A stretch of DNA of 64,000 bases. Source: an uncultured Bdellovibrionales bacterium. GTDB taxonomy: Bacteria; Patescibacteriota; Minisyncoccia; Moranbacterales; UBA2206. The position numbers and the translations under genes are program-made. The stretch spans positions 77,255 through 141,254 of the forward strand of contig CAZIFD010000002.1 in the NCBI GenBank assembly GCA_964538685.1, read 5' to 3'. A model generated the notes under the pieces. The model searched no databases and was not told where the DNA came from. It saw only the letters and a list, made by a program, of their open reading frames with translations. Each line of letters starts with the position of its first letter. The stretch's first letter is position 1. This document shows positions 1 to 64,000 of this stretch, one piece after another.

Positions 1-1065
1 TCACCGGAAGAATATCCGCAAATCTTGGGTGAGATAAAAATTCTTAGTGGCATCAAAACCGAAGTAAGACAAGGAGTGATAGACAGCCGTTTCCGAATTG
101 AAATTGACAAAGATGTTGAGGGAGCAACTGATTCCAAGGTTGATATTCGTCTTTCCATAATTTTAGGCGGTTATGGAGAAACGGCTACAATGCGACTTCT
201 CAATCAAGGGGCTATCGCCGTTCAAATGAAAGATCTGGGAATCAGAGAAGAGAATCTAGAAAAACTGGAAGAAGAAATCAAAAAGCCCAATGGAATTATT
301 CTCAATACCGGACCGACTGGCAGTGGAAAAACCACTACTCTTTACAGTATTTTATCAAAACTCAATAAACCGGACATAAAAATCATTACCGTTGAAGATC
401 CGATTGAATATCAGCTGGAAGGCATCCTTCAAACTCCGGTCAATGAAAAAGAAGGTTATACTTTCGCCACCGCTCTTCGCGCCCTTCTTCGCCAAAATCC
501 CGATATCTTAATGATTGGTGAAATCCGAGATGATGAAACCGCCCAAATCGCCACTCAAGCCGCTCTCACTGGGCATCTGGTTCTTTCTACACTGCATACT
601 AACAATGCCTCCTCTTCCATTCAAAGACTTAGTAATATGGGAGTATCTTTGTCCGACATCACTTCTTCTGTTAATGCTCTTATGGCTCAAAGATTGGTCA
701 GAAAACTTTGTCCGCATTGTCGGGAGGAAGTTTCGCCAACCGAAAAAGAAAGAGCTCAAATAGATTCAGTACTTAAAACATTGAGTCCTCAAAGCGGAAT
801 TAAAACTCCTCAAGACTACAAAATATGGAAGGCAAAAGGTTGCTCTGAATGCAACAATATCGGCTACAAAGGCCGAGAAACTATCAGCGAAGTTTTGGTT
901 CTTGACAGAGAAATGGAAGATCTCATCAATCAAGGCGCCACCCCGGGTCAAATTCAGGATAAAGCCGTTGAAAAAGGAATGATTACTATGGCTCAAGACG
1001 GGATTTTGAAAGTCTTAGAAGGAAAAACCGCACTTGAAGAAATAGAAAGAACAACAGAACTATAA
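1..1065 (+). CDS. pilB: Type II/IV secretion / type IV pilus assembly ATPase (GspE/PilB family), 5'-truncated by window edge
   Basis: Reading frame is open from base 1. Walker A GPTGSGKTTT, Asp box DILMIGEIRD, His box LSTLHTN and a C-terminal tetracysteine CPHC...CSEC typical of PilB/GspE (absent in PilT). Terminator hairpin follows at 1086-1108. Confidence 0.85.
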   Translation, partial: SPEEYPQILGEIKILSGIKTEVRQGVIDSRFRIEIDKDVEGATDSKVDIRLSIILGGYGETATMRLLNQGAIAVQMKDLGIREENLEKLEEEIKKPNGIILNTGPTGSGKTTTLYSILSKLNKPDIKIITVEDPIEYQLEGILQTPVNEKEGYTFATALRALLRQNPDILMIGEIRDDETAQIATQAALTGHLVLSTLHTNNASSSIQRLSNMGVSLSDITSSVNALMAQRLVRKLCPHCREEVSPTEKERAQIDSVLKTLSPQSGIKTPQDYKIWKAKGCSECNNIGYKGRETISEVLVLDREMEDLINQGATPGQIQDKAVEKGMITMAQDGILKVLEGKTALEEIERTTEL

Positions 1066-1085
1066 AAACTATAAAAAAGAAAAAA

Positions 1086-1108
1086 GCAGACCAATTGGCC
1101 TGCTTTTT
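1086..1108 (+). terminator. Rho-independent terminator after pilB
   Basis: Hairpin GCAGACC-AATT-GGCCTGC followed by TTTTT. Confidence 0.6.
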
Positions 1109-1401
1109 ATTGCTTCAAACACTAATCTGTAGACAAAATCTCGGAATTTAGAACCCCGAGGAAGGAACAGTGCCGAGGAACAATCCAGCCGAAACCGAAC
1201 TGCCCATATCTGGGCAAAAAAGTTCCCAAATTTTGAGGACAAAAGATAGAAATCCCCAAATTGTCTACAGTTTACTGCTAGTCATTATGCAATCTTTAGA
1301 GAATCATAATGACTAAAAAGTCTAGCATAGTTTGAAAATTTTGTCAAGAGGGTGTAGAATTAAACTGTTAATCAAACTTATTTCCCTTTAAAAAAGCATC
1401 A

Positions 1402-2442
1402 ATGATTGTCAATTCCACTGAACAAAAAAAAATTTCTGAGACATTGAGCACTCAAGCCGACACTCCGGAAGATAAATATCTTGATACCACCCTCCGACCG
1501 CAAAACTTCTCCGAATATATCGGCCAAACTAAAATAAAGAAAAATCTTGCTATTCTTATTCAAGCCGCCCAAAAACGCCAAGAACCAATTGAACATATCC
1601 TGCTTTATGGTCCGGCCGGATTGGGAAAAACTACTCTGGCCAATATTGTCGCCAAAGAAATGGGGGCTCACATCAAAACCACTTCCGGTCCAGCCTTGGA
1701 AAAAGTTGGCGACTTCGGCTCCATTCTTACTAATCTCTCTGACGGAGATATTCTTTTTATTGATGAAATTCACCGACTCAACAAATCTATTGAAGAAATA
1801 CTTTACCCGGCAATGGAAGATTTTAAATTGGATATAATTATCGGCAAAGGACCATCCGCCAAAACTATTCAGCTTGATCTTCCTCGCTTTACACTCATTG
1901 GTGCTACCACAAAATTAGGTGCTCTTTCCAACCCACTAAGAAATCGTTTTGGTGCCACTTATCGCTTGGAATTCTATGACAACCAAGATATTGAAAAAAT
2001 AGTCCAGCGATCAGGAAGTATTTTAGGCGTCAAAATTGATTCCACCGGCCTTGCCAAGATCGCCAGTTGCTCCCGAAGAACTCCCCGGGTAGCCAATCGC
2101 CTCTTGAAAAGAGTGCGGGATTTTTCCCAAATCAAAGAATGTTCTTCCATTGACAGTGCCTTGGCGCAACAAGCATTAGAAATGATTGATGTTGATCCTG
2201 TTGGACTGGAACCATCTGATCGGCATATTCTTAAAACCATTATTGAAAAATTCAATGGCGGACCAGTTGGGCTTTCCACTATTGCTGCAGCCACTTCCGA
2301 AGAAATCCAAACCATTGAAGAAGTCTATGAGCCTTATCTCCTTCAAATTGGTTTCCTGGAAAGAACTCCCAAGGGACGCGTAGCAACTGAAAACGCCTAC
2401 AATCACCTAAAAATAGCTTTTAATAAAAATAAACTACTCTAA
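1402..2442 (+). CDS. ruvB: Holliday junction branch-migration helicase RuvB
   Basis: AAA+ motifs LLYGPAGLGKTTLANIVAKEMG, Walker B ILFIDEIHRL, and a RuvB C-terminal winged helix. Confidence 0.95.
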   Translation: MIVNSTEQKKISETLSTQADTPEDKYLDTTLRPQNFSEYIGQTKIKKNLAILIQAAQKRQEPIEHILLYGPAGLGKTTLANIVAKEMGAHIKTTSGPALEKVGDFGSILTNLSDGDILFIDEIHRLNKSIEEILYPAMEDFKLDIIIGKGPSAKTIQLDLPRFTLIGATTKLGALSNPLRNRFGATYRLEFYDNQDIEKIVQRSGSILGVKIDSTGLAKIASCSRRTPRVANRLLKRVRDFSQIKECSSIDSALAQQALEMIDVDPVGLEPSDRHILKTIIEKFNGGPVGLSTIAAATSEEIQTIEEVYEPYLLQIGFLERTPKGRVATENAYNHLKIAFNKNKLL

Positions 2443-2446
2443 ATTT

Positions 2447-2662
2447 ATGAATATTTTTGTTTTGGGAACTTATGCTTTGGCGCTTTTGGTTTTTATTTTG
2501 GTTTGTCTTTTTATTATTTATCATCTGGAAAAATATTCCATTCATCCGGAAATGAAGTTTTTTTCGTTAGTTTTTTTCTCCTTGATTTCTATTATATTTT
2601 TGATTATTAATGTAGGTTTGTTTTTTTCCATTGATTGGAATTTTATTTCTAATTATTTTTAA
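2447..2662 (+). CDS. Small hydrophobic membrane protein (two TM helices)
   Basis: 71-aa ORF, strongly hydrophobic, no recognisable motif. Confidence 0.35.
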   Translation: MNIFVLGTYALALLVFILVCLFIIYHLEKYSIHPEMKFFSLVFFSLISIIFLIINVGLFFSIDWNFISNYF

Positions 2663-2671
2663 CTCTAAAAA

Positions 2672-3250
2672 ATGAACAGATTCAGTCGTTACCATTTTCA
2701 AGGACAAAAAGCCAATGAGACTATTCTTCTTGTGCTTCATCGTCATTGGTTTGATATTTTAGTTCAGATATTTATCGTTGTGGGAATGCTTTTTCTTTTG
2801 GGAATTTCTTCTTTTTATTTTCCTTCCATTTTCCCCCGATTGGAAATGCTGGCTGGAGAAAATATATTTATTTTTTTTGAAATTTCTTTTCTGATGTTTA
2901 TTTGGCTGGTTTTTTTCATAATCTGGGTAGATTATTATTTTGATATTTGGATTGTCACCAACAAACGAATCGTTAATATTGAACAGCGAGGTCTTTTTGT
3001 TCGTGATGTAAGTGAATTGGAGCTGGAAAATATTCAAGACATCACCACTGAAGTTAAAGGAATTATCCCTACTATGCTTAATTATGGAGATGTTTTTGTT
3101 CAAACGGCAGCTGAAAGAGAAAGGTTTATTTTTCACAACATTCCCGATCCATATAAAGTCAAAGATTTGGTTATGAATCTTCAGGAAAAGGCTGAAAAAG
3201 AAGAAGCCAAAGATTTTAGCAGGATATTTCGGAAAAACATACCTCAATAA
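2672..3250 (+). CDS. Membrane protein with bacterial PH-like (YdbS/YdbT-type) domain
   Basis: N-terminal TM hairpin followed by WIVTNKRIVNIEQRG...ELENIQDI...YGDVFVQTA, resembling bPH_2 domains. Confidence 0.45.
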   Translation: MNRFSRYHFQGQKANETILLVLHRHWFDILVQIFIVVGMLFLLGISSFYFPSIFPRLEMLAGENIFIFFEISFLMFIWLVFFIIWVDYYFDIWIVTNKRIVNIEQRGLFVRDVSELELENIQDITTEVKGIIPTMLNYGDVFVQTAAERERFIFHNIPDPYKVKDLVMNLQEKAEKEEAKDFSRIFRKNIPQ

Positions 3251-3276
3251 AAAAATTTTAATAAACACAAAGGAGG

Positions 3277-5136
3277 GTGCAAAAAAAAGGAGGGACATTT
3301 TTTTGTTTGTGTAAAAAAAGATTTTACTTGATAACAGTCTTTTTCTTTTGGTGTCTTTTTACTTCTTCAACACTTGGGCAAGAACCTACCCTTAGAATTA
3401 ATGAGGTTTATCCTTATCCCGACTCCGGAGAAGAAGAGTTTGTAGAAATTAAAAATTTTGGAACTACCGAAATCAATCTTAGAGATTGGACCATCAAAGA
3501 TGCCGGGAACCACAAATATAAAATAACTGAAGATATTTTTCTCGGTCCGGATTCGGTTGTATTTTTCAGAAGAAATTTTTATCTCAACAATACCGGAACT
3601 GAATCCGTTTTTCTGGTTGACCCAAGTGGCGAAGAAAAAGATGGGGTTCTTTTTGAAAATGCCAGAAAAGGCTTTTCTTGGAACTTGTTTAGCTCTGGTT
3701 GGAACTGGAATTCTCCCAGTCCGGGAGAAGAAAATCCAGAAGAAGAAGAAGAAGAAGAAGAAGAAGAAGAAGACGCTGTTTATTCTTCTCAAATCAGAAT
3801 CAATGAAATATTGCCAAATCCCGAGAAAGACGAAAATAAAAATGAATACATAGAACTTCATAATTATTCTCAAGAAACAATCAGTCTTGCCAGTTGGATT
3901 ATCAAAGATTCTTCAAAAAATGGAACTTATATTTTCCCGGAAGAAACTCGCATTGATCCAGGAGAATTTTTAGCAATCTACCGAACCGATTTTAATTTCG
4001 CTTTAAACAATTCAGATGAATCGGTTTTTCTTTTTAATCCCAAAAATGAATTGGTTTCCGAAATTTCTTTTAAATCTTCCGCTCCGGAAAATGCTTCTTA
4101 CAATTTTTTAGATGAAAAATCTTGGTTTTGGAGCGGTTTTTTGACTCCCGGGGAAGAAAATCAATTTGAAGATTTCCCCGAATATTCAATTAGTCTTCCA
4201 AAAAATGTTTTTCAAAAAATCTATGCTGAATTTGGAGTAGAAAGCGAAAATAAGACTTTGAAATTCACCTGGGATTTTGGTGATGGGAAAAAATCATCCC
4301 AACAAGAAGTTCGCCATAAATACGAAAAAACTGGGGACTACAAATTAAAACTAAAAATAAAAACGCCAACTCAAGAAAAAGAGGAAGTTTTTCTTCTTGA
4401 AGTTTCCAAATTTAAAAACAAAGACATAGAGATGATAGCCATTCTCCCCAACCCAAAAGGCACTGATTCAAAAAACGAATGGATTGAAATCAAAAATAAT
4501 GGAAAGAAAAAAATTAATCTCAAAAATTGGTACATCGCCACCGGCAGTGAAAAATTGATCAATCATCCCATTCAAGAAGATTTTTCCATTAAACCAGGAA
4601 AAACCAAACGACTCTTTCAAGAAGTTTGTGCCTTTTCTCTGGGAAACCAAGAAGGAAAAATAGAATTAAGGTATCCCGATGGTGAAACGGCCGAGAATGT
4701 GGAATATGAAAAAGAGAAAATTGAGGAAGAAGAAGTTTACCAAAAAACCAAGTCTGGTTGGCAATGGAAAAAAATCTCAGCCGACATCAAACCATCCACC
4801 GAAACAACTAAGGAAAACATCAAAAAAGAAACTGAACAAGAAACTGAAGAAATTGAAACAGAATCAAACAAAAGCAATCCTTTCCAAGATTTTTCTCAAT
4901 TTTGGGGAATGTCTTCCCGGGAAGAAGAAACAAAAGAATCTAAAAAAGAAAAATACTTTCAACTTTTAACCAAAAAAAATCTCAACACCAAAAACATAGC
5001 TTTCTTTCAAAAAAATCCTCCTTTGTTAAAAATTAAAAATATTTATTTATTCAATCATCCCAATAAACAAATTCATTGGTTAAAAATCTTTCGTCAAAAG
5101 ACCAATCTTTTTGCCAGAAAATTATTTTCTGTTTGA
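3277..5136 (+). CDS. Secreted lamin-tail-domain (LTD) protein with PKD-like domain and poly-Glu linker
   Basis: Signal peptide. Three LTD-like modules (INEVYPYPDSGEEEFVEIKN; INEILPNPEKDENKNEYIELHN; IAILPNPKGTDSKNEWIEIKNNG). PKD-like WDFGDG motif. E12 tract encoded by (GAA)12. Lys-rich low-complexity tail. Confidence 0.6.
   Translation: MQKKGGTFFCLCKKRFYLITVFFFWCLFTSSTLGQEPTLRINEVYPYPDSGEEEFVEIKNFGTTEINLRDWTIKDAGNHKYKITEDIFLGPDSVVFFRRNFYLNNTGTESVFLVDPSGEEKDGVLFENARKGFSWNLFSSGWNWNSPSPGEENPEEEEEEEEEEEDAVYSSQIRINEILPNPEKDENKNEYIELHNYSQETISLASWIIKDSSKNGTYIFPEETRIDPGEFLAIYRTDFNFALNNSDESVFLFNPKNELVSEISFKSSAPENASYNFLDEKSWFWSGFLTPGEENQFEDFPEYSISLPKNVFQKIYAEFGVESENKTLKFTWDFGDGKKSSQQEVRHKYEKTGDYKLKLKIKTPTQEKEEVFLLEVSKFKNKDIEMIAILPNPKGTDSKNEWIEIKNNGKKKINLKNWYIATGSEKLINHPIQEDFSIKPGKTKRLFQEVCAFSLGNQEGKIELRYPDGETAENVEYEKEKIEEEEVYQKTKSGWQWKKISADIKPSTETTKENIKKETEQETEEIETESNKSNPFQDFSQFWGMSSREEETKESKKEKYFQLLTKKNLNTKNIAFFQKNPPLLKIKNIYLFNHPNKQIHWLKIFRQKTNLFARKLFSV
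3736..3771 (+). repeat. (GAA)12 trinucleotide microsatellite inside the LTD gene
   Basis: Perfect GAA x12 encoding poly-Glu. Confidence 0.9.
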
Positions 5137-5235
5137 AATTACCGTCCTAAAATGCTAGACTTGATTTAAAATGATAATTTAATTTGGACTTTAATATGAT
5201 TTTTTTTCATATTCTATGTTTCATTTTTACGAACT

Positions 5236-5949
5236 ATGTCAGGACACTCTCATTGGGCCGGAATCAAACACAGAAAAGGACTTAACGACGCTAAAAAAGG
5301 TAAAATTTTCACCAAACACGGAAAAATGATTACCATTGCTTCTCGTGACGGAGGAAGTAATCCGGAAATGAATTTTTCATTGCGTCTTGCTATTGACCGG
5401 GCAAAGGTTGACAATATGCCCAAAGAAAACATTGAGAGAGCAATCAAACGAGGTACCGGAGAACTTAAGGGTGAAGAAATTCAGGAAATAATCTATGAAG
5501 CTATGGGACCGGGAAATATAATGATGATCATCAAAACAGCTACTGACAACCGAAACCGCACTGTGAGCGAAGTCAAATCTATTCTCACCAAAGCCGGAGG
5601 AAAAATGGGAGAAATAGGGAGTGTAATGTGGAATTTTGAAAAAATTGGAAAAATAACCGTAAAACTTAACAACACAGAACCGGAGGAAATTGAACTGTTA
5701 GCGATTGAATCGGGTGCCAATGACACTAAACTTGAAGATGAATCATTGTTAATTTTCACTGAGATAGAAAAATTAAAATCAATAGAAAACATTTTACAAG
5801 AAAAAGGACTTGAAATAACTGATTCTTCTATTGTTTATCTTCCTAAAAACACCACTTCTATTGATGAAAAAACTCAAGAAAATTATGAAAAACTACTGGA
5901 AACACTGGATGATCAAGATGATGTAGAAGAAATTTTTGATAATTTATAG
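5236..5949 (+). CDS. yebC: YebC/PmpR family DNA-binding transcriptional regulator
   Basis: N-terminus MSGHSHWAGIKHRKG is diagnostic of YebC/TACO1. Confidence 0.9.
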   Translation: MSGHSHWAGIKHRKGLNDAKKGKIFTKHGKMITIASRDGGSNPEMNFSLRLAIDRAKVDNMPKENIERAIKRGTGELKGEEIQEIIYEAMGPGNIMMIIKTATDNRNRTVSEVKSILTKAGGKMGEIGSVMWNFEKIGKITVKLNNTEPEEIELLAIESGANDTKLEDESLLIFTEIEKLKSIENILQEKGLEITDSSIVYLPKNTTSIDEKTQENYEKLLETLDDQDDVEEIFDNL

Positions 5950-5958
5950 TTCAAAAAA

Positions 5959-6519
5959 ATGGAACGCAAATATCCAATCAAAAATATAATCCTTCCCAAA
6001 AAAGGATTATCCCCGGATTTGTGTTCCAATCCGCGTGTTTTGGGAATTGATCCCGGAACTGCTATCGTTGGCTGGGCAATTTTAGAAGAAAAAAAGGGAG
6101 AATTAAAATCAATTGCCTTTGGACACATCACTACCTCCCCTCAAAAAACCGACGAAGCAAGGCTTTTGGAGATTTCCCAGGATTTGGAAAAAATAATCAA
6201 AAAATACCAACCGCAAGAAGCAGCGATTGAAAAATTATTTTTTTTTAAAAACCAAAAAACCATAATTGAAGTAGCTCAAGCCCGAGGAGCAATCATCTTG
6301 ACTTTAAGCCGAAAATGTATTAGAATAACCAGTTATACTCCCCTCCAAATAAAGCAAGCTATAACCGGGTATGGCAAAGCCGAAAAAAAACAAGTCCAAG
6401 AAATGACCAAAAACTTGCTTCATCTCAAAAACATTCCCCAGCCGGATGACACTGCCGATGCTATCTCTACCGCTATTTGTCATCTCAATAGTAGAAAATT
6501 AAACAATCTAACCCGTTAA
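5959..6519 (+). CDS. ruvC: Holliday junction resolvase RuvC
   Basis: VLGIDPGTAIVGWAIL catalytic Asp region; RuvC size; sits between yebC and ruvB-type context. Confidence 0.85.
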   Translation: MERKYPIKNIILPKKGLSPDLCSNPRVLGIDPGTAIVGWAILEEKKGELKSIAFGHITTSPQKTDEARLLEISQDLEKIIKKYQPQEAAIEKLFFFKNQKTIIEVAQARGAIILTLSRKCIRITSYTPLQIKQAITGYGKAEKKQVQEMTKNLLHLKNIPQPDDTADAISTAICHLNSRKLNNLTR

Positions 6520-6575
6520 AAATTAATCTTGACCGGTTTTCTTAAAAAACCTGTTATTGATTTATTCAAAATATT

Positions 6576-7232
6576 ATGGAGATAAGCCTAAGTCCTGTCA
6601 TTAAATTTTTCCTTTTTCAAGGAGTTCCTTTTGATACGGTAATGTTAATTTTGGTTTTACCTATCATCGCCACTTTCATTTCTTTTTTGCGACAAGTTGT
6701 CGGAATCAAAGCTTTTGGACTCTATACTCCTCTCATTATCACTTTTGCCTTTTTGGCTACCAATGGGGTTAAATACGGAATCGCCATTTTCATCTCTGTT
6801 ATTCTTACCGGAATGTTGATGAGATTTGTCCTAAAACCTTTTCGTTTACTTTACCTCCCAAGAGTAGCTATTACGGTTACTATTGTAGCCTTGGTTATTC
6901 TTGGAATTTTGGCTTTTGGAGGATCAATGAGAAGAACTGGCTTGGCAGCCGTTTCTATTTTTCCTATCTTAATTATGATTACCCTAACAGAAAAATTTGT
7001 CACTGTTCAAATTGAAAAAGGCAACAAAACTGCCATAATTTTAGCCTTTGAAACTATGTTAATTTCAATCATCGGCTACTACATCGCCAGTTCAAGCGCT
7101 TTTATTATGTTTTTAGCCAGATACCCCTGGACAGTGCTTCTCACCATTCCTCTTAATATTATTTTTGGCAAATGGACAGGACTTCGCATCAAGGAATATT
7201 TTAGATTCAAGGAAATTATCAAAAAAATGTAA
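6576..7232 (+). CDS. Polytopic (about 6-7 TM) membrane protein, first gene of the ATP-grasp operon. It may correspond to the 7TM module that partners RimK-like ligases.
   Basis: 218 aa, alternating hydrophobic helices. Immediately upstream of, and co-oriented with, three ATP-grasp genes. Confidence 0.45.
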   Translation: MEISLSPVIKFFLFQGVPFDTVMLILVLPIIATFISFLRQVVGIKAFGLYTPLIITFAFLATNGVKYGIAIFISVILTGMLMRFVLKPFRLLYLPRVAITVTIVALVILGILAFGGSMRRTGLAAVSIFPILIMITLTEKFVTVQIEKGNKTAIILAFETMLISIIGYYIASSSAFIMFLARYPWTVLLTIPLNIIFGKWTGLRIKEYFRFKEIIKKM

Positions 7233-7244
7233 CTTCTATAAACT

Positions 7245-8651
7245 ATGTTTGATTTTTTTAGAAAAGGCCAGAAAATATTGGGAATGAATTCCAGAAATTT
7301 GGAGTTTATTCGGCCTTATAATCGCAAAAAGGCAAAACGATTAGCTGACGACAAATTGCTTAGCAAAAAAATTCTTACCAAACACAACTTAGCAGTTCCA
7401 AAACTAATTGCTAAAATAAGAACTGCTCAAGAATTGGATGATTTTAATTGGGAAAATTTGCCGGAAAGCTTTGCCTTGAAACCCAGTAGAGGATTTGGTG
7501 GTGAAGGAATTTTGGTTGTTTATGGAAAAAGAAAGGGTCATACTGATGAGTGGGTAAAAGCTGATCGTTCTTATGTTACTACTTCCGATCTTAAAACTCA
7601 TATAAGAAACATTTTAGATGGGTCATATTCGCTTTCCAATACTCCCGACACGGCTTTTTTTGAAGAAAGATTAACCTTGCTTAAACTTTTTAAACCCTAT
7701 TCTTTCAAAGGTATTCCCGATATCAGAGTAATCATTTACAATAAAGTACCGGTAATGGCAATGCTTCGTCTTCCCACCAAAGAATCGGGTGGTAAAGCCA
7801 ATCTCCAACAGGGTGCTATTGGTGTAGGTATTGATTTGGCTACCGGCACCACCACTACGGCTGTTCAGGGAAAATCCAAAATCATTGAGTATGTTCCGGA
7901 AACTCGCCTTCTTCTTTCAGGAATTAAAATTCCCTATTGGAAAGATATTTTATTTCTTGCTTCAAAAGCTCAAGAAATTTCCAAGTTGGGTTTTTTGGGA
8001 GCCGATATCGCTATTGATAAAGAAAGGGGTCCCGTGATTCTTGAACTTAATGCTCGCCCAGGACTTTCTATTCAAGTTGCTAACTTGTCCGGACTCAAAG
8101 AAAGATTACATCGCGTCAAGGGTCTAAAAATCAAAACCCTTGAAAGAGGGGTGCGAGTCGGCATGGATCTTTTTGGAGGAGAAATTGAAGAAGAACTGGA
8201 AGAAATTTCCGGAAAAAAAGTGATTGGAATAACAGAAAAAATTAAATTAATTGGCAAAAACGGCAAGGAGATTGAACTAGATGCCAAGATTGATACGGGC
8301 GCTTTTTCATCATCCATAGATACTGAGTTAGCAAAAGAATTAGGTTTTGAAAATGTAATAGATTTTTTCAATTCAATAAATTTGCCCTGTGGATTCACCC
8401 GAGAAGAAGCGCGAACAGTTGAAGATGATTTGCGAAAAAAATATTTAAATCAATGCCCGGACTTGGCAGATATTGTGATTATTTATTCCTCTCATGGCGT
8501 TTCCATCAGACCAAAAATATGGATAGAATTTATCCTAGATAATATATCTATCAGAACTCAGGTTAATATTGTAGAAAGATCAGGCTTAAAAAAAAGCATG
8601 TTGATTGGAAAGAAAAATTTAGGAAAATTTTTAATTGATGTAAATAAATGA
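7245..8651 (+). CDS. ATP-grasp amidoligase (alpha-L-glutamate-ligase-related, RimK-like N-terminal region) fused to C-terminal retropepsin-like aspartic peptidase domain
   Basis: N-terminus LGMNSRNLEFIRPYNRKKAKRLADDKLLSKKIL. ATP-grasp motifs KPSRGFGGEGILVV and ILELNARPGL. C-terminal AKIDTGAFSSSID has the DTGA aspartic-protease signature. Stop overlaps the next start (ATGA). Confidence 0.65.
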   Translation: MFDFFRKGQKILGMNSRNLEFIRPYNRKKAKRLADDKLLSKKILTKHNLAVPKLIAKIRTAQELDDFNWENLPESFALKPSRGFGGEGILVVYGKRKGHTDEWVKADRSYVTTSDLKTHIRNILDGSYSLSNTPDTAFFEERLTLLKLFKPYSFKGIPDIRVIIYNKVPVMAMLRLPTKESGGKANLQQGAIGVGIDLATGTTTTAVQGKSKIIEYVPETRLLLSGIKIPYWKDILFLASKAQEISKLGFLGADIAIDKERGPVILELNARPGLSIQVANLSGLKERLHRVKGLKIKTLERGVRVGMDLFGGEIEEELEEISGKKVIGITEKIKLIGKNGKEIELDAKIDTGAFSSSIDTELAKELGFENVIDFFNSINLPCGFTREEARTVEDDLRKKYLNQCPDLADIVIIYSSHGVSIRPKIWIEFILDNISIRTQVNIVERSGLKKSMLIGKKNLGKFLIDVNK

Positions 8652-9559
8652 AAACCGTATTGACCCTTTATAAGCAAAATTTTTCCAGCGATATGCTTCA
8701 GAGATCCGAAGATCTCTATTCATTTCTCGGAAAAAATGGAATCACTCTTTGCCGAGGATTAATTTCCGATTTTAACGAAAAAACAGGAGTTTTCAAAAAA
8801 GCTATCTTTTTTGAAAATAAACGATGGGTATGGAAGAAAAATGTAAAGCCTGATTTGATATATGACCGTTCTATTTTAAATGTTCCACCAAAACAATACC
8901 AAAAAAGAATTATCCTTGAAAAAACTTATCCCTTTTTTAATAATTTAAAAATCAAAAACTTGTTGACCAATAAATGGTTAACCTATTTAAAGTTTAAAAA
9001 GTATTGCCCAAAAACAATCCTAGTTGAAAAAAGAGCGGATCTAAAAAAAATATCTTCTTTAAGTTCCAAAACAATCATTGTAAAGCCTCTCTTTGGCGCA
9101 AAAGGAATTGGAATAAAAGTATTGGCAAAAAAAGATTTTACTCCCATAAAATATCCCTTCATTGTTCAAGAGTTTATTGATTCTTCTTCTGGAATTAAGG
9201 GACTTGTTAATGGAATACACGATCTTAGGATTATGGTAAAAAACAACAAGCCATTTCATTTCTTTCTTCGTATTCCATCTAAAAACAGCCTTGTCGCAAA
9301 TCTAAGCCAAGGAGGAAAAATAAAATTATTAAATGAAAAGGATATTCCATCAAATGTCATGCTTATGGCAAAAGAAATAATAAATGTCATAAAACCATTA
9401 AGCACCAAAAATCTATATTCCATAGATCTTCTTTTGGATAAAAATGGAACTCCGTGGATAATAGAATTAAATGCTCAACCGGGAATTGTCCTAGAAAAAG
9501 AAGAATTGAAAAACAAACAATTTTACTATAAAAATATTATTGATTTATTTTTAAATTAA
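8648..9559 (+). CDS. ATP-grasp ligase, RimK-like
   Basis: IIVKPLFGAKGIGIKVL, DLRIMV, WIIELNAQPGI ATP-grasp signature blocks. Confidence 0.6.
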   Translation: MKTVLTLYKQNFSSDMLQRSEDLYSFLGKNGITLCRGLISDFNEKTGVFKKAIFFENKRWVWKKNVKPDLIYDRSILNVPPKQYQKRIILEKTYPFFNNLKIKNLLTNKWLTYLKFKKYCPKTILVEKRADLKKISSLSSKTIIVKPLFGAKGIGIKVLAKKDFTPIKYPFIVQEFIDSSSGIKGLVNGIHDLRIMVKNNKPFHFFLRIPSKNSLVANLSQGGKIKLLNEKDIPSNVMLMAKEIINVIKPLSTKNLYSIDLLLDKNGTPWIIELNAQPGIVLEKEELKNKQFYYKNIIDLFLN

Positions 9560-9564
9560 ACTTT

Positions 9565-10491
9565 ATGAAAATTTGCGTTATAAGTGCTTCAAAAAATTTT
9601 TATGCTCCCAAAAAACTTCTTGAAGAAGGAAAAAAAGCAGGACATGATGTTTATTTGACAACCTGGGAAGATATTATTATTGACATACAAAAAGAAAATA
9701 TTTACTTTGGTGATAAAAAAAATTCTCTTGATAAATTTGATGCTATCATACCCAGAAGCGATCGCTATTCCATAAAACTTAGCAATAAAAAAATTGTAAA
9801 TAGACATTTGGACAGTCTTTTTAGGTTATTAATTGAATACTCAAAAAAACATGGCGTTTTTTTCTTAAATGGAGATTATTTTTCAAGATATCAAAGCTTA
9901 GACAAGCTTTCTCAACAATATTTTTTTGCAGAAAACGGACTACCAGGAATAGAAACCTTTTTTTTCACAAACCCCTCCAAATTAATTTGTCAAAAAGATA
10001 TAATAAAATATCCACTAGTTGCTAAAACTTCCCAGGGAAGCAGAGGTTTGAGTGTGTTTAAACTAAAAAATATTTCGGAATTAGAAAATTTTTTGGATAA
10101 AAGAGCTGTTGATGGACAATTGTTTCTTTTTCAAAAATATCACACCATAAAACATGATTTTAGAATATTAGTAGTAGGCAAAAAAGTCTTAGGGATAATG
10201 AAAAGATCATCCAATGGAACAGAGTGGAAAACGAACATTTCACTTGGAGGATCAGGAGAAAGATACCCTAAAAACAAAAAAATGGAAGTCTTAGCCCTCT
10301 CAGTTGCCTCAAAGATGAAGTTTGATTATTTGGGTTTGGATTTATTGGAAGACGAACAAGGAAATTTTCGCATAATTGAAACTAACTCTCTGCCACAGTT
10401 TAGAGGATTTGAAAAAGCTTTTCCCGAAATTAATGTCGCCAAAGAACTTATACAGCTAGTTGAAATAAAAAAACAAAAATTTTTGATTTAA
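9565..10491 (+). CDS. rimK: RimK-family ATP-grasp ligase (alpha-L-glutamate ligase-like)
   Basis: MKICVIS...YAPKKLLEEGKKAGHDV RimK N-terminus; PLVAKTSQGSRGLSVF; FRILVVGKKVLGIMKRSS; IIETNSLPQFRGFE. Confidence 0.65.
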   Translation: MKICVISASKNFYAPKKLLEEGKKAGHDVYLTTWEDIIIDIQKENIYFGDKKNSLDKFDAIIPRSDRYSIKLSNKKIVNRHLDSLFRLLIEYSKKHGVFFLNGDYFSRYQSLDKLSQQYFFAENGLPGIETFFFTNPSKLICQKDIIKYPLVAKTSQGSRGLSVFKLKNISELENFLDKRAVDGQLFLFQKYHTIKHDFRILVVGKKVLGIMKRSSNGTEWKTNISLGGSGERYPKNKKMEVLALSVASKMKFDYLGLDLLEDEQGNFRIIETNSLPQFRGFEKAFPEINVAKELIQLVEIKKQKFLI

Positions 10492-10561
10492 AATAAGTTT
10501 AACTTTTTATTTATTGATTGATAACACTATCCAATTGATAATAAACTAAAAATAAGCTAAA

Positions 10562-10594
10562 ATTAGAGCTACTTATAAGTAGCTCTAATTTTTT
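10562..10594 (+). terminator. Strong Rho-independent terminator after the ATP-grasp operon
   Basis: Perfect palindrome ATTAGAGCTACTT-AT-AAGTAGCTCTAAT followed by TTTTTT. The T-run abuts the ATG of the next gene. Confidence 0.7.
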
Positions 10595-13126
10595 ATGAAA
10601 AAGATTTTTTCACCTAATAAAACAAACTCTTCAGAAAGATTAAGTGATTTTTTTTCTCGCTTTTCCTGGAAAAAAACCGGAAAAATTATCGGAATATTTT
10701 TTGGTGTTTGCTTTCTTTTTATTTTGGGAGTTTTTGCTTATTTTGCCAAAGATCTTCCTAGCGCCAGCGGAATAGTGGATAGAAATGTCGCCGAATCCAC
10801 CAAGATTTACGACCGAACCGGAACACATCTTCTTTATGATATTCACGGGGAAGAAAAAAGAACAGTCATTCCATTCTCAGAAATGCCAGACACCATCAAA
10901 TACGCCACCATTGCCTTGGAAGATCAAGATTTTTATAATCATCATGGAATTAAAATAACTTCCATTATTAGAGCCGCTCTCAAGGATATTTTGCACCGGA
11001 GAGCCTCTCAAGGAGGATCAACCATTACTCAACAATTTGTCAAAAATTCTCTTTTAACCAGGGAAAAAACTTTCACCCGAAAAATAAAAGAACTGATTCT
11101 TTCCCTTGAAATGGAACAAAAATTTAATAAAGACGAGATTTTGGCAATGTATCTTAATGAAATTCCCTACGGTTCCAATGCTTATGGAATTGAAGCTGCT
11201 GCTCAAACATTTTTTGGAAAACATGCTAAAGAATTGTCTCTGGATGAAGCCACTCTTCTGGCATCCCTGCCTCAAGCGCCAACATATTATTCTCCTTTCG
11301 GTTCTCATCCGGAAGCCCTGAAAGCCAGACAAGAATACGCCTTAAAAAAATTATTTGATCTGAATTACATTAGCGAAGAACAATACAATGAAGCCAAAAA
11401 TATTGATGTTTTAGCTAAAATCAGTCCCTACAAAGAAAATATTAGCGCTCCTCATTTTGTCATGTATGTTAAAGAATATCTGGAACAAAAATACGGACAA
11501 GAAGCCTTGGAACAGGGGGGATTAAAAGTTTATACCACTCTTGATTGGGACAAACAACAAGTAGCAGAAAAATTTGTCAAAGAAGGAGCGGAAAAAAATA
11601 TTCAAAGCTATAATGCTGAAAACGCCGCCTTGGTCGCCATTAATCCAAAAAATGGTCAGATTTTATCTATGATTGGATCCAAGGATTATTTTGACAAAGA
11701 AATTGACGGGCAAGTCAATGTCGCCATTCGTGATCGCCAACCAGGATCCTCTTTTAAACCATTTGTTTATTTAACCGCCTTTACCAAAGGATATACTCCT
11801 GAAACTCAACTTTGGGATGTGGACACTGATTTTGAAACTGATGATGGACAAGAATATAATCCAAAAAACTATGATGACAAAAATAGAGGACTCCTCAAGA
11901 TGAAAGAGGCCTTAGCGATGTCACTTAATGTTCCGGCGGTCAAAACCCTCTATCTGGCCAGCGTTAAAGATTCAATTAGCCTAGCTAAAAAACTTGGCAT
12001 CACCACCCTCAACAATCCCGAGCGTTATGGCCTCTCTTTAGTGCTTGGAGGCGGAGAAGTTAAACTTTTGGATCACACCAATGCTTTTGCCACCCTGGCT
12101 AATGGAGGAATTAAACACGAAAAAACCGCTATTCTAAAAGTAGAAAATGGAAAAGGGGAAATTTTAGAGGAATTTAAAGACTCTGAAGGAGAAAGAGTGG
12201 TAGAAGAAAAATTTGTCGCTATGTTGGATTATATTCTCTCTACCAATGAGCTCCGGGCCCCGGTTTTTGGGGAAAACAACAAGCTAGCCTTCAAAGATCG
12301 TCAAGTAGCCGCTAAAACAGGAACTACAAATGAATGGCGTGATGGTTGGACAATGGGCTACACACCATCAATCGCCGTCGGAGTTTGGGCAGGAAACAAT
12401 GACAACACCAAAATGGCCGATGGCGCCGATGGATCCTATGTGGCTGCTCCTATTTGGAGAGCCTTTATGGATGAAGTTCTTAAAAACTCCAATCCGGAAA
12501 CTTTTCCAAAATATGATAAAGACGAAGATGCTCCGGAAAAAGATATTTTGAAAGGTGAATTAAATCCAACAGAAGAATTAAAAGTTTGTGAAATTCCCGG
12601 AAAAGATGATGAATATTGCCTGGTTAGCGACGCCTGCCCGGACAAAGAATCAAAGAAAAAGAAATTCTTTACTGGCCACACTATCCTTTATTATGTTAAT
12701 AAAGACGATCCCCAAGGAGACACACCCAAAAATCCAGAGGATGATCCCCAATTTAAAAACTGGGAAAAAGCGGTAAAAAAATGGGCCAAAGAAGAAAAAG
12801 ATTATGAAACTGACGAAGCTCCGGAAGATAAATGTCAAGAAGATGATTTTAAAAAATATTTGCCGGAAGTTAAAATTGAATCCCCTTCTTCTGATAATGT
12901 TGGATCATCTTTCAATATCAAAGTCTCAGCTAATGCCGGTTATGGAGTGAAAAAACTTTCCATTTCAATTAATGGCAACGAAATAGAATCAACGGGAGAT
13001 TCTTCTTTAAGTAAAACTTATGACGCTTCAGATAATAATGGATCCACCCTCACCATCAAAGCGTCTGTTGAGGATAAAAATGGCCACAGCGATTCTGTTT
13101 CCAAGGAAATTAAAGTTAGTTTCTAA
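10595..13126 (+). CDS. Class A penicillin-binding protein (PBP1A: transglycosylase plus transpeptidase) with C-terminal Ig-like extension
   Basis: GT51 motifs IALEDQDFYNHHGI and GGSTITQQ. Transpeptidase SSFKP (SxxK) and KTGTT. N-terminal TM anchor. Confidence 0.9.
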   Translation: MKKIFSPNKTNSSERLSDFFSRFSWKKTGKIIGIFFGVCFLFILGVFAYFAKDLPSASGIVDRNVAESTKIYDRTGTHLLYDIHGEEKRTVIPFSEMPDTIKYATIALEDQDFYNHHGIKITSIIRAALKDILHRRASQGGSTITQQFVKNSLLTREKTFTRKIKELILSLEMEQKFNKDEILAMYLNEIPYGSNAYGIEAAAQTFFGKHAKELSLDEATLLASLPQAPTYYSPFGSHPEALKARQEYALKKLFDLNYISEEQYNEAKNIDVLAKISPYKENISAPHFVMYVKEYLEQKYGQEALEQGGLKVYTTLDWDKQQVAEKFVKEGAEKNIQSYNAENAALVAINPKNGQILSMIGSKDYFDKEIDGQVNVAIRDRQPGSSFKPFVYLTAFTKGYTPETQLWDVDTDFETDDGQEYNPKNYDDKNRGLLKMKEALAMSLNVPAVKTLYLASVKDSISLAKKLGITTLNNPERYGLSLVLGGGEVKLLDHTNAFATLANGGIKHEKTAILKVENGKGEILEEFKDSEGERVVEEKFVAMLDYILSTNELRAPVFGENNKLAFKDRQVAAKTGTTNEWRDGWTMGYTPSIAVGVWAGNNDNTKMADGADGSYVAAPIWRAFMDEVLKNSNPETFPKYDKDEDAPEKDILKGELNPTEELKVCEIPGKDDEYCLVSDACPDKESKKKKFFTGHTILYYVNKDDPQGDTPKNPEDDPQFKNWEKAVKKWAKEEKDYETDEAPEDKCQEDDFKKYLPEVKIESPSSDNVGSSFNIKVSANAGYGVKKLSISINGNEIESTGDSSLSKTYDASDNNGSTLTIKASVEDKNGHSDSVSKEIKVSF

Positions 13127-13172
13127 ATCTTTTCCAAATAAAAAAACCGCTTGATTTTTAAAAGTGGTTTTT

Positions 13173-13457
13173 TTATTTGGTTTTTATTCCTTTTACCAAA
13201 TTTCCCCCCAACTCCTGATTTATTTTTTTTATAATCCTTTCCCGATTAATCCAAAGCTCCGAAAGCCAAACCGAACTTTCCGACCGGACAAAAAAAATTT
13301 TTCCGTCAAAATAGTCTGGAATTAATTTTTCTTGACCCATCTTGCCCATTTCATTTCCAATTATCTTTTTAAAAACAAAAAAGGCGGTTTTTTCATCTAA
13401 AAAAACTTTCTTATTTTGCGCCTCTTTTTTTTTAATCAAATCTCCCAGCGATTTCAT
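13173..13457 (-). CDS. DUF721/DciA-like small protein downstream of dnaN
   Basis: 94 aa. Sits at a position commonly occupied by DUF721 family genes next to dnaN. Weak motif resemblance only. Confidence 0.35.
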   Translation of the reverse strand: MKSLGDLIKKKEAQNKKVFLDEKTAFFVFKKIIGNEMGKMGQEKLIPDYFDGKIFFVRSESSVWLSELWINRERIIKKINQELGGNLVKGIKTK

Positions 13458-13480
13458 AAAAAACTGATTAATAATAATTT

Positions 13481-14638
13481 TTAGTTTTTTATTGGCATCA
13501 CTATATAAGTGTAATTTTCCAAAACTTCACCGGTTTTTTCATCAATCTCCTTAAGTGCCACCGGGGTAGAATCGTTATTCATTAAAATTGCTACCTGAGA
13601 AGTAGTAATCGTATTAATACCATCCAATAAATATTTATAATTAAAAATCACTTCTTGGGATGGCCCTGAAACATCCAATTTAACTTCTGAGCTGTTTTCT
13701 CCCGCTTCCGCACTTTTTACCATTACTAATAATTGAGCCTTTTCTGCGTCAATTTTAAGACTAATTTCATTCGCCTTACTAGTTGTAAAAACACTGGCCA
13801 TTTTTACCAAACTTTGCAATTGATTTTTTTCCAAAACAACTCTGGTTTGATATTCACTAGGCATTATGTGCTTATATTCCGGATATTTACCATTAATCAA
13901 CCGAGACACCAACACACACTCTCCAATTTCAAAAAATATTTGACCTTCTTCAATGGCAATTTTAATTTCTTCATCTGTTTCCGGATTAATAATTCTTGAC
14001 AATTCAATTAAAGTGCTGGCGGGGACTATTAAATTATCTCTTTTTTGTCGAAATAAATCATATAATTCCTGATTAATATTTTCTTTTTCTAAAATAAGCC
14101 TTTCTTCTGTTAAACGAAAACTGTCTGTAGCTGCAAAAAATAACTCTTTAGCACCTAAAACTAAATTAATTCCGGTTAATTCTTGTCTTATTTCCCCCAA
14201 TGAAACACTTATTATTACTCTATTTATAATATTTTTAAGAATATTGGCTGGTAAATTTAAAATAAAATCGGTATTTTTTTGAGGAATTAGAGGAAATTCA
14301 TCTGCCAATAATCCCTTTATAGTTGCTTTATAATTTCCACTTTTTATTTTTAAATTTTGATCATTCGTTTCTAATTCAATTTTCTCACCTCGGGGAAGAT
14401 TATTTATAAAATTACTGATAATTTTAGCTGGGATAGTTATTTTTCCCTCTTTTTCCGTTATTACTCCTATTTTTGTATTAATCCCTATTTCCAAATTAGT
14501 AGCGGAAAGTTTTAGGGTATTTTTTTTACTTTCTAATAATATATTATTTAAAATAGGTAAGGTGTTTTGTTTAGAGACTAATCTCTCTGTTTTAAAAATA
14601 GCTTTCCTAAAATTATCTTGAGTACAAATTAATTTCAT
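13481..14638 (-). CDS. dnaN: DNA polymerase III beta sliding clamp
   Basis: MKLICTQDNFRKAI...LPILNNILLE N-terminus; 385 aa; directly downstream of dnaA. Confidence 0.9.
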   Translation of the reverse strand: MKLICTQDNFRKAIFKTERLVSKQNTLPILNNILLESKKNTLKLSATNLEIGINTKIGVITEKEGKITIPAKIISNFINNLPRGEKIELETNDQNLKIKSGNYKATIKGLLADEFPLIPQKNTDFILNLPANILKNIINRVIISVSLGEIRQELTGINLVLGAKELFFAATDSFRLTEERLILEKENINQELYDLFRQKRDNLIVPASTLIELSRIINPETDEEIKIAIEEGQIFFEIGECVLVSRLINGKYPEYKHIMPSEYQTRVVLEKNQLQSLVKMASVFTTSKANEISLKIDAEKAQLLVMVKSAEAGENSSEVKLDVSGPSQEVIFNYKYLLDGINTITTSQVAILMNNDSTPVALKEIDEKTGEVLENYTYIVMPIKN

Positions 14639-14913
14639 ATAGTTAATAATTTATTTATTTAATTTATTTAAAGGTATTAATATTATTAGAAAAATAAAAA
14701 TTGTTGATAAGTTTATTTTTTATTTTAAATAAAGGATTGTTGTTGTGGATAAAGAATTAATAAGTATGTTTTTAAAATAGGATTAAGGATGTGTTTGGGA
14801 ATAATTTTTTTAAATTTTGTTTTTTTAGAAACAATTTACTATAAATAAAACACAGATTTTTTAAGGGGTTATTTATATATAATTAACAACTTATTAACAA
14901 TTAATTAACTTTT
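14639..14913. promoter_or_regulatory. Candidate oriC: dnaA-dnaN intergenic region with DnaA boxes and AT-rich DUE
   Basis: Perfect DnaA box TGTGGATAA (reverse complement of TTATCCACA) at 14744-14752. One-mismatch box TGTTGATAA at 14702-14710. Extremely AT-rich stretch 14641-14700. Confidence 0.6.
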
Positions 14914-16308
14914 TTAAATCAAAGAATAGAGTTGTTCTTTGATGTGTTCCAATTCTTCAGAGAGTTTTTCATCATATTCAAGAAGTTTGGATATTTTTTC
15001 ATAAGCATGAAGAGCAGTGGTGTGATCTCTTCCTCCAAGTTTATCTCCTATTCCGGGATAAGAGTATTGAAGCTCGGTTCTCATTAAAAACATCGCGATT
15101 TGTCTGGGTTTAGCAATTTCTCTTTTGCGATTTTTAATTAAAAGATCGTTTAAACTAACTTCATAAAAATCGCAAACAGCTTTTAGGATATGTTTATGAT
15201 TAACTCCTTTCTTTTTTCCACTAGAAATAAGCTCAGAAAGTAAAGATGAGACATAGTTATAGGTAAGCGCTTTATTGCTTAATTGAGAGGAAACAATCAC
15301 TCTATTAAGCGCCCCTTCTAATTCTCTAATGTTGTTGGAAATATTTTTAGCAATGAAGGCTATAGCTTCATCTTCAATGTTTACTCCTTCATCTTGGATT
15401 TTTTTTCTTAAAATAGCTAAGCGAGTTTCAAAATCAGGTTTAGAAACATCAGCAATCATTCCTCCTTCAAAACGAGAACGCAATCTTTCTTCAAGGGTGG
15501 GAATGGCTTTGGGTGCTCGATCGCTACTTAAAACAATTTGTTTATTTAATTGGTAAAGATAATTAAAAATGTGAAAAAATTCTTCCTGCGTTTTTTCTTT
15601 CCCAGAAAGAAATTGAACATCATCAATAATAAGAAGATCTATTTTGCGATAATATTCCTTAAAATCATTAATTTTTTGATTTCTTATGGAATCAATTAGA
15701 TCATTGGTAAATCTTTCGGAAGTAATATATTTTACTTGGCTCTCGGGGTTATTTTTTATAATTTCATTCCCGATTGATTGAAGAAGATGGGTTTTTCCCA
15801 GTCCCACCCCGCCATAAATAAAAAGCGGATTATAAGCCTTTCCTAGGTTTTTAGAGACAGCATAGCAAGCAGCCCTAGCCAATTCATTGCTTCCGCCAAT
15901 TACAAAATTATCAAAAACATATTTAGGGTTGAGATTGCTCTCATAATGAATTTGGTTTTTGGTTTTTGGTGGTTGAGAATTATTGCTGGCTATAGATTTG
16001 TTTGGAATATTTGAATTGGGTGAGATTATAGCATCAACTGAATGTTCTCGGGATTGATTTTGAGGAACCGAGATCACACAAGAAACGGTTTGAATTGAAT
16101 TTTCAATATTTTTTAGGGCTTTTAGAATGTAGGGACGGTATTTGTTTTCCAACCATTCCTTGGCAAATCCATTAGGAACTCCAATAATAATATGACCATC
16201 CTTAATGGAACTAATAAAAGTATTTTTAAACCAAGTGATAAAATTGGCTCTAGATATGGAGAGTTCTATTTCGGCCAAAGCCGCTTTCCAAAGTTCATTG
16301 GTATTCAT
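14914..16308 (-). CDS. dnaA: Chromosomal replication initiator DnaA
   Basis: AAA+ NPLFIYGGVGLGKTHLLQSIGNE. C-terminal DNA-binding domain. Likely start at the MNTNELW ATG (16308); the ORF track extends to 16350. Confidence 0.95.
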   Translation of the reverse strand: MNTNELWKAALAEIELSISRANFITWFKNTFISSIKDGHIIIGVPNGFAKEWLENKYRPYILKALKNIENSIQTVSCVISVPQNQSREHSVDAIISPNSNIPNKSIASNNSQPPKTKNQIHYESNLNPKYVFDNFVIGGSNELARAACYAVSKNLGKAYNPLFIYGGVGLGKTHLLQSIGNEIIKNNPESQVKYITSERFTNDLIDSIRNQKINDFKEYYRKIDLLIIDDVQFLSGKEKTQEEFFHIFNYLYQLNKQIVLSSDRAPKAIPTLEERLRSRFEGGMIADVSKPDFETRLAILRKKIQDEGVNIEDEAIAFIAKNISNNIRELEGALNRVIVSSQLSNKALTYNYVSSLLSELISSGKKKGVNHKHILKAVCDFYEVSLNDLLIKNRKREIAKPRQIAMFLMRTELQYSYPGIGDKLGGRDHTTALHAYEKISKLLEYDEKLSEELEHIKEQLYSLI

Positions 16309-16550
16309 AATTTTAAGATCCCCCCCAAAATTGTTTTTGAAGTATAACACAGGGAAAAACAGGAGTCTAAGTTAAAAGTGGATAATACTGTTAATAAACT
16401 GTTTACTTCTTATAATTAAGATATAATATAAAATCTAGAAAAAGTAAATCTTTTCTGGCATTTTCAAATGATTAATTGACTTTATGCGGGTTAGCTGTTA
16501 AAATTTTGTTAGTAAATTAAGGGAAAAATCATTAAATTAACTGTAAAAAT

Positions 16551-16688
16551 ATGAGTGAAACTTATAAACCCAAAACACAAAAAAGAAAGAAAAAGCATGG
16601 TTTTAGAAAAAGAAACCAAACCACTAGTGGTAAGAATGTGCTAAAAAACCGCCTAAGAAAAGGAAGAAAAAAATTAACAACTGTCTAA
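16551..16688 (+). CDS. rpmH: 50S ribosomal protein L34
   Basis: 45-aa [48 protein letters not shown], below the ORF-track size cut-off. Canonical position upstream of rnpA. Confidence 0.85.
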
Positions 16689-16692
16689 ATTA

Positions 16693-17046
16693 ATGTTGCC
16701 GCTCAAAAATAGGCTTAAAAAGAGAAAAGACTTTGATTTGATTTATAAGACTGGAAAAAATGCTTTTGCAAGTAATTTCTTTCTAAAATTTAAAGAAAAT
16801 GGCTTATCAGAAAGTAGAATTGGAATTTCAATTGGAACCAAGTTTTCCCCAAAAGCATTTTTGAGAAACAAAACAAAGCGACAGATAAGGGAGGTTTTTA
16901 GAAGGGAACTTCCCTTTTTAAGAGAAGGATTTGATATCGTGATAATTCCAAAAAAGAGAAAAGAAGAAAATAGCTCTTTTGAAGAATGGCAAATAGCCAT
17001 TAAAAGCGCCTTAAAGAGTTCCGATTTAATAAAAAATAAAAAATAG
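16693..17046 (+). CDS. rnpA: RNase P protein component
   Basis: KNRLKKRKDFDLIYK...RNKTKRQIREVFR; 117 aa; rpmH-rnpA-yidC synteny. Confidence 0.85.
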   Translation: MLPLKNRLKKRKDFDLIYKTGKNAFASNFFLKFKENGLSESRIGISIGTKFSPKAFLRNKTKRQIREVFRRELPFLREGFDIVIIPKKRKEENSSFEEWQIAIKSALKSSDLIKNKK

Positions 17047-17049
17047 CCT

Positions 17050-17844
17050 ATGTTGTTTTTGTTTGATACTTTTGTTTACAATCCAATTTATAATTTTTTG
17101 ATTTTTGTTTATAATCTGCTTCCATTTCATGATTTTGGAGTGGCTATTGTTTTGGTAACGGTTATTATAAAACTGATTTTAATTCCAATCAGTAAAAAAC
17201 AAATAGAGTCGCAACGGAAAATGCAGGAATTACAGCCAAAAATCAAGGAAATTCAAAAAAAATACAAAAATGACAAAGAAAAACAAAGTCGAGCTTTGAT
17301 GGAATTTTATAAAGAAAACAAAACCAATCCCTTGTCGGGATGTCTTCCAATGGTGGTTCAGTTAATATTTTTAATAGCGATTTATAGGGTTCTTTTTAAT
17401 ATTTCTCAAAGCGGATTAATTATTGATGGCTCGGGATTATATTCTTTTATTCAAAACCCAGGCAAAGTCAATGATGTATTTTTGGGAATTATTAATCTAT
17501 CTTCCACGCTAAATATCAGAAGTCTTTCATTGGTTAATTTGCCTCATTTGCTTTTGGTTTTTGGAGCGGCCACTTCTCAATTCTATCAATCCAAGATGTT
17601 GATGGCTAAACAGGTAATTAAAAAAGATAAAAAAGAAGATGATAAAAAAGAAGAACCGGATTTTTCCCAGATTATGCAAAAACAAATGCTTTATATGGGT
17701 CCTGTCCTGACATTATTTATCGGTTTTCAGTTTCCAGCCGGATTGGCTCTTTATTGGTTGGTTTCAACAATATTTATGATTATTCAGCAATACTTTCTTT
17801 CAAAAAAAGAAGAAATGGTTATAAAAGAAAAAAAGTCTAACTAA
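17050..17844 (+). CDS. yidC: Membrane protein insertase YidC/Oxa1 (short Gram-positive type)
   Basis: LSGCLPMVVQLIFLIAIYRV and conserved C-terminal TM bundle; synteny. Confidence 0.85.
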   Translation: MLFLFDTFVYNPIYNFLIFVYNLLPFHDFGVAIVLVTVIIKLILIPISKKQIESQRKMQELQPKIKEIQKKYKNDKEKQSRALMEFYKENKTNPLSGCLPMVVQLIFLIAIYRVLFNISQSGLIIDGSGLYSFIQNPGKVNDVFLGIINLSSTLNIRSLSLVNLPHLLLVFGAATSQFYQSKMLMAKQVIKKDKKEDDKKEEPDFSQIMQKQMLYMGPVLTLFIGFQFPAGLALYWLVSTIFMIIQQYFLSKKEEMVIKEKKSN

Positions 17845-17863
17845 CTATATTTCAATAAATATT

Positions 17864-18349
17864 ATGGAAAACAGAGAACAAGAAAATTTTTCTGGTATTG
17901 TGGAGGAAACTACTAAAGAAGTGTTGGAAAAAATGGGTTTTTCTGGAGCTGAGATAAAAATTGAAGACAAAGAAAATTTGGAAAAAAAGCTTGTTTGCAA
18001 CATAAAAACCGATGAATCAAGTTTTTTAATTGGTCAGCACGGAGTTAATTTAGAGTCTTTGCAACACATTGTTCGTCTTCTAGTAAGAAGGAAATCAGAA
18101 GAAAAAATTAACTTTATTTTGGATGTGAACTCTTATAAACAAGAAAGAAATAATTCTTTGATTGAATTGGCAAGAAACCTGGCAAATCAGGCGATAGCTG
18201 AAAAAAGATCAGTAGCTCTTCGCCCGATGTCCTCTTATGAAAGAAGAATTGTTCATATGGAGCTTGCTCAAAATGAACAAGTAGAAACGGAAAGTATTGG
18301 AGAACGAGAAAACAGAAAAATTATTATTAAGCCGGTAAGTTTAATTTAG
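17864..18349 (+). CDS. jag: Jag/KhpB RNA-binding protein (KH plus R3H)
   Basis: C-terminal R3H motif ALRPMSSYERRIVHMEL; follows yidC. Confidence 0.8.
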   Translation: MENREQENFSGIVEETTKEVLEKMGFSGAEIKIEDKENLEKKLVCNIKTDESSFLIGQHGVNLESLQHIVRLLVRRKSEEKINFILDVNSYKQERNNSLIELARNLANQAIAEKRSVALRPMSSYERRIVHMELAQNEQVETESIGERENRKIIIKPVSLI

Positions 18350-18361
18350 TCTTTTTTAAAT

Positions 18362-19783
18362 ATGGCGGTTGCCAGAAAAATAGCTTACAATGTGGTTTTT
18401 AGCAGTGTTTCCAAAGTGCTGTCAACTGTTTTAGCTTTGGTTTCAATTGGATTTATCACCCGTTATTTAGGGAAAGAAGGCTTTGGAAATTATGCCACTG
18501 TTTTAGCTTTCTTGTCGTTTTTTTCAGCTATTTTGGATTTGGGTCTTTACTCTATTTCCACTCGGGAAATTTCTCGTCCCGGAGCTGAGGAGGAAAAAAT
18601 AATGAGTAGTATTTTTTCTTTGCGTCTTTTGTCATCCTTGATTGTTCTTGTTTTAGCCCCATTGGTTATTTGGTTTCTTCCTTATCCGGAAGAGGTCAAG
18701 AAAGGAATTTTTATTGTGGGACTATCTTTTGTTTTTTCTTCCGGATATCAAGTATTAAACGGAGTTTTTCAAAAGAATTTAGCAATGGACAGAGTGGCTT
18801 TTTCTGAGCTTTTGGGAAAAATTGTCCAAGTAGGATTGGTTGTGATGGCAGTCAAGCTGAATTTAGGATTTGATTGGATTATTGCTTCTTTGCTTCTGAA
18901 TATGATCATAAGCTTCTTTTTGGTTTATTTTTGGTCAAAAAAATTTATTCGTCTCAAGTTGAGTTTTGATTTTGAATACTGGAAAGTTTTTTTGAAAAAT
19001 TCTTTTCCAATGGGAATAGCGGCTCTTATTTCTTTTATTTATTTTAAAATAGATACCATCTTGCTTTCCTTGTTGAGGGATAGTTCGGAAGTAGGAATTT
19101 ATAATGTTGCTTACAAAGTTATTGAAAATATAACTTTTTTCCCGACGATGATTATTGGCTTGATTCTTCCTATTATGTCGGGTAATATTTTTCACAACAA
19201 AGAAAGATTTCAAGAAATTTCCGACAAAACATTTAAAGTTTTTGTGATCTTAGTAGTTCCCTTGATTATTATTACTCTTTTTCTGGCGGATGGCATAGTA
19301 GGCGTTATTAGTGGTTCGGGATTTTCTGAATCAGTCGGGGTGTTAAAGGTTTTGGTTTTCGCCTTGGCTTTTATTTTTTTTGGTAATTTTTTCAATACAA
19401 TTATGATTTCAGCTAATTTTCAAAAAAAATTAATGTGGATTATGGGAATAGCTGCTATTTTTAATGTTTTTTTAAATCTTTTGCTTATCCCCCGCTTTTC
19501 CTATTTGGGCGCTGCTTGGGTTTCTGTTCTAACGGAATTTATTGTGGTTTTTTTGGGATTTATTTTTGTAAAAAGAAAACTTGGTTATTTTCCCAGAATT
19601 GAAAAAATCGGCGGTATTGTTTTTTCTGCGGTGATCATGAGTGTTTTTTTGGCCTTTTTCCAAGGCGTAGGTTTTATTGGTTTATTGTTAGGCGGTTCTT
19701 TGGTTTACGGTTTTTCTCTTTTGGTGTTTAGAGTGGTGACTATGGAAGAAATAAGAAGCATAATAAGCAAAAAAAGTGAATAA
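18362..19783 (+). CDS. Polysaccharide/O-unit flippase (MOP/Wzx superfamily)
   Basis: 473 aa, about 12-14 TM, polysaccharide-biosynthesis-protein-like architecture. Followed by glycosyltransferases. Confidence 0.65.
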   Translation: MAVARKIAYNVVFSSVSKVLSTVLALVSIGFITRYLGKEGFGNYATVLAFLSFFSAILDLGLYSISTREISRPGAEEEKIMSSIFSLRLLSSLIVLVLAPLVIWFLPYPEEVKKGIFIVGLSFVFSSGYQVLNGVFQKNLAMDRVAFSELLGKIVQVGLVVMAVKLNLGFDWIIASLLLNMIISFFLVYFWSKKFIRLKLSFDFEYWKVFLKNSFPMGIAALISFIYFKIDTILLSLLRDSSEVGIYNVAYKVIENITFFPTMIIGLILPIMSGNIFHNKERFQEISDKTFKVFVILVVPLIIITLFLADGIVGVISGSGFSESVGVLKVLVFALAFIFFGNFFNTIMISANFQKKLMWIMGIAAIFNVFLNLLLIPRFSYLGAAWVSVLTEFIVVFLGFIFVKRKLGYFPRIEKIGGIVFSAVIMSVFLAFFQGVGFIGLLLGGSLVYGFSLLVFRVVTMEEIRSIISKKSE

Positions 19784-20651
19784 AAAAACAAAAAAATTTC
19801 CCAAAGTATTCATATTGGTGCTTAATTATAACGGTGAGTCGGTAATAAAAAATTGTCTTTCCAGCGTTTTTAAGATTGATTATCCCAATTATGAAGTTGT
19901 TGTTGTTGATAATAATTCTACAGATGGTTCTTTGGAATTGGCTAAGACTAATTTTTCCAAAGCTTATTTTATCAAAAATGATCGCAATCTCGGTTTTTCG
20001 GCTGGAAATAATGTTGGTATTCGTTTTTCCTTGGAAAGAATGGCGGATTATGTATTACTTCTTAATAATGACACAGAAGTAGAAAAAGATTTTTTAACTC
20101 GTCTGGTTCAAGCGGGAGAAGCTGATTCTGGAGCCGGAATATTGAGCCCTGTGATATTTGAAGGCAAAAGTCGTAATATTTGGTTTTCCGGAGGGCGAAT
20201 AGATTGGCTTAGAATGAAAACTTTACATGAAAAAGATGTCAAAAACCAAGAAGTTTATGAGACCGAATTTATAACCGGTTGTTCTATGCTAATAAAAGCC
20301 CGAGTTTTTCAAAAAATTGGACTTTTAGATGAAGATTTTTTTCTTTATTGGGAAGATGCCGATTTTAGCTTTCGTTCTCAAAAAGCTGGATTTAAAAATT
20401 TAATAGTTTCTTCCAGCTGGGTTTATCACTTTGAAAAAAGTTGTCAGGATAAAATAAAAAAGACTTACTGGTTGGTTCTTTCCGGTTTGATGTTTTTTCA
20501 AAAAAACGCCTCTTGGAAAATGCGCTTTTGGCTCAATATTTATTTGAGATTAAGGAAGATCAAAAATAAAACTGATTTGAAAAAAGTTGACAATCAACTC
20601 TCTCAATCAGTTAAAAAGGCCTATGATGACTTCCAAAAAATCAAAATTTAA
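19776..20651 (+). CDS. Family 2 glycosyltransferase
   Basis: VLNYNGESVIKNCLSSV...VVVVDNNSTDGS...LLLNNDTEV. Confidence 0.8.
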   Translation: MNKKTKKFPKVFILVLNYNGESVIKNCLSSVFKIDYPNYEVVVVDNNSTDGSLELAKTNFSKAYFIKNDRNLGFSAGNNVGIRFSLERMADYVLLLNNDTEVEKDFLTRLVQAGEADSGAGILSPVIFEGKSRNIWFSGGRIDWLRMKTLHEKDVKNQEVYETEFITGCSMLIKARVFQKIGLLDEDFFLYWEDADFSFRSQKAGFKNLIVSSSWVYHFEKSCQDKIKKTYWLVLSGLMFFQKNASWKMRFWLNIYLRLRKIKNKTDLKKVDNQLSQSVKKAYDDFQKIKI

Positions 20652-21435
20652 AAAACTTTCCATTGTTATCGTGAATTATCAAAGTCGGCATCATTTGGAA
20701 AAATGCTTGTTTTCGGTTCGGAAAAAAATTTTTACCAAAATCAAATCAGAAGTAATTTTAATCAATAATGATTCCAGAGAAAATTTGGAAGAATTTGTAA
20801 AAAATTTCCCCGGATTGAAATTGGTGGAAAATTGGGAAAACAAGGGGTTGTCCGCTAGTTGGAACTTGGGAAGAAAATTTTCTGAGGGAGAAATAATTTG
20901 TTTTCTTAATCCGGATACGGAAATTCTTTCAGAAAATATTGAAAAATTACTTCAAGAATTTGAAAAAAATAATGAATTGGGAATTTTGGGTCCGAGGTTA
21001 ATTGATAAAAATGGCCAAACTCAGTCTTGGAGTGCAGGCAGAAGGGTTAGTTTGATGGATGTTATCTTGAATAATTTAGGTTTTCTCAGAAGTCGGAAAA
21101 TCTGGAAAAGTTCTCAAAAAAGAGAGGTTGATTGGGTGAGCGGAGCCGCTTTTTTCATTAGAAAGAGTTGGTTTGATTTGCTTGGGGGTTTTGATGAAAA
21201 TTTTTTCCTTTATTTTGAAGATGTTGATTTTTGCCAAAGAATGGCTGATAATAGAAAAAAAATCATTTATTTCCCCTGTTTTGAAGTGGGACATTGGTGT
21301 GGAGGAAGCCACAGCAATGCTAAGAAACAAAAAGAAAATTATTATCAATCACAAGATTATTTTTTTCAAAAGCATAGAGGAACTTTTGAATCAAGAGTAT
21401 TGAAAATTTTGCGAAAAATAGTTCTAAAAAAATAA
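20623..21435 (+). CDS. Family 2 glycosyltransferase (second copy)
   Basis: LSIVIVNYQSRHHLEKCL...ILINNDS...FLNPDTE. Start placed at the internal MMTSKK; the ORF track starts at 20587. Confidence 0.75.
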   Translation: MMTSKKSKFKKLSIVIVNYQSRHHLEKCLFSVRKKIFTKIKSEVILINNDSRENLEEFVKNFPGLKLVENWENKGLSASWNLGRKFSEGEIICFLNPDTEILSENIEKLLQEFEKNNELGILGPRLIDKNGQTQSWSAGRRVSLMDVILNNLGFLRSRKIWKSSQKREVDWVSGAAFFIRKSWFDLLGGFDENFFLYFEDVDFCQRMADNRKKIIYFPCFEVGHWCGGSHSNAKKQKENYYQSQDYFFQKHRGTFESRVLKILRKIVLKK

Positions 21436-21440
21436 TTCAA

Positions 21441-22703
21441 ATGTTTCAAATATTGGTTTTGTTGGCCTTTCTATTGCCTTTTCAGGTAGCGCTTAATCCG
21501 GTTTCGGGCGTGGATTTGGCATCTTCTCGGTTAGTTGTCGTTTTGCTTTTTCTTTTTTGGATGCTAAAAAGCCTCAAAGAGAAAAAAATTATAATTTCCG
21601 GAGGAATTTTATCCGGTTTTTTATTATCTTTTTTGGGTTTAGTTTTCCTTTCCCTTTTTGAGGCGCAAAATATGGCTTGGGGAGTGAGAAAATTAGCTTT
21701 CTTGTTTTCTGTTTTTCCGATTTTTTGGGTGGCTGGAGCCGAAATAAAAAAAACCGAAGAAATAATCAAAACAGCTAAGGCTTTTGTTTGGGGAAGTTTC
21801 GCGGTAGCTATACTGGGAATAGGACAGTTTTTTGCTCAATTTGTTTTTGGCCTGGAAAAAGTATATTTTTTTTGGGCCAAAAATTTAGCACCACTTTTTT
21901 TGGGAAATGCTTTTTCTGAGGCAGTTCTCAAAAATCCCAGTTGGCTGGTTAATGTTTCCGGAAAAACATTGCTTCGGGCTACTGGAACTTTTCCTGATCC
22001 GCATATGCTGGCCTTTTTTCTTAATTTAGCCATTTTTACTTGTTTGGGCTTGTTGTTTTCTCAAAGAAAAAGAAAAGTCCTTTATATTTTTATTTTTTTT
22101 GTTTTAATTATTGCTAATTTGCTTACTTTTTCTCGCGGAGGCTATTTGGGAATGGTGGTGGCTTTTGCGGTTTTGTTAGGAATATTTTGGAATAAAATAA
22201 AAAAAAGTTATCGCTGGTCAATTTTGGGGTTGGGATTGATTTTTATTTCAGGATTGTTATTGTGGACTCCGGTAGCGCAACGATTTGCCTCCTCATTTGA
22301 TTTTTCCGAAGGATCTAATATAGGAAGGCTTGGAATTTGGAAAGAGGCCTTAGGGGTCATTTCTGAGCATCCTTGGGGGGTTGGAATTGGCAATTATTCT
22401 TTAGCAGTCAAACCATTAGCTGATTATCGTGATCCTATTTACGCTCACAATGCTTATTTGGATATTGTGGCTGAAAGCGGAATCCCGGCTGGTTTTTTTT
22501 GGATCGCTTTTTTGGTGTTTGCTTTTTGGAAGTTTAAGAAAAAAACACAAAAGGAACCGTTTTTTTTGGGAATTTCTTTGGCAATAGTCGCTTTTTCCGT
22601 TCATTCTTTGGTGGAAACGCCTATTTATTCTCCGGTGGTTATGATAGCTTTTTTGCTTCTGGTTTCTTTTTTGAAAAATGAAAAAAATGAAAAAAATACT
22701 TAA
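21441..22703 (+). CDS. O-antigen ligase/polymerase-like (Wzy_C family) membrane protein
   Basis: Polytopic. FSRGGYLGMVVAFAVLL motif region is typical of the O-antigen ligase family. Confidence 0.6.
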   Translation: MFQILVLLAFLLPFQVALNPVSGVDLASSRLVVVLLFLFWMLKSLKEKKIIISGGILSGFLLSFLGLVFLSLFEAQNMAWGVRKLAFLFSVFPIFWVAGAEIKKTEEIIKTAKAFVWGSFAVAILGIGQFFAQFVFGLEKVYFFWAKNLAPLFLGNAFSEAVLKNPSWLVNVSGKTLLRATGTFPDPHMLAFFLNLAIFTCLGLLFSQRKRKVLYIFIFFVLIIANLLTFSRGGYLGMVVAFAVLLGIFWNKIKKSYRWSILGLGLIFISGLLLWTPVAQRFASSFDFSEGSNIGRLGIWKEALGVISEHPWGVGIGNYSLAVKPLADYRDPIYAHNAYLDIVAESGIPAGFFWIAFLVFAFWKFKKKTQKEPFFLGISLAIVAFSVHSLVETPIYSPVVMIAFLLLVSFLKNEKNEKNT

Positions 22704-23958
22704 TTTGGAAAATTTAGTGCTCCTAACAATTTTCTTTTTGCCGATTTATTTGGTGAAAATTAAAATAGGTTTTTTCTCTACTAATGTTTTGGAGGGATTA
22801 ATGTTTGTTTCCTGCGTTATTTATTTTTGGAAAAATGGAATAGGCAAAGACAAAGAAAAGGGTCTTTTTCCAAGAGAAAAAGGATTGATTGTGAGTCTAG
22901 TTTTGATTTTTGGTGGATTGATCTTGGCTTCTTTTCTGGCGCAAAGCCCAATCGTCTCTTGGGGGATTATTAAGGGCTGGTTTCTGTTTCCGCTAGTTTT
23001 CTCTTGGGTGGCAAGACAATCTTTGGGGGAAGAAAAATTTGAACGAGTCTGGAGAGTTTATTTTTTCTCCTCCTTGGCAGTAGCAATAGTTTCTTTTTTT
23101 GGTTATTTTTTTGAAATTAATTTTATCACCTATGATAATCGTCTCCAGGGATTTTTTAATTCTCCTAATTATTTGGCGATGTATTTGTTGCCGGGATTCT
23201 TGGCAGGTCTTTTTCAATTAAAATTTTTCAATCTAAAAAAAGAATTTTTCCAAAAAAATATTCAAATGCTCGTTTTTTTAGGAATTATTTTGGTGGCTAT
23301 TTATTTAACCCAATCTTACACTGCTTGGATGGCGCTTTTCTTAATTTTTTTGGCAATGGTTTTTGTTTTTTTGAAAAACAAAAAAAGAATCATCTTTATT
23401 TCAGGATTATTGCTTGTTGCGTCGCTTATTTTTTTACTGGAAAAGTCAACAGACAAAGCGGGACAATTGTTTACTCTAAACGAGAGATCTTCTTTGGCTT
23501 CCAGAATAATGATTTGGCATTCTGCCGAAAAAATACTGGAAGATAATTGGCTTTTTGGAATTGGTCCGGGAAATTTTCAAAAAAAATATTTAGAATATCA
23601 AAAATATTTTCCTCCGTATTTGGAATGGGCCGTTTCTCATCCGCATAATATATTTTTAACTTTTTGGTTGAGCGGAGGGTTGCCGGCCCTGGCTGGTTTT
23701 TTTGGAATTTTATTTTTTTGGTTTCTGAAACTTAAAAAAAATAATGTTCAATTAAACAAGAATGGTACTTTTTATTTTTTTGTTATGCTGGTTATTTTGT
23801 TGCATGGTCTTTTGGATTCAACTTACTTTAAAAACGACCTGGCGGTCGTTTTTTGGCTGGTTTTTTGGGGAGGATTTATGCTAAAGACTGATTCTATAAA
23901 GCAATCCATCCCGACGGTTGATAAAAAAAAGCATACTTTCATCAGCATTGAAAAATAA
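22678..23958 (+). CDS. O-antigen ligase/polymerase-like membrane protein (paralog)
   Basis: Polytopic, TQSYTAWMALFLIFLAMVF region; same architecture as the upstream gene. Confidence 0.55.
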   Translation: MKKMKKILNLENLVLLTIFFLPIYLVKIKIGFFSTNVLEGLMFVSCVIYFWKNGIGKDKEKGLFPREKGLIVSLVLIFGGLILASFLAQSPIVSWGIIKGWFLFPLVFSWVARQSLGEEKFERVWRVYFFSSLAVAIVSFFGYFFEINFITYDNRLQGFFNSPNYLAMYLLPGFLAGLFQLKFFNLKKEFFQKNIQMLVFLGIILVAIYLTQSYTAWMALFLIFLAMVFVFLKNKKRIIFISGLLLVASLIFLLEKSTDKAGQLFTLNERSSLASRIMIWHSAEKILEDNWLFGIGPGNFQKKYLEYQKYFPPYLEWAVSHPHNIFLTFWLSGGLPALAGFFGILFFWFLKLKKNNVQLNKNGTFYFFVMLVILLHGLLDSTYFKNDLAVVFWLVFWGGFMLKTDSIKQSIPTVDKKKHTFISIEK

Positions 23959-25038
23959 ATTTTCGGCATCAACTTGAACTTCAATTTCATTTAGTTCTAC
24001 AAGTCGTTTTTTTTCTCCGGTTTCCGTATTGACTTTCCAAAAGGTGTCGGTGGTTTGGATTTTTCCGGAATTATAATCGTTGGGCAAGAGAGCATTATTT
24101 GGCAAATCTCCGGGAAGGGCATAAAAAACTGTTTTTCCGTCTTTGGACCAAAGGCATTTGGAGACAAAAGTCGGGATGCCAAGATTTTTATATTTTTCCC
24201 CATTGCTTTTGGCGACCGCCAATTCAATTCGGTGGCCATTTTTTTCATTTGAATGGCTGATTAAAACCCGATTTCCTTCTTGATTCCAAAGATAGTCAGC
24301 ACCGAATTTTCCTTTGAAAATTATTTTTTTCTCTCCATTTAGGGTCATTAAGGTGAAAAGATTGGTTTCATAGTTGGCGTCGGGATTGTTCCAAAAAGAA
24401 ATGAGTCCCGAATTTGGAACAGAAGAAATTATTTGTCCGGCATAATTAAGATCGGTAAGTTTTTTCCAATCACTGCCGTCGGGATTAGAAGAGGAAAGAT
24501 TGGAATTTTTTGAATCGGAGTAAGTATAAATAATCTTGTTGTTGTTTTGCCAGAAGACATTCAAAACAGATTGATTCAGGAAAGCGCCTTTTTTTTGGGA
24601 ATAATCAAAAAAAGAAAATAACGAGGGAGTTTTTCCTGGTTCATATTCTACCAGAACCTTGCTTTTGTCAGGCGACCAAGAAACATTTTTGATGCCGAAA
24701 ATTTCTTTTTCGGAGAGGGTTTTCTTGTTGTTTCCCTCTAAATCAATTTCAAATACTTGTCCGTTTTGAGAGTAGTATATGATGGAATTATTATTTGAAT
24801 TAGAAAGAGTTGGAGCCAAAACTTTTTCCTGAGTGATTGGAATTATTTTTTGATTTGATTTGGAAATAACTTTAGTCAAATCTTGTTTTTCTTCTTTTTG
24901 GGATGAAGAAGAATTTTTTGATTCGTCAACGACAAGCGGTTCGTTTTTTTTGAAAGCTAAGCGGTAAATTCCCCAAAGAAAAAAAGTGGTCAAGAAGACA
25001 ACAGAAGAAAAGATAAATATTTTTTTGGACAACGACAT
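23881..25038 (-). CDS. TolB-like beta-propeller (PD40/WD40-like repeats) protein with N-terminal TM anchor
   Basis: Repeated SWSPDKSKVLV / LWSKDGKTVFY-type PD40 motifs; N-terminal hydrophobic helix. Confidence 0.5.
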   Translation of the reverse strand: MSLSKKIFIFSSVVFLTTFFLWGIYRLAFKKNEPLVVDESKNSSSSQKEEKQDLTKVISKSNQKIIPITQEKVLAPTLSNSNNNSIIYYSQNGQVFEIDLEGNNKKTLSEKEIFGIKNVSWSPDKSKVLVEYEPGKTPSLFSFFDYSQKKGAFLNQSVLNVFWQNNNKIIYTYSDSKNSNLSSSNPDGSDWKKLTDLNYAGQIISSVPNSGLISFWNNPDANYETNLFTLMTLNGEKKIIFKGKFGADYLWNQEGNRVLISHSNEKNGHRIELAVAKSNGEKYKNLGIPTFVSKCLWSKDGKTVFYALPGDLPNNALLPNDYNSGKIQTTDTFWKVNTETGEKKRLVELNEIEVQVDAENLFFNADESMLFFINRRDGLLYRISL

Positions 25039-25049
25039 TTTGTTAATTT

Positions 25050-25895
25050 TTATTTACAACCGCAATTAGCTCCAACGCTGACATGAATATGATTACCTTC
25101 ATCTTTGGTATAATTAGCATTGCAGTCTTTGGCCAAACTAATCATTTCGTCTCCAGAAAGACTGCTTTTTCGTGTGGAAAAATCAACGGCATAAGACGAT
25201 CCTCCACAAGTGCCTCCGTAATGACAAGATCCTTTTTTGTGGAAACAACAATTAGTTTCAAGGTTTCCGGAACATTGAGGCCAATCAGGATGGTCTTGGT
25301 AACAATTTACACCGCCGTTACCATCAGAAATGGATGAGATTACAAATGCTTTTCCTGAAGGAACTTTTTCTTGCATGCAACTTATCAAATCTTTTAACTC
25401 TTGAGAAGCATCTCCAGATTGTCCCGGAACATCACTTGGAACCAACGACACATCATTAGTTAAAAATGCCCCATTAACTGTTGCATGTTTTCCTGCGTAG
25501 TTTTGAGGAGGGAAATTAATATTAATCATAACAAGACTTGGATTAATAATGTAAAGAATTAGCCAGGCTAAAAAAGCTAGAATCAGACCGATAATTGCAT
25601 CAGCAATAACTTCTTTGGCAGTTTGCATAGAGGCATTATTGCCAGCTGAAGTGATATACATAAAAGCGCCGATTGAAATCATTAGTAATGCTGATATTCC
25701 TACCATCCAAAGAGCGATTTTATAAATACTTCCAATGTAGTATTCTAATCCATATACTTTCCCTTTCTCAATAAATTTAGTAAAACCCTCAACTACTGGA
25801 TAATCAAATGGTCCAGCCTCAACTTTGGAAGTGAAGAAATATAAAAAACCACAAACGATAAAAAAGGAAAGAATTATTTTTTTTATTTTAATCAT
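25050..25895 (-). CDS. VirB2/TrbC-like pilin module (signal peptide plus two TM helices) fused to Cys/His-rich C-terminal domain (possible LAS/M15-like Zn-binding)
   Basis: Signal peptide to VEA. TM1 IALWMVGISALLMISIGAFMYI, loop, TM2 IADAIIGLILAFLAWLILYII (TrbC/VirB2 topology). C-terminal domain has 11 Cys and CHYGGTCGG...AVD...NHIHVSV (H...D plus HxH). Confidence 0.4.
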   Translation of the reverse strand: MIKIKKIILSFFIVCGFLYFFTSKVEAGPFDYPVVEGFTKFIEKGKVYGLEYYIGSIYKIALWMVGISALLMISIGAFMYITSAGNNASMQTAKEVIADAIIGLILAFLAWLILYIINPSLVMININFPPQNYAGKHATVNGAFLTNDVSLVPSDVPGQSGDASQELKDLISCMQEKVPSGKAFVISSISDGNGGVNCYQDHPDWPQCSGNLETNCCFHKKGSCHYGGTCGGSSYAVDFSTRKSSLSGDEMISLAKDCNANYTKDEGNHIHVSVGANCGCK

Positions 25896-28599
25896 AGTGT
25901 TGTTTTGCTATGGTTTTTTTAATAAGTAAAAAAGTAATTTTAATAACAAAAAGCAATACAGCGACAGTCAAAATAATTCTAATGAGAAAAGACAAATATC
26001 CTGGAACTTCGGAAATTATGCTGGCCAAAAATTTTTTAGCTTTAGCGTCTTCCAATTCGCTGTCTGAAGTAGTAATTGTGATTTTTGCAGTAGTTGCTAT
26101 TTTTTTCTCATAAAGCCCGTCATAAGAAATCCCCCAGTATTTTGAGAGAGCCTTAACTGTAGCGTTGTCTTGAGAATAAAGACTGCTTACAGAAACATTA
26201 TAAGTTTGTCCATAATCCTTTTCAGCGGAAAAATTAACTGTTTCTCCAAAAACAAGCTTATTGCCATTGATATTCCAAGTTATGTTGTCGGCGTTTGGCG
26301 TAGCGACATTGAATTTAGCTTTGAGGCTCACAGTGGTGTCTTTTTTGGCCTGAAAATCATTTTTGCTATAATCGGGCCACTCTTTATTATTTGAATCAAT
26401 GTAATAGCCCAAAAGACTAGGGGCACAATTTCCTTCATTTTCAGAAACAATCTGGACGGTCGGGTCAGAAACTTCAAATGCTTTAGTTAGATTAACTTTC
26501 TCTCCAGTTTCCTTGTCAATGGCTGAAAGGGAAACGCTAAAAGATTTATTTTTTTCTTGTTTAACTGGAAAATAAGCGGTTTTTGGTGTTTCTGTGGAAT
26601 TGGTGTAGTTGTAATTAATTGCTTTTCCATCAACAGACCAGTTAAAATTAGTGAGATTGTCATCATTAATCTTAACAGCAATTATTTGATTTTTAGCTAC
26701 TTTGCAAATCGGATCATCTTCATTGTTTTTATTGAGGCAAATTTGTTTTCCTAAAGAAAGATTGAGATTGTCATCATTGGAAACTGAGGCCAAATAAGCT
26801 TCTATTTTTCTTTTGTTTAATACTAATGGGATAATCACTTCATCATGTCCCTTTCTTTCCCCGTTATAAGCTTTTTCCGAAACAGTTAATTTAACTCGCA
26901 AATAGGTAGCGTCTTTAAAATTGAGATCAAATTTAAGGTCTTTTATTCCGGCGCCCAGTGTGGAAGTGGAATTGGTTAGTTCGTTTTTTGTCAAAGGATC
27001 TCCCCAAGGACCATCAATAGAGTTTCCTTTCCAGACTTGCCAAGTATAATAAAGAAATTCAGCATCTGTGGCGTCTGGAATTGAAGACGAAACAGTTAAT
27101 TGATCGGAATTCGTGTAAGCAGGGTCGTTGATTGGATTTTTGGGGTCATAAGATAAGGAAACATTAATTTTTTTATATTTACCCCCTCCTTCAGTTGGAT
27201 CAACAAAATTTTGCAAAAGACATTTATCAAAATCATCCAGAGTCATTTTAAATAAGTTCACATCTTCATTATTTTCAACTTCTAATTTGCTACCGGGATT
27301 GGTTGTCTCTGTTCTGCTGGAAAGAACAGAGCAGTTTTCATTTCCAGCTGGACAACAAGACCGATCAGTAATGGTTGCGCCGGTTAATTCATCAGTCAAA
27401 TAACACTCCTCATTGCTTGGAGGTTCGGGCAGATCCGTATATTCAGTTCCTATTTCAAGGGATGTTTCAGTGGTTCCCCCATCTGTTGTTGTGGTTTCTC
27501 CTGTTCCTGTCACATACATTTGCTGAGAGTTGAGTTGAATGGTTTCTGTTTTTGTGGTGGTAACAGTAGTCCCAATTTGATAGCTGGAAGTTGGCGCCTG
27601 GTCATAGGTGGTGGTTTTTTTGGTTACTGTTCTTGTGAAAGAACATCCATCTGGGCAGCTGGGCCAAATTTCGGGAGAAACAACAATCTCTTCATCAGTA
27701 CCTTCAGAAGGATCATCAAAAGCATCATCAGTCAATTCGCATTTATTTTTTGGTAAAGCCCACATAACTTTATATGAAGCGTCATTATAAGCAGTTGGTT
27801 CATAAGAAATTCCCTCTATAACTACTCCTATTTGATCGCCTTCTTGATAGGTCCAGCTAAAAGATTTTTGTCCAAGACCGGAAACAGTAGCTTCATCGGT
27901 TTGTCCTAAGTCAGCGGTATCCGAATCATTGGGATTGGTTTTCCAAAATTCTTCTTCTTCTAGACCGAAAGAATTATCTCCGGTTTCTTTGCCGGGAGCA
28001 TTAGGAAACAAGTGGCGACATTCTCTAAATTCGTATTCGGATCCCTTTTCCATATCGTGAAAAAAACAATGTGATTCTTTTCCGACATTTCTTTGATCAT
28101 CTCCTCCCATAACAGCTTTGTATCCGTCATTGTCCGAATCACTGCTATAGCCATCTTCATATTGAAAATTATCACTGGCAATAATTCTAGCTGCTCTTAC
28201 CTTGAAGTTTTCTAGATCGGAATGGCTGTTTTTTTCCAATTCATCTCTATGACGAAGGTACCAAGTGAAATACATTGAACTACTGTCATTATTGCCAAAA
28301 TAAAGCGGTTCAGCGTTAGCAGTTACTTTTTCTCCGGGAATCGGATTAGTTGGCGAAAAAGTGAGGTAAACCTGCGGGGGTTGCTTTTTATTTTTAGCCA
28401 CATTAAAAGATTGAGCGCTTTCCACTATTGTGTTTTGGTTTATTCCATATTTATTAGCAATGCCGTCCGCTGCTTCTTTGGCAGCATCCGATGGACTGGG
28501 CCAATCAAAATCGGCCAAAGCCTGATTTGAAAGCGGAGAAAGTGTCAAAAACAAAACAAGAAAAGTGGAAATAATTTTTTTAAACATAGTCTTCTTCAT
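25888..28599 (-). CDS. Large secreted Thr/Cys-rich surface protein with C-terminal TM anchor (candidate adhesin)
   Basis: Signal peptide. Internal repeated modules (YFTWYLRH... / LYYTWQVWKG...). Thr-rich tract TTVTTTKTET...TTTTDGGTTET. C-terminal hydrophobic anchor plus KK. Confidence 0.5.
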   Translation of the reverse strand: MKKTMFKKIISTFLVLFLTLSPLSNQALADFDWPSPSDAAKEAADGIANKYGINQNTIVESAQSFNVAKNKKQPPQVYLTFSPTNPIPGEKVTANAEPLYFGNNDSSSMYFTWYLRHRDELEKNSHSDLENFKVRAARIIASDNFQYEDGYSSDSDNDGYKAVMGGDDQRNVGKESHCFFHDMEKGSEYEFRECRHLFPNAPGKETGDNSFGLEEEEFWKTNPNDSDTADLGQTDEATVSGLGQKSFSWTYQEGDQIGVVIEGISYEPTAYNDASYKVMWALPKNKCELTDDAFDDPSEGTDEEIVVSPEIWPSCPDGCSFTRTVTKKTTTYDQAPTSSYQIGTTVTTTKTETIQLNSQQMYVTGTGETTTTDGGTTETSLEIGTEYTDLPEPPSNEECYLTDELTGATITDRSCCPAGNENCSVLSSRTETTNPGSKLEVENNEDVNLFKMTLDDFDKCLLQNFVDPTEGGGKYKKINVSLSYDPKNPINDPAYTNSDQLTVSSSIPDATDAEFLYYTWQVWKGNSIDGPWGDPLTKNELTNSTSTLGAGIKDLKFDLNFKDATYLRVKLTVSEKAYNGERKGHDEVIIPLVLNKRKIEAYLASVSNDDNLNLSLGKQICLNKNNEDDPICKVAKNQIIAVKINDDNLTNFNWSVDGKAINYNYTNSTETPKTAYFPVKQEKNKSFSVSLSAIDKETGEKVNLTKAFEVSDPTVQIVSENEGNCAPSLLGYYIDSNNKEWPDYSKNDFQAKKDTTVSLKAKFNVATPNADNITWNINGNKLVFGETVNFSAEKDYGQTYNVSVSSLYSQDNATVKALSKYWGISYDGLYEKKIATTAKITITTSDSELEDAKAKKFLASIISEVPGYLSFLIRIILTVAVLLFVIKITFLLIKKTIAKQHYD

Positions 28600-28619
28600 T
28601 TTTTTGATTGTAGTTCGGC

Positions 28620-29270
28620 TTATTTATTGAGAAAAATAATATAAGCATCAGTCATAAGTAGAAAAACAATTCCGAATAGATAAGAATAAAAAAAACTTTT
28701 GGTTCTATATGCGACAATTCCTCCAACTAGAGATAGTATTGTTAGGGGGATTGTTTGCCAAATTGAATTTGTAAAAATCCAAAGAGGAATTAAATAAATT
28801 ATAGCCTGAATCGGAACAGAAAGATAGTCGGTTTTTTCTCGGAGAATTGAAAGTAGAAAACCTTTAAAAAAGTATTCTTGGAAAAAAAACAAAAAATTAA
28901 CCAAAATTAATTCATAAAATAGAAAAAAATAAAAATTTTCAGAAACACTTTTGGGAAGATGATAATTTTTTCCAAATGAAGTGAAATTGGATAATAAATA
29001 AATAAATAAAAAAGAAAAAAACAAGGCTAGTAAACTCCAAAGAAATCCAATTTTTTTATTTTTCAAATTAAATCCGAATTCAGTTATATTTTTTCGGAGA
29101 AAATATTTGACAAACAAAAAAGGAACAAGCAATAAGAAGAAAAATTCTTTGGTTAGGTTTTGAAAGAAGTTAGTAGCTGGGAAGAAAGCAAAAAGCAAAA
29201 GACAAGTTGCGATAACTGACAATATAATTAGAAAATTTAAATTTTTACGTAAAAATTCAATCAAGTTCAT
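28620..29270 (-). CDS. Polytopic membrane protein, weak CPBP/Abi-like motif (QEYFFKG), His motifs absent
   Basis: 216 aa, about 6 TM. EExxF[KR]G-like motif only; possibly a non-catalytic CPBP relative. Confidence 0.3.
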   Translation of the reverse strand: MNLIEFLRKNLNFLIILSVIATCLLLFAFFPATNFFQNLTKEFFFLLLVPFLFVKYFLRKNITEFGFNLKNKKIGFLWSLLALFFSFLFIYLLSNFTSFGKNYHLPKSVSENFYFFLFYELILVNFLFFFQEYFFKGFLLSILREKTDYLSVPIQAIIYLIPLWIFTNSIWQTIPLTILSLVGGIVAYRTKSFFYSYLFGIVFLLMTDAYIIFLNK

Positions 29271-29274
29271 TTTT

Positions 29275-29763
29275 TTATGGTTTATCTTTGGATAATCTCC
29301 TTTCTTTGAGAATTAATATGTAAGTAATTATCACCCCGGCTGTTTGGTAGGGAAAAAAATTATTTCCTGGAATAAACTCTGGAAAACTACTGGCCACCAA
29401 AACTAACATTTTTTTTAAAAAAAAACTTATAACTGTTCCACCGTGGCTATTATTAGCTCTGACAATAAGAGTGGAAAAAAACACAAGAAAAGAGATAAAA
29501 ATAGTTAATAACACACTTATAATCCAGAGTGGTCCTTGCATAATGATATCTAATAAATCCTTTGTGATGGAGAGGCAAAGCACTAATCCAAAAACAGAAT
29601 CCATAATCGGATCAATGTATCTGGATAAGCCTGAAAATTCCTTAATCAAACCACCAATCTTCTTGGAAGCATTTAATGGGACCGGGTTATGAACATTTTT
29701 TATTTGATTGTTTTTCTCTCTGGATTTTTCTAGATTTTTTTTATTGTCTTCTTCCTGTTGCAT
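29275..29763 (-). CDS. Small membrane protein of the T4SS-like cluster
   Basis: 162 aa, charged N-terminus plus 3 TM. Confidence 0.3.
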   Translation of the reverse strand: MQQEEDNKKNLEKSREKNNQIKNVHNPVPLNASKKIGGLIKEFSGLSRYIDPIMDSVFGLVLCLSITKDLLDIIMQGPLWIISVLLTIFISFLVFFSTLIVRANNSHGGTVISFFLKKMLVLVASSFPEFIPGNNFFPYQTAGVIITYILILKERRLSKDKP

Positions 29764-29770
29764 AATATTA

Positions 29771-31624
29771 TTAAATCTTCTGTAAGCTTTCTTCTTCCTC
29801 TAGTTCTTTTTTAGCGGCTTCAATTTCCAATAATTGAGCCGGATCGGTAGTGATAATTTGGTCTTCGCTGTAGGAAGCGATTATCTTAATAGCAATATGC
29901 TTTGTACCGGCAAAAAAAATACCTTCTCCAACATTACTTTCCAGAAGCAGAAATTTTTCTTGATCAGTAAGATAGAAAGTTTCGGCGATATAATCAATAG
30001 AAGCTGGTGATTGGCGAAGAAGAAGTTGCATTGAGGAATTAGTAACAATTGGCTTGCCGTATTTGGAGGTCAAAAAATCATTAATGTCCTGGGTAATAGT
30101 AGTGAGACCAGTATAATATTTGCGGCATCTTTTGGCGATTCCAAACAGAAAAGAAGCAGCGTCGTCGTATTTCATCATCACCCAAGCTTCATCTACTATC
30201 ACCAATCTTTTTTGAAGATTGGTTCTCATTTCGTTCCAAATAAATTGCAAAACAGTGTACATTGCCACCGGACGCAAGTCTTCCTCCATATCCCGGATAT
30301 TGAAAACTACTAATTGATTGCCGACAGAAATATTGGTTGCCTGATTTAGAAATCCACCAAACAGTCCTTCGGTATACTTTTCCAAACGAATTCCCAAATC
30401 TTCGCCACCTTCCATATTGCGAAGAACATCATAAAGGTTGGACATAGTAGGAAAATCGGCTTTTCGAATGGAGTCAAAATCAGACTCAGAACTAATGTCT
30501 TTTATATTATAAGTTTCTCGAACGGCTCGGTCTAAAATGGAATCTTCTTCCGGAGTGATGTTTCCAAGCATAATATGGAGAAGTCCTAATATGTTGGCGA
30601 TATTATTTCTAAAAATATCATCCGGGTCCTCATCCTGTCCGAGTTTGGGCAAATCAAAAGGATTAATATGTTGATCGGAAGTTAATGAAATTTTAATGAA
30701 ACTTCCTCCAACTGTTTCACAAAGATGTTTATATTCATTTTCCGGATCAATAATAATCACATTGGTTCCTAGCATTAAAGAACGCAAAATTTCCAATTTA
30801 ACAGTATAGCTTTTTCCAGCTCCTGATTTGGCAAAAACCACCATATTAGCATTTTCCATTTGGAATCTATCAAATATAACCAAACTGTTGTTGTGGCGAT
30901 TAATGCCGTAAAGAATCCCGGTATCAGAAGAAAGAGTTGATGAAACAAAAGGAAAGGTTGTTGAGAGAGGAGAAGAATTCATATTGGTTCCGATGTCTAA
31001 TTCATCATTGGCTAGCGGAAGTGAAGAATTGAAACCCTGTTCTGCTTTAAAAATGGCTTTTTTCGCATAAACTAATTGAGCTTCAAGAATAGATTCAACT
31101 GATTTTTGAAAATCTGACAGTTCTTTTTCGGTGTTTCCAAAAAAAGTTATATATAAACCGAAGCGAAAAAACCTTTCCGTTCCTTGTTGCAACTGATCGC
31201 GAAGTTCGTCAATGTCAGCAATAGCCGTCTCCAGGGCTGGATCTCTGACTAATCCTGATTCTCGTTCCATATTTTGGCGGGATTCCACTTGAGTGGCGCT
31301 TTTTCTGAGAGTTTTTAGGATTTCGTATGTCGGAATAGGATGAATAAACATTGAAATATTCATCGGAATATCAATGTTAATAATGGGAGAGAACCAATTG
31401 CTGTGAAGATATCTCGGATAAGTCATTACAAAAAGGGTTTGAGCCAGAGTATCTCCAATTTGAATAAAATTTGGATTTATTTTGATGGCCGAAGGAGCGA
31501 TTAGATCGGAAAGATTAATCAATCCTTGCTGGTATATTTTTTCGCTTTCTAGTATTTCATTAGATGTTGAAATAATATTTCCCGAAGGATTATTTTTTGG
31601 TTTGGACTTGAAAAAATTAAACAT
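29771..31624 (-). CDS. virB4: Type IV secretion ATPase VirB4/TrsE/ConE family (central plus ATPase domains)
   Basis: IAPSAIKINPNFIQIGDTLAQTLFVMTYP (Gram-positive VirB4 signature). Walker A VFAKSGAGKSYT. Walker B RLVIVDEAW. Confidence 0.85.
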   Translation of the reverse strand: MFNFFKSKPKNNPSGNIISTSNEILESEKIYQQGLINLSDLIAPSAIKINPNFIQIGDTLAQTLFVMTYPRYLHSNWFSPIINIDIPMNISMFIHPIPTYEILKTLRKSATQVESRQNMERESGLVRDPALETAIADIDELRDQLQQGTERFFRFGLYITFFGNTEKELSDFQKSVESILEAQLVYAKKAIFKAEQGFNSSLPLANDELDIGTNMNSSPLSTTFPFVSSTLSSDTGILYGINRHNNSLVIFDRFQMENANMVVFAKSGAGKSYTVKLEILRSLMLGTNVIIIDPENEYKHLCETVGGSFIKISLTSDQHINPFDLPKLGQDEDPDDIFRNNIANILGLLHIMLGNITPEEDSILDRAVRETYNIKDISSESDFDSIRKADFPTMSNLYDVLRNMEGGEDLGIRLEKYTEGLFGGFLNQATNISVGNQLVVFNIRDMEEDLRPVAMYTVLQFIWNEMRTNLQKRLVIVDEAWVMMKYDDAASFLFGIAKRCRKYYTGLTTITQDINDFLTSKYGKPIVTNSSMQLLLRQSPASIDYIAETFYLTDQEKFLLLESNVGEGIFFAGTKHIAIKIIASYSEDQIITTDPAQLLEIEAAKKELEEEESLQKI

Positions 31625-31634
31625 AATCTCTTTT

Positions 31635-32321
31635 TTATTTTATTTCTAAATTTTTAACATCAGCCAATTCAGTATTATTGTAGCTAGTGGGATTGTAGGC
31701 GTTAAAAGAAAGTTCAATCAGTTCTTGGGTTTTGAGTGGAATAAGACTGAGTCCGATTCCGGAAAGGGCAGCGACAATGTGATCAACCCTTTGTAATAAT
31801 TGATTTTTGCAATTTTCAAAGTTTTCTCTTTTAGCCAGGATATTTTTTTGGGGATTAAATGATGCGAAAATTTTTCCAAAAAAACCAACTTCTTTGTTTT
31901 CAATAGGAGAAAAAGGTACAACAATATAGAAAAATTTTTCCATAATATTGGAAACAGAAACTAGTTCATTGATGAATGTTTTATATTCCGAAAGTTGAAG
32001 TCGTAGAAGTTCATTAGACTGTTTTTTTTCTTTTTCTGCAAGAAAATCAGAATATTTTTTTATATTGAGCTTTTTGGAAGAGATTAAAATTTGAATGGGA
32101 AAGTCTAATGAATTGAGAAAATTTTGATATTGTTCAATTATAGCTGTTTGTTCATCGCTGGACTTGAGATCAAAATTAATGGCTGAAACTGCCAAAACAG
32201 AACGAAAAGAGCCGTTTTTAAGAACTATTAAATCTTCCTTTATTTCAGCAATATCCAGATATTTTTGAGTACTGTCTGAGGCTGATTTTTGGGTTATAGT
32301 GTTTGAATGAAGTTTTTCCAT
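31635..32321 (-). CDS. Probable detached N-terminal domain of VirB4 (CagE/TrbE/VirB4 N-terminal-like)
   Basis: SFRSVLAVSAINFDLKSSDEQTAIIEQYQNFLNSLDFPIQILISSKK resembles the N-terminus of Gram-positive VirB4. 228+617 aa is about the length of ConE/TcpF. Tightly coupled between the PrgI-like gene and virB4. Confidence 0.45.
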   Translation of the reverse strand: MEKLHSNTITQKSASDSTQKYLDIAEIKEDLIVLKNGSFRSVLAVSAINFDLKSSDEQTAIIEQYQNFLNSLDFPIQILISSKKLNIKKYSDFLAEKEKKQSNELLRLQLSEYKTFINELVSVSNIMEKFFYIVVPFSPIENKEVGFFGKIFASFNPQKNILAKRENFENCKNQLLQRVDHIVAALSGIGLSLIPLKTQELIELSFNAYNPTSYNNTELADVKNLEIK

Positions 32322-32325
32322 AGTT

Positions 32326-32721
32326 TTAATTTTTGTCTAGAATTTTGGATATTTGTTGAATTTGCTCTTGGGTTATTGATTTCCTTATTGTTTGGCTTTG
32401 ACTTTTCCTTTTTGCCACCACTTTTGTTTTGTTGGGATTGTCTGCTTCCTTTTTCCAAATATAATTTTTTGGTTTAAAGAGAAAAATGATGGATGAAGCA
32501 ATAAAAAATGGCAATGGTTGGTCATTGGGTTTAAAAAAAGCCAATGATCCGAAAATAAAAGCGACAAAAACGACGGAAACATAAAAACCAGCCGTATCAA
32601 GGACATTCCAAAGAACCAAAAGCATTACTCCTCCCGCTGCCAGCCAACCAAGTTGTTTGGCAGTCAGTGGTCCGACGATTCTATCTTCAATATCAATAAA
32701 TTGAGGAACTCTGAATTGCAT
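32326..32721 (-). CDS. PrgI-family (VirB3-like) small membrane protein
   Basis: MQFRVPQFIDIEDRIVGPLTAKQLGWL plus two TM helices. Immediately upstream of the VirB4 ORFs. Confidence 0.55.
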   Translation of the reverse strand: MQFRVPQFIDIEDRIVGPLTAKQLGWLAAGGVMLLVLWNVLDTAGFYVSVVFVAFIFGSLAFFKPNDQPLPFFIASSIIFLFKPKNYIWKKEADNPNKTKVVAKRKSQSQTIRKSITQEQIQQISKILDKN

Positions 32722-32782
32722 AAAAAATTAATTTATCTCTTACTGACTCATTCTAACAGGAAAAAAACTTTCTTTCAATTTT

Positions 32783-33754
32783 TTAATTTAAGTCTTTGAG
32801 ATTGATAATATTTTTTGGCAGAGTTTTTTTTTCGGACAAAAGCATATTGTGAGGGGCGGGCAGTTTCTGGTTTGTTTTTTTAGATTCAAAGGGTAATTTT
32901 TGATGAAAATTGAAAGAAGTATTTTGGACATTGCCAAAGGATGGAATATTTTTGATCGGAGAAGTTTTTTGCCAAACAGTTCTTGAAGCGGGTTTAAATT
33001 CTTTTTGAAATATTATTTTTTTGTTGTCTTTGTCAACCAAAAGAGGAGTTCCTTCATCAAAAGATTTCAGCAGTTGAGATAAATTATTCCTGTCAGAACT
33101 TTCCAGTTTTCTGGGATTCAAAGAATGAAACAAATATTCTCCTCTTTCCAACGAATTGTGAGCGCGATAACCTAAATTAGAGACATAATCTTCAATCCAA
33201 TTCTCAATACTGGGTGGCACTTCTCTTTGTTTTTCTTTGGAAAAAAGATTGTTTCTTCCGATTGGTTGTTTTCTGGTTTCCGGATATTTTTTAAAAATTT
33301 CCTTAATTGTCAATTGAATTATGCTTTTTGAATCAGTTAAAGTTTCTTTTTTTAATTCTTCCTTAATCCAAGGCTCTTTCTGAAAAACAACTTCTAATGC
33401 CGACGATTCACTTTTTGTCGGTGTTAATTTTTTTTCATTCCAATTGATTTGCATTTCCAAAGATTCATTGTAAACAGTAGGAAAAATAAAAAAAATACGC
33501 TTATTTATTTCATAGGCTATACTAGTGCTTAAATTTTCATTTAAGGACAGATTTTTTTGGATAATTTTTGGTAAATTTTTTAATGACTCATCACCCACAT
33601 ACATCAATCCTATTTCTTTAGCTATTTTCCAAGATTTTTCAGGTGCAACATCAAACATAGCCAAAGATTTTTTGATTTCAATCATTGGTTCGGCGGAAGA
33701 CAAGAATGTCCTGACATTTTCTGGAAGTTTTTTTATTTTATCTATATAATTCAT
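32783..33754 (-). CDS. Hypothetical soluble protein of the T4SS-like cluster
   Basis: 323 aa, no TM, no recognisable motif. Confidence 0.3.
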   Translation of the reverse strand: MNYIDKIKKLPENVRTFLSSAEPMIEIKKSLAMFDVAPEKSWKIAKEIGLMYVGDESLKNLPKIIQKNLSLNENLSTSIAYEINKRIFFIFPTVYNESLEMQINWNEKKLTPTKSESSALEVVFQKEPWIKEELKKETLTDSKSIIQLTIKEIFKKYPETRKQPIGRNNLFSKEKQREVPPSIENWIEDYVSNLGYRAHNSLERGEYLFHSLNPRKLESSDRNNLSQLLKSFDEGTPLLVDKDNKKIIFQKEFKPASRTVWQKTSPIKNIPSFGNVQNTSFNFHQKLPFESKKTNQKLPAPHNMLLSEKKTLPKNIINLKDLN

Positions 33755-33757
33755 ATT

Positions 33758-36022
33758 TTAGAAATTGGCTAGATCGGGATTACTTTTAATAAAATTTTCG
33801 TGGTTAGATGAACGAAGCTTGTTAATAAAATCTTTCGCAGCTTTATCATTTTTGATTTCGTAGGCAATATTTTTTATTTGATTTTGTTTTATGCTAGCTG
33901 TCATTACATCGCCATATTCTCTTATGGTTTCAGGTTGAATATTTGCGGCGGTTTCTTTATCCATTCGGGAAAAAACATTTTCAGCAAAATTTTCGTTAGC
34001 TAATTTGCCTTCGTGCGCAAAATAAGCAAATTGAATGTCTTGGTCAAGACTACTTTTATTTGAATCATAAATTTTTGCCAAGTCTCCAAGAGATTGTTGG
34101 ATAGCTAATTTATTGTTTTGACTTTTTTTGCTTCGTTCTAAGAGATCTTTGGCTCCCAATGCGTTTTCTTCAAAGGCTAATCGTATGAATTCAGCATTTC
34201 CAAGAGAATTGCTGCCTAGTTTTTTGGGATCAAATTTATTGCTTTTAAGAAAGGCGCTAATAGCATCTCCATCCAATAAGCCACTTTCTTTGGTATAAGC
34301 CGAAACAGGATCATAATCTCTTATGGCGTTAATAAGTTCTCTGACAACTGAAGTATCTTTTTCGGAAAATCCATTTCTAAAGTTTTGTCTGATATTTTCT
34401 ATGTCTTTGACATTGGCCAATCCTCTGGTTGCCAACTCAATAATTGCTGCCGCTTTTTCAAATTTGTCTCCGGAAGTTGAGAGTTTTCGGAGTTCTTCTT
34501 CAGACATATTTTTAGTGTCATGATCTTTTCTGGCTTCTTCAATTTTTTCACGACTTTCAGTTTCTAACATAGCGTTATATCTATTTCTGGCAGCTTTGCT
34601 ACCCGGAATAATTTCAGAGGCTCCCCAAAAAGCATCTTGTCCTCTGTTGAAACCTTTTCCAACGCTTCGCCCCAACCTTGAAGAAAGAGCGGTTTTATCG
34701 GCCATAGCAGATCGTTTTTTTCTTTCGTCTTTGAATTTAGTGAAAGCATTTTTAAGAAAGTTCCCACCACTAACCATCATTCCCGTTTTTTTCAAGATAC
34801 TTTTAGCTTTTCCTGTTACTTTTTCTGCGCCGGCGATACTCATTTTTTGGGCAATGCCCATTGTGGCCCAAAGAAGAATAATAGGAATAACAAAAAAGGA
34901 TAAAGTGGTTAATAAGCTGATATCAATCTCCTTGCTAACACTAGCGGCTTTTGCTTGCATGCCAGAATAATTCTTTAATATTTTCATCATTTCTATTGAA
35001 ACATACAAACCAAGCATCATAATTGGTCCAAAAAAAGCGTATTTAAAGAGATTGCTCCACCAATCTCTGGCAATTTTTTCAAAACCTGGAATTATATTGC
35101 CCACAAACCCAATCGGAGAAAAAATAATAAGAAGCACTAAAGCAGCACCTCTTATAAAAAGAAGAATGGCAAAAGCGAAAAGAGTTATAGTGAGAATTGC
35201 TAAAAATATTATAGCCATAAGCATTAGCGCTGTACTTGAATAGCCTGGATGGAAAAATTCTTTAATTCCGGAACCATTCAATAAGTCTTCTTCTAAATAA
35301 TTTTCATCACCCAATGTTCCCTGAGCAATTGAATACATAGCCACATTAGAAGCGTCAATAATAACTCTGGAAATTGGATAACTAAAATTAACCAAAAGTG
35401 CCATAATGATCAAAATCAAGAGGATTTTTTTGTAATTATATTTGGCTACTTGAAATATAGTGGCAAAAGCGGAAAATAACAAAATCAGGATAAAAAGCAT
35501 ATTAAGCAAATCTCTAACAATAGCCCACATCTTATAAGTGAATCCGCCCATATCAAGAAGATAACTTAATGCTTTGGCATCAGCAATCCATTTGAAAAAA
35601 ACAATTGCTCCGAAAAAAAGATATTTTACAATATATAAAAAGGGAGTTAAAAAACACATAAGCCAAGTTGATGGATCTCCTGCACTACACCCTAGAGATT
35701 TTTCTTTTGAAGCATACTGTATTTTGTGTCCAGTCAAAACATTAGCTTCTGCTGTGTCAGGCGTCCATCCGCAATCTTGTTTTTTCCAACTTATATTTTT
35801 TTCACAGTATTCTACACATTGTTTAGGAGTAAATCCTTCGGTTCCGTCAATTCTTTTTATTACTCCAAGTGTATCAAATCTAAAATCAAGACATTGCGAT
35901 ACTGGTTCTGCATCGGCTTTAGCTTTATTTTCTCCAAAAAACAAAAACAATCCGCTAAAAACTAACAGAAAAAGAAAAATTCTGAAAATTTTATATTGGA
36001 TTGTTTTTTGAAAAAAACTCAT
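33758..36022 (-). CDS. VirB6/TrbL-like polytopic inner-membrane protein with Cys-rich N-terminal ectodomain and long charged C-terminal tail
   Basis: Signal/TM, Cys-containing N-terminal domain, about 6-7 TM central region, about 330-aa hydrophilic C-terminal extension. Confidence 0.55.
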   Translation of the reverse strand: MSFFQKTIQYKIFRIFLFLLVFSGLFLFFGENKAKADAEPVSQCLDFRFDTLGVIKRIDGTEGFTPKQCVEYCEKNISWKKQDCGWTPDTAEANVLTGHKIQYASKEKSLGCSAGDPSTWLMCFLTPFLYIVKYLFFGAIVFFKWIADAKALSYLLDMGGFTYKMWAIVRDLLNMLFILILLFSAFATIFQVAKYNYKKILLILIIMALLVNFSYPISRVIIDASNVAMYSIAQGTLGDENYLEEDLLNGSGIKEFFHPGYSSTALMLMAIIFLAILTITLFAFAILLFIRGAALVLLIIFSPIGFVGNIIPGFEKIARDWWSNLFKYAFFGPIMMLGLYVSIEMMKILKNYSGMQAKAASVSKEIDISLLTTLSFFVIPIILLWATMGIAQKMSIAGAEKVTGKAKSILKKTGMMVSGGNFLKNAFTKFKDERKKRSAMADKTALSSRLGRSVGKGFNRGQDAFWGASEIIPGSKAARNRYNAMLETESREKIEEARKDHDTKNMSEEELRKLSTSGDKFEKAAAIIELATRGLANVKDIENIRQNFRNGFSEKDTSVVRELINAIRDYDPVSAYTKESGLLDGDAISAFLKSNKFDPKKLGSNSLGNAEFIRLAFEENALGAKDLLERSKKSQNNKLAIQQSLGDLAKIYDSNKSSLDQDIQFAYFAHEGKLANENFAENVFSRMDKETAANIQPETIREYGDVMTASIKQNQIKNIAYEIKNDKAAKDFINKLRSSNHENFIKSNPDLANF

Positions 36023-36035
36023 AAATTAAATTTGG

Positions 36036-37076
36036 TTATCTGTCGTTAAAAACTGCTCCCGGTCCATATTCTCTAACCTCATTGCTAATTTGTTTGGTTA
36101 CACTTCTTCTGACATTGGAAACTTCTCTTTGAAGTCTGTTTTTGATAGCCCCAACTCCTTGTTGAATTGAGCGTTTGATGGCTTGTGTTACGACCGAAGC
36201 TACAATTTCCGGAATTTTTTCGGCTGTTGCAGTGGCATCCATATATAAGCCTTCCGCTTTACTGGCGATATATTGGGTTATGCTGGAAGGCGTAATTACA
36301 TTGCCATTTTCGTCAACAGTTGATCGGATTCCTCCACTTTGTTGATTTTTTTGAATTTCTTTCTTTTCTTCTTTTTTTTCTTCATAAACTGACTTAAGAT
36401 GCGCGTAAGCCAATGGAGCATAATTGATTCCTTCGGTGCATTTCCAAAAATTATCCAAATTCCCATTGGCGAACATATTAGCTCTGTCTGCGTCAGTGCA
36501 AGTCGGCACAGGGGTTTCGGTATTAGTAATATCCTCTACCATAAGACCAAGAGTGTCATCATAGCTGTTTCCGCTGTATTGATATTGATAATAGGATGTG
36601 TCTGTGCTGTCCGCTTGGGCATTTTTAATTAGAGCGAATTGATATTGATCTTTTCCGCCAAAACCTTCATAAGAAAGAAGTGTTTTGGAAACAGAAGCTT
36701 TTCGGTAGCGGCTGGAGCTTCTTCCTTTTGTGATTCCTGAAAGATAGTCATTCATAAACTTTGTGCTTTCTCTTTCTGGAAGATCATATAAATAGTCTTT
36801 CCAATCAGTAATAATGGCTGTTCCCATATGATCAACATCATTTAGAAAGGCCGCTGTTTCTTCAAGAATCATTTGAATGGCGGCTTGCTTGAGGCTGGCA
36901 AGAGTAATTCCTTTAATGGTGTCATAAGTTTCTTCCATGATTTGCTTGGCGATGGCAGCTGCCATAGAATCCCAAGCGTTAACTTTTGGCGTTGATAAAA
37001 AAAATAACAACGAAAACAACATCAGACCAAACAAAGTCGGTTTTTTTGGAGATGTGTTTTTTGAAATAATTTTCAT
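36036..37076 (-). CDS. Secreted alpha-helical protein (candidate VirB5/TrbJ-like minor pilus/adhesin component)
   Basis: Signal peptide (MKIISKN...PKVNA). Helical N-terminal region AAIAKQIMEETYDTIKG...AAIQMILEE. The ORF-track start at 37157 is probably too far upstream. Confidence 0.3.
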   Translation of the reverse strand: MKIISKNTSPKKPTLFGLMLFSLLFFLSTPKVNAWDSMAAAIAKQIMEETYDTIKGITLASLKQAAIQMILEETAAFLNDVDHMGTAIITDWKDYLYDLPERESTKFMNDYLSGITKGRSSSRYRKASVSKTLLSYEGFGGKDQYQFALIKNAQADSTDTSYYQYQYSGNSYDDTLGLMVEDITNTETPVPTCTDADRANMFANGNLDNFWKCTEGINYAPLAYAHLKSVYEEKKEEKKEIQKNQQSGGIRSTVDENGNVITPSSITQYIASKAEGLYMDATATAEKIPEIVASVVTQAIKRSIQQGVGAIKNRLQREVSNVRRSVTKQISNEVREYGPGAVFNDR

Positions 37077-37083
37077 TGAGTGG

Positions 37084-38097
37084 CTATTTTTCGGGGGAGT
37101 TATTTTGAAATTCTTCAATTTTTTGATTAATCTCTTCTGTTTCTGACAACAAACCATATTCTGAAATTTTATTTTCCAATTCTTCGGAAAAAGTTATGGC
37201 GTTTGATAACAAGCCTCCAATTTTGGAAAGATTTTGAATGTCAGCAATCGGGTCGGAAGAATTGGGATTAATATAGTTTTTCATTTCTTGGGCATAAAGA
37301 GCAAAAGACATAGCTTTGATATGAAAATCTACCATTTCTTCGGGAACTTCTACTTCTTTGATTTGTTCAAGCATTTTTTCGCCACTTTCGGAAAGAATCT
37401 CTAATTCTTTAGTGCTTCTGGTTGTGAGCGAAGATATGATTTGCTGTGAAATTTTTGACATCGCGCTGGAAATGTCGGAATTGGAAGTAATCGGCTCGGG
37501 AGAATTGCTGGACATTATATAAAAAATAGCTGCCAGATATTCTGTCATATCCTCCTTTCTTTTTTCAAAAGCTTTCTCTTTGCTTAGATTGTCATAATTT
37601 TGTTCTTTTATTTTGATGTCATCTTTAGAAATTTGAGGGGCTTCTTCTTTAATGGCAGTTGAATCTGAACCTATTGTTTCGTCAATTAGTGATTGCACGG
37701 TTTCTACAGTAACCCCTCCTTGATTCATTGATTCATTGGTCAAATTCTTTATTTTGGCAGTGAGTTGCTGGGTTAAATTATTTTCATCAGATTGATTTGA
37801 GGCATTAGGAATTGATTGATTTTCAGGAATTAATTTGTCTCCCGGAGCCGGTTTTAGAGGATTGTAGCCACTCTGAACTTCGGTTCCGTCAGAATAACCG
37901 TCATTGTCAGTGTCTTTGTTGTGTGGGTCAGTGCCATAAGCCTTTTCTTCTTGATCGGATAATCCGTCTTGATCGGAATCAAGAAAGATATTTTGCAAAG
38001 ATTCAGTATTATTTTCGGCAAAAACATAAAAAGCAAAACTTGCAACAATCAAGCTTGCCAAAATTACAGTTGTTAGTTGGATATTTTTTATTTTCAT
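37084..38097 (-). CDS. Secreted protein with thrombospondin-type-3-like Ca-binding Asp repeats
   Basis: Signal peptide; DSDQDGLSDQEE / DTDNDGYSDGTE repeats; acidic low-complexity remainder. Confidence 0.4.
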   Translation of the reverse strand: MKIKNIQLTTVILASLIVASFAFYVFAENNTESLQNIFLDSDQDGLSDQEEKAYGTDPHNKDTDNDGYSDGTEVQSGYNPLKPAPGDKLIPENQSIPNASNQSDENNLTQQLTAKIKNLTNESMNQGGVTVETVQSLIDETIGSDSTAIKEEAPQISKDDIKIKEQNYDNLSKEKAFEKRKEDMTEYLAAIFYIMSSNSPEPITSNSDISSAMSKISQQIISSLTTRSTKELEILSESGEKMLEQIKEVEVPEEMVDFHIKAMSFALYAQEMKNYINPNSSDPIADIQNLSKIGGLLSNAITFSEELENKISEYGLLSETEEINQKIEEFQNNSPEK

Positions 38098-38221
38098 TTT
38101 TTCTTGACAAAAGTATAACACATTTTTTAGTTCAAAAACAGTGGATAAAATTTGAAATTTATTTAATTTTCTTTTTTATAGAAAATTTGCCAGGAAAAGG
38201 AAAGGTTGCTAAATTTAGTTT

Positions 38222-39844
38222 ATGCAAAAGCTTAAGATAATTGTGGATAAGTTGTTAGAAAAAAAAATCAGCCTCTTGGAATGGGTGGCTGTGTTTGCTT
38301 TTTCAATAGCCATTCGGATGTTCGTGGAGTTTTTTGTGGCAATTAATTATTCGCTAGATCCATTGGAAAATTTGATTGAGTATTTGCATAATTTCTTTTT
38401 CTTTTTACTTTCTTTTTTGTCTATCTGGCTCATTCTTGCTTGGCTTATCAAAGAAAATCCCGAGAAATTAGCTTTTCTTTTGGCTTGGGGATCTCTTTTG
38501 GTAATTTTTCCGCCAGTTTTAGATATGCTTAAAACCGGGGGAGAGGTTTATTGGAGTTTCTATTCTTTGGGAAGCTTCAAGGAATTAGGGCTTCAATTAA
38601 TTACTTTTTTTGGACACCTTCCTGCCGGAATCGTTTATTTTGGCAGTAAAATTATGTTTGCAATAGCTATTTTAAGCGCCTTTGTTTTGGTTTTAGGAAA
38701 AACCGGAAAATGGATAAAGGCTATTTTGGGCGCTTTTTTGACCTATGTTATTTTTTTCTTAATGGGAACTTTTCCTTCTTGGTTGACTCTTCTTTATAAA
38801 TTGATTCAGGGGAAAAATATTTTTGAAGTGAAAAGTTTTGAAACGGCCCAATTTTTGAGTCCTTTTTATCCTATATTTGGAATAAAATTTAGAAATTTTC
38901 AGTATTCATTGCCGTATAATCTTGATTTAGTTTATTTTCCTTTGCTGATTGTAGTGATAGTTATTTTTTTCCTGATTTATAATAAAAATAAATTCGTAGC
39001 AGTTCTTAAAAATTTTCGTTATCCTCAAACAATTTATTTAAGCGGTTTATTTTTTATTGGAATGGGTTTGGGATTTTTGGCTTATCCGGAAAATTTGAAT
39101 ATTAATTTGTTTTCAATTTTGGCGACCGCTTCTCTTCTTATTTCTGTTTGGCTGGCTTGGAAAGCTTCGGTAGTGGTGAATGATATATATGACTTTTCAA
39201 TTGATTCCATTTCCAATCCAAGTCGTCCGCTTCAGAGTAAAATTTTCACCATTCGGGAATACTGGCAATTGGGAATTTTGTTTTTTTTGCTTTCAATTTT
39301 AGGTGGCTTGGTGGTTGGAACAAAATTTGCTGTAATTTTATTGATTTTTCAGATAATTTCTTGGTTTTATTCCGCTCCCCCGTTTCGCCTCAAACAATTT
39401 CCGCTGGTGGCTACATTAGTCAGTGCCTTGGCTTCAATTTTGTTCTTATTTTTGGGTTTTTCTCTTTTTTCCGGTGAAAACAATTTGACCGGACTTTCTG
39501 CAAGAATTATTTTTTTGCTCGTTTTTTCCTATACTTTATGTCTCCCAATCAAAGATTTCAAGGATATTTCTGGAGACAAAAAAGACAATATTTGGACTGT
39601 TCCGGTTATTTTCGGTGAAGAAAAAGGTCGCTTAATTGTTGGAATTAATTTCTTTATTTCTTATATAGCAAGCGTTTTTCTTCTAAATGAAAATCGTTTG
39701 TTTTTTTGGGCTTTGATTTTTGGAGGAGCTTCTTTTTGGGTTATTAACAATAAAAAAATAAAGCCTTATCGGCTTTTGTGGTGGAATCTATTTTTGGTGC
39801 TTTTTTATGGACTTATTTTGGTGAAAACAGTTTTTTTTGTTTGA
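38222..39844 (+). CDS. UbiA-family prenyltransferase domain fused to N-terminal about 300-aa polytopic membrane domain
   Basis: Asp-rich motif 1 NDIYDFSIDS and motif 2 KDFKDISGDKKDN in the C-terminal half; at least 14 predicted TM. Confidence 0.55.
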   Translation: MQKLKIIVDKLLEKKISLLEWVAVFAFSIAIRMFVEFFVAINYSLDPLENLIEYLHNFFFFLLSFLSIWLILAWLIKENPEKLAFLLAWGSLLVIFPPVLDMLKTGGEVYWSFYSLGSFKELGLQLITFFGHLPAGIVYFGSKIMFAIAILSAFVLVLGKTGKWIKAILGAFLTYVIFFLMGTFPSWLTLLYKLIQGKNIFEVKSFETAQFLSPFYPIFGIKFRNFQYSLPYNLDLVYFPLLIVVIVIFFLIYNKNKFVAVLKNFRYPQTIYLSGLFFIGMGLGFLAYPENLNINLFSILATASLLISVWLAWKASVVVNDIYDFSIDSISNPSRPLQSKIFTIREYWQLGILFFLLSILGGLVVGTKFAVILLIFQIISWFYSAPPFRLKQFPLVATLVSALASILFLFLGFSLFSGENNLTGLSARIIFLLVFSYTLCLPIKDFKDISGDKKDNIWTVPVIFGEEKGRLIVGINFFISYIASVFLLNENRLFFWALIFGGASFWVINNKKIKPYRLLWWNLFLVLFYGLILVKTVFFV

Positions 39845-39849
39845 AAAAG

Positions 39850-40650
39850 TTATTTGGCAATTTCAATAATTTTTGCCAATTTTTTCCAGTCTTCAATTGA
39901 AAGCTCCTGAGCACGGGTATTTTCCGAGAAACCGATCTTTTTTAGTTTTTTTAAAACGAATTCTTTTTCCAAATGAAGTCCGTTGAAAAGATTATTAAGC
40001 AAGGTTTTTCTTTTTCCTGAAAAGCCGATTTTAGCAATTCTAAAAAAATTTAAAGAAAATTCTTTTAATTCTGGTTTTATTTCGGGTATTATTTGAATCA
40101 CAGCACTGTCTACTTTTGGAATCGGAGAAAAACAATTCTTGGGAACAGAAAAAAGTATTTCCGCTTTCGCATAATATTGAACTGAGGTTGACAAAAGGCT
40201 CATTTTTCCCGGTTTGGCAACAATTCTTTCTGCCACTTCTTTTTGAATCATCAGAATCATTTTTTGAGGCGGATTGGAATTTTCCAAGAAAAAGCGAATT
40301 ATTTTGGAGGTTATATAGTAGGGAATATTAGAGACTAGCTTATAGCTTTCCAATTTTCCACTTTGGTTGTTTTTTAGCAACAAATCCTCAAGATTAATTT
40401 TTAGAATATCCCCTTCAATCAGACTGATATTCTTTTTTTCTTTAAATTTTTTTCTGAGATCGGAAACTAATTTTCCGTCAATTTCAACCGCAATAACCTT
40501 TTTGGCTAATTTGAGTAATTCCTCAGTTAAAATTCCCCGGCCCGGACCCACTTCCAAGACAACAGTAGCCGATTCTAAACTGGAAAAAGCGATAATTTTT
40601 TTAATTATCTCTTTGTTAATCAAAAAATTTTGACCTAGTTTTTCGGGCAT
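39850..40650 (-). CDS. rsmA: 16S rRNA (adenine1518/1519-N6)-dimethyltransferase
   Basis: GQNFLINKEIIKKI...LEVGPGRGILTEEL. Confidence 0.9.
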   Translation of the reverse strand: MPEKLGQNFLINKEIIKKIIAFSSLESATVVLEVGPGRGILTEELLKLAKKVIAVEIDGKLVSDLRKKFKEKKNISLIEGDILKINLEDLLLKNNQSGKLESYKLVSNIPYYITSKIIRFFLENSNPPQKMILMIQKEVAERIVAKPGKMSLLSTSVQYYAKAEILFSVPKNCFSPIPKVDSAVIQIIPEIKPELKEFSLNFFRIAKIGFSGKRKTLLNNLFNGLHLEKEFVLKKLKKIGFSENTRAQELSIEDWKKLAKIIEIAK

Positions 40651-41607
40651 TTAGTTGAGTATTTCTTCTACTTTAACATTGATTACTCCTGTTCCCAAGT
40701 CGGCAATTTTAGCAAAAGCTTTTTTGTCCAAATCAATTATTCTGCCATCGCCAAACGGTCCGCGGTCATTTATTTCCACAATTACCGATTTCCCATTGCT
40801 TTGATTAGTTACCTTAGCATAACTTCCCATAGGAAGCCAAGGACTGGCCGCATAAAGTCCTCCTTGGAAAGAATACCAAGTGCCTTGTCCTTTGTGGCTG
40901 TCTCCTAGTTTTATAAAAGTTCCTTCTATGACAATTTCATTTTGAGGTTCCTGAACTATTTTTTGGGACAATATTTTTCGGGAAATTTCTTTTCCATCTT
41001 GATAAGTTATTTTGTAAATTATTTCTTTATTGCCTTTTTCTCCTTTTTGCTGGGTTTTTTTCTCTCTCCATCCCAAGGCAGAATCTTTTTTGACAATGGT
41101 TTTGAAATCAATTTTTTCAATAATGGTTTTTTCTTCTTCATTAATTCTGGTAACAATGATATTAAGTCCTTCGTTTGGAGGAGTGGTTTTTTCTGGTTGA
41201 GTTTGGTCAAGCGAACTAAGAATAACACCATTTTCTTGAAGAATTGTCCGAATATCTTTAGCTCGGGTCCAGTTTTCAATAATTTTTCCGTCCACTTTTA
41301 TTTTTATATTAAAAGAGCGTTTAATTTCAATGTTTATTCCTGAATAAAGTGGAGTTTCTTTTTCTGGCAACAATAAATCATTTTCCTTTATTGGGATATT
41401 ATTTTTTTCAATAAATTCTCCAACAGTATTGCTTTGGGTGAAAATTTTGTTTTCCAATCCGCCATCAATCAAGGTTATGATTTTTATTTTATTTTGAAAG
41501 TTTAAATTTTCGGTTTTATTTTTTCCGAAAAACCAACAAAATAACAGTGCCAAAAAAAGGACTGCAATTCCTCCTAGAAGCGTCTTTTTTAGAAATAAAT
41601 TTTTCAA
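40651..41607 (-). CDS. DUF348/G5 domain protein with C-terminal RlpA-like double-psi beta-barrel (lytic transglycosylase-like)
   Basis: C-terminus GTWYSFQGG...LPMGSYAKVTNQSNGKSVIVEINDRGPFGDGRIIDLDKKAF matches RlpA/3D. G5-like segment upstream. N-terminal TM. Confidence 0.65.
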   Translation of the reverse strand: MKNLFLKKTLLGGIAVLFLALLFCWFFGKNKTENLNFQNKIKIITLIDGGLENKIFTQSNTVGEFIEKNNIPIKENDLLLPEKETPLYSGINIEIKRSFNIKIKVDGKIIENWTRAKDIRTILQENGVILSSLDQTQPEKTTPPNEGLNIIVTRINEEEKTIIEKIDFKTIVKKDSALGWREKKTQQKGEKGNKEIIYKITYQDGKEISRKILSQKIVQEPQNEIVIEGTFIKLGDSHKGQGTWYSFQGGLYAASPWLPMGSYAKVTNQSNGKSVIVEINDRGPFGDGRIIDLDKKAFAKIADLGTGVINVKVEEILN

Positions 41608-41621
41608 AACAAAAGTATTAA

Positions 41622-43151
41622 TTATTCAGATTGAAAACGATATTGCAAACTTTCGGCAATGTGAGTCGGCTTAATGGAAGACGCTCCTTCCAAGTCGGCA
41701 ATAGTTCTGGAAACTTTAATTATGCGATAATATGAGCGGGCGCTTAATCGCAAAGAGGCAACCGCTTGTTTCATCAATTCTAAACATTCTTGGTCAAGAA
41801 GGCAATGCTGGCGAATTTCTTGACTGTTCATTTCGCTGTTAGTGACGGTTGAACTGAATTTAAATCTTTGGGTTTGAATGTTTCGGGCTTTTTCCACCCT
41901 TTTTCTAATAATAGCAGATGTTTCACTGCTTTGGTCTTCACTGGAAAGTTTTTCAAATTTAACCCGAGGAACTTCAATATGCAAATCAATTCTATCAAGA
42001 ATCGGTCCGGAAATCCGTCTTTGGTATTTGATTATTTGAGCTGGAGAGCAAGAGCAATTTTTTTCCGGATCAGTGTAATTGCCACACGGACAAGGATTCA
42101 TAGCGGCAATGAGAGTGAATTGAGCGGGAAATTTTAAGGTTCCTTGGGCGCGGGAAATAGTAATAACTCCGTCTTCTAGTGGTTGGCGAAGATTTTCCAG
42201 AACCAATCGGGAAAATTCGGGAAATTCGTCCAAAAAAAGAATTCCCCTATGCGCCAAACTTATTTCTCCCGGACGAGGATAAGTCCCTCCTCCAACCAGA
42301 GAGGTGGCGCTAGCGCTGTGATGAGGAGAACGAAATTGCCTTTGGTGAATGAGTGGTGTGTTGGGAGGCAAAATTCCGGCTACGGAAAATATTTTAGTTA
42401 TTTCCAATGATTCCGCTAGTGTTAGGCGAGGCAAAATAGAAGAGCAAGTTTTAGCGAGTAGGGTTTTGCCTGAGCCGGGTGGACCGTTTAGAAGGAGATT
42501 GTGTCCGCCGGCAGCTGCGATTTCCAACGCTCGTTTAGCTTGTTCTTGACCTTTAATAAAAGCCATATCCAATGGAAATTCTTCGTTTTGAAAAAGAGTT
42601 TCCAAATCTGCTTTTTCCATTGGTTCTAAAAGCTTTTTCCCTTGAAGGTGGTTAATGACGCTCGGCAAATTTTTAACCGGAAAAACAGTTATTTCTTCAA
42701 TTACTGAAGCTTCCAAAGCATTTTCCGCTGGAACAAAAAGCTCTTGAATTCCTAATTTTTTGGCAGCAATGGCAATAGGAAGAATGCCTTTAACAGGTCT
42801 AACTTCTCCATTTAAAGAAAGTTCTCCTAAAAAAAGTTTATTTTTAAAATCAAAACTGATCTGATTGGTGGCCAAAAGAAAGCCTAAAGCAATCGGAAGA
42901 TCATAAATCGGACCTTCTTTTTTCAGGTCGGCCGGAGCCAGATTGACAGTTATTCGTCCACACTGATGAGGTGGTTTCAGGTAATTATTTTTAATAGCGG
43001 CACTTACTCGGTCGCGAGATTCCTTAATAGCAGTGTCCGGCAATCCGACAATATTGAACTGATGGAGTCCGGCTAAAACCGTATCCACTTCCACTTCAAC
43101 CAAAGCGCTTTCCAATCCGACGGTGGCAGCTGAAAGAACTTTTTTAGACAT
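41622..43151 (-). CDS. comM: YifB/ComM Mg-chelatase-like AAA+ ATPase
   Basis: N-terminal Lon-like domain; LLLNGPPGSGKT Walker A; ChlI-type C-terminus. Confidence 0.85.
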   Translation of the reverse strand: MSKKVLSAATVGLESALVEVEVDTVLAGLHQFNIVGLPDTAIKESRDRVSAAIKNNYLKPPHQCGRITVNLAPADLKKEGPIYDLPIALGFLLATNQISFDFKNKLFLGELSLNGEVRPVKGILPIAIAAKKLGIQELFVPAENALEASVIEEITVFPVKNLPSVINHLQGKKLLEPMEKADLETLFQNEEFPLDMAFIKGQEQAKRALEIAAAGGHNLLLNGPPGSGKTLLAKTCSSILPRLTLAESLEITKIFSVAGILPPNTPLIHQRQFRSPHHSASATSLVGGGTYPRPGEISLAHRGILFLDEFPEFSRLVLENLRQPLEDGVITISRAQGTLKFPAQFTLIAAMNPCPCGNYTDPEKNCSCSPAQIIKYQRRISGPILDRIDLHIEVPRVKFEKLSSEDQSSETSAIIRKRVEKARNIQTQRFKFSSTVTNSEMNSQEIRQHCLLDQECLELMKQAVASLRLSARSYYRIIKVSRTIADLEGASSIKPTHIAESLQYRFQSE

Positions 43152-43551
43152 TTTTACCCTCCTTTAATATTTTTAATAATAAAATTATAGCACTTATAAA
43201 AATAAATACATCAGCTAAATTAAAAATCGGCCAAATTTTCATATCAATAAAGTCAATGACGCAACCAAAAATTATTCTATCAATCAAATTGGAAGCTCCA
43301 CTTGCAATGATAATAACAAATAGCATCGGAAGATCAAGGAAAACCTCTCGTATTTTATTTCTTTGCCAAAAAAGAAAAGCAACTCCTATCAAAAGAAGAA
43401 AATAAAGAAAAATTCCGCTTATTCCAAAAGCAATTCCCTGATTGCAGATATAAAATCCGCCTTGGTGGCGGATAATATACTTACTTCCTTGATCAATGGC
43501 AATCAAAAGAATAAAAAGGAAAAAATAAGTTTTTTTAAAAAAAATCATCAA
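43144..43551 (-). CDS. lspA: Lipoprotein signal peptidase II
   Basis: NQGIAFGI, ASGASNLIDRIIFGCVIDFID, FNLADVFI motifs. Confidence 0.85.
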   Translation of the reverse strand: MMIFFKKTYFFLFILLIAIDQGSKYIIRHQGGFYICNQGIAFGISGIFLYFLLLIGVAFLFWQRNKIREVFLDLPMLFVIIIASGASNLIDRIIFGCVIDFIDMKIWPIFNLADVFIFISAIILLLKILKEGKNV

Positions 43552-43557
43552 AAATGA

Positions 43558-43914
43558 TTAAGAACATTTTAGGCAAGTTCTGGCTGAAGGATTGGCGCGA
43601 AGTCTCTCAATATCAATTTCTTCTTGGCAATTTTGGCAAATTCCATAAGTTCCATTTTCTATTTCTGAGAGAGCAGCTAAAACATCTTGCAGTTTTTTTT
43701 CTAAAGTCTCTTCCACAGCCAAATTTTCACTATATTGTTCAACTTCAGTAGCGTTTTCATCTTCATCTTCTCCAATCTGGCTAAAGGCTGTTTCATAATC
43801 CCCTTTTGCTTTGTCAACAGGTTTAGCGATGCGATTCAGATCTGATTCTAGTCCTGATTTTTCTTTTAACAAAGCTTGTTTTAGCTCTTCCAATATTTGC
43901 GGTTCAATAGACAT
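43558..43914 (-). CDS. DksA/TraR-family C4 zinc-finger protein
   Basis: C-terminal CQNCQEEID...RTCLKCS; coiled-coil N-terminus. Confidence 0.7.
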   Translation of the reverse strand: MSIEPQILEELKQALLKEKSGLESDLNRIAKPVDKAKGDYETAFSQIGEDEDENATEVEQYSENLAVEETLEKKLQDVLAALSEIENGTYGICQNCQEEIDIERLRANPSARTCLKCS

Positions 43915-43975
43915 ATTTTTATTTAATTTATTCTTATATAACCGTTTTTATTGTAGCAAAAAAATATAGTTTGGT

Positions 43976-44359
43976 CTAGAGAAAAATGTTTTTCAGGTGT
44001 CTTATTTTGGCTTTTTTGGAATGAAAGTCAATTGCAATTGAAATGGCATCAAAACGGAATGGCTTGTTTCTAAGATTATGTTTAAACAAATAACTTTGAG
44101 CAATTTTATTAAGCCTTTTTAGCTTTGAATAGGTTATATTTTCTTCCGGAAGACAAAATTCATTATTTTTGATTGATTTAGTTTTAACTTCCACAAAAAC
44201 AATTGTATCAGCTTTTTTATCAAAAGCGATAATATCCAGTTCGCCCAGTCTTTTTCCGGTAATGTTTTGATAATTCCTTTCCCGGATATTGTAGTTTTTG
44301 TTTTTAAGATATTGGCAAGCCAGATTTTCTCCCAAATTGCCTATTTTTTTTCTTTCCAT
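43976..44359 (-). CDS. yraN: YraN-family (UPF0102) endonuclease-fold protein
   Basis: GNLGENLACQYLKNKNY...LDIIAFDKKADTIVFVEVKTK. Confidence 0.8.
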   Translation of the reverse strand: MERKKIGNLGENLACQYLKNKNYNIRERNYQNITGKRLGELDIIAFDKKADTIVFVEVKTKSIKNNEFCLPEENITYSKLKRLNKIAQSYLFKHNLRNKPFRFDAISIAIDFHSKKAKIRHLKNIFL

Positions 44360-45061
44360 TTCCTAATTATAAAGCAAAAATTTTTGGAAAACAAAAAAAC
44401 ACCTGCGAACAGTGGTGCTTCCTTTATTTTTTACCCGATAACTTTTTGGAATGGTTACCGGGCCGACTAGGCCTCAAAATAATAATTTAATAGGCAGACG
44501 GCCCGATTTTTTGACATGTATTAACATTAAAACCGGAGATTTTTGTCTGGGTGAAGACAAAAATCATAAGTTTAATGCATTTTATATACATGACCTTAAT
44601 ATTTCTGGCAAAATATTTTCTTTTCTACCGCTCTCTGGCACAATGGCCTTTGGTTTTGAAAGAGCATTTGTTTTTTTATTTTTGTTTTTGATAAAACATT
44701 TTTATTTTTGTTTTGTGGTCCTCCCTGACCAGTTTTTTTTGTATATTTTTAAAAACAGGGAGGCGGTCCGATTCGTTGATCAGACACTTGAGCAGCAGAA
44801 TGTTTTCAACCGTAAATAGGGGGAAATTACGATTGAAAACATTCTACCGCTCAAAGCAAGATAAGTTTTTAATGTTCATAGAAGCATTATAGCAGAAAAA
44901 AAAGCAAAAGTCAATCAGTCAAAAAAATAAAACCTAAAATAAAGAAAAAATAATTATTGACAGCGTTTAGTTTGCTAAAAGCTTTATTTTTTATTTATCT
45001 TTTTTAAAAAAGAAAATCTCTTTTTTATTTTTTTGAGAGCAAGAAACAACTTATCCACAGT

Positions 45062-46114
45062 TTATTGAATTTTTGGAATAAGAGAATCTTCCAGAAAATC
45101 AATCAAATCCAAGGCAGTTTGTTTGGAAGTGGCAAAAATCAGTTTATTATTAGTGACAATGTAATCAAGCGCTAAGCTTCCCCCCTCTTTCAGATTAAGG
45201 TAATTTATGTTGAAAGTATTTTTGTAAACATTGGAAGAAAATTCCGATCCTGAGAAAGCTTCTACTTTTGTATCCCAAAACAAACTCTCCAGACTAGAGA
45301 TTAATTTTTTTTGTTCTTGTTTTAGGGCGGTTTCCAATTTAATTTGATCGGTTACATTAAAAACTAAAGCCAACCCATTTTGATCCATAAATATTGATAT
45401 GCCCGAGGATAGATTTGAAAGAATAGTTGTAGGCAGGGAAAGGCTTAATTTGGCTTGAAAATCATCAATGGAAAGCGGAGTAAAATTTTCGTCAGTAGGA
45501 ATAAATTCTATTGGTTTCTCTGATTTGATGTCAATTACTTCAGTGAATTTATTTTTTAGAGCCGTTTGAGCTTCTAAAACAGAAGGATTGGCAGAATTTA
45601 TGATCAAAAAGTTCGGTTTGTCAGGATTAATTCCGTTCGTAGTAGTTTCTTTAAGGGTTTTGTCTTCATTTAAGGCTGGAACATCATCCGGTTTATTCAC
45701 AATGGTGGCGGTTTCGTTCTCAGTTGAATTTCTAGTGGCTAAAAAATAATAACCGGAAAATCCTGAAACTATGAGAATAAAAACTATAATAGCAATGATA
45801 GACATTTTGCTGAAGTTTAGGGGGTGGTTTTCTGTTTCCGGAGATTCATTTTTTTCTGTTTCTGTTATTTTTGGATCGCCGGAAAGATTATTTCCGGTGT
45901 TTAAGAAAGGGCTGGTTTTTTGTTTTTCTGTCATCTGAGGCTTTTGATTTGGAGAAAAAGTTTCTTGAGCCATTTTTCTTTCCGGCACAAAGTCATTTGG
46001 TAGATTTGGATTTTCAAGATCGCTTTCCATAGTTCTAATAGGAAGATCATTGACATTAATAACCTCATTTTGGGATTTTATTTGTCCGAAACTTTTGTTT
46101 TGTTCATCAAACAT
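45062..46114 (-). CDS. Hypothetical membrane-anchored protein
   Basis: 350 aa, single TM about residue 105; no motif recognised. Confidence 0.3.
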   Translation of the reverse strand: MFDEQNKSFGQIKSQNEVINVNDLPIRTMESDLENPNLPNDFVPERKMAQETFSPNQKPQMTEKQKTSPFLNTGNNLSGDPKITETEKNESPETENHPLNFSKMSIIAIIVFILIVSGFSGYYFLATRNSTENETATIVNKPDDVPALNEDKTLKETTTNGINPDKPNFLIINSANPSVLEAQTALKNKFTEVIDIKSEKPIEFIPTDENFTPLSIDDFQAKLSLSLPTTILSNLSSGISIFMDQNGLALVFNVTDQIKLETALKQEQKKLISSLESLFWDTKVEAFSGSEFSSNVYKNTFNINYLNLKEGGSLALDYIVTNNKLIFATSKQTALDLIDFLEDSLIPKIQ

Positions 46115-46138
46115 TTTTTTATTTTTTTTAAATTAAAT

Positions 46139-46166
46139 AAAGGCAACCTGAGTTGCCTTTATTTTA
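46139..46166 (-). terminator. pnp terminator hairpin
   Basis: AAAGGCAAC-CTGA-GTTGCCTTT perfect 9-bp stem flanked by T/A-rich runs. Confidence 0.6.
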
Positions 46167-46196
46167 GAACAAATAATAAAATTTGGCTAGAGTGAT

Positions 46197-48305
46197 TTAT
46201 TGTTTAATTTCTCTGGTGGCTAGCTTGGCGGAAAGATTAATTCTCCCCTGGGAGTCAATTTCTTTTACTTTGACTGGAACAATATCTCCTACATTAAGAA
46301 CATCTTCCACTTTCTCCACTCTTTTATCCGAAATTTCAGAAATATGAATCAATCCCTCTTGCCCCGGAAGAATTTCTGCAAAAGCGCCAAAGGCCATTAT
46401 TTTAACCACTCTAGCATTGAATATTTCCCCGGCTTTTACTTCGTGGGTCAAATTTTCAATCCATTTTTGAGCTTTTTGAGCGCTGGATTCGTCGGGTGAA
46501 GTGATGAAAACTGAACCATTGTCTTCAATATCAATTTGGACTCCGGTTTCATCAATTATTTCGTTGATTATTTTTCCTCCGGTTCCAATAACATTTCTTA
46601 TTTTTTCCGGATTTATTTTTATGGTGATTATTCTTGGAGCAAAAGGCGACATTGCTCCCGGTTCGGAAATAGTCTTAGTTATTTTTTCCAGAATTTCCAT
46701 TCGGTTTCCTCGTGATTGGTTTAGTATTGCTTCCATCATAGGCAAAGTAATACCGTCAACCTTAACATCCATTTGAAGAGCCGTAATTCCATTTTCAGTT
46801 CCGGCTACTTTGAAATCCATATCTCCAAAGTGATCTTCTAATCCCTGAATGTCGGTTAAAACTTTAAAATTTCCATCTTGACCGACAATAATTCCCATTG
46901 CAATTCCGCTTACGGGTCTTTTGATGGGTACTCCGGCATTCATCAAAGAAAGCGTTGAGCCACAAGTGGAAGCCATTGAAGATGAACCATTAGAAGAAAG
47001 AACCTCGCTTACCACTAAAATGGTGTAAGGAAATTCTTCTTTGGAAGGAAGAACCGGAATAAGAGCTTTTTCCGCCAGCGCGCCATGACCGACCTCTCTT
47101 CTTCCCGGTCCACGCATTGGACGCACTTCCCCAACACTATAAGGAGGGAAGTTGTAATGATGAATGTATCTTTTCTTCATATCAACTTCCATCGTGTCAA
47201 TTATTTGTTCATCTCCGGGTGATCCCAAGGTGGTAACAGTAAGAGCCTGAGTTTCTCCTCGGGTAAAAAGTCCGGTTCCATGGGTTCTGGGTAAAATACC
47301 TACTTGGCAAGAAATAGGGCGAATTTCGTTAAGCTTTCGTCCGTCCGGTCGCAATTCTTTGTTGAGAATATTTTGGTGAACAATTTCGTCCGATACTTCT
47401 TCAAAAATTTGCTCGGCCACCTCATTGAGTTCAGTGGCTCTTTCAGAGTAATTTTCTTTGAGAAAATCTTTAACTTTAGTTTTAATTTCATCAATTCTTC
47501 CTTCAATAACTTGCTTGTTTTTGTCGTAAAGGATTTCAGCGACATTTTCTTTCAAAAGAATAGCTTTAATTTCGTCTTCAATTTCTTTTTCTGCTTGAAG
47601 CAAGATTGGCTGAGTTTTTTCTTTGCCAATTTCTTTCTGAATATTTTCCAAAAATTCGGCAATTTTGGCCGTAGCTTCATAGCCGAACTTGAAAGCTTCT
47701 AAAATTTCTGTTTCTGGAACCTCTTTGGCTCCAGCTTCAATCATATTGATTTTGTCCTTGGTCCCGGAAAGGGTAAGATCTAAATCTCCTTCTTCCAATT
47801 CTCCATTAACGGGGTTTAGAATTAACTTTCCGTTTACTCGTCCTATGCGTACTGCTGCAACCGGACCATTCCAAGGAATATCAGAAATAGAAAGAGCCGC
47901 ACTGGCAGCGATAATGGCTACGATATCCGGATCATTTTCGTTGTCAATTGAAAGAACAGTGGTAATTACTTGAACTTCATTTCGCATTCTGGCATTGAAA
48001 AGCGGACGAATAGTTCTGTCAACAGCTCGTCCGGAAAGAACTGCTTCATCGGAAGGGCGTCCTTCTCTTTTGACAAAACGAGAACCTTTAATTTTTCCAG
48101 CGGCATAATAGCGTTCCTCATAATCAACCATTAAGGGGAAATATCCCCGGGCATTTCCTGTTCCCTTGCTCATTGTGGCAGTCGCCAAAACCACCGTGTC
48201 GCCATAGCGAACAGTTACTGATCCATTGGCTTGTCCGGCTAAGAGTCCGGTTTCTACCTCAAGAATCCTCCCTCCGATTTGAAGAGACCATTTCTTTTGT
48301 TCCAT
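46197..48305 (-). CDS. pnp: Polynucleotide phosphorylase
   Basis: Two RNase PH domains, KH and S1. Start placed at the MEQKKW ATG; the ORF-track start at 48323 is a TTG. Confidence 0.95.
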   Translation of the reverse strand: MEQKKWSLQIGGRILEVETGLLAGQANGSVTVRYGDTVVLATATMSKGTGNARGYFPLMVDYEERYYAAGKIKGSRFVKREGRPSDEAVLSGRAVDRTIRPLFNARMRNEVQVITTVLSIDNENDPDIVAIIAASAALSISDIPWNGPVAAVRIGRVNGKLILNPVNGELEEGDLDLTLSGTKDKINMIEAGAKEVPETEILEAFKFGYEATAKIAEFLENIQKEIGKEKTQPILLQAEKEIEDEIKAILLKENVAEILYDKNKQVIEGRIDEIKTKVKDFLKENYSERATELNEVAEQIFEEVSDEIVHQNILNKELRPDGRKLNEIRPISCQVGILPRTHGTGLFTRGETQALTVTTLGSPGDEQIIDTMEVDMKKRYIHHYNFPPYSVGEVRPMRGPGRREVGHGALAEKALIPVLPSKEEFPYTILVVSEVLSSNGSSSMASTCGSTLSLMNAGVPIKRPVSGIAMGIIVGQDGNFKVLTDIQGLEDHFGDMDFKVAGTENGITALQMDVKVDGITLPMMEAILNQSRGNRMEILEKITKTISEPGAMSPFAPRIITIKINPEKIRNVIGTGGKIINEIIDETGVQIDIEDNGSVFITSPDESSAQKAQKWIENLTHEVKAGEIFNARVVKIMAFGAFAEILPGQEGLIHISEISDKRVEKVEDVLNVGDIVPVKVKEIDSQGRINLSAKLATREIKQ

Positions 48306-48462
48306 TTGCCTTGTCAGCTTCAATCTGACAAAGAAGTCAAAAGTTTGCGGTCAAAAGTCAAAACTACAACCAAAAAGTCAAAATTTAACCGCTTGGTTGT
48401 GGCTTTGTTCTTTTGCCTTTTTCTTCCAACTCAATTGTCAAAAGAGCTAAAATTAAATTAAT

Positions 48463-48957
48463 TTATATCAAAAACTTCTTTTTATTTTGGCTAAGATCGG
48501 TAAATTTGTCAAGCCTTTCAACTAATTTGGCGCTAGTTGATTCGGAAAAAGAAATTCCCTCCACTCGGCAACCGGTAGTGCTTTGGATATATTCAACCAA
48601 AGGAATGTAGTCTCCATCTCCGGAAGCTAAGACGATTACATCTAAGGTTTTACTCATTTTGATGGCGTCAACAGAAATTCCAACATCCCAATCACCTTTT
48701 TTGGCTCCTCCGGGAAAGATTTGCAAATCTTTGGTTTTAACTTCAAAACCTTGTTTTTCCAAGGCGTCAAAAAATTTTTCTTCAATTCCTTCCAGCGTTT
48801 TGATTCCATAAGCAATGGCTCTGATTAGTTTTCTGTCACCAATAGCATCCTTTAAAAGCGCTCCAAAGTTAGCTTTCTTTTTATGCAAAACTTTAGCGCT
48901 ATAGTAAAGGTTTTGAATGTCAACTAACACGCCGATTCGTTGTTCTTTATATATAGA
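48463..48957 (-). CDS. NYN/LabA-like PIN-fold nuclease domain protein
   Basis: RIGVLVDIQNLYYS...DWDVGISVDA...DVIVLASGDGDYIPLV. Confidence 0.7.
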   Translation of the reverse strand, partial: SIYKEQRIGVLVDIQNLYYSAKVLHKKKANFGALLKDAIGDRKLIRAIAYGIKTLEGIEEKFFDALEKQGFEVKTKDLQIFPGGAKKGDWDVGISVDAIKMSKTLDVIVLASGDGDYIPLVEYIQSTTGCRVEGISFSESTSAKLVERLDKFTDLSQNKKKFLI

Positions 48958-49014
48958 CATAATGTTTATTGATAAATAAAACAAAAGCAGGGACACCCTG
49001 CTTTTTATCTAAAT

Positions 49015-49284
49015 TTATCCTTTCAAATTGAGTTTTTTAATTAATGCCTTATAAGCTTTTTCGTTGGTTTTTTCTAAATATTGCATTAATTTTTTTCTTT
49101 TGGAAACCATCTTAAGAAGACCGCGTCTGGAATGAAAATCTTTGGCATTCTTTTTGAGATGAGTGGTAAGTTTTTTGATTGTTTCGGTGAAAAGAGCGAT
49201 TTGATATTCCGGAGAGCCGGTATCTTTGTCGTGTCTTTTTACATCTTTGGTTACTTTCGTTTTTTGCTTATTATTAAGCGCCAT
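49015..49284 (-). CDS. rpsO: 30S ribosomal protein S15
   Basis: MALNNKQKTKV...GSPEYQIALFTETIKKLTTHLKKNAKDFHSRRGLLKMV. Start at internal ATG, 89 aa. Confidence 0.9.
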   Translation of the reverse strand: MALNNKQKTKVTKDVKRHDKDTGSPEYQIALFTETIKKLTTHLKKNAKDFHSRRGLLKMVSKRKKLMQYLEKTNEKAYKALIKKLNLKG

Positions 49285-49502
49285 AGTTGTGTTTCGGCAC
49301 AATTTGAGTCGGGGATGTCCCACCGGCCAAAATTGGCTAATTAATCAAATAACATCTTGAGTTTAACACAAAAAAATCAATTTGTAAAGTGTTATGTTTT
49401 CTGGTGTCGCTTTGGGAGATATTGAAACTTATTTATCGGAAAAAACTGAATTTTATTTCGGATTATTTTTTCTGTTCCTAATAATATGTTAGATTATAGA
49501 GT

Positions 49503-51698
49503 ATGAGTTATTTTTTGGAAAAACTTAATCCGTCCCAACGAGAGGCGGTGGAAAAAATTAATGGACCAATGCTGATTATTGCCGGTGCCGGGTCGGGGAA
49601 AACCAGAACACTTACTTATCGGGTGGCTTATTTAATTTTGGAGAAAAAAATAAATCCCAGGAGAATTTTAGCAGTTACTTTTACTAATAAAGCGGCTGGA
49701 GAAATGAAAGAGCGAATTTCAGAATTGCTTGGCAGTCAAAAATTAGATTCCGAGTCGGAAGCTGAAATGCTCTATACGCTTCCGACTGTTGGAACTTTTC
49801 ATTCTATTTGTGTTAGAATCTTGCGTTGCGAAATTGAAGTTTTGGGATATGATAAAAATTTTAATATTTTGGATGCTCAGGATCAATTGAGTCTGATGAA
49901 AAAAGTGATGAAAGAAATGGAAATAAATTCTGATCAATTTAAGCCGAAGGCTATGTTGGGAACAATTTCCAAGGCTAAAAATGAGCTTCAAGATTCTCAG
50001 GAGTTTGAAAAAAAAATGGGCGGGTATTATGAAGAAATGGTTTCCAAGGTTTATAAAAATTATGAAAAAAGACTCAGAGAGAATAATGCTTTGGATTTTG
50101 ACGACCTTTTGTTGCTTGCGGTGAGGCTATTTCAGCGTTTTCCCAATGTATTGGAAAAATATCAAAATTTCTTCCAGTATATTTTGGTTGATGAATATCA
50201 AGATACCAACCGAGCGCAATATCTTTTGGTAAAAATGTTGGGAGAAAAACACCAAAATATTTGTGTTGTGGGTGATGACTGGCAAGGAATTTATTCTTGG
50301 CGTGGAGCTAATATCCAAAATATTTTGGATTTTGAAAAAGATTATCCTTTGGCCAAAGTTGTAAAATTGGAACAAAATTATCGTTCCACTCAAAATATTC
50401 TGGATGCGGCTTATGGAGTTATTTCCAAAAATATCAATCGGAAAGACAAGAAAATTTGGACCCAAAATGGTGGCGGACATCTTCTGACATCCTATGAGGC
50501 CAGGGATGAAAAAGACGAAGCCGAATTTGTTGTGAGAGAAATATTGGCTTTGTCTCAAAAATCCAAAGGAAAAGAGATCGGTTTGTCTGATTTTGTAGTG
50601 CTTTATAGAACTAACGCTCAATCCAGAATTATTGAAGAAGAAATGCTTAAAAATTCTTTATCCTATCGGATTATTGGAGGTGTTAAATTTTATCAAAGAA
50701 AAGAAGTAAAAGATGTGTTGGCTTATCTTCGGATAGTGTCAAATTTTGCCGATGAGGTGTCGTTGGGAAGAATAATCAATGAACCGAAACGAAACATCGG
50801 AGAAATTACCTTATCCAAATGGCTAAAAGCGTCCAGAGAAAATAATTCAGACGCCATAAACTACGGATCTAAACTTAAAAATCAAGAATTGAAGTTGACG
50901 GTCAATAAAATAAAAATTATCGCTGAATTTTGTCAATTTATAATTAAGGCTAAAAACAAATTAACAAAAACAAAACTTACTGATTTTATTGAATGGATAA
51001 TCAAAGAAAGTGGATATGAAAAATTTTTGTTGGATGGTACGGATGAGGGAGAGGCTCGTTATGAAAATGTGAGGGAACTTTTAACAGTAGCCAAGAAATT
51101 TGATGATTTTTCTGGAGAAGAAGGAGTGCATCTTTTTTTGGAAGAAGTGGCGCTTCAGTCAGACACTGACGACATTGATCAGAAAAAAGAAGCAGTGCAT
51201 CTGATGACTCTTCACAGTGCCAAGGGGCTGGAGTTCAGATATGTTTTTATTGTTGGCTTGGAGGAAGGAATTATGCCTCACAGTAGAAGTATTTTGAGTG
51301 ATGATGAAATGGAAGAAGAAAGACGATTGGCTTATGTCGGAATTACTAGAGCCAAGGAAAAAGTTTATTTGCTTTTCACGACCGAAAGAAATATTTTTGG
51401 TTCTACACAAGTTAATATGCCCAGTCGTTTTTTGGATGACATACCGGAACATTTGTTAGAATCGTATAACACAAAAAAAACAAAAAATAATCAAAAGATT
51501 GATAACTCTCAATTTTCAAAAAAAAAGAAGGCTCCTTTCTCTCAGGTTCATTGTTTTGGGGATGGTGAACGAGTGAAGCACGAAGTTTTTGGTGAAGGAT
51601 TGATTGTGGCATCCAAAGGAACTGAAGTTACTATTGCTTTTAAGAAGTACGGACTTAAAAAAATTGATGTTTCTATCGCTCCGCTTGAGAAATTATAA
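49503..51698 (+). CDS. pcrA: ATP-dependent DNA helicase PcrA/UvrD
   Basis: LNPSQREAV...AGAGSGKTRTLTYR; motifs through VTLHSAKGLEF. Confidence 0.9.
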   Translation: MSYFLEKLNPSQREAVEKINGPMLIIAGAGSGKTRTLTYRVAYLILEKKINPRRILAVTFTNKAAGEMKERISELLGSQKLDSESEAEMLYTLPTVGTFHSICVRILRCEIEVLGYDKNFNILDAQDQLSLMKKVMKEMEINSDQFKPKAMLGTISKAKNELQDSQEFEKKMGGYYEEMVSKVYKNYEKRLRENNALDFDDLLLLAVRLFQRFPNVLEKYQNFFQYILVDEYQDTNRAQYLLVKMLGEKHQNICVVGDDWQGIYSWRGANIQNILDFEKDYPLAKVVKLEQNYRSTQNILDAAYGVISKNINRKDKKIWTQNGGGHLLTSYEARDEKDEAEFVVREILALSQKSKGKEIGLSDFVVLYRTNAQSRIIEEEMLKNSLSYRIIGGVKFYQRKEVKDVLAYLRIVSNFADEVSLGRIINEPKRNIGEITLSKWLKASRENNSDAINYGSKLKNQELKLTVNKIKIIAEFCQFIIKAKNKLTKTKLTDFIEWIIKESGYEKFLLDGTDEGEARYENVRELLTVAKKFDDFSGEEGVHLFLEEVALQSDTDDIDQKKEAVHLMTLHSAKGLEFRYVFIVGLEEGIMPHSRSILSDDEMEEERRLAYVGITRAKEKVYLLFTTERNIFGSTQVNMPSRFLDDIPEHLLESYNTKKTKNNQKIDNSQFSKKKKAPFSQVHCFGDGERVKHEVFGEGLIVASKGTEVTIAFKKYGLKKIDVSIAPLEKL

Positions 51699-51750
51699 AT
51701 AGTTTAAAATAATAATACTGCAAAAACCGGACTTAGAAGTCCGGTTTTTG

Positions 51751-52800
51751 TTAGTAGATATAGCCTTTAATGACTCGGCTGGAACTGCTTATGACGCGAG
51801 TTGATTTTTTGGCCCAGCCTTTGTAGTTCATTTCGGAAATAGTAATTGAACTTCCGCTAACTTTTTCCACTATTCCAACATGACCCCACCAAGATTCCGA
51901 AGTTACAATAATTGAACCGACCTTGGGAGTTTTTCCGGTAGCATAACCCATAGATTTGGCATGATACAACCAAGTTCCGGCGTTTCCGCCCCAAGGAACA
52001 TATCTTCTTTGCGATACATACCAAGTACAATATCCATAAGGAAAGCTATGTCCAGTTCCGGCTTTTCCACTCAGGACCTTGCCGAAAGATTCATATTCGC
52101 GAGAAGCAATTGTGCTTCCGGCAGATGTTTGAGATGGAGCAGGCTGAATGAATTCTTTTTGTCCACCTGGAATGACAATTTCTTGTCCTGACTTCAGTTC
52201 TCCGTTAGCCGGAAGATCATTGAAAGCGATAATTTCATTTTTATCAGCTTTGTATTTCTTAGCGATACTGTCAATGTTATCATTATTTTGAACGGTATAA
52301 GTAAGTCCGGAAACCGGCAAAATAAATATTTTATCTCCTGGCATAATTGAATCAACATTGTCAATTTCATTGGCCCAAAGAATAGTATTGACAGTTATGT
52401 TGTGTCTTGAAGCAATTGAGCCAACGGTGTCTCCCGGTTTAACTTCATAAATTTCCACTCCCCCATCTTCTTTGGGATCTTTTTTGACCGGACTGGTTCC
52501 GGCAATTAAAGCTTGTCCTCCGATAGTCATCAAATCATCCGTTTCCTCTTCAATTGAATCTTCCGGATCAGGATTGGTGGTACCTTGAATCAGAGGTGCC
52601 ATAGCTAGATTATTTTTTTGATCACTCTTTAGAAACAATTTATTTTTAAGGGAAGTATTGTCTTTTTCGTTGGAACTTTCCAAATAACCAAATAAAAAAC
52701 CGCTGGATTCTTTTCCGGCTGCCAAATTAGTGGCGGAAACCAAAACGGCACTAGAAATCACAACGATAAGCGCTGAGTAGTTTCTAAATAAATGGAGCAT
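51751..52800 (-). CDS. Secreted peptidoglycan hydrolase: 2x LysM plus C-terminal CHAP/NlpC-P60-like domain
   Basis: LysM GDTVGSIASRHNITVNTILWAN and YTVQNNDNIDSIAKKY. C-terminal YGYCTWYV...GHVGIV (Cys/His). Confidence 0.7.
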   Translation of the reverse strand: MLHLFRNYSALIVVISSAVLVSATNLAAGKESSGFLFGYLESSNEKDNTSLKNKLFLKSDQKNNLAMAPLIQGTTNPDPEDSIEEETDDLMTIGGQALIAGTSPVKKDPKEDGGVEIYEVKPGDTVGSIASRHNITVNTILWANEIDNVDSIMPGDKIFILPVSGLTYTVQNNDNIDSIAKKYKADKNEIIAFNDLPANGELKSGQEIVIPGGQKEFIQPAPSQTSAGSTIASREYESFGKVLSGKAGTGHSFPYGYCTWYVSQRRYVPWGGNAGTWLYHAKSMGYATGKTPKVGSIIVTSESWWGHVGIVEKVSGSSITISEMNYKGWAKKSTRVISSSSRVIKGYIY

Positions 52801-53248
52801 CTTAACTGTCCGATGCTCTTTTATAAAATCTACAACACTTTTTTGGAATAAATGGATTTTAGTGTTGAGATTTTTAAAGTTGTTTTTGCTAAATAAACCT
52901 TTGAACGACTGGAGGTTGAGTTTACGAATAGCAGTTATCTTTCAGTTTAGCTTTGATTTAAGGGTTCCAACTTCTAAGCGTACCGTTGGTTTCCATTGAC
53001 CAAAGCCCTAATTGTTAGTTGACTGTATTCTACAATAAGCCAAATCAGATAAATTATTGTAGCACTAGCCAATATACAGAAAACTTGCCGGAATGTCAAA
53101 CCAGATTAAATATTTTTAGCTTATATAAGCCATTTTATTTTTTAGTTAAAGCGAAAAAAGTCTCAAATAAGCCATTTTTTTCTAAAATTGTTTTTTGTTT
53201 CAAAAAGAGTTAAGATGTAAATGTCGTAAAAAGAAAACAAATAAAAAT

Positions 53249-54172
53249 ATGAGCTTATTTGAGCTAAAAAATAGGTTTTTGGAATATTTGGAAATTGAAA
53301 GAGGCCGAGCAAAAAAAACTATTGAAAATTATGATCATTATCTTTCTTGTTTTTTAGAATGGTCGGGTGTCAATGAGGCCAAAGACATAACAGAATCACG
53401 AGTGCGTGAGTTTCGGCTTTTGTTGAATAGGTTTGTTGATAAAAAGGGACATAATCTCAAAAAAATTACTCAAAATTATTATATCATTGCACTTCGCAGT
53501 TTTCTGAAATATCTTTCCAGAAATGATATTGAAACTTTGCCAGCAGAAAAAGTAGAGGTAGGAAAAACTTCAATGCGAGAAGTGGATTTTTTGGAGAGCG
53601 ACGAAGTGGAAAGGATTATTGAAGCTTCAACCGGTGATTCTTTTAAATCTCTTCGGGACAAGGCGATTTTGGAATTGCTTTTTTCCGGTGGTTTGCGAGT
53701 ATCCGAACTGATTAACATTAATCGGGATAAGCTAAATTTGAAAACTCAAGAGGTTGTGGTCAGGGGGAAGGGAGATAAGTTGCGAGTGATATTTGTTTCT
53801 GATCGTGCTAAAGAGGTTTTGCAAAAATATTTAGATAAAAGAACTGATATTGATCCGGCACTTTTTGTTCGGGACGAAAAAGCTCTCAAAAAGTTTAAAA
53901 AAAAAGAAAAAGGAACTGGTTTGCGACTTACTCCTCGTTCAATTCAAAGAATTGTTAAATATTATGCAACGAAAGCTGGGATTGTCAAAGATGTCCATCC
54001 GCATACTTTGCGCCATTCTTTTGCCACAGATCTTCTTTCCAATGGAGCTGATATTCGTTCGGTGCAAGTGATGCTGGGACATTCTTCCATAACGACGACT
54101 CAAATTTACACTCATGTTACCAATCAGAAACTTAAGGAAGTTCATAAGAACTTTCACAGGAAGAAGAAGTAA
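53249..54172 (+). CDS. Tyrosine recombinase XerC/XerD
   Basis: C-terminal RHSFATDLLSNGADIRSVQVMLGHSSITTTQIYTHV (R..H..R..Y catalytic set). Start placed at the MSLFELKNRF ATG. Confidence 0.8.
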   Translation: MSLFELKNRFLEYLEIERGRAKKTIENYDHYLSCFLEWSGVNEAKDITESRVREFRLLLNRFVDKKGHNLKKITQNYYIIALRSFLKYLSRNDIETLPAEKVEVGKTSMREVDFLESDEVERIIEASTGDSFKSLRDKAILELLFSGGLRVSELININRDKLNLKTQEVVVRGKGDKLRVIFVSDRAKEVLQKYLDKRTDIDPALFVRDEKALKKFKKKEKGTGLRLTPRSIQRIVKYYATKAGIVKDVHPHTLRHSFATDLLSNGADIRSVQVMLGHSSITTTQIYTHVTNQKLKEVHKNFHRKKK

Positions 54173-54214
54173 TTGACTGATTTTGCTTTTTGAAATAAGA
54201 TTAATTTGTCTTTC

Positions 54215-54288
54215 GGGCGGTTAGCTCAGCTGGTTAGAGCGCCACATTGACATTGTGGAGGTCACAGGTTCGAGTCCCGTATCGCCCA
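54215..54288 (+). tRNA. tRNA-Val (anticodon GAC)
   Basis: Cloverleaf with 7-bp acceptor GGGCGGT/ATCGCCC, anticodon loop TTGACAT, T-loop TTCGAGT. No encoded CCA. Confidence 0.85.
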
Positions 54289-54295
54289 CTCCTCA

Positions 54296-54367
54296 GGGAC
54301 CATAGCTCAGCGGTAGAGCAGGCGACTCATAATCGCTTGGTCATAGGTTCGAATCCTATTGGTCCCA
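54296..54367 (+). tRNA. tRNA-Met (anticodon CAT; elongator type or tRNA-Ile2 if lysidinylated)
   Basis: Acceptor GGGACCA/TGGTCCC, anticodon stem GGCGA/TCGCT, loop CTCATAA, T-loop TTCGAAT. Confidence 0.85.
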
Positions 54368-54377
54368 CTAAACAAAA

Positions 54378-54410
54378 AACCTGTTCCCTTAATTTTTGGA
54401 CAGGTTTTTT
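54378..54410 (+). terminator. Rho-independent terminator after the tRNA pair
   Basis: AACCTGTTCC...GGACAGGTT hairpin plus TTTTTT. Also faces the 3' end of the minus-strand gene. Confidence 0.6.
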
Positions 54411-54425
54411 AGTGTGCTATGCTGT

Positions 54426-55412
54426 CTACTTGATTTCACTTGTTGTTGCGCCAGTTTTTACTTTTCCTGTTTCAATATTGGTTTCTTCAAGCAGTTCTTC
54501 CAAAATCTCTTCCACTTTAGGTGTGGCAATTTCTTTGAAAAAAAGTGTCCAAATAACTTGCGAAAAAGCTTGATAAAAAGAATTAAGCGCTAAAACTAGG
54601 ATTAAAAAGATAATTCCCCCAATTATGGTTGCAACTAAAGCTCCGACTAATCCAAAAAGCAGAAAAAGAATAAAACCGATAATCCCAAAAAGCAAGATAA
54701 TAAAAATCAAAATTGCAATTAGGGAAAAAACAAAAGCTAGTCCCAGCGGAATAAAAAAAATAGTCATAATCAAGCTCGGTATCCAATTTTTTTGAAAAAG
54801 AGAATAAGCTGATTCTAGGGAATTTTTGAGAGATAATTTTCCCAAAACAAGATAATTTTGCCCGAAAATTCTGAGAAAAGAAAAGGTAATAACAAGTGGA
54901 ACAATGATTAGTAATCCCAAAACAAGTAAAAAACCTCCGGCATAATAAGAATGGTTGGAAAAAAGCAGTCCAATCGGAATAACAATAACAGAAATAATAA
55001 TTGCCAGAGAAAAAGAAAGGATAATTTGCAGGAAAAGAAAATTCCAAAGATGTTTTTTTCCAAAAAGGAAAGCTGTTTTGAATCCAAAGATTTCTTTTTT
55101 TTCTTCTTTCTGAACAGCCTTGATTATGCCGGCTCGTGAAATTATAGCCAGAAGCGAGAAGATTATTAGAAAAATTGAGGCTGAAATAAGGAGTGGTATT
55201 AACCAGTTGGAATGAACTACAAAATAATTGTGTAATTGTTCCCAAGAAATTTCTTCTTCTCTTTCGCCAAAAGAATAATTGAAAATTTGAGCTCCGCCGG
55301 AAAAAGCCAGAAAAAAACCCAACCACCACAAATAACGATTTTTCCAAGTCAGAAAAAAAGCTTTTTTAATTATTTCCAAGTAATTTATTTCGGAAATTTT
55401 TTGTTTAAACAT
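54426..55412 (-). CDS. Polytopic membrane protein (hypothetical)
   Basis: 328 aa, at least 6 TM, Gly-zipper-like helices. The overlapping 54583-55347 ORF in another frame is rejected. Confidence 0.4.
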   Translation of the reverse strand: MFKQKISEINYLEIIKKAFFLTWKNRYLWWLGFFLAFSGGAQIFNYSFGEREEEISWEQLHNYFVVHSNWLIPLLISASIFLIIFSLLAIISRAGIIKAVQKEEKKEIFGFKTAFLFGKKHLWNFLFLQIILSFSLAIIISVIVIPIGLLFSNHSYYAGGFLLVLGLLIIVPLVITFSFLRIFGQNYLVLGKLSLKNSLESAYSLFQKNWIPSLIMTIFFIPLGLAFVFSLIAILIFIILLFGIIGFILFLLFGLVGALVATIIGGIIFLILVLALNSFYQAFSQVIWTLFFKEIATPKVEEILEELLEETNIETGKVKTGATTSEIK

Positions 55413-55420
55413 AAGTTCTT

Positions 55421-57268
55421 TTAATTATTTTCTTCTTTGGTTTCCTTTTCTTTTTTTATGTCGACAATAGTGTTAAATTCATCTTGTTCCAAAGTTTCTT
55501 TTTTGAGAAGCGCTTCAGATATTTTGTCCAGAATATCTTTCTTCTCAATTAATATTTTTTCAGCTACTTGAAAGGCGTTTTTGATAAAATTAGAAACTTG
55601 AGCATCAATGGCTTCAGCAGTTTTTTCACTATAGTTTTTTTCTTCTTGAATTTCTTTGCCTAAAAATACCATTTCTTCTTTGTGGCCGAAAGTTCGCGGA
55701 CCAAGCTCGCTCATTCCGTAACGAGTGACCAAATTTCTGGCCATCCGAGTGGCTCTTTCTAAATCATTGGAAGCTCCGGTCGTAATATCTCCGAAAGTTA
55801 TTTTTTCGCTCACATATCCGCCTAAGAGAACCGAGAGTTCATCAATGAAATATTTTTTGCTCAGGAGTCTTTTGTCCTTGGCTGGAGCGCTAAGGGTATA
55901 ACCTCCGGCACTGCCTCTGGAAATGATGGAAACTTTTTGAATTGGATCAGCATTTGGCAAAATAGCTCCAATCAGGGCATGTCCGGCTTCATGATAAGCG
56001 ACAATTTTCTTTTCATCTTGGTCAATTACTCGGCTCTTTCTTTCCGGTCCCAAAATAACCTTTTCAATTGAAGAATAGACTTCATCCGGACCGATAGTTT
56101 TTTTGTCTTTCCTAGCCGAAAAAATGGCAGCTTCATTCAAGAGATTGGAAAGATCCGCTCCGGAAAAGCCGGAGGTTCTTTCTGCCACTTTGCGTAGATC
56201 AACTTCTTTTTCTAAAGGTTTGTTTTTGGCATGAATTCTAAGAATTGCATCTCGCTCTTCAATATCAGGCAAATCCATAGTCACTCTTCTATCAAAACGA
56301 CCTGGGCGAAGAAGTGCTGGATCCAAAACATCCGGTCTGTTGGTTGCCGCGATCACAATTACATTAGTATTAACATCAAATCCGTCCATTTCAACCAAAA
56401 TCTGGTTAAGTGTTTGTTCTCTTTCATCGTGTCCTCCTCCAAGTCCGCTTCCTCGGTGTCTTCCGACAGCATCAATTTCATCAATAAAAACGATGGAAGG
56501 AGCATTCTTTTTAGCTTGCTTAAAAAGATCGCGGACGCGGGAAGCTCCGACTCCAACAAACATTTCTACAAATTCCGAACCGGAAATATGAAAAAAGGGA
56601 GCATTGGCTTCACCGGCGACGGCTCTGGCAATTAAGGTTTTTCCTGTTCCCGGATTTCCGAGAAGTAAAACTCCTTTGGGAATTTTAGCTCCCAAGTTGA
56701 GAAATTTTTTAGGATGTTTCAAAAATTCAACAATTTCTTCTAGTTCTTCTTTGGCTTCTTTGGCGCCGGCGACATCTTTGAAAGTGGTTCTTTTTCTTTT
56801 ATCTTTCGGGTCTAACATTCTAGCTCTGGAGCTTCCGAAGGACAAGGCTTGACTGTTGCCTCTTTGAGCTTGCTTTAACATAAACCAAATAAAAGCTCCA
56901 ATCAGAAGAAATGGCAAAAAGAAAGGTAAGAATGATCCAAGAAAAGTCATCCAACTAGAATCTTCTTTTATTTGAATATCCACTTGGCTTAATTTTTCAT
57001 TTTCAACGCCATAGTTTTTAAGTGATTCAGTGAGTCCGGACTCTTTTTCTTTGGTAGAAATTTCCTTTTTCTCATTTTTAAGCTCAATTTCCAAGCTGTC
57101 ATTTTGAATGACAATTGATTTAACCTCGGCTTGATTTATTTGAGTGGCCAGTTGGCTTAAGGATATTTTTTCCGGTTTTTCCGTTGGAGAATTATAAAGA
57201 ACAAAAAATCCGGAAATAAAAATAAAGACCAGTAGCACTAAACTAATATTTTTGGCGAGATTTTTCAT
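55421..57268 (-). CDS. ftsH: ATP-dependent zinc metalloprotease FtsH
   Basis: [33 protein letters not shown] zinc motif. Confidence 0.95.
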
Positions 57269-57287
57269 AATTTTTTTGAAAGATAAT

Positions 57288-58253
57288 TTATTTTTGAGAA
57301 ACTACAGACACTCTATCACCCTTTTTCTCTATTTTCAACCCTTGAAATTCAATTGTTTGGGTTTTTCCTTTAGGACTTTTTAATATCTTAATAATTTCTT
57401 CAATGTGTTTGGCGTTTATTTTTCTCAGATCGCCTTTATTTTTTTTTAATTCTTTTCGCAATATTCCTCTTAAAATTGAAGACGGAAAGTCTAGAAGTTT
57501 TTTGGCGCTCAAAACAGCTATTTTTTTAGTAGGAATATTTTTTTGAATAAAATCGTAATCATCTGCAATGGAAATGGAGGAAACAAAAAGAGTTTTTTTG
57601 ATGTTGGGATTAAATCTTTTTTCCAAATAAGGAAGAAGTTGATTGCGAATCTTGTTTCTAAGATAAATATTTTCCAAATTTGTTTTGTCGGTGCGATAGT
57701 GAAGTTTATTTTCTTTCAGATAAGCTAATATTTCTTTCCGAGAAGTTCCTAGGAGTGGTCTAATGATTTTTTCTGTTCGGTATTTCATGGCAGACAAGCC
57801 CTGAAGTCCTGATCCGCGGATTAGTCGCATTAGAAAAGTTTCGGCTTGGTCGTCTAAATTATGAGCGACAGCAATTGAATCAAATTTCTGTTTTATTCTT
57901 ATCTTTTCAAAAAAGTCATAACGGATTTTTCTACATTTTTCTTCTAAATTTTTTGAGTTTTGAACGGAAACAGTCAAGGAAAAGAAATCCAAGCTCAATT
58001 TTTCGGCCGTTTTTTTCACTAAATTCTCATCTTTTTGGCTGTCTTTTTCTCGCAAGTTATAATTTATATGAGCCACTGCCAATTTTAAAGAATACTTTTT
58101 TTGAAGAACGGAAAAGACATTTAGAAGACACATTGAATCTGGTCCGCCGGAAACTCCCAAAACAATCTTGTCTCCTTTTTTCCAGAGTTCGTTTTGGTGG
58201 GCGGTATTTTGGATTTTTTTAACCAGTTTTGACATTTGATTTGATAATTTCAA
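57288..58253 (-). CDS. tilS: tRNA(Ile)-lysidine synthetase
   Basis: PP-loop IVLGVSGGPDSMCLLNV; upstream of ftsH as in many bacteria. Confidence 0.85.
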   Translation of the reverse strand: MKLSNQMSKLVKKIQNTAHQNELWKKGDKIVLGVSGGPDSMCLLNVFSVLQKKYSLKLAVAHINYNLREKDSQKDENLVKKTAEKLSLDFFSLTVSVQNSKNLEEKCRKIRYDFFEKIRIKQKFDSIAVAHNLDDQAETFLMRLIRGSGLQGLSAMKYRTEKIIRPLLGTSRKEILAYLKENKLHYRTDKTNLENIYLRNKIRNQLLPYLEKRFNPNIKKTLFVSSISIADDYDFIQKNIPTKKIAVLSAKKLLDFPSSILRGILRKELKKNKGDLRKINAKHIEEIIKILKSPKGKTQTIEFQGLKIEKKGDRVSVVSQK

Positions 58254-58794
58254 AAACCTTTTGAATTGCTTCTTCTAATTTCCCTTCTTCATTAACTACT
58301 TTGTAGTCATAAATATTTTCATATTTTAGCCATTCTTTTGTATAAGCCATTCTTTCTTGAATGTAAGCATCATCAATTTCCGGATTTCTTCTTCTAATTC
58401 TTCTTTCCAGAGTTTCCAGATTTGGCGGAGCAATAAAAATAGACTTGATTTCGGGAAAATTTTTTTTAGCAAAAATAACTCCCTTGTATTCTATCTTCCA
58501 AATCCCTATTTTTCCGGATGTTGCTACTCTATCCAATTCTTCTTTAGTGACGCCATAAAGATTTTGGTTATATTCTTCGGCCCATTCAGCCATTTTTTCA
58601 TTTTTTATTTTTTCTTCAAATTCTTTCCGACTAAGAAAATAATATGGATTGCCGTCAGACTCTCCTTTTCTTGGGGAGCGACTAGTGGAAGTGATTATTC
58701 TTTCAAGAGGTAGATATTTTTTTAAACCCTCAATGATGCTGTCTTCACCTACTCCACTGGGACCGGAAACAATGAAAATATTATTCTTCCGCAT
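58219..58794 (-). CDS. gmk: Guanylate kinase
   Basis: IFIVSGPSGVGEDSI P-loop; TSRSPRKGESDGNPYYF. Confidence 0.85.
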   Translation of the reverse strand: MRKNNIFIVSGPSGVGEDSIIEGLKKYLPLERIITSTSRSPRKGESDGNPYYFLSRKEFEEKIKNEKMAEWAEEYNQNLYGVTKEELDRVATSGKIGIWKIEYKGVIFAKKNFPEIKSIFIAPPNLETLERRIRRRNPEIDDAYIQERMAYTKEWLKYENIYDYKVVNEEGKLEEAIQKVFEIIKSNVKTG

Positions 58795-58892
58795 ATTTTT
58801 TATTTAATCTTAATTAGCTAATTTTATCCGAAATAAGGCTTTTAGTCAAACAAAAAACGCTCTCATACAAGAGCGTTTTTTGAAAATTTTCT

Positions 58893-60119
58893 TTATTTTT
58901 CTTCTTCCTTTTTTTCTTTTCCGGAAACGAGAAGCAGTCCCATTCTGTGTTCTTTAGGTTCAATGGAGAGAATTTTCCAATCATATTCTTCTCCTGTTTT
59001 GATGATTTCTTCCAGATTTTTTCCTGGGAAGGCTTGAGACATTTCGCTGATATGGGCCAAGCCGTGAATATCTTTGTCTAAATAAACGAAAGCTCCAAAA
59101 TGGTTAATCTTATTGACGGTTCCCTTGACCATATCTCCGATTTTATATTTTTCATCTATTTCGCTCCATGGATCGGTTTGAAGAGCTCGGATGGAAAGAG
59201 AAATTTTATCAGCATCAATCCCAATAATTTTGGCTTTTACTCTGTCGCCTACCTTAATGATGTCCCGAGGATTTTCAATAAGTTGCCAAGCTAATTCACT
59301 GATATGGGCCAAGCCTTCCAGCTTTTCTTCATCTTCAGTGGTCGTGGCATTTTTCGGTAAGAATTTGATGAAAGCTCCAAAATCAACTACTCCACTTACT
59401 TCTCCGTCAATAATATCTCCAACTGAAAGTTGGGAAATAACTTCTCTATCCTTTTCGCTTTGAGCCGCTTTTTCGCTAGCAATTAATTTTTCCGTATCCC
59501 TTTCAGCATCAATTACCCGAACAGTAAGTTCCTGACCCTGGAGTTTTTTGAGCATTTGCAAGATTTTATTCTTGTCTCCGTCTTCAACTCGGGGATAGTT
59601 TTTACTGGAAAGTTGAGAAACTGGCAAGAATCCGGAAATTCCGTTAATTTCAATCAAAAGACCACCCTTGTTGACACCTACTACTTTGGTTGAAATATTT
59701 TCTTGAGTATCTTTTTTACTTTCAATATCATCCCAAGCTTTTTCATAAGATGCTTCACGGATGGAAAGTTCAATGAATCCGTCTTCGTTTTCAATTTCCG
59801 TAACTGTGGCACTTACTTTGTCGCCTATTTTTAGTTTGCCACTGCCCATTCCGTCTTTAATCTCTTTTCCCATTACGATTCCGGTTCCGAAAGGCGCTAA
59901 GTCAAGATAGAGCTCTTGAGAAGAGATTTCAATCACTTCTCCTTCAATAACATCGCCCACATTAGGAAAAGAAACCGTTTGTTTTTCCAGCAAGTCTTCC
60001 ATAGCGGAATTATTAGCGGGTTCGGTTTGGTTTTTTGGCTTTGAGGAAGATTTTTTAGCAATTTTAGAGTTGTCTATTTTGTCAACTTCACTGGCCAGGG
60101 TATCTAATATATCAGTCAT
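58893..60119 (-). CDS. rpsA: 30S ribosomal protein S1 (four S1 domains)
   Basis: Repeated S1 OB-fold modules (VGDVIEGEV..., GDKVSATV..., VGDIIDGEV..., GDMVKGTV...). Confidence 0.8.
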   Translation of the reverse strand: MTDILDTLASEVDKIDNSKIAKKSSSKPKNQTEPANNSAMEDLLEKQTVSFPNVGDVIEGEVIEISSQELYLDLAPFGTGIVMGKEIKDGMGSGKLKIGDKVSATVTEIENEDGFIELSIREASYEKAWDDIESKKDTQENISTKVVGVNKGGLLIEINGISGFLPVSQLSSKNYPRVEDGDKNKILQMLKKLQGQELTVRVIDAERDTEKLIASEKAAQSEKDREVISQLSVGDIIDGEVSGVVDFGAFIKFLPKNATTTEDEEKLEGLAHISELAWQLIENPRDIIKVGDRVKAKIIGIDADKISLSIRALQTDPWSEIDEKYKIGDMVKGTVNKINHFGAFVYLDKDIHGLAHISEMSQAFPGKNLEEIIKTGEEYDWKILSIEPKEHRMGLLLVSGKEKKEEEK

Positions 60120-60352
60120 TTGTTTGTTTTGACGAATAAAGCAAAAAAATCGTCTAATTTATTAAAAATTATTGCTTTTTAGAAACAAAAAAACCTGCAA
60201 GCAGGTAATAATTAAGAAATAAGGGAAATTAAAGCATTTCCTATTTAATTTTCTTAATAATTAACTGTTTCGCCATTGTAGATGATAATTAATCTTTTGG
60301 CAAGTAGCTGTTGAATTTTATAAGGATGAATGTTTTTGGCAAAGAGATTATT

Positions 60353-60382
60353 CTCGACAAGTCATTTTTTCCGTGCTAAAAT
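60353..60382 (+). promoter_or_regulatory. Candidate sigma-70-type promoter for the MBL-fold gene
   Basis: TCGACA, 18 nt, TAAAAT with upstream TG (extended -10), about 30 nt before the ATG at 60413. Confidence 0.35.
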
Positions 60383-60412
60383 ACTTTTGTAATAAAGAAA
60401 AATCTTGAATTT

Positions 60413-61063
60413 ATGAACATCCAATATTATGGGCATTCCTGTTTTAAAATAACTACCAAGCCGGCTGGACGCGGTCAAGAAGACGCCAATATATTTTTGG
60501 ATCCTTTTGATAAGAGTGTCGGGCTTCGTCCTCCTCACGGAGTGGCTGATTTGGTTTTAATAAGTCACAATCATGCCGATCACAATAATGTTTCCGCACT
60601 CAAGGGCGAACCGATTGTAATTGATATTCCGGGAGAATATTCAGTTAAAGGGATTAATATTTTGGGAATTCAGACATATCACGATGAGAAAAAAGAAGAA
60701 ATTAACACAGTTTTTATTTTAGAATCGGAAGATATTAGGGTTTGTCATTTGGGAGATTTGGGTTCCGAGCTTTCCACTAAACAATTGGAGCAGATTGACG
60801 GAATAGATATTCTGATGATTCCGATTGGCGGAAAATACACCATAGACTACAAAAAAGCTATAGACTTAATTAAAAAGATAGAGCCTAAAGTTATTATCCC
60901 AATGCATTATAAGATTAAAGGTTCTGTTGTTGACATTGATGACGAAAAGAAATTTTGCAATGAGATTGGTAATTGTCCGACTCAAAAAGTTTCTAAAATG
61001 AATTTCAAGAAAAAAGATTTGGAAGGAAAAAGTATGGAAGTTGTGTTGATGGATTTGGAGTAG
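60413..61063 (+). CDS. MBL-fold metallo-hydrolase
   Basis: LVLISHNHADHNN (HxHxDH) motif. Confidence 0.75.
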   Translation: MNIQYYGHSCFKITTKPAGRGQEDANIFLDPFDKSVGLRPPHGVADLVLISHNHADHNNVSALKGEPIVIDIPGEYSVKGINILGIQTYHDEKKEEINTVFILESEDIRVCHLGDLGSELSTKQLEQIDGIDILMIPIGGKYTIDYKKAIDLIKKIEPKVIIPMHYKIKGSVVDIDDEKKFCNEIGNCPTQKVSKMNFKKKDLEGKSMEVVLMDLE

Positions 61064-61522
61064 ATGCCTATGAAAATAGAGGAAAAAATAGAAGAAATAA
61101 GAAGAAAACCGGATAATATTCGGCTTCGTTATGTGTGGGCTTGTGTGTCTTTTTGTATGGTTTTTATCTTAGTGGTTTGGTTTTTTTCTTTCGGATTTAG
61201 CAATAAATCATCAAACAACCAAGAAATTTTTCAATCCAATCCTCTGAAAGAATTTCAAGCTCAAAAGGAAAATTTAGAAGAATATTCCAATCAATTGGAT
61301 ACTGTCAAAAATAATTTTTCCAATTTGACCCAAGAAATTCAGGTAACTTCTGGTGATTCGTCAGAGAAATCTTCTTCAAAGAATGAATCAGTGGTTTCTG
61401 ATGGCGCGGAAAATGTTATTGAACAACCAAAACCGTCAAGTGAGGATCAAACAGAGCTTCCTTCGGTTAAAAAAGAAATGCCGGCTCAGGATTCTCTTCC
61501 TCCCAAGCCGGTTTCAGAATAG
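61064..61522 (+). CDS. Hypothetical single-TM protein
   Basis: 152 aa; TM at about residues 25-45; Ser/Glu-rich tail. Confidence 0.3.
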   Translation: MPMKIEEKIEEIRRKPDNIRLRYVWACVSFCMVFILVVWFFSFGFSNKSSNNQEIFQSNPLKEFQAQKENLEEYSNQLDTVKNNFSNLTQEIQVTSGDSSEKSSSKNESVVSDGAENVIEQPKPSSEDQTELPSVKKEMPAQDSLPPKPVSE

Positions 61523-61615
61523 ATTTTTTAAATTTAAAAATAATAAAAAACCAAAGCATTTTTGCTTTGCTTTGTTTTAGAAAAGCGAAAGCAGAATTTT
61601 TTGGATGACCTTTTT

Positions 61616-64000
61616 ATGGAAAACAAATTGGAATTGGAAAATATTTCAAAAAAAGAAATAACCACCGAAGTTCAGCAGTCCTATTTGGATTATGCAATGA
61701 GTGTAATTGTTTCGCGTGCTCTTCCGGATGTCAGAGACGGACTTAAGCCGGTTCACCGAAGAATTCTTTATTCTATGTGGTCAACCGGGCTTCGTTCCAG
61801 CGCTAAATTCAGAAAATCAGCTACGGTAGTGGGAGAAGTTTTAGGAAAATATCATCCCCACGGAGATGCGGCGGTATATGATTCTATGGTTAGAATGGCG
61901 CAAGATTTTTCTCTTCGCTATCCCCTAGTCAAAGGACAGGGAAACTTCGGTTCAATGGATGGGGACGGAGCAGCCGCTTATCGTTATACAGAAGCCAAAC
62001 TTTCTCAGATTGCCGAGGAAATGCTTCAAGATATTGAAAAAGATACTGTAGATTTCGTGCCTAATTTTGACGGTCAACACAAAGAGCCAACTGTTTTACC
62101 TTCCAATTTACCTCAATTGCTTCTTAATGGTTCAATGGGTATTGCAGTCGGAATGGCAACTAATATTCCTCCACACAATCTTTCCGAATTGATTGACGGA
62201 GTTTGCGCTTTGGCTGATAATCCGGAAATTCCCATTGAGGATTTAGTGGAAATTATTCCCGGACCGGATTTCCCAACCGGTGGAATAATTTACAACAAAA
62301 AAGATATTATTGAAGCTTATAAAACCGGACGAGGAAAAATATTAACTCGGGCCAAAGCGGATATTTTAGAAACCAAGAGTGGAATGTTTCAAATTATTAT
62401 TTCAGAAATGACTTATGCTACCAATAAGTCAACTTTAATTGAAAAAATGGCTGATTTAGTGCGAGATGGAAAAATAGTCGGAATTAGGGATTTGCGAGAT
62501 GAATCTGATAAAGACGGGGTAAGAATCGTGGTTGATCTTAAAAAAGACGCTTATCCTCAGAAAGTGCTAAATAAACTTTATACACTTACGGATCTTCAAA
62601 AGAATTTTGGAGTTAATATGCTAGCTTTGGTTAATGGCATTGAACCGACTGTTCTTAATCTAAAAGATGTTTTAGAAGAATACTTGGCACATCGAAAAAT
62701 TGTAGTCAAAAGAAGAACTCAATTTGATTTAAATAAAGCCAAGGACAGAGCTCATATTCTTGAAGGACTCAAAAAAGCTTTGGATCATATTGATGCTATT
62801 ATTGAAACTATCAAAAAATCACCAACCAAAGAAATAGCCCATGAGAATTTGATAAAAAAATTCAAGCTTTCTGACAGGCAAGCTACGGCAATTCTTGAAA
62901 TGAGACTTCAAACACTGGCTGGATTGGAAAGAAAGAAGATTGAGGAAGAATTAAAAGAAAAACTCAAACTTATTGCCGAACTTGAAGCAATTCTTAAAAG
63001 CGAAAAAAAGCTTTTAGGAATCGTAAAAGATGAACTCATTAGAGTAAAAGAAAAATTTGGCGATGAACGAAAGACTAAAATTATTAAATCGGGAATTACG
63101 GAATTTAAACAAGAAGATTTGGTACCAAATGAAGAGGCTATTATAACCCTTTCCGATTCAGGGTACATCAAGCGAATGAATCCGGGAGTTTACAAGGTTC
63201 AAAACCGCGGAGGAAAAGGTGTTATTGGAGCAACAACTAAAGAAGGTGACGCTGTAAATAAGGTTTTAGGCGTAATGACTCATGACAATCTTCTTTTTTT
63301 CACCAACAGTGGAAAAGTTTTCCAAACCAAAGCTTATGAGATTCCGGAATCAACCAGAACTGCCAAGGGACAATCAATTGTTAATTTTCTGGAGCTTAAA
63401 AATGATGAAAAAGTAACCGCAATGATTGCTTTCGGCAAAGACGATGCCTATAAATACCTTTTTATGGCAACGGAAATGGGAACAGTCAAAAAAACCGATC
63501 TTTCCGATTTTGAAAATGTAAGGCGGTCTGGTCTTATTGCCATTAATCTTCAAAAAGGTGATACTTTGGGTTGGGTAGATGCCACAACCGGTCAAGACGA
63601 AGTAATTATAACAACCTCAGGGGGACTCGCGATTCATTTCAAAGAAAAAGATGTTCGTCCGATGGGCAGAACCGCTAGCGGAGTTCGGGGTATTAAATTA
63701 AAAAAGGATGATATGGTAGTGGGAATGGATGTGGTTCTTTCTAAACAAAAAGGAAATCAATTGCTTGTCATTACGGCAAATGGATATGGAAAAAGATCTG
63801 ATTTGAAATATTACAAAATCCAAAAACGAGGTGGTTCTGGAATTAAAACGGCCAACATTACCGCAAAAACCGGCAGATTGGTTGGCGCTCAAGTGGTTAA
63901 TTTGGACGAAATTGAAGAGGACTTAATTCTAACTTCTGATAATGGTCAGATTATTCGTATTCCTCTTAAAAGTGTATCTTCTCTTGGAAGAGCCACTCAA
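61616..64000 (+). CDS. gyrA: DNA gyrase subunit A, 3'-truncated by window edge
   Basis: [27 protein letters not shown]...[25 protein letters not shown]. In frame to the last base of the window. Confidence 0.9.

Follow-up and report, generated by a model that had tools for sequence, protein, structure and literature searches.

A ligase-retropepsin fusion and its 7TM partner in a Patescibacteria operon: a probable compact version of the Pseudomonas rloABC system

The described systems closest to the operon analysed here are rloABC and its relative RimK/RimB. rloABC is an envelope-stress system by which Pseudomonas aeruginosa and Pseudomonas fluorescens tolerate hypo-osmotic stress (Lormand et al., mBio 2025, PMC12239564). 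A sequence-only reading of the present DNA had described the proteobacterial trio as being of unknown function, a view that is outdated as the trio was named in 2025 and has been partly characterised. The protease RloA, for which structures exist (9G58 and 9G59), is an endopeptidase that cleaves poly-Glu and recognises at least 8 Glu, and its residues K46-x-D48, R114 and R137 coordinate poly-Glu and are required for activity. RloA has a signal peptide at its N-terminus as well as a conserved disulfide and is periplasmic, which separates it from RimB (Lormand et al., mBio 2025). In P. aeruginosa a triple rloA mutant is rescued by deletion of rloB or rloC, which puts the ligase and the 7TM protein in a single pathway with the protease, at steps before it. 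RloB was reported to be 96% proteobacterial. RimK is a cytoplasmic alpha-L-glutamate ATP-grasp ligase, and it is bound and controlled by RimB, a cytoplasmic poly-Glu-specific retropepsin (rimABK; PMC7343187).

In the 64,000-nucleotide stretch of DNA that was analysed (the window) four co-directional genes, here called g1 to g4, are found at positions 6576-10491 (Table 1), and the previously listed open reading frames were reproduced exactly. The genes are translationally coupled; g1 and g2 are separated by 12 nt, g2 and g3 share the claimed ATGA overlap (8648-8651), and from the g3 stop (9559) to the g4 ATG (9565) there are 5 nt, one fewer than had been counted. The hairpin that had been called a strong terminator is indeed stable (dG -18.3 kcal/mol, z = -4.05; 0 of 200 shuffles fold as well). 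It lies 68 nt past the g4 stop, with UUUUUAUG after the stem, and ends 2 nt before the start of the PBP1A gene (10595). As the stem is AT-rich, with 4 GC pairs, and a consensus terminator scan lists the hairpin on the minus strand only, its strength as a terminator is plausible, not proven. None of the four genes matched PADLOC anti-phage defence models at E <= 0.01.

Table 1. Positions in the window of the genes, domains and other features of the operon.
Feature	Position	Strand	Description
g1	6576..7232	+	218 aa; polytopic membrane protein, RloB 7TM module
g2	7245..8651	+	468 aa; RloC-type ATP-grasp ligase + RloA/RimB-type retropepsin
g2 ATP-grasp ligase domain	7293..8123	+	aa ~17-293; PF14397
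Acidic linker FGGEIEEELEEISG	8172..8213	+	g2 aa 310-323; conserved
g2 retropepsin domain	8214..8648	+	aa 324-468; PF05618, PDB profile, fold
Catalytic DTGA	8292-8303	+	g2 aa 350-353; D350-T-G-A353 invariant
g3	8648..9559	+	303 aa; divergent ATP-grasp ligase, accessory family C0
g4	9565..10491	+	308 aa; RimK-family ATP-grasp ligase, accessory family C1
Terminator-like hairpin	10559..10592	.	perfect 15-bp palindrome, A/T runs on flanks

The proposed fusion of a TIGR02291-like ATP-grasp ligase and a DTGA peptidase in one polypeptide, g2, was borne out, as PF14397 (235 bits, cut-off 31.4, aa 17-292), TIGR02291 (286.5 bits, E 2e-85, 282 of 317 positions, below the trusted cut-off of 314.2) and, at the C-terminus, PF05618 (29.8 bits, cut-off 27) were all matched. 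TIGR02291 is taken by us to be the RloC family. An AF2 model of g2 has two domains (pLDDT 82), and thousands of homologues with 60-77% identity are found in Patescibacteria. The motifs KP..G..G and E-L-N of the ligase are readable in the sequence, and the domain has no pre-ATP-grasp N-domain, residue 26 of g2 pairing with position 91 of MptN. In a Foldseek search with the model the best structural matches were ArgX/LysX, RimK and the cyanophycin synthetase CphA1, neighbours that all extend the C-terminus of a peptide or protein. In the acidic linker no variation is seen among 49 sequences at F310, G311, G312, E313, E319, S322 and G323, aa 314-323 are modelled with pLDDT <50, and the motif is retained in many fusions that fall into separate clusters at 50% identity.

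The DTGA region is predicted to fold as a retropepsin, with the RloA crystal structure 9g58 as its closest match. A profile search of PDB with this region returned 9g58 (1e-7), 9g59 (1.8e-6) and 2pma (1.4e-3), and the domain modelled alone (pLDDT 84.7) matched 9g58 (RloA, 3.8e-5), then 2pma, 9g59 (RloA2), Ddi1 and HIV protease in Foldseek. Within the domain R422, P423 and R445 never vary and K348 hardly ever does, and K348-x-D350, R422-P423 and R445 align with the corresponding positions of 9g58/9g59 (K-x-DTGA, RP and (D/E)RS). K348, R422 and R445 match K46, R114 and R137 of RloA by spacing, the arginine pair being 23 residues apart in both, and with the P. aeruginosa numbering deduced from this spacing the poly-Glu-binding basic residues of RloA appear to be conserved in g2. 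Unlike RloA, the g2 protease forms the C-terminal part of the ligase polypeptide and lacks a signal peptide; the N-terminus of g2 is not hydrophobic and the retropepsin is internal, behind the ATP-grasp domain. Nor are its two cysteines, Cys383 and Cys403, conserved, and in these respects the domain resembles cytosolic RimB. The segment that forms the flexible flap of RloA is in the g2 model replaced by a structured helical insert of ~45 residues, and access of the substrate may therefore differ.

The first gene had been described as a 7TM protein, and g1 indeed matches PF14402 (7TM_transglut, 98.9 bits) over profile positions 57-247 of 248. Its sequence shows about seven hydrophobic stretches and ends in a basic tail, and 72 residues, including the motif GKWTGLRxxEYxRF, are invariant among 50 orthologues. 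The NCBIfam RloB model is covered at positions 312-507 of 508 only (72.8 bits, cut-off 900), and no transglutaminase-like ORF was found near the operon among the window ORFs. Judged from these matches, g1 corresponds to the 7TM part of RloB and lacks the N-terminal, periplasmic inactive-transglutaminase domain.

The last two genes had both been called RimK-like. This holds for g4, which is RimK-family by PF08443 (RimK, 90 bits) and PF18030 (Rimk_N, 38 bits), the latter a RimK-type pre-ATP-grasp domain, and which scores 138.5 bits against TIGR00768 (rimK_fam, cut-off 143.4); it is not the RimK equivalog (S6--L-glutamate ligase), as PRK10446 gives only 65.2 bits with a cut-off of 331. It holds only loosely for g3, which is no clear member of the RimK family and has weak matches to several ATP-grasp families (YheCD 55.7, ATPgrasp_ST 47.3 and RimK 31.6 bits) as well as to TTL. 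A search of 5.8 billion proteins yielded only 91 homologues of g3, the best being 50-53% identical, and every one with a name given by its source is from CPR; with a median identity of 32% across related loci g3 appears, in these searches, to be CPR-only and fast-evolving. All three ligases were placed by HMMs outside Ddl and the carboxylases and fall in the part of the ATP-grasp superfamily that ligates to peptide or protein C-termini (TIGR02291/ATPgrasp_ST, rimK_fam and YheCD/TTL/GSH-S).

In related loci a fixed pair is followed by a variable cassette, and both are findings new to this analysis. In 121 of 121 loci, down to 49% identity, the gene immediately before the fusion gene is a homologue of g1, and the pair (~64-67% identity) is conserved above the flanking housekeeping genes RuvC, PBP1A and YebC. 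The downstream ligases form a cassette of 1-4 genes with ~32% identity that varies between species, so the two extra ligases, although present here as claimed, are one state of this cassette and not a fixed feature. Genes of the g4 type are absent from many related loci, and cassettes elsewhere also hold cyanophycin-synthetase-like, Mur-ligase-like, MATCAP, YdjC, GT4 and GNAT genes. A ligase resembling the cyanophycin synthetase G-domain (family C2, 186 bits) occurs in about half of the loci, a stand-alone M-domain/Mur-ligase-like part in several, and a full CphA-like protein of 853 aa (688 bits, below the equivalog cut-off of 850) in one. In other organisms the ATPgrasp_ST-retropepsin is fused to a MATCAP carboxypeptidase, to YdjC or to a second ATP-grasp domain, and these fusions tie the three to the same pathway.

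The locus is probably a compact Patescibacteria (CPR) version of rloABC. As in Pseudomonas, one operon encodes an ATP-grasp ligase, here putatively of the RloC type, the 7TM module of RloB (PF14402) and a retropepsin of the RloA type that has DTGA and the conserved basic residues; here, however, one to four further, rapidly diverging ligases follow and the host belongs to the Patescibacteria. With RimK/RimB it shares the combination of a cytoplasmic ATP-grasp ligase and a cytoplasmic retropepsin, a partnership that the g2 fusion makes permanent, and g4 has the RimK N-domain. On the other hand, the protease-fused ligase is a putative member of the RloC family, the 7TM partner is obligatory and there is no RimA. 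Cyanophycin synthesis resembles the proposed chemistry in being a stepwise, ATP-dependent and non-ribosomal extension of a peptide C-terminus, and related genomes have CphA-like G-domain and M-domain genes at this place in the cassette; the hydrolase that accompanies the ligases is an aspartic retropepsin rather than the serine cyanophycinase, and no CphA-like or Mur-ligase-like gene is present in the window, where genes reach <=22 bits on TIGR02068. The eukaryotic TTL/TTLL-MATCAP systems, in which residues attached by ATP-grasp ligases are taken off again by dedicated peptidases, offer an analogy of logic only; the MATCAP family (PF08014) is fused to ATPgrasp_ST-retropepsin in relatives and g3 has its weak TTL matches, whereas the window has no MATCAP gene.

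On balance it seems probable that this Moranbacteria-type Rlo/Rim module makes and trims an anionic non-ribosomal peptide in association with the membrane, and the family placement of the ligases and the predicted fold of the DTGA region both support the sequence-only reading in its overall interpretation. In the manner of RloC and RimK, the ATP-grasp domain of g2 would spend ATP on joining amino acids, L-glutamate being the most likely, one by one to a carboxyl terminus and so build an acidic alpha-peptide. The retropepsin would dimerise and cut this chain, as RimB does for RimK, thereby setting its length or recycling it. Cutting would take place in the cytoplasm, because the protease shares its polypeptide with an ATP-using enzyme and lacks a signal peptide. 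In this scheme g1 would keep the enzyme at the membrane, where it would carry the product out of the cell or offer an acceptor that is bound to the membrane, and g3 and g4 would be exchangeable accessory ligases adding further residues, so that the composition of the product would differ between species. The amino-acid specificity of the three ligases is not readable from their sequences; that glutamate is the substrate and that the protease acts on the product of its own ligase we infer, as we do membrane docking or export and a role related to the envelope. Export by the 7TM protein is purely conjectural, given that in Pseudomonas the protease is located in the periplasm.

The GT4, YdjC, GNAT and Mur-ligase-like genes in the cassettes of relatives are a hint that a sugar or a precursor of the cell wall, and not a free peptide, may serve as acceptor. 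That the operon decorates such a precursor (an amino sugar or a peptidoglycan or lipid-linked intermediate) with amino acids or peptides, g1 presenting or flipping the carrier, is nevertheless rather unlikely. PF14397 is named 'sugar-transfer associated', the YdjC deacetylase would free a sugar amine and is also found in an ATPgrasp_ST-retropepsin-YdjC fusion, and a class A PBP gene lies downstream in 45 of 53 genome loci, in 43 on the same strand. It is also consistent with this reading that Rlo mutants have cell-shape, beta-lactam and osmotic phenotypes, a link to peptidoglycan being suspected by the authors (Lormand et al., mBio 2025), and that an RloB homologue influences membrane-vesicle production. 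However, the window operon contains no glycosyltransferase, deacetylase or Mur-type gene, and the hairpin sits between g4 and the PBP gene. The adjacency to PBP1A may be mere inherited gene order, as it belongs to a more extended block of conserved genes (YebC-RuvC...PBP1A-DciA-DnaN-DnaA), and an endopeptidase that needs at least 8 Glu for recognition points to a long peptide and not a single-residue decoration.

It is unlikely that the system acts in reversible protein tagging, with Glu-rich tails added to the C-terminus of S6 or another protein as by RimK and removed by the fused retropepsin. The RimK-type domains of g4, the activity of RimK and ArgX/LysX on protein C-termini, the RimB-like cytoplasmic location of the protease and the fusion or linkage in relatives of a MATCAP-type carboxypeptidase, the type that removes C-terminal residues of tubulin, would all fit. 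On the other hand, g4 falls far short of the RimK equivalog and its type is missing from many loci, modification of a soluble protein would need no invariably linked 7TM protein, and no protein of the window has a Glu-rich or acidic C-terminus, rpsF lying outside the window. Still less probable is a polyamide that is kept in the cytoplasm for storage or as an osmolyte, either resembling cyanophycin or consisting of poly-alpha-glutamate, and that the retropepsin would depolymerise. The C2 ligases, the CphA-like protein and the M-domain parts of related loci speak for it, as does the osmolyte-reservoir idea for poly-alpha-Glu raised by the Rlo authors; but the cassette of the window (g3 and g4) has no CphA-like gene, the one CphA-like protein of relatives is below its equivalog cut-off, and a purely cytoplasmic polymer leaves the invariable 7TM partner unexplained. 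Maturation of a graspetide-type RiPP, for which clusters in CPR bacteria have been reported, is effectively refuted, since g4 matches the maturase models far below cut-off (23.2 against 350 and 14.2 against 475), there is, as had been noted, no small precursor ORF at the operon nor room for one in spacers of just 56 nt upstream and 103 nt downstream, and no leader-peptide-type gene was seen in related loci.

Returning to the synthesis and trimming of an acidic peptide, it is tempting to speculate on a bolder form, improbable as a whole, in which the invariant pair of 7TM protein and ligase-retropepsin is a near-essential Moranbacteria-type CPR machine making a species-specific, non-ribosomal acidic peptide at the membrane. 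The cassette, with fast turnover of ATP-grasp, Mur-type and CphA-type ligases and trimming enzymes, would program the composition of this peptide, the retropepsin would set its length and the linker would be a pseudo-substrate or self-processing site; peptide assembly would then be placed beside the gene of the main peptidoglycan synthase. If true, such a machine would be a peptide analogue of O-antigen diversity, self-processing at the linker would echo the maturation of retroviral polyproteins, and the cytoplasmic arrangement would also show where the RloC product of Pseudomonas is made and trimmed before it is handled by RloB.

All four co-directional genes of the operon are confirmed on the + strand at the positions first read from the sequence, with spacings of 12 nt between g1 and g2 and 5 nt between g3 and g4, and an ATGA overlap joining g2 to g3. 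The opposite strand across them holds nothing beyond short ORFs nested within the operon genes. No promoter could be assigned: the scan was silent in the 56-nt spacer between RuvC and g1, where direct reading finds TTGACC and, after it, a weak -10 element. This spacer and the one on the other flank (103 nt) are too small for a precursor-peptide gene, in agreement with the earlier statement that none lies nearby. The hairpin between g4 and the gene for PBP1A, a class A PBP, begins 68 nt past g4 and ends 2 nt short of the PBP1A ATG. It had been called a strong terminator and does look like one; its sequence, however, is rich in AT, and in the consensus scan it received a score on the minus strand only.

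Features at and around the four-gene operon (positions in the window)
Feature	Position	Strand	Description
Surface protein gene	3277-5136	+	619 aa, predicted
g1	6576-7232	+	218 aa, 7TM protein
g2	7245-8651	+	468 aa, ATP-grasp-retropepsin fusion
g2 residues 1-26	7245-7322		predicted disordered
g3	8648-9559	+	303 aa, divergent ATP-grasp
g4	9565-10491	+	308 aa, RimK family
Perfect 15-bp hairpin	10559-10592		dG -18.3 kcal/mol, z -4.05
PBP1A gene	10595-13126		3' of hairpin
DciA-like gene	13173-13457	-	
DnaN gene	13481-14638	-	
DnaA-like ORF	14914-16350	-	
Co-directional ORF run	18362-23958	+	past oriC region

Replication genes occupy 13173-16350 just 3' of the PBP1A gene, and the cumulative GC skew of the window has its minimum around 12-14 kb and rises thereafter, which puts the likely replication origin some 4-6 kb away from the operon. 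The order PBP1A, DciA, DnaN, DnaA recurs in L056, a related locus that also repeats the four-gene layout of the window exactly. Several members of the ORF run past the oriC region have hydrophobic, membrane-like N-termini in the ORF list. Upstream of the operon, the surface protein carries an E11D run, and its counterpart on the near-identical contig L001 has LTD and PKD domains. The run counts 7 Glu in L001 and at least 9 in the related locus L002, and homologues from other species lack it. This pattern suggests a strain-variable GAA-type repeat, and the protein was rejected as a conserved poly-Glu substrate.

The proposal that g2 joins an ATP-grasp ligase to a DTGA aspartic peptidase is borne out in both halves. 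Residues 9-293 match PF14397 (ATPgrasp_ST, 235 bits) and the 'alpha-L-glutamate ligase-like' model TIGR02291 (286.5 bits, slightly below its cut-off of 314.2), while the C-terminal part is hit by PF05618 (29.8 bits, cut-off 27) and also, at low score, by the RloA1-3 models; D350-T-G-A353 is invariant across 49 aligned homologues. The full-length AF2 model (pLDDT 82) consists of two domains with a low-confidence linker between them. Foldseek with this model returned ATP-grasp matches only (ArgX/LysX, RimK and cyanophycin synthetase in the PDB), and searching the sequences of the PDB with the ligase domain gave nothing at E <= 0.01. The retropepsin fold became detectable only once the C-terminal domain was modelled separately (pLDDT 84.7): Foldseek then placed RloA, 2pma and RloA2 first, followed by Ddi1 retroviral-protease-like domains and HIV protease. 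A profile of the domain likewise found RloA first in the PDB (9g58, E 1e-7; 9g59, 1.8e-6; then 2pma and Ddi1), 9G58 and 9G59 being the crystal structures of the RloA paper (PMC12239564). The DTGA region, whose failure to fold in this way had been named beforehand as one refutation of the proposal, thus folds as a retropepsin. In RloA, residues K46, D48, R114 and R137 coordinate poly-Glu and are needed for activity in vitro and in vivo (PMC12239564). K348-x-D350, R422-P423 and R445 of g2 align with conserved positions in 9g58/9g59, and the spacing of K348-x-D350, R422 and R445 agrees with that of RloA K46-x-D48, R114 and R137. The conserved cysteine pair of periplasmic RloAs is absent from the g2 domain, whose two cysteines are not conserved, and where RloA has its disordered flap, g2 has an insert of about 45 residues that is modelled with confidence as helical.

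The linker of g2, F310-GGEIEEELEEISG-323, has seven invariant positions, and the motif LFGGE[IV]EEE[IL]EE.[ST]G[KR] recurs in many fusions that fall into separate clusters at 50% identity. Its E-I-E-E-E-L-E-E stretch is acidic with conserved, regularly spaced hydrophobic residues and forms a low-confidence helix in the AF2 model. Possible roles for it are as a hinge, as a pseudo-substrate or as an element that docks the basic tail of g1. An RloA-type self-cleavage site here is unsupported, since RloA requires at least 8 consecutive Glu, and remains speculation. The N-terminal 26 residues of g2 are highly conserved despite predicted disorder (pLDDT about 42; N15, R17, R23, P24 and N26 invariant), which suggests a docking or regulatory peptide.

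As proposed, g1 is a 7TM protein (PF14402, 98.9 bits), with about seven hydropathy segments and a strongly basic C-terminal tail in which the motif GKWTGLRxxEYxRF is conserved. The NCBIfam RloB model matches it over its last 196 positions only (312-507 of 508), so that g1 is the 7TM module and lacks the periplasmic inactive-transglutaminase domain. The description of the last two genes as RimK-like holds for g4, a member of the RimK family (PF08443, 90 bits; Rimk_N, 38 bits; TIGR00768, 138.5 against a cut-off of 143.4) and not the RimK equivalog (65 against 331), but less well for g3, a divergent ATP-grasp protein for which RimK is one of several top matches beside YheCD, ATPgrasp_ST, TTL and GSH-S. 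The g3 matches all lie in peptide-bond-forming branches of the superfamily, and none of the three ligases falls with Ddl or carboxylases; the KP..G..G and E-x-N motifs can be read directly in all three. PADLOC defence-system models matched none of the four proteins.

Homologues of the fusion protein number in the thousands at 60-77% identity, and those with a named source all come from Moranbacteria, Pacebacteria, Parcubacteria or the Patescibacteria group (CPR). One relative has a complete genome of 1.05 Mb, which supports the view that the host genome is reduced. The order YebC-RuvC-7TM-fusion-[variable]-PBP1A is conserved across 53 species-level genome loci, and in all 121 loci with enough upstream sequence, drawn from the genome loci and 80 metagenome loci that extend to 49% identity, the 7TM gene directly precedes the fusion in the same orientation. 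Median identity to the window protein is 66.7% for the fusion and 63.7% for g1, compared with 62.7% for PBP1A, 61.9% for RuvC, 54.8% for YebC and about 32% for the g3 and g4 families. The stretch from fusion to PBP1A spans 1-5 kb and holds one (14 loci), two (22), three (7) or four (2) accessory ATP-grasp genes, drawn in varying sets from at least four families: that of g3, the RimK-like family of g4, another RimK-like family and one resembling the cyanophycin-synthetase G domain (186 bits on TIGR02068). Homologues of g3 are few (91 detectable among 5.8 billion proteins, the nearest 50-53% identical), every source-named one is from CPR, and the GC content of g3 and g4 (0.29-0.30) is below that of the g2 ligase domain (0.38).

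Other cassette genes encode MATCAP/QEGLA carboxypeptidases, YdjC deacetylases, GT4 glycosyltransferases, GNAT acetyltransferases, Mur-ligase-like proteins and, once, a full CphA-like protein (853 aa). A profile of the retropepsin domain retrieved 1343 cluster representatives, many of them ATPgrasp_ST-retropepsin fusions of about 460-500 aa. Longer forms continue into YdjC (688 aa), MATCAP (800 and 916 aa) or a second ATP-grasp (926 aa), which links these types of cassette gene to the pathway of the core; a retropepsin-ATP-grasp order also occurs. Among individual loci, L021 (7416-9317) has a 633-aa protein of two tandem g3-type modules directly after the fusion gene, and L003 (7417-9195), L008, L011 and L035 have g4-type ligases of 590-605 aa whose C-terminal extension of about 300 aa weakly matches DUF3541 (E 3.6e-4). 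Proteins of 606-632 aa with a GHEFTH (HExxH-like) motif, at L009 (9288-11129) and in family C5 (L026, L027, L031, L138), match nothing in Pfam or NCBIfam and are candidates for a new metallopeptidase associated with the system.

The related proteobacterial trio, previously said to be of unknown function, has since 2025 been named rloABC (PMC12239564). RloA proteases are secreted retropepsins whose cleavage targets are stretches of 8 or more Glu; cells that have lost all three die under hypo-osmotic conditions and are impaired in shape, beta-lactam tolerance and biofilm formation, defects that are rescued by deletion of rloB (7TM with inactive transglutaminase) or rloC (ATP-grasp), and RloB was reported to be 96% proteobacterial (PMC12239564). 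RimK and RimB are a cytoplasmic poly-Glu ligase and a poly-Glu-specific protease whose target is ribosomal protein S6 (PMC7343187). By its components the window locus is of the Rlo type; in the location of its protease it resembles Rim. A Shewanella homologue of RloB affects membrane-vesicle production. Public annotations call the fusion protein 'alpha-L-glutamate ligase-like' or 'sugar-transfer associated ATP-grasp', and no description of the CPR fusion, the transglutaminase-less RloB or the variable ligase cassette was found in the literature. These gene neighbourhoods were reportedly first described in the amidoligase study of Iyer et al. in 2009.

The ligase and protease identities, the retropepsin fold and the 7TM linkage support the earlier suggestion of a membrane-associated peptide synthesis and processing system. 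On balance we lean towards a mechanism in which the RloC-type domain of g2 would build an acidic alpha-peptide by ATP-dependent stepwise ligation, and the fused retropepsin, dimerising like RloA, would trim that same peptide in the cytoplasm, as RimB does with RimK products. g1 would tether the enzyme to the membrane and export the product or present an acceptor, and g3 and g4 would serve as interchangeable accessory ligases that diversify the product. Decoration of a glycan or cell-wall precursor, for which the glycosyltransferases, deacetylases and Mur-ligase-like proteins of the cassettes speak, is unlikely, and RimK-like protein tagging, against which it counts that g4 falls short of the RimK equivalog, somewhat more so; both depart from the preferred mechanism mostly in the acceptor. 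A cyanophycin-like storage polymer is improbable. RiPP maturation is scarcely credible, and the graspetide reading was rejected: such clusters have been reported in CPR bacteria, but the g4 matches to maturase models fall far short of their cut-offs.

Within genomes of about 1 Mb, the fusion and its 7TM partner are better conserved than genes for DNA repair and the cell wall, which speaks for the pair being important to these little-understood bacteria; the variant points to a function in CPR bacteria that is highly conserved and probably important. In Pseudomonas the Rlo system bears on antibiotic tolerance, biofilm formation and cell shape (PMC12239564), and the CPR variant provides independent evolutionary constraints on the product of RloC and RloB and the target of RloA. 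The ligase and protease are able to work as a single cytoplasmic polypeptide, the indispensable partner is the 7TM module by itself, lacking the transglutaminase-like domain, and carboxypeptidases, deacetylases and cyanophycin-type ligases have repeatedly become linked to the pathway. The 468-aa fusion is moreover a compact, self-contained target for biochemistry.

Follow-up and report, generated by a model that had tools for sequence, protein, structure and literature searches.

A cluster of 12 open reading frames (ORFs) at positions 23881 to 38121 of the window (the whole 64-kb stretch of DNA that was analyzed) very probably encodes a vertically inherited, chromosomal, nonconjugative type IV secretion system (T4SS) typical of Patescibacteria and derived from the MPF_FATA type, here in Candidatus Moraniibacteriota (Moranbacteria, class Paceibacteria). 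Its probable use is in host contact or translocation, not in conjugation. Systems of this kind have been published, and most of the ultra-small, host-dependent Patescibacteria have one close to the replication origin; the one fresh detail of the locus is a pilin-like module fused to a predicted wall-cutting zinc enzyme. The 12 minus-strand ORFs named in the original prediction were confirmed as co-directional and tightly packed, with neighbors overlapping or separated by a few bases except at a single 62-nt gap (32721 to 32783). The ORFs are listed here in order of transcription.

g1, 37084..38121, minus strand: protein, secreted or anchored, that carries bacterial-type TSP3 (Ca-binding) repeats and is helical in its C-terminal half
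g2, 36036..37076, minus strand: secreted, mainly alpha-helical protein of 346 aa, found in Moranbacteria loci only
g3, 33758..36022, minus strand: putative VirB6/TrbL-like membrane protein, polytopic and extended by a hydrophilic C-terminal tail of ~350 aa
g4, 32783..33754, minus strand: soluble protein of 323 aa with no transmembrane segments and a conserved core (P181..N185-W186..D189..G195)
g5, 32326..32721, minus strand: small membrane protein, PrgI/VirB3-like
g6, 31635..32321, minus strand: TrsD-like protein of 228 aa, the N-terminal domain of a monoderm VirB4 as its own gene
g7, 29771..31624, minus strand: VirB4 ATPase of 617 aa, corresponding to the C-terminal two thirds and carrying Walker A and B
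g8, 29275..29763, minus strand: small membrane protein with a hydrophilic N terminus followed by 2 to 3 hydrophobic segments
g9, 28620..29270, minus strand: polytopic membrane protein with a distant CPBP/Rce1 likeness and without conserved catalytic motifs
g10, 25888..28599, minus strand: surface protein of 903 aa with a signal peptide, a central part rich in Thr, and a membrane anchor at the C terminus
g11, 25050..25895, minus strand: fusion protein of 281 aa with a signal peptide, a VirB2-like pilin hairpin, a linker, and a predicted LAS zinc hydrolase domain
g12, 23881..25038, minus strand: PD40/TolB-like beta-propeller with an N-terminal anchor

The cytoplasmic-membrane core consists of VirB4 (g7), its detached N-terminal domain TrsD (g6), VirB3/PrgI (g5), and VirB6 (g3), and the same operon-like array also carries the pilin-hydrolase g11 and the envelope proteins g1, g2, g8, g9, g10, and g12. 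Related loci were compared in a set of 80, kept out of 120 confirmed, in which VirB4 was 54 to 81% identical to g7; these came from metagenome-assembled genomes (MAGs), most of them titled as Patescibacteria lineages and some as "bacterium" only or under other names. The g7 product matched the NCBIfam CD1110 family at 4.6e-110 (369 bits; cutoff, 325), which identifies a monoderm (MPF_FATA) type VirB4, as well as Pfam P-loop_TraG (1.4e-26) and AAA_10 (2.1e-12). Walker A (AKSGAGKS) and Walker B (LVIVDEAW) motifs were read in the sequence, as had been predicted, but the N-terminal signature that the original prediction placed in the same ATPase lies in the separate product of g6. Alignment of g7 with pCF10 PrgJ (27% identity, E = 1e-46) covered PrgJ residues 227 to 772 only. 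Matches of g6 included the NCBIfam families VirB4_plasma (9.7e-10), CD1110 at positions 2 to 119 (1.4e-7), and TrsD (7.6e-7), together with a precomputed annotation as PF26593 (TraC-like). A TrsD-like gene adjoins virB4 in 77 of the 80 related loci, and in one of them (L074) the two are fused into a single 842-aa ORF.

The predicted PrgI/VirB3-like protein was recovered as g5 (Pfam PrgI, 7.1e-8, above the cutoff; TcpE, 1.5e-3), with a homologue immediately upstream of trsD-virB4 in 76 of 80 loci. The assignment of g3 as VirB6/TrbL-like, also foreseen, is weaker than that of VirB4. Hydropathy indicated about six hydrophobic segments followed by a hydrophilic tail of 350 aa, and PF19590 (TrbL_3) is a precomputed annotation on an identical protein from a contig that matches the window at 100% identity. 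Direct profile scans gave weak matches (NCBIfam CD3337/EF1877, 4.4e-4; TrbL in 2 of 29 relatives), as did hhalign comparison with PrgH, and the placement of g3 before PrgI and VirB4 reproduces the prgH-prgI-prgJ order of pCF10. Profile searches of all 12 cluster proteins yielded no match to a VirB8-like component, and the AF2 model of g2 was too poor to use (pLDDT 50); VirB8 is likewise not found in most Patescibacteria (PMC12102498).

A VirB2-like pilin module had been predicted and is present, but it makes up only the N-terminal third of the 281-aa g11 protein, which is the only pilin-like protein in the cluster. The module (residues ~50 to 122) matched PF18895 at 26.6 bits, exactly the gathering cutoff of 26.6, and its helical hairpin was predicted with a pLDDT of >90. 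A disordered linker joins it to a Cys-rich domain (residues ~150 to 281) that is predicted to adopt the LAS (Hedgehog/DD-peptidase, M15-type) zinc hydrolase fold. In 141 sequences, H219, H225, D238, H269, and H271 were 100% conserved and E266 was 94% conserved, and these residues line up with the HxxxxxH..D...E..HxH pattern of ShhN (His/Asp/His zinc ligands plus catalytic His and Glu). The domain had no Pfam match, and its profile matched PDB entries at a nonsignificant E value of ~0.4, with 16 of 19 matches to Hedgehog-N. The domain family is large, with 291 or more clusters at the 50% identity level, and is nearly always pilin fused. Of 140 diverged representatives, 123 have the hydrolase joined to a T4SS pilin domain, which speaks for a role of the hydrolase linked to the T4SS. 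No description of this pilin-hydrolase fusion was found in the literature searched. Sister loci in Moranbacteria encode the same pilin hairpin joined to a lytic transglycosylase (SLT) domain, which has the VirB1 fold.

The original prediction favored a protein-secretion or host-contact apparatus over conjugation, and this is borne out by the core chromosomal setting and by the genes that were not found nearby. VirD4, VirB11, and relaxase were absent, as predicted, from the scanned window ORFs of at least 110 aa and from the gyrA fragment at the 3' end; the scan covered all such ORFs except five, none longer than 161 aa and two of them encoding RnpA and a KH/R3H protein. This absence of a coupling protein and relaxase holds for the 64-kb window. 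VirD4-like genes occur in most Patescibacteria genomes far from virB4 (PMC12102498), and a VirD4-like coupling protein may be encoded elsewhere in this genome. The nonconjugative host-contact reading agrees with the published view of Patescibacteria T4SSs (PMC12102498, PMC10633639, PMC12857230). Among 3,035 Patescibacteria genomes, 2,417 carry a T4SS that is TrsD associated, bears a pilin, lacks a relaxase, and lies near dnaA/ksgA (Quinonero-Coronel 2025, PMC12102498). The T4SS is essential for epibiotic growth of the saccharibacterium Southlakia (Wang 2023, PMC10633639), a pilus has been proposed as a conduit (PMC12857230), and tubular structures have been described at a parasite-host interface (bioRxiv 10.64898/2026.06.21.733656).

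In the mechanism proposed here, a hexamer of VirB4/TrsD would dock on VirB3 and VirB6, pull the two-helix pilin domain of g11 out of the membrane, and drive the building of a short extracellular tube or stalk. With the two ends of the pilin hairpin presumably facing outward, the C-terminal hydrolase of g11 would be displayed outside the cell, and it could cut peptide links of peptidoglycan in the cell's own wall, the host wall, or both. The TSP3 protein (g1), the propeller (g12), and the 903-aa protein (g10) would form a wall-spanning or adhesive part. The apparatus as a whole would move macromolecules between epibiont and host cell, by effector export and/or uptake of host material, rather than plasmid DNA; injection into the host is a putative function. 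If the hairpin polymerized like conjugative pilins, each subunit of the filament or stalk would carry a LAS zinc peptidase (an SLT glycosidase in sister lineages), and such a "cutting pilus" could digest the host wall at the contact site and open the conduit, a scheme offered here as an unlikely speculation. A 281-aa pilin with a globular domain may instead not polymerize, in which case the hairpin would be a membrane anchor only.

Neither the direction of transport nor the cargo is known even in Saccharibacteria (PMC11665869), and a nucleic acid uptake machine comparable to Helicobacter pylori ComB or archaeal Ced, which would take in DNA or RNA of the host as a supply of nucleotides and would not export proteins, is possible, if on balance rather unlikely. 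Matches of VirB4 to the archaeal DNA import ATPases CedB (1.3e-11) and CedD (9e-5) point in this direction but are far weaker than the match to the conjugative CD1110 family. The lack of an adjacent coupling protein (T4CP) or relaxase and the presence of a PNPase gene in the same window fit uptake as well, the T4SS has been speculated in print to be a nucleotide supplier (PMC11665869), and a preprint ties T4SS-like tubes to acquisition of host RNA (bioRxiv 10.64898/2026.06.21.733656). Uptake of this kind is nevertheless a variant of the host-contact T4SS, the same machine with its direction reversed, and not a true alternative to it.

Two of the remaining envelope proteins bore out their predicted families. 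The g1 product, whose true start is likely the ATG at 38097, matched Pfam TSP3_bac (2.7e-16), in line with the predicted TSP3-like repeats, and has a single N-terminal hydrophobic segment; in 51 of 80 Paceibacteria loci, a homologue precedes virB6. The g12 product likewise has one N-terminal hydrophobic segment, and its predicted TolB-like propeller was supported by eIF2A and DUF5050 propeller matches and by PD40 in 6 of 10 relatives (best, 4e-6); in 54 of 80 loci, among them loci of non-Moranbacteria Paceibacteria, its gene is found downstream of virB4. The 903-aa g10 protein, predicted to be Thr/Cys rich, is rich in Thr (9.3%) but not in Cys (1.4%). It was found in 41 of 80 loci, each time downstream of virB4, with 45 invariant columns among 29 relatives. 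The g2 protein has a signal peptide ending VNA|W and conserved motifs and was present in 30 of 80 loci (tblastn, E ≤ 1e-5), those with the higher VirB4 identity (62 to 81%) and mostly titled Moraniibacteriota; its public annotation begins at an internal Met. The g4 gene was found in 39 of 80 loci, each time between virB6 and prgI. Pfam, NCBIfam, and PDB profile searches assigned no family to g2, g4, g8, g9, or g10, and the pilin HMM did not match g8 either. The g9 protein has five hydrophobic segments and a Pfam Rce1-like match below the cutoff (0.019); an identity as a CPBP/Rce1 intramembrane protease was rejected, as the EExxxR and FxxxH/HxxxN motifs were not conserved among 36 relatives.

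This lack of family assignments would fit a T4SS that comprised g3 to g7 only, with g1, g2, and g8 to g12 as unrelated envelope genes that happen to be co-oriented and with g11 as an autolysin that is anchored in the membrane and acts on the wall of its own cell. By tblastn, g2, g4, g9, and g10 were confined to loci with VirB4 identities of 62 to 81%, and g8 to those of at least 73%, most titled Moraniibacteriota, and a two-helix hairpin could be a plain anchor. Such a reduced system is improbable given the tight packing with overlapping stops and starts, the 12-gene order kept in ~30 species, the recurrent fusion of the hydrolase to a T4SS pilin domain, a related locus (L013) in which g8 and VirB4 read as a single ORF, and the propeller gene that adjoins virB4 beyond Moranbacteria. 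In the larger T4SS favored here, g8 to g10 are putative members, assigned by synteny only.

On the evidence of gene order, the cluster is inherited vertically and is not an integrative conjugative element (ICE). It lies within core or housekeeping chromosome (dnaA, 14914 to 16350; dnaN, 13481 to 14638; ksgA, 39850 to 40650; and gyrA), and the pilus ATPase PilB predicted at the window start was verified (T2SSE, 8.7e-103). The order ksgA-ubiA, g1 to g12, wzy-wzy-GT2 is kept in ~30 species genomes, and this synteny of cluster and flanks argues for vertical inheritance. The core order, from ksgA through virB6-prgI-trsD-virB4-propeller to dnaA-dnaN, is kept in other Paceibacteria. VirB4 is 74 to 81% identical to that of ~40 MAGs, mostly titled Candidatus Moraniibacteriota, and 54 to 60% identical to that of other Paceibacteria. 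Mobile-element boundaries, which would have spoken against the original prediction, were not seen: the cluster borders held no tRNA, att-like repeat, or integrase, and the GC content of the cluster equals that of its flanks. An integrated conjugative element or its decayed remnant, with relaxase, coupling protein, and integrase beyond the window or lost, would account for VirB4, PrgI, and TrsD families defined on conjugative plasmids and ICEs, for a VirB6-VirB3-VirB4 order shared with pCF10, and for a tyrosine recombinase beside tRNA-Val and tRNA-Met 15 kb away, but it is highly improbable given the conserved synteny, the VirB4 identities that follow taxonomy, the unremarkable GC content and lack of flanking repeats, the Xer-type domain pair of that recombinase, the ksgA, comM, lspA, pnp, and pcrA genes that stand between it and the cluster, and the relaxase found near only 15 of 2,474 Patescibacteria virB4 genes (PMC12102498).

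In the very large, mostly uncultivated Patescibacteria radiation, the T4SS is one of a handful of machines demonstrated to be indispensable to an epibiotic lifestyle. The kind of system found at this locus is not new. What the locus offers is a clean Moranbacteria case, fully syntenic and with a defined set of 12 genes, and it shows that a pilin-like subunit can be covalently tied to predicted wall-cutting enzymes. This link suggests a concrete, testable idea of how a monoderm epibiont could get through the wall of its host, and residues ~150 to 281 of g11 form a soluble domain that could be expressed and assayed without culturing the organism.

Like the Patescibacteria-clade T4SSs (PMC12102498; PMC10633639), the locus combines an MPF_FATA VirB4, a separate TrsD, PrgI/VirB3, VirB6, and a PF18895 pilin adjoining virB4, with no relaxase or T4CP nearby and a chromosomal position near dnaA, dnaN, and ksgA as in Paceibacteria. 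In the locus of Ca. Southlakia epibionticum (SEML1_0006-0019; PMC10633639), six short pilins are arrayed and a peptidase and a lysozyme are encoded by genes of their own, whereas here one pilin-domain gene bears the hydrolase. The Moranbacteria locus also differs from the saccharibacterial one in its restricted accessory genes g2, g4, g8, g9, and g10. With the MPF_FATA prototype, the Prg/Pcf system of Enterococcus faecalis pCF10, it shares the order PrgH (VirB6)-PrgI (VirB3)-PrgJ (VirB4) followed by a cell wall hydrolase and a monoderm architecture without VirB7, VirB9, and VirB10. pCF10 has PcfC (VirD4), the relaxase PcfG, the VirB8-like PrgL, LPXTG adhesins, a one-piece VirB4, and no pilin; here, in contrast, VirB4 comes in two pieces alongside a pilin-like protein, and the window holds no T4CP, relaxase, or recognizable VirB8. 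Against the LAS zinc hydrolases (the Streptomyces albus DD-peptidase of MEROPS M15 type, PDB 1lbu, and the Hedgehog N-terminal domain), to which its similarity is not significant, g11 is distinguished by additional conserved cysteines (C173, C208, C217, C224, C258, C278, and C280), extra sequence inserted between its His and Asp ligands, and the fusion to a T4SS pilin hairpin. As with hydrolases of the VirB1/PrgK/TraG type, a wall-degrading enzyme, predicted in the case of g11, is encoded inside a T4SS operon. Unlike VirB1, the g11 enzyme is covalently joined to a pilin-like module, and it is a predicted peptidase rather than a glycosidase and thus an analogue of VirB1, not a homologue.

Twelve co-directional ORFs were predicted on the minus strand between positions 23881 and 38121 of the window, with stops and starts that overlap or almost abut and one 62-nt gap. 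[quoted passage not shown] In transcription order, the genes (g1 to g12) are as follows:
37084-38121, minus strand: g1, TSP3 repeats (2.7e-16)
36036-37076, minus strand: g2, secreted helical protein, no family
33758-36022, minus strand: g3, polytopic, VirB6/TrbL-like
32783-33754, minus strand: g4, soluble, no family
32326-32721, minus strand: g5, PrgI/VirB3 (7.1e-8)
31635-32321, minus strand: g6, TrsD-like
29771-31624, minus strand: g7, VirB4 (CD1110 family, 4.6e-110)
29275-29763, minus strand: g8, small membrane protein
28620-29270, minus strand: g9, polytopic, weakly Rce1-like
25888-28599, minus strand: g10, anchored surface protein, 903 aa
25050-25895, minus strand: g11, T4SS_pilin (PF18895, score equal to the gathering score)
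23881-25038, minus strand: g12, anchored beta-propeller

The g10 product, originally described as Thr/Cys-rich, is rich in Thr, but Cys makes up just 1.4% of its residues. The pilin module named in the original prediction was also found but makes up only the N-terminal third of g11, which is a longer fusion protein. The 3' ends of g12 and of a Wzy-like gene convergent with it (22678-23958) overlap by 78 nt (positions 23881 to 23958), and the overlap is identical in public gene calls on a contig identical to the window. In the sole real intergenic gap, between g4 and prgI, positions 32750-32778 (minus strand) resemble a promoter (TTGAAA-17-TAGAAT, extended TG) that could drive prgI-trsD-virB4 from within the cluster. 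Scanning the cluster for promoters and terminators gave no more matches than did shuffled sequence.

The ATPase was correctly predicted as VirB4 (g7), but the Gram-positive N-domain signature assigned to it belongs to a separate gene, g6, which matches positions 2 to 119 of the CD1110 VirB4 model as well as the TrsD family. In alignment with PrgJ, the VirB4 of the enterococcal plasmid pCF10, g7 covers residues 227 to 772 only. One Paceibacterota metagenome-assembled genome (MAG) has TrsD and VirB4 joined in one 842-aa ORF (L074:9176-11704), which supports TrsD as the putative detached N-domain of VirB4. VirB4 and the g8 homologue are likewise read as a single 779-aa ORF in one Moranbacteria-type MAG (L013:10001-12340), hinting that g8 may work together with VirB4. 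Either joint ORF could be an assembly error. Exact look-up of the VirB4 protein gave no match, and that of g11 led to contigs identical to the window.

Assignment of g3 drew on several comparisons. A family scan matched it weakly to CD3337/EF1877 (4.4e-4), Pfam TrbL was matched in just 2 of 29 relatives, a profile of these 29 found no relevant match among PDB sequences, and hhalign against pCF10 PrgH (VirB6) gave a probability of 5.6%. On a public contig 100% identical to positions 22122 to 35895, the exact 754-aa protein has a precomputed match to PF19590 (TrbL_3). We accepted g3 as VirB6 because of this match, its topology, and its position ahead of prgI-virB4, as in pCF10; the VirB6/TrbL-like assignment is supported but not strong.

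Aligning 32 homologues and modeling the protein with AF2 (mean pLDDT, 77) showed that g11 has the following parts, in order:
signal peptide
residues 50-122: two-helix hairpin, the PF18895 pilin module (pLDDT above 90)
residues 124-145: disordered linker
C-terminal: Cys-rich domain of 130 residues

When a profile of the C-terminal domain was compared with the PDB, Hedgehog N-terminal domains accounted for 16 of 19 subthreshold matches (E, about 0.4), and the alignment falls on the pattern HxxxxxH...D...E..HxH. Conservation is complete at H219, H225, D238, H269, and H271 and 94% at E266; in the Sonic Hedgehog N-terminal domain, the counterparts of these residues are zinc binding or catalytic. 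The domain was found in 291 clusters (HMMER, 1.84 billion representatives), C-terminal in all of them, with the pilin hairpin also present in 123 of 140 representatives. We read it as a predicted active zinc peptidase of the LAS type (the Hedgehog/DD-peptidase fold), and its target would most plausibly be peptidoglycan. Sister Moranbacteria loci carry one to three pilin-domain genes in the same slot; their products join the pilin to an SLT lytic transglycosylase (Pfam PF01464) or to the LAS domain, or are short plain pilins. In the window, g11 is the sole pilin-domain gene. Pilins of the VirB2 type have both termini outside the cell, and the g11 enzyme would therefore be extracellular, a placement that agrees with its many conserved cysteines. 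A limited literature search found no mention of pilin-hydrolase fusions, which is not proof of novelty.

The remaining proteins gave few matches. The predicted structure of g2, a VirB5- or VirB8-like candidate, had a mean pLDDT of 50 and a pTM of 0.23 (43-sequence alignment), and no VirB8-like protein was found among the cluster proteins. Scanning 54 relatives of g2, g4, g8, g10, and g12 against Pfam returned beta-propeller families only, all belonging to g12. Profile searches of g4 and g10 against the PDB gave no credible match; one to a ParB nuclease (E, 0.014) falls in a low-complexity Thr-rich stretch. A role for g9 as a pilin-processing CPBP protease was ruled out, its catalytic motifs not being conserved, and g8 was rejected as a second pilin after the pilin HMM gave no match.

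In the mechanism that we propose, VirB4 and TrsD, docked on VirB3 and VirB6, would provide the energy to extract the pilin-like subunit and assemble it, and peptidoglycan would be opened by the displayed g11 hydrolase. Wall-spanning or adhesive parts would come from the 903-aa protein and from the TSP3 and propeller proteins. The system would exchange macromolecules with a host cell, by either effector export or import of host nucleic acid; import is kept plausible by the weak CedB and CedD similarity of VirB4 and by the literature.

Outside the cluster, the window is made up of core chromosome:
pilB, ruvA/B/C-region genes, and PBP1
13481-14638: dnaN
14914-16350: dnaA
rnpA/yidC block, genes for cell-surface polysaccharide, and two Wzy-like genes that directly adjoin g12
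ubiA and ksgA, abutting g1
further housekeeping genes: comM, lspA, pnp, pcrA, ftsH, tilS, gmk, and gyrA

Rightward of dnaA/dnaN, GC skew becomes strongly positive (0.15 to 0.24 from 16 to 24 kb), which fits an oriC at about 13 to 17 kb. The 14-kb T4SS operon starts about 8 kb from this putative origin on the minus strand, so its transcription would run head-on to replication. Two further predicted wall-active proteins are encoded near the cluster: a G5, DUF348, and DPBB protein (RpfB/YabE-like; 40651-41607, minus strand) beside ksgA, conserved at the edge of Moranbacteria loci, and a protein with two LysM domains and a CHAP amidase or peptidase (51751-52800, minus strand). A four-gene block at 6576-10491 (plus strand) encodes a 7TM_transglut membrane protein (4.2e-28) and then three enzymes of the ATP-grasp type: one that matches ATPgrasp_ST (9.3e-70) and has a Zn_protease-like tail, one that is YheCD/TTL-like, and RimK (1.8e-25). 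The block resembles a peptide-ligase or modification system. The 619-aa protein at 3277-5136 (plus strand) contains a PKD domain as well as three lamin-tail domains (LTD, 1.9e-46); it adjoins a bPH_2 membrane protein and is probably another surface protein. ORFs at 45062-46114 (350 aa) and 54426-55412 (328 aa), both on the minus strand, matched no Pfam family at an E of ≤0.001.

An integrative element was weighed against vertical inheritance. The only tyrosine recombinase (53195-54172, plus strand; Phage_integrase, 1.1e-42, with a SAM-like N-domain) is followed directly by tRNA-Val(gac) and tRNA-Met(cat), the three together occupying 53195-54368, and such a pairing of integrase and tRNA genes could indicate a hotspot for integration. 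The recombinase lies 15 kb from the T4SS, behind housekeeping genes, has an Xer-type domain pair, and is most likely XerC/D. No tRNA or att-like repeat was found at the cluster borders, where a direct-repeat search gave AT-rich imperfect matches only, and GC content (about 0.32 to 0.38) does not differ between the cluster and its surroundings. As originally stated, no VirD4, VirB11, or relaxase was found in the window; the scan covered every ORF of 110 aa or more except five short ones.

Searching one genome per species yielded 120 loci encoding a VirB4 relative, of which 80 were kept, mostly from MAGs titled as Patescibacteria lineages, with some titled only "bacterium" or otherwise. VirB4 identity was 74 to 81% to about 40 related MAGs, mostly titled Candidatus Moraniibacteriota (Moranbacteria), and 54 to 60% to Yanofskybacteria, Wolfebacteria, and other Paceibacterota. 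By tblastn of the 12 cluster proteins and flanking genes against the 80 loci, the full order ksgA-ubiA/g1-g12/wzy-wzy-GT2 was kept in about 30 closer (Moranbacteria-type) species, and the core ksgA..TSP3..virB6-prgI-trsD-virB4-propeller..dnaA-dnaN was present in other Paceibacteria. Because gene order and flanks recur across species, the cluster is read from these comparisons as a chromosomal system passed on vertically rather than an integrative element.

VirB4 has been reported in 2,417 of 3,035 Patescibacteria genomes as a clade nested in MPF_FATA, with TrsD as the commonest partner, PrgI/VirB3, VirB6, and PF18895/VirB2-like pilins close to virB4, relaxases almost absent, and T4CP homologues mostly distant from virB4 (Quinonero-Coronel et al. 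2025, PMC12102498). The saccharibacterial T4SS is essential for epibiotic growth and has no recognizable coupling or relaxase proteins (Wang et al. 2023, PMC10633639). Reviews offer hypotheses only for the role of the system (effector delivery or host-molecule uptake via a pilus-like conduit), and tubular structures at a parasite-host interface are described in a 2026 preprint. The original reading of a nonconjugative host-contact or secretion apparatus is supported and coincides with the published view. This kind of T4SS has already been described, and the window locus is another example: in Paceibacteria and Microgenomatia, the T4SS locus adjoins dnaA, dnaN, and ksgA (PMC12102498), exactly the arrangement seen here.
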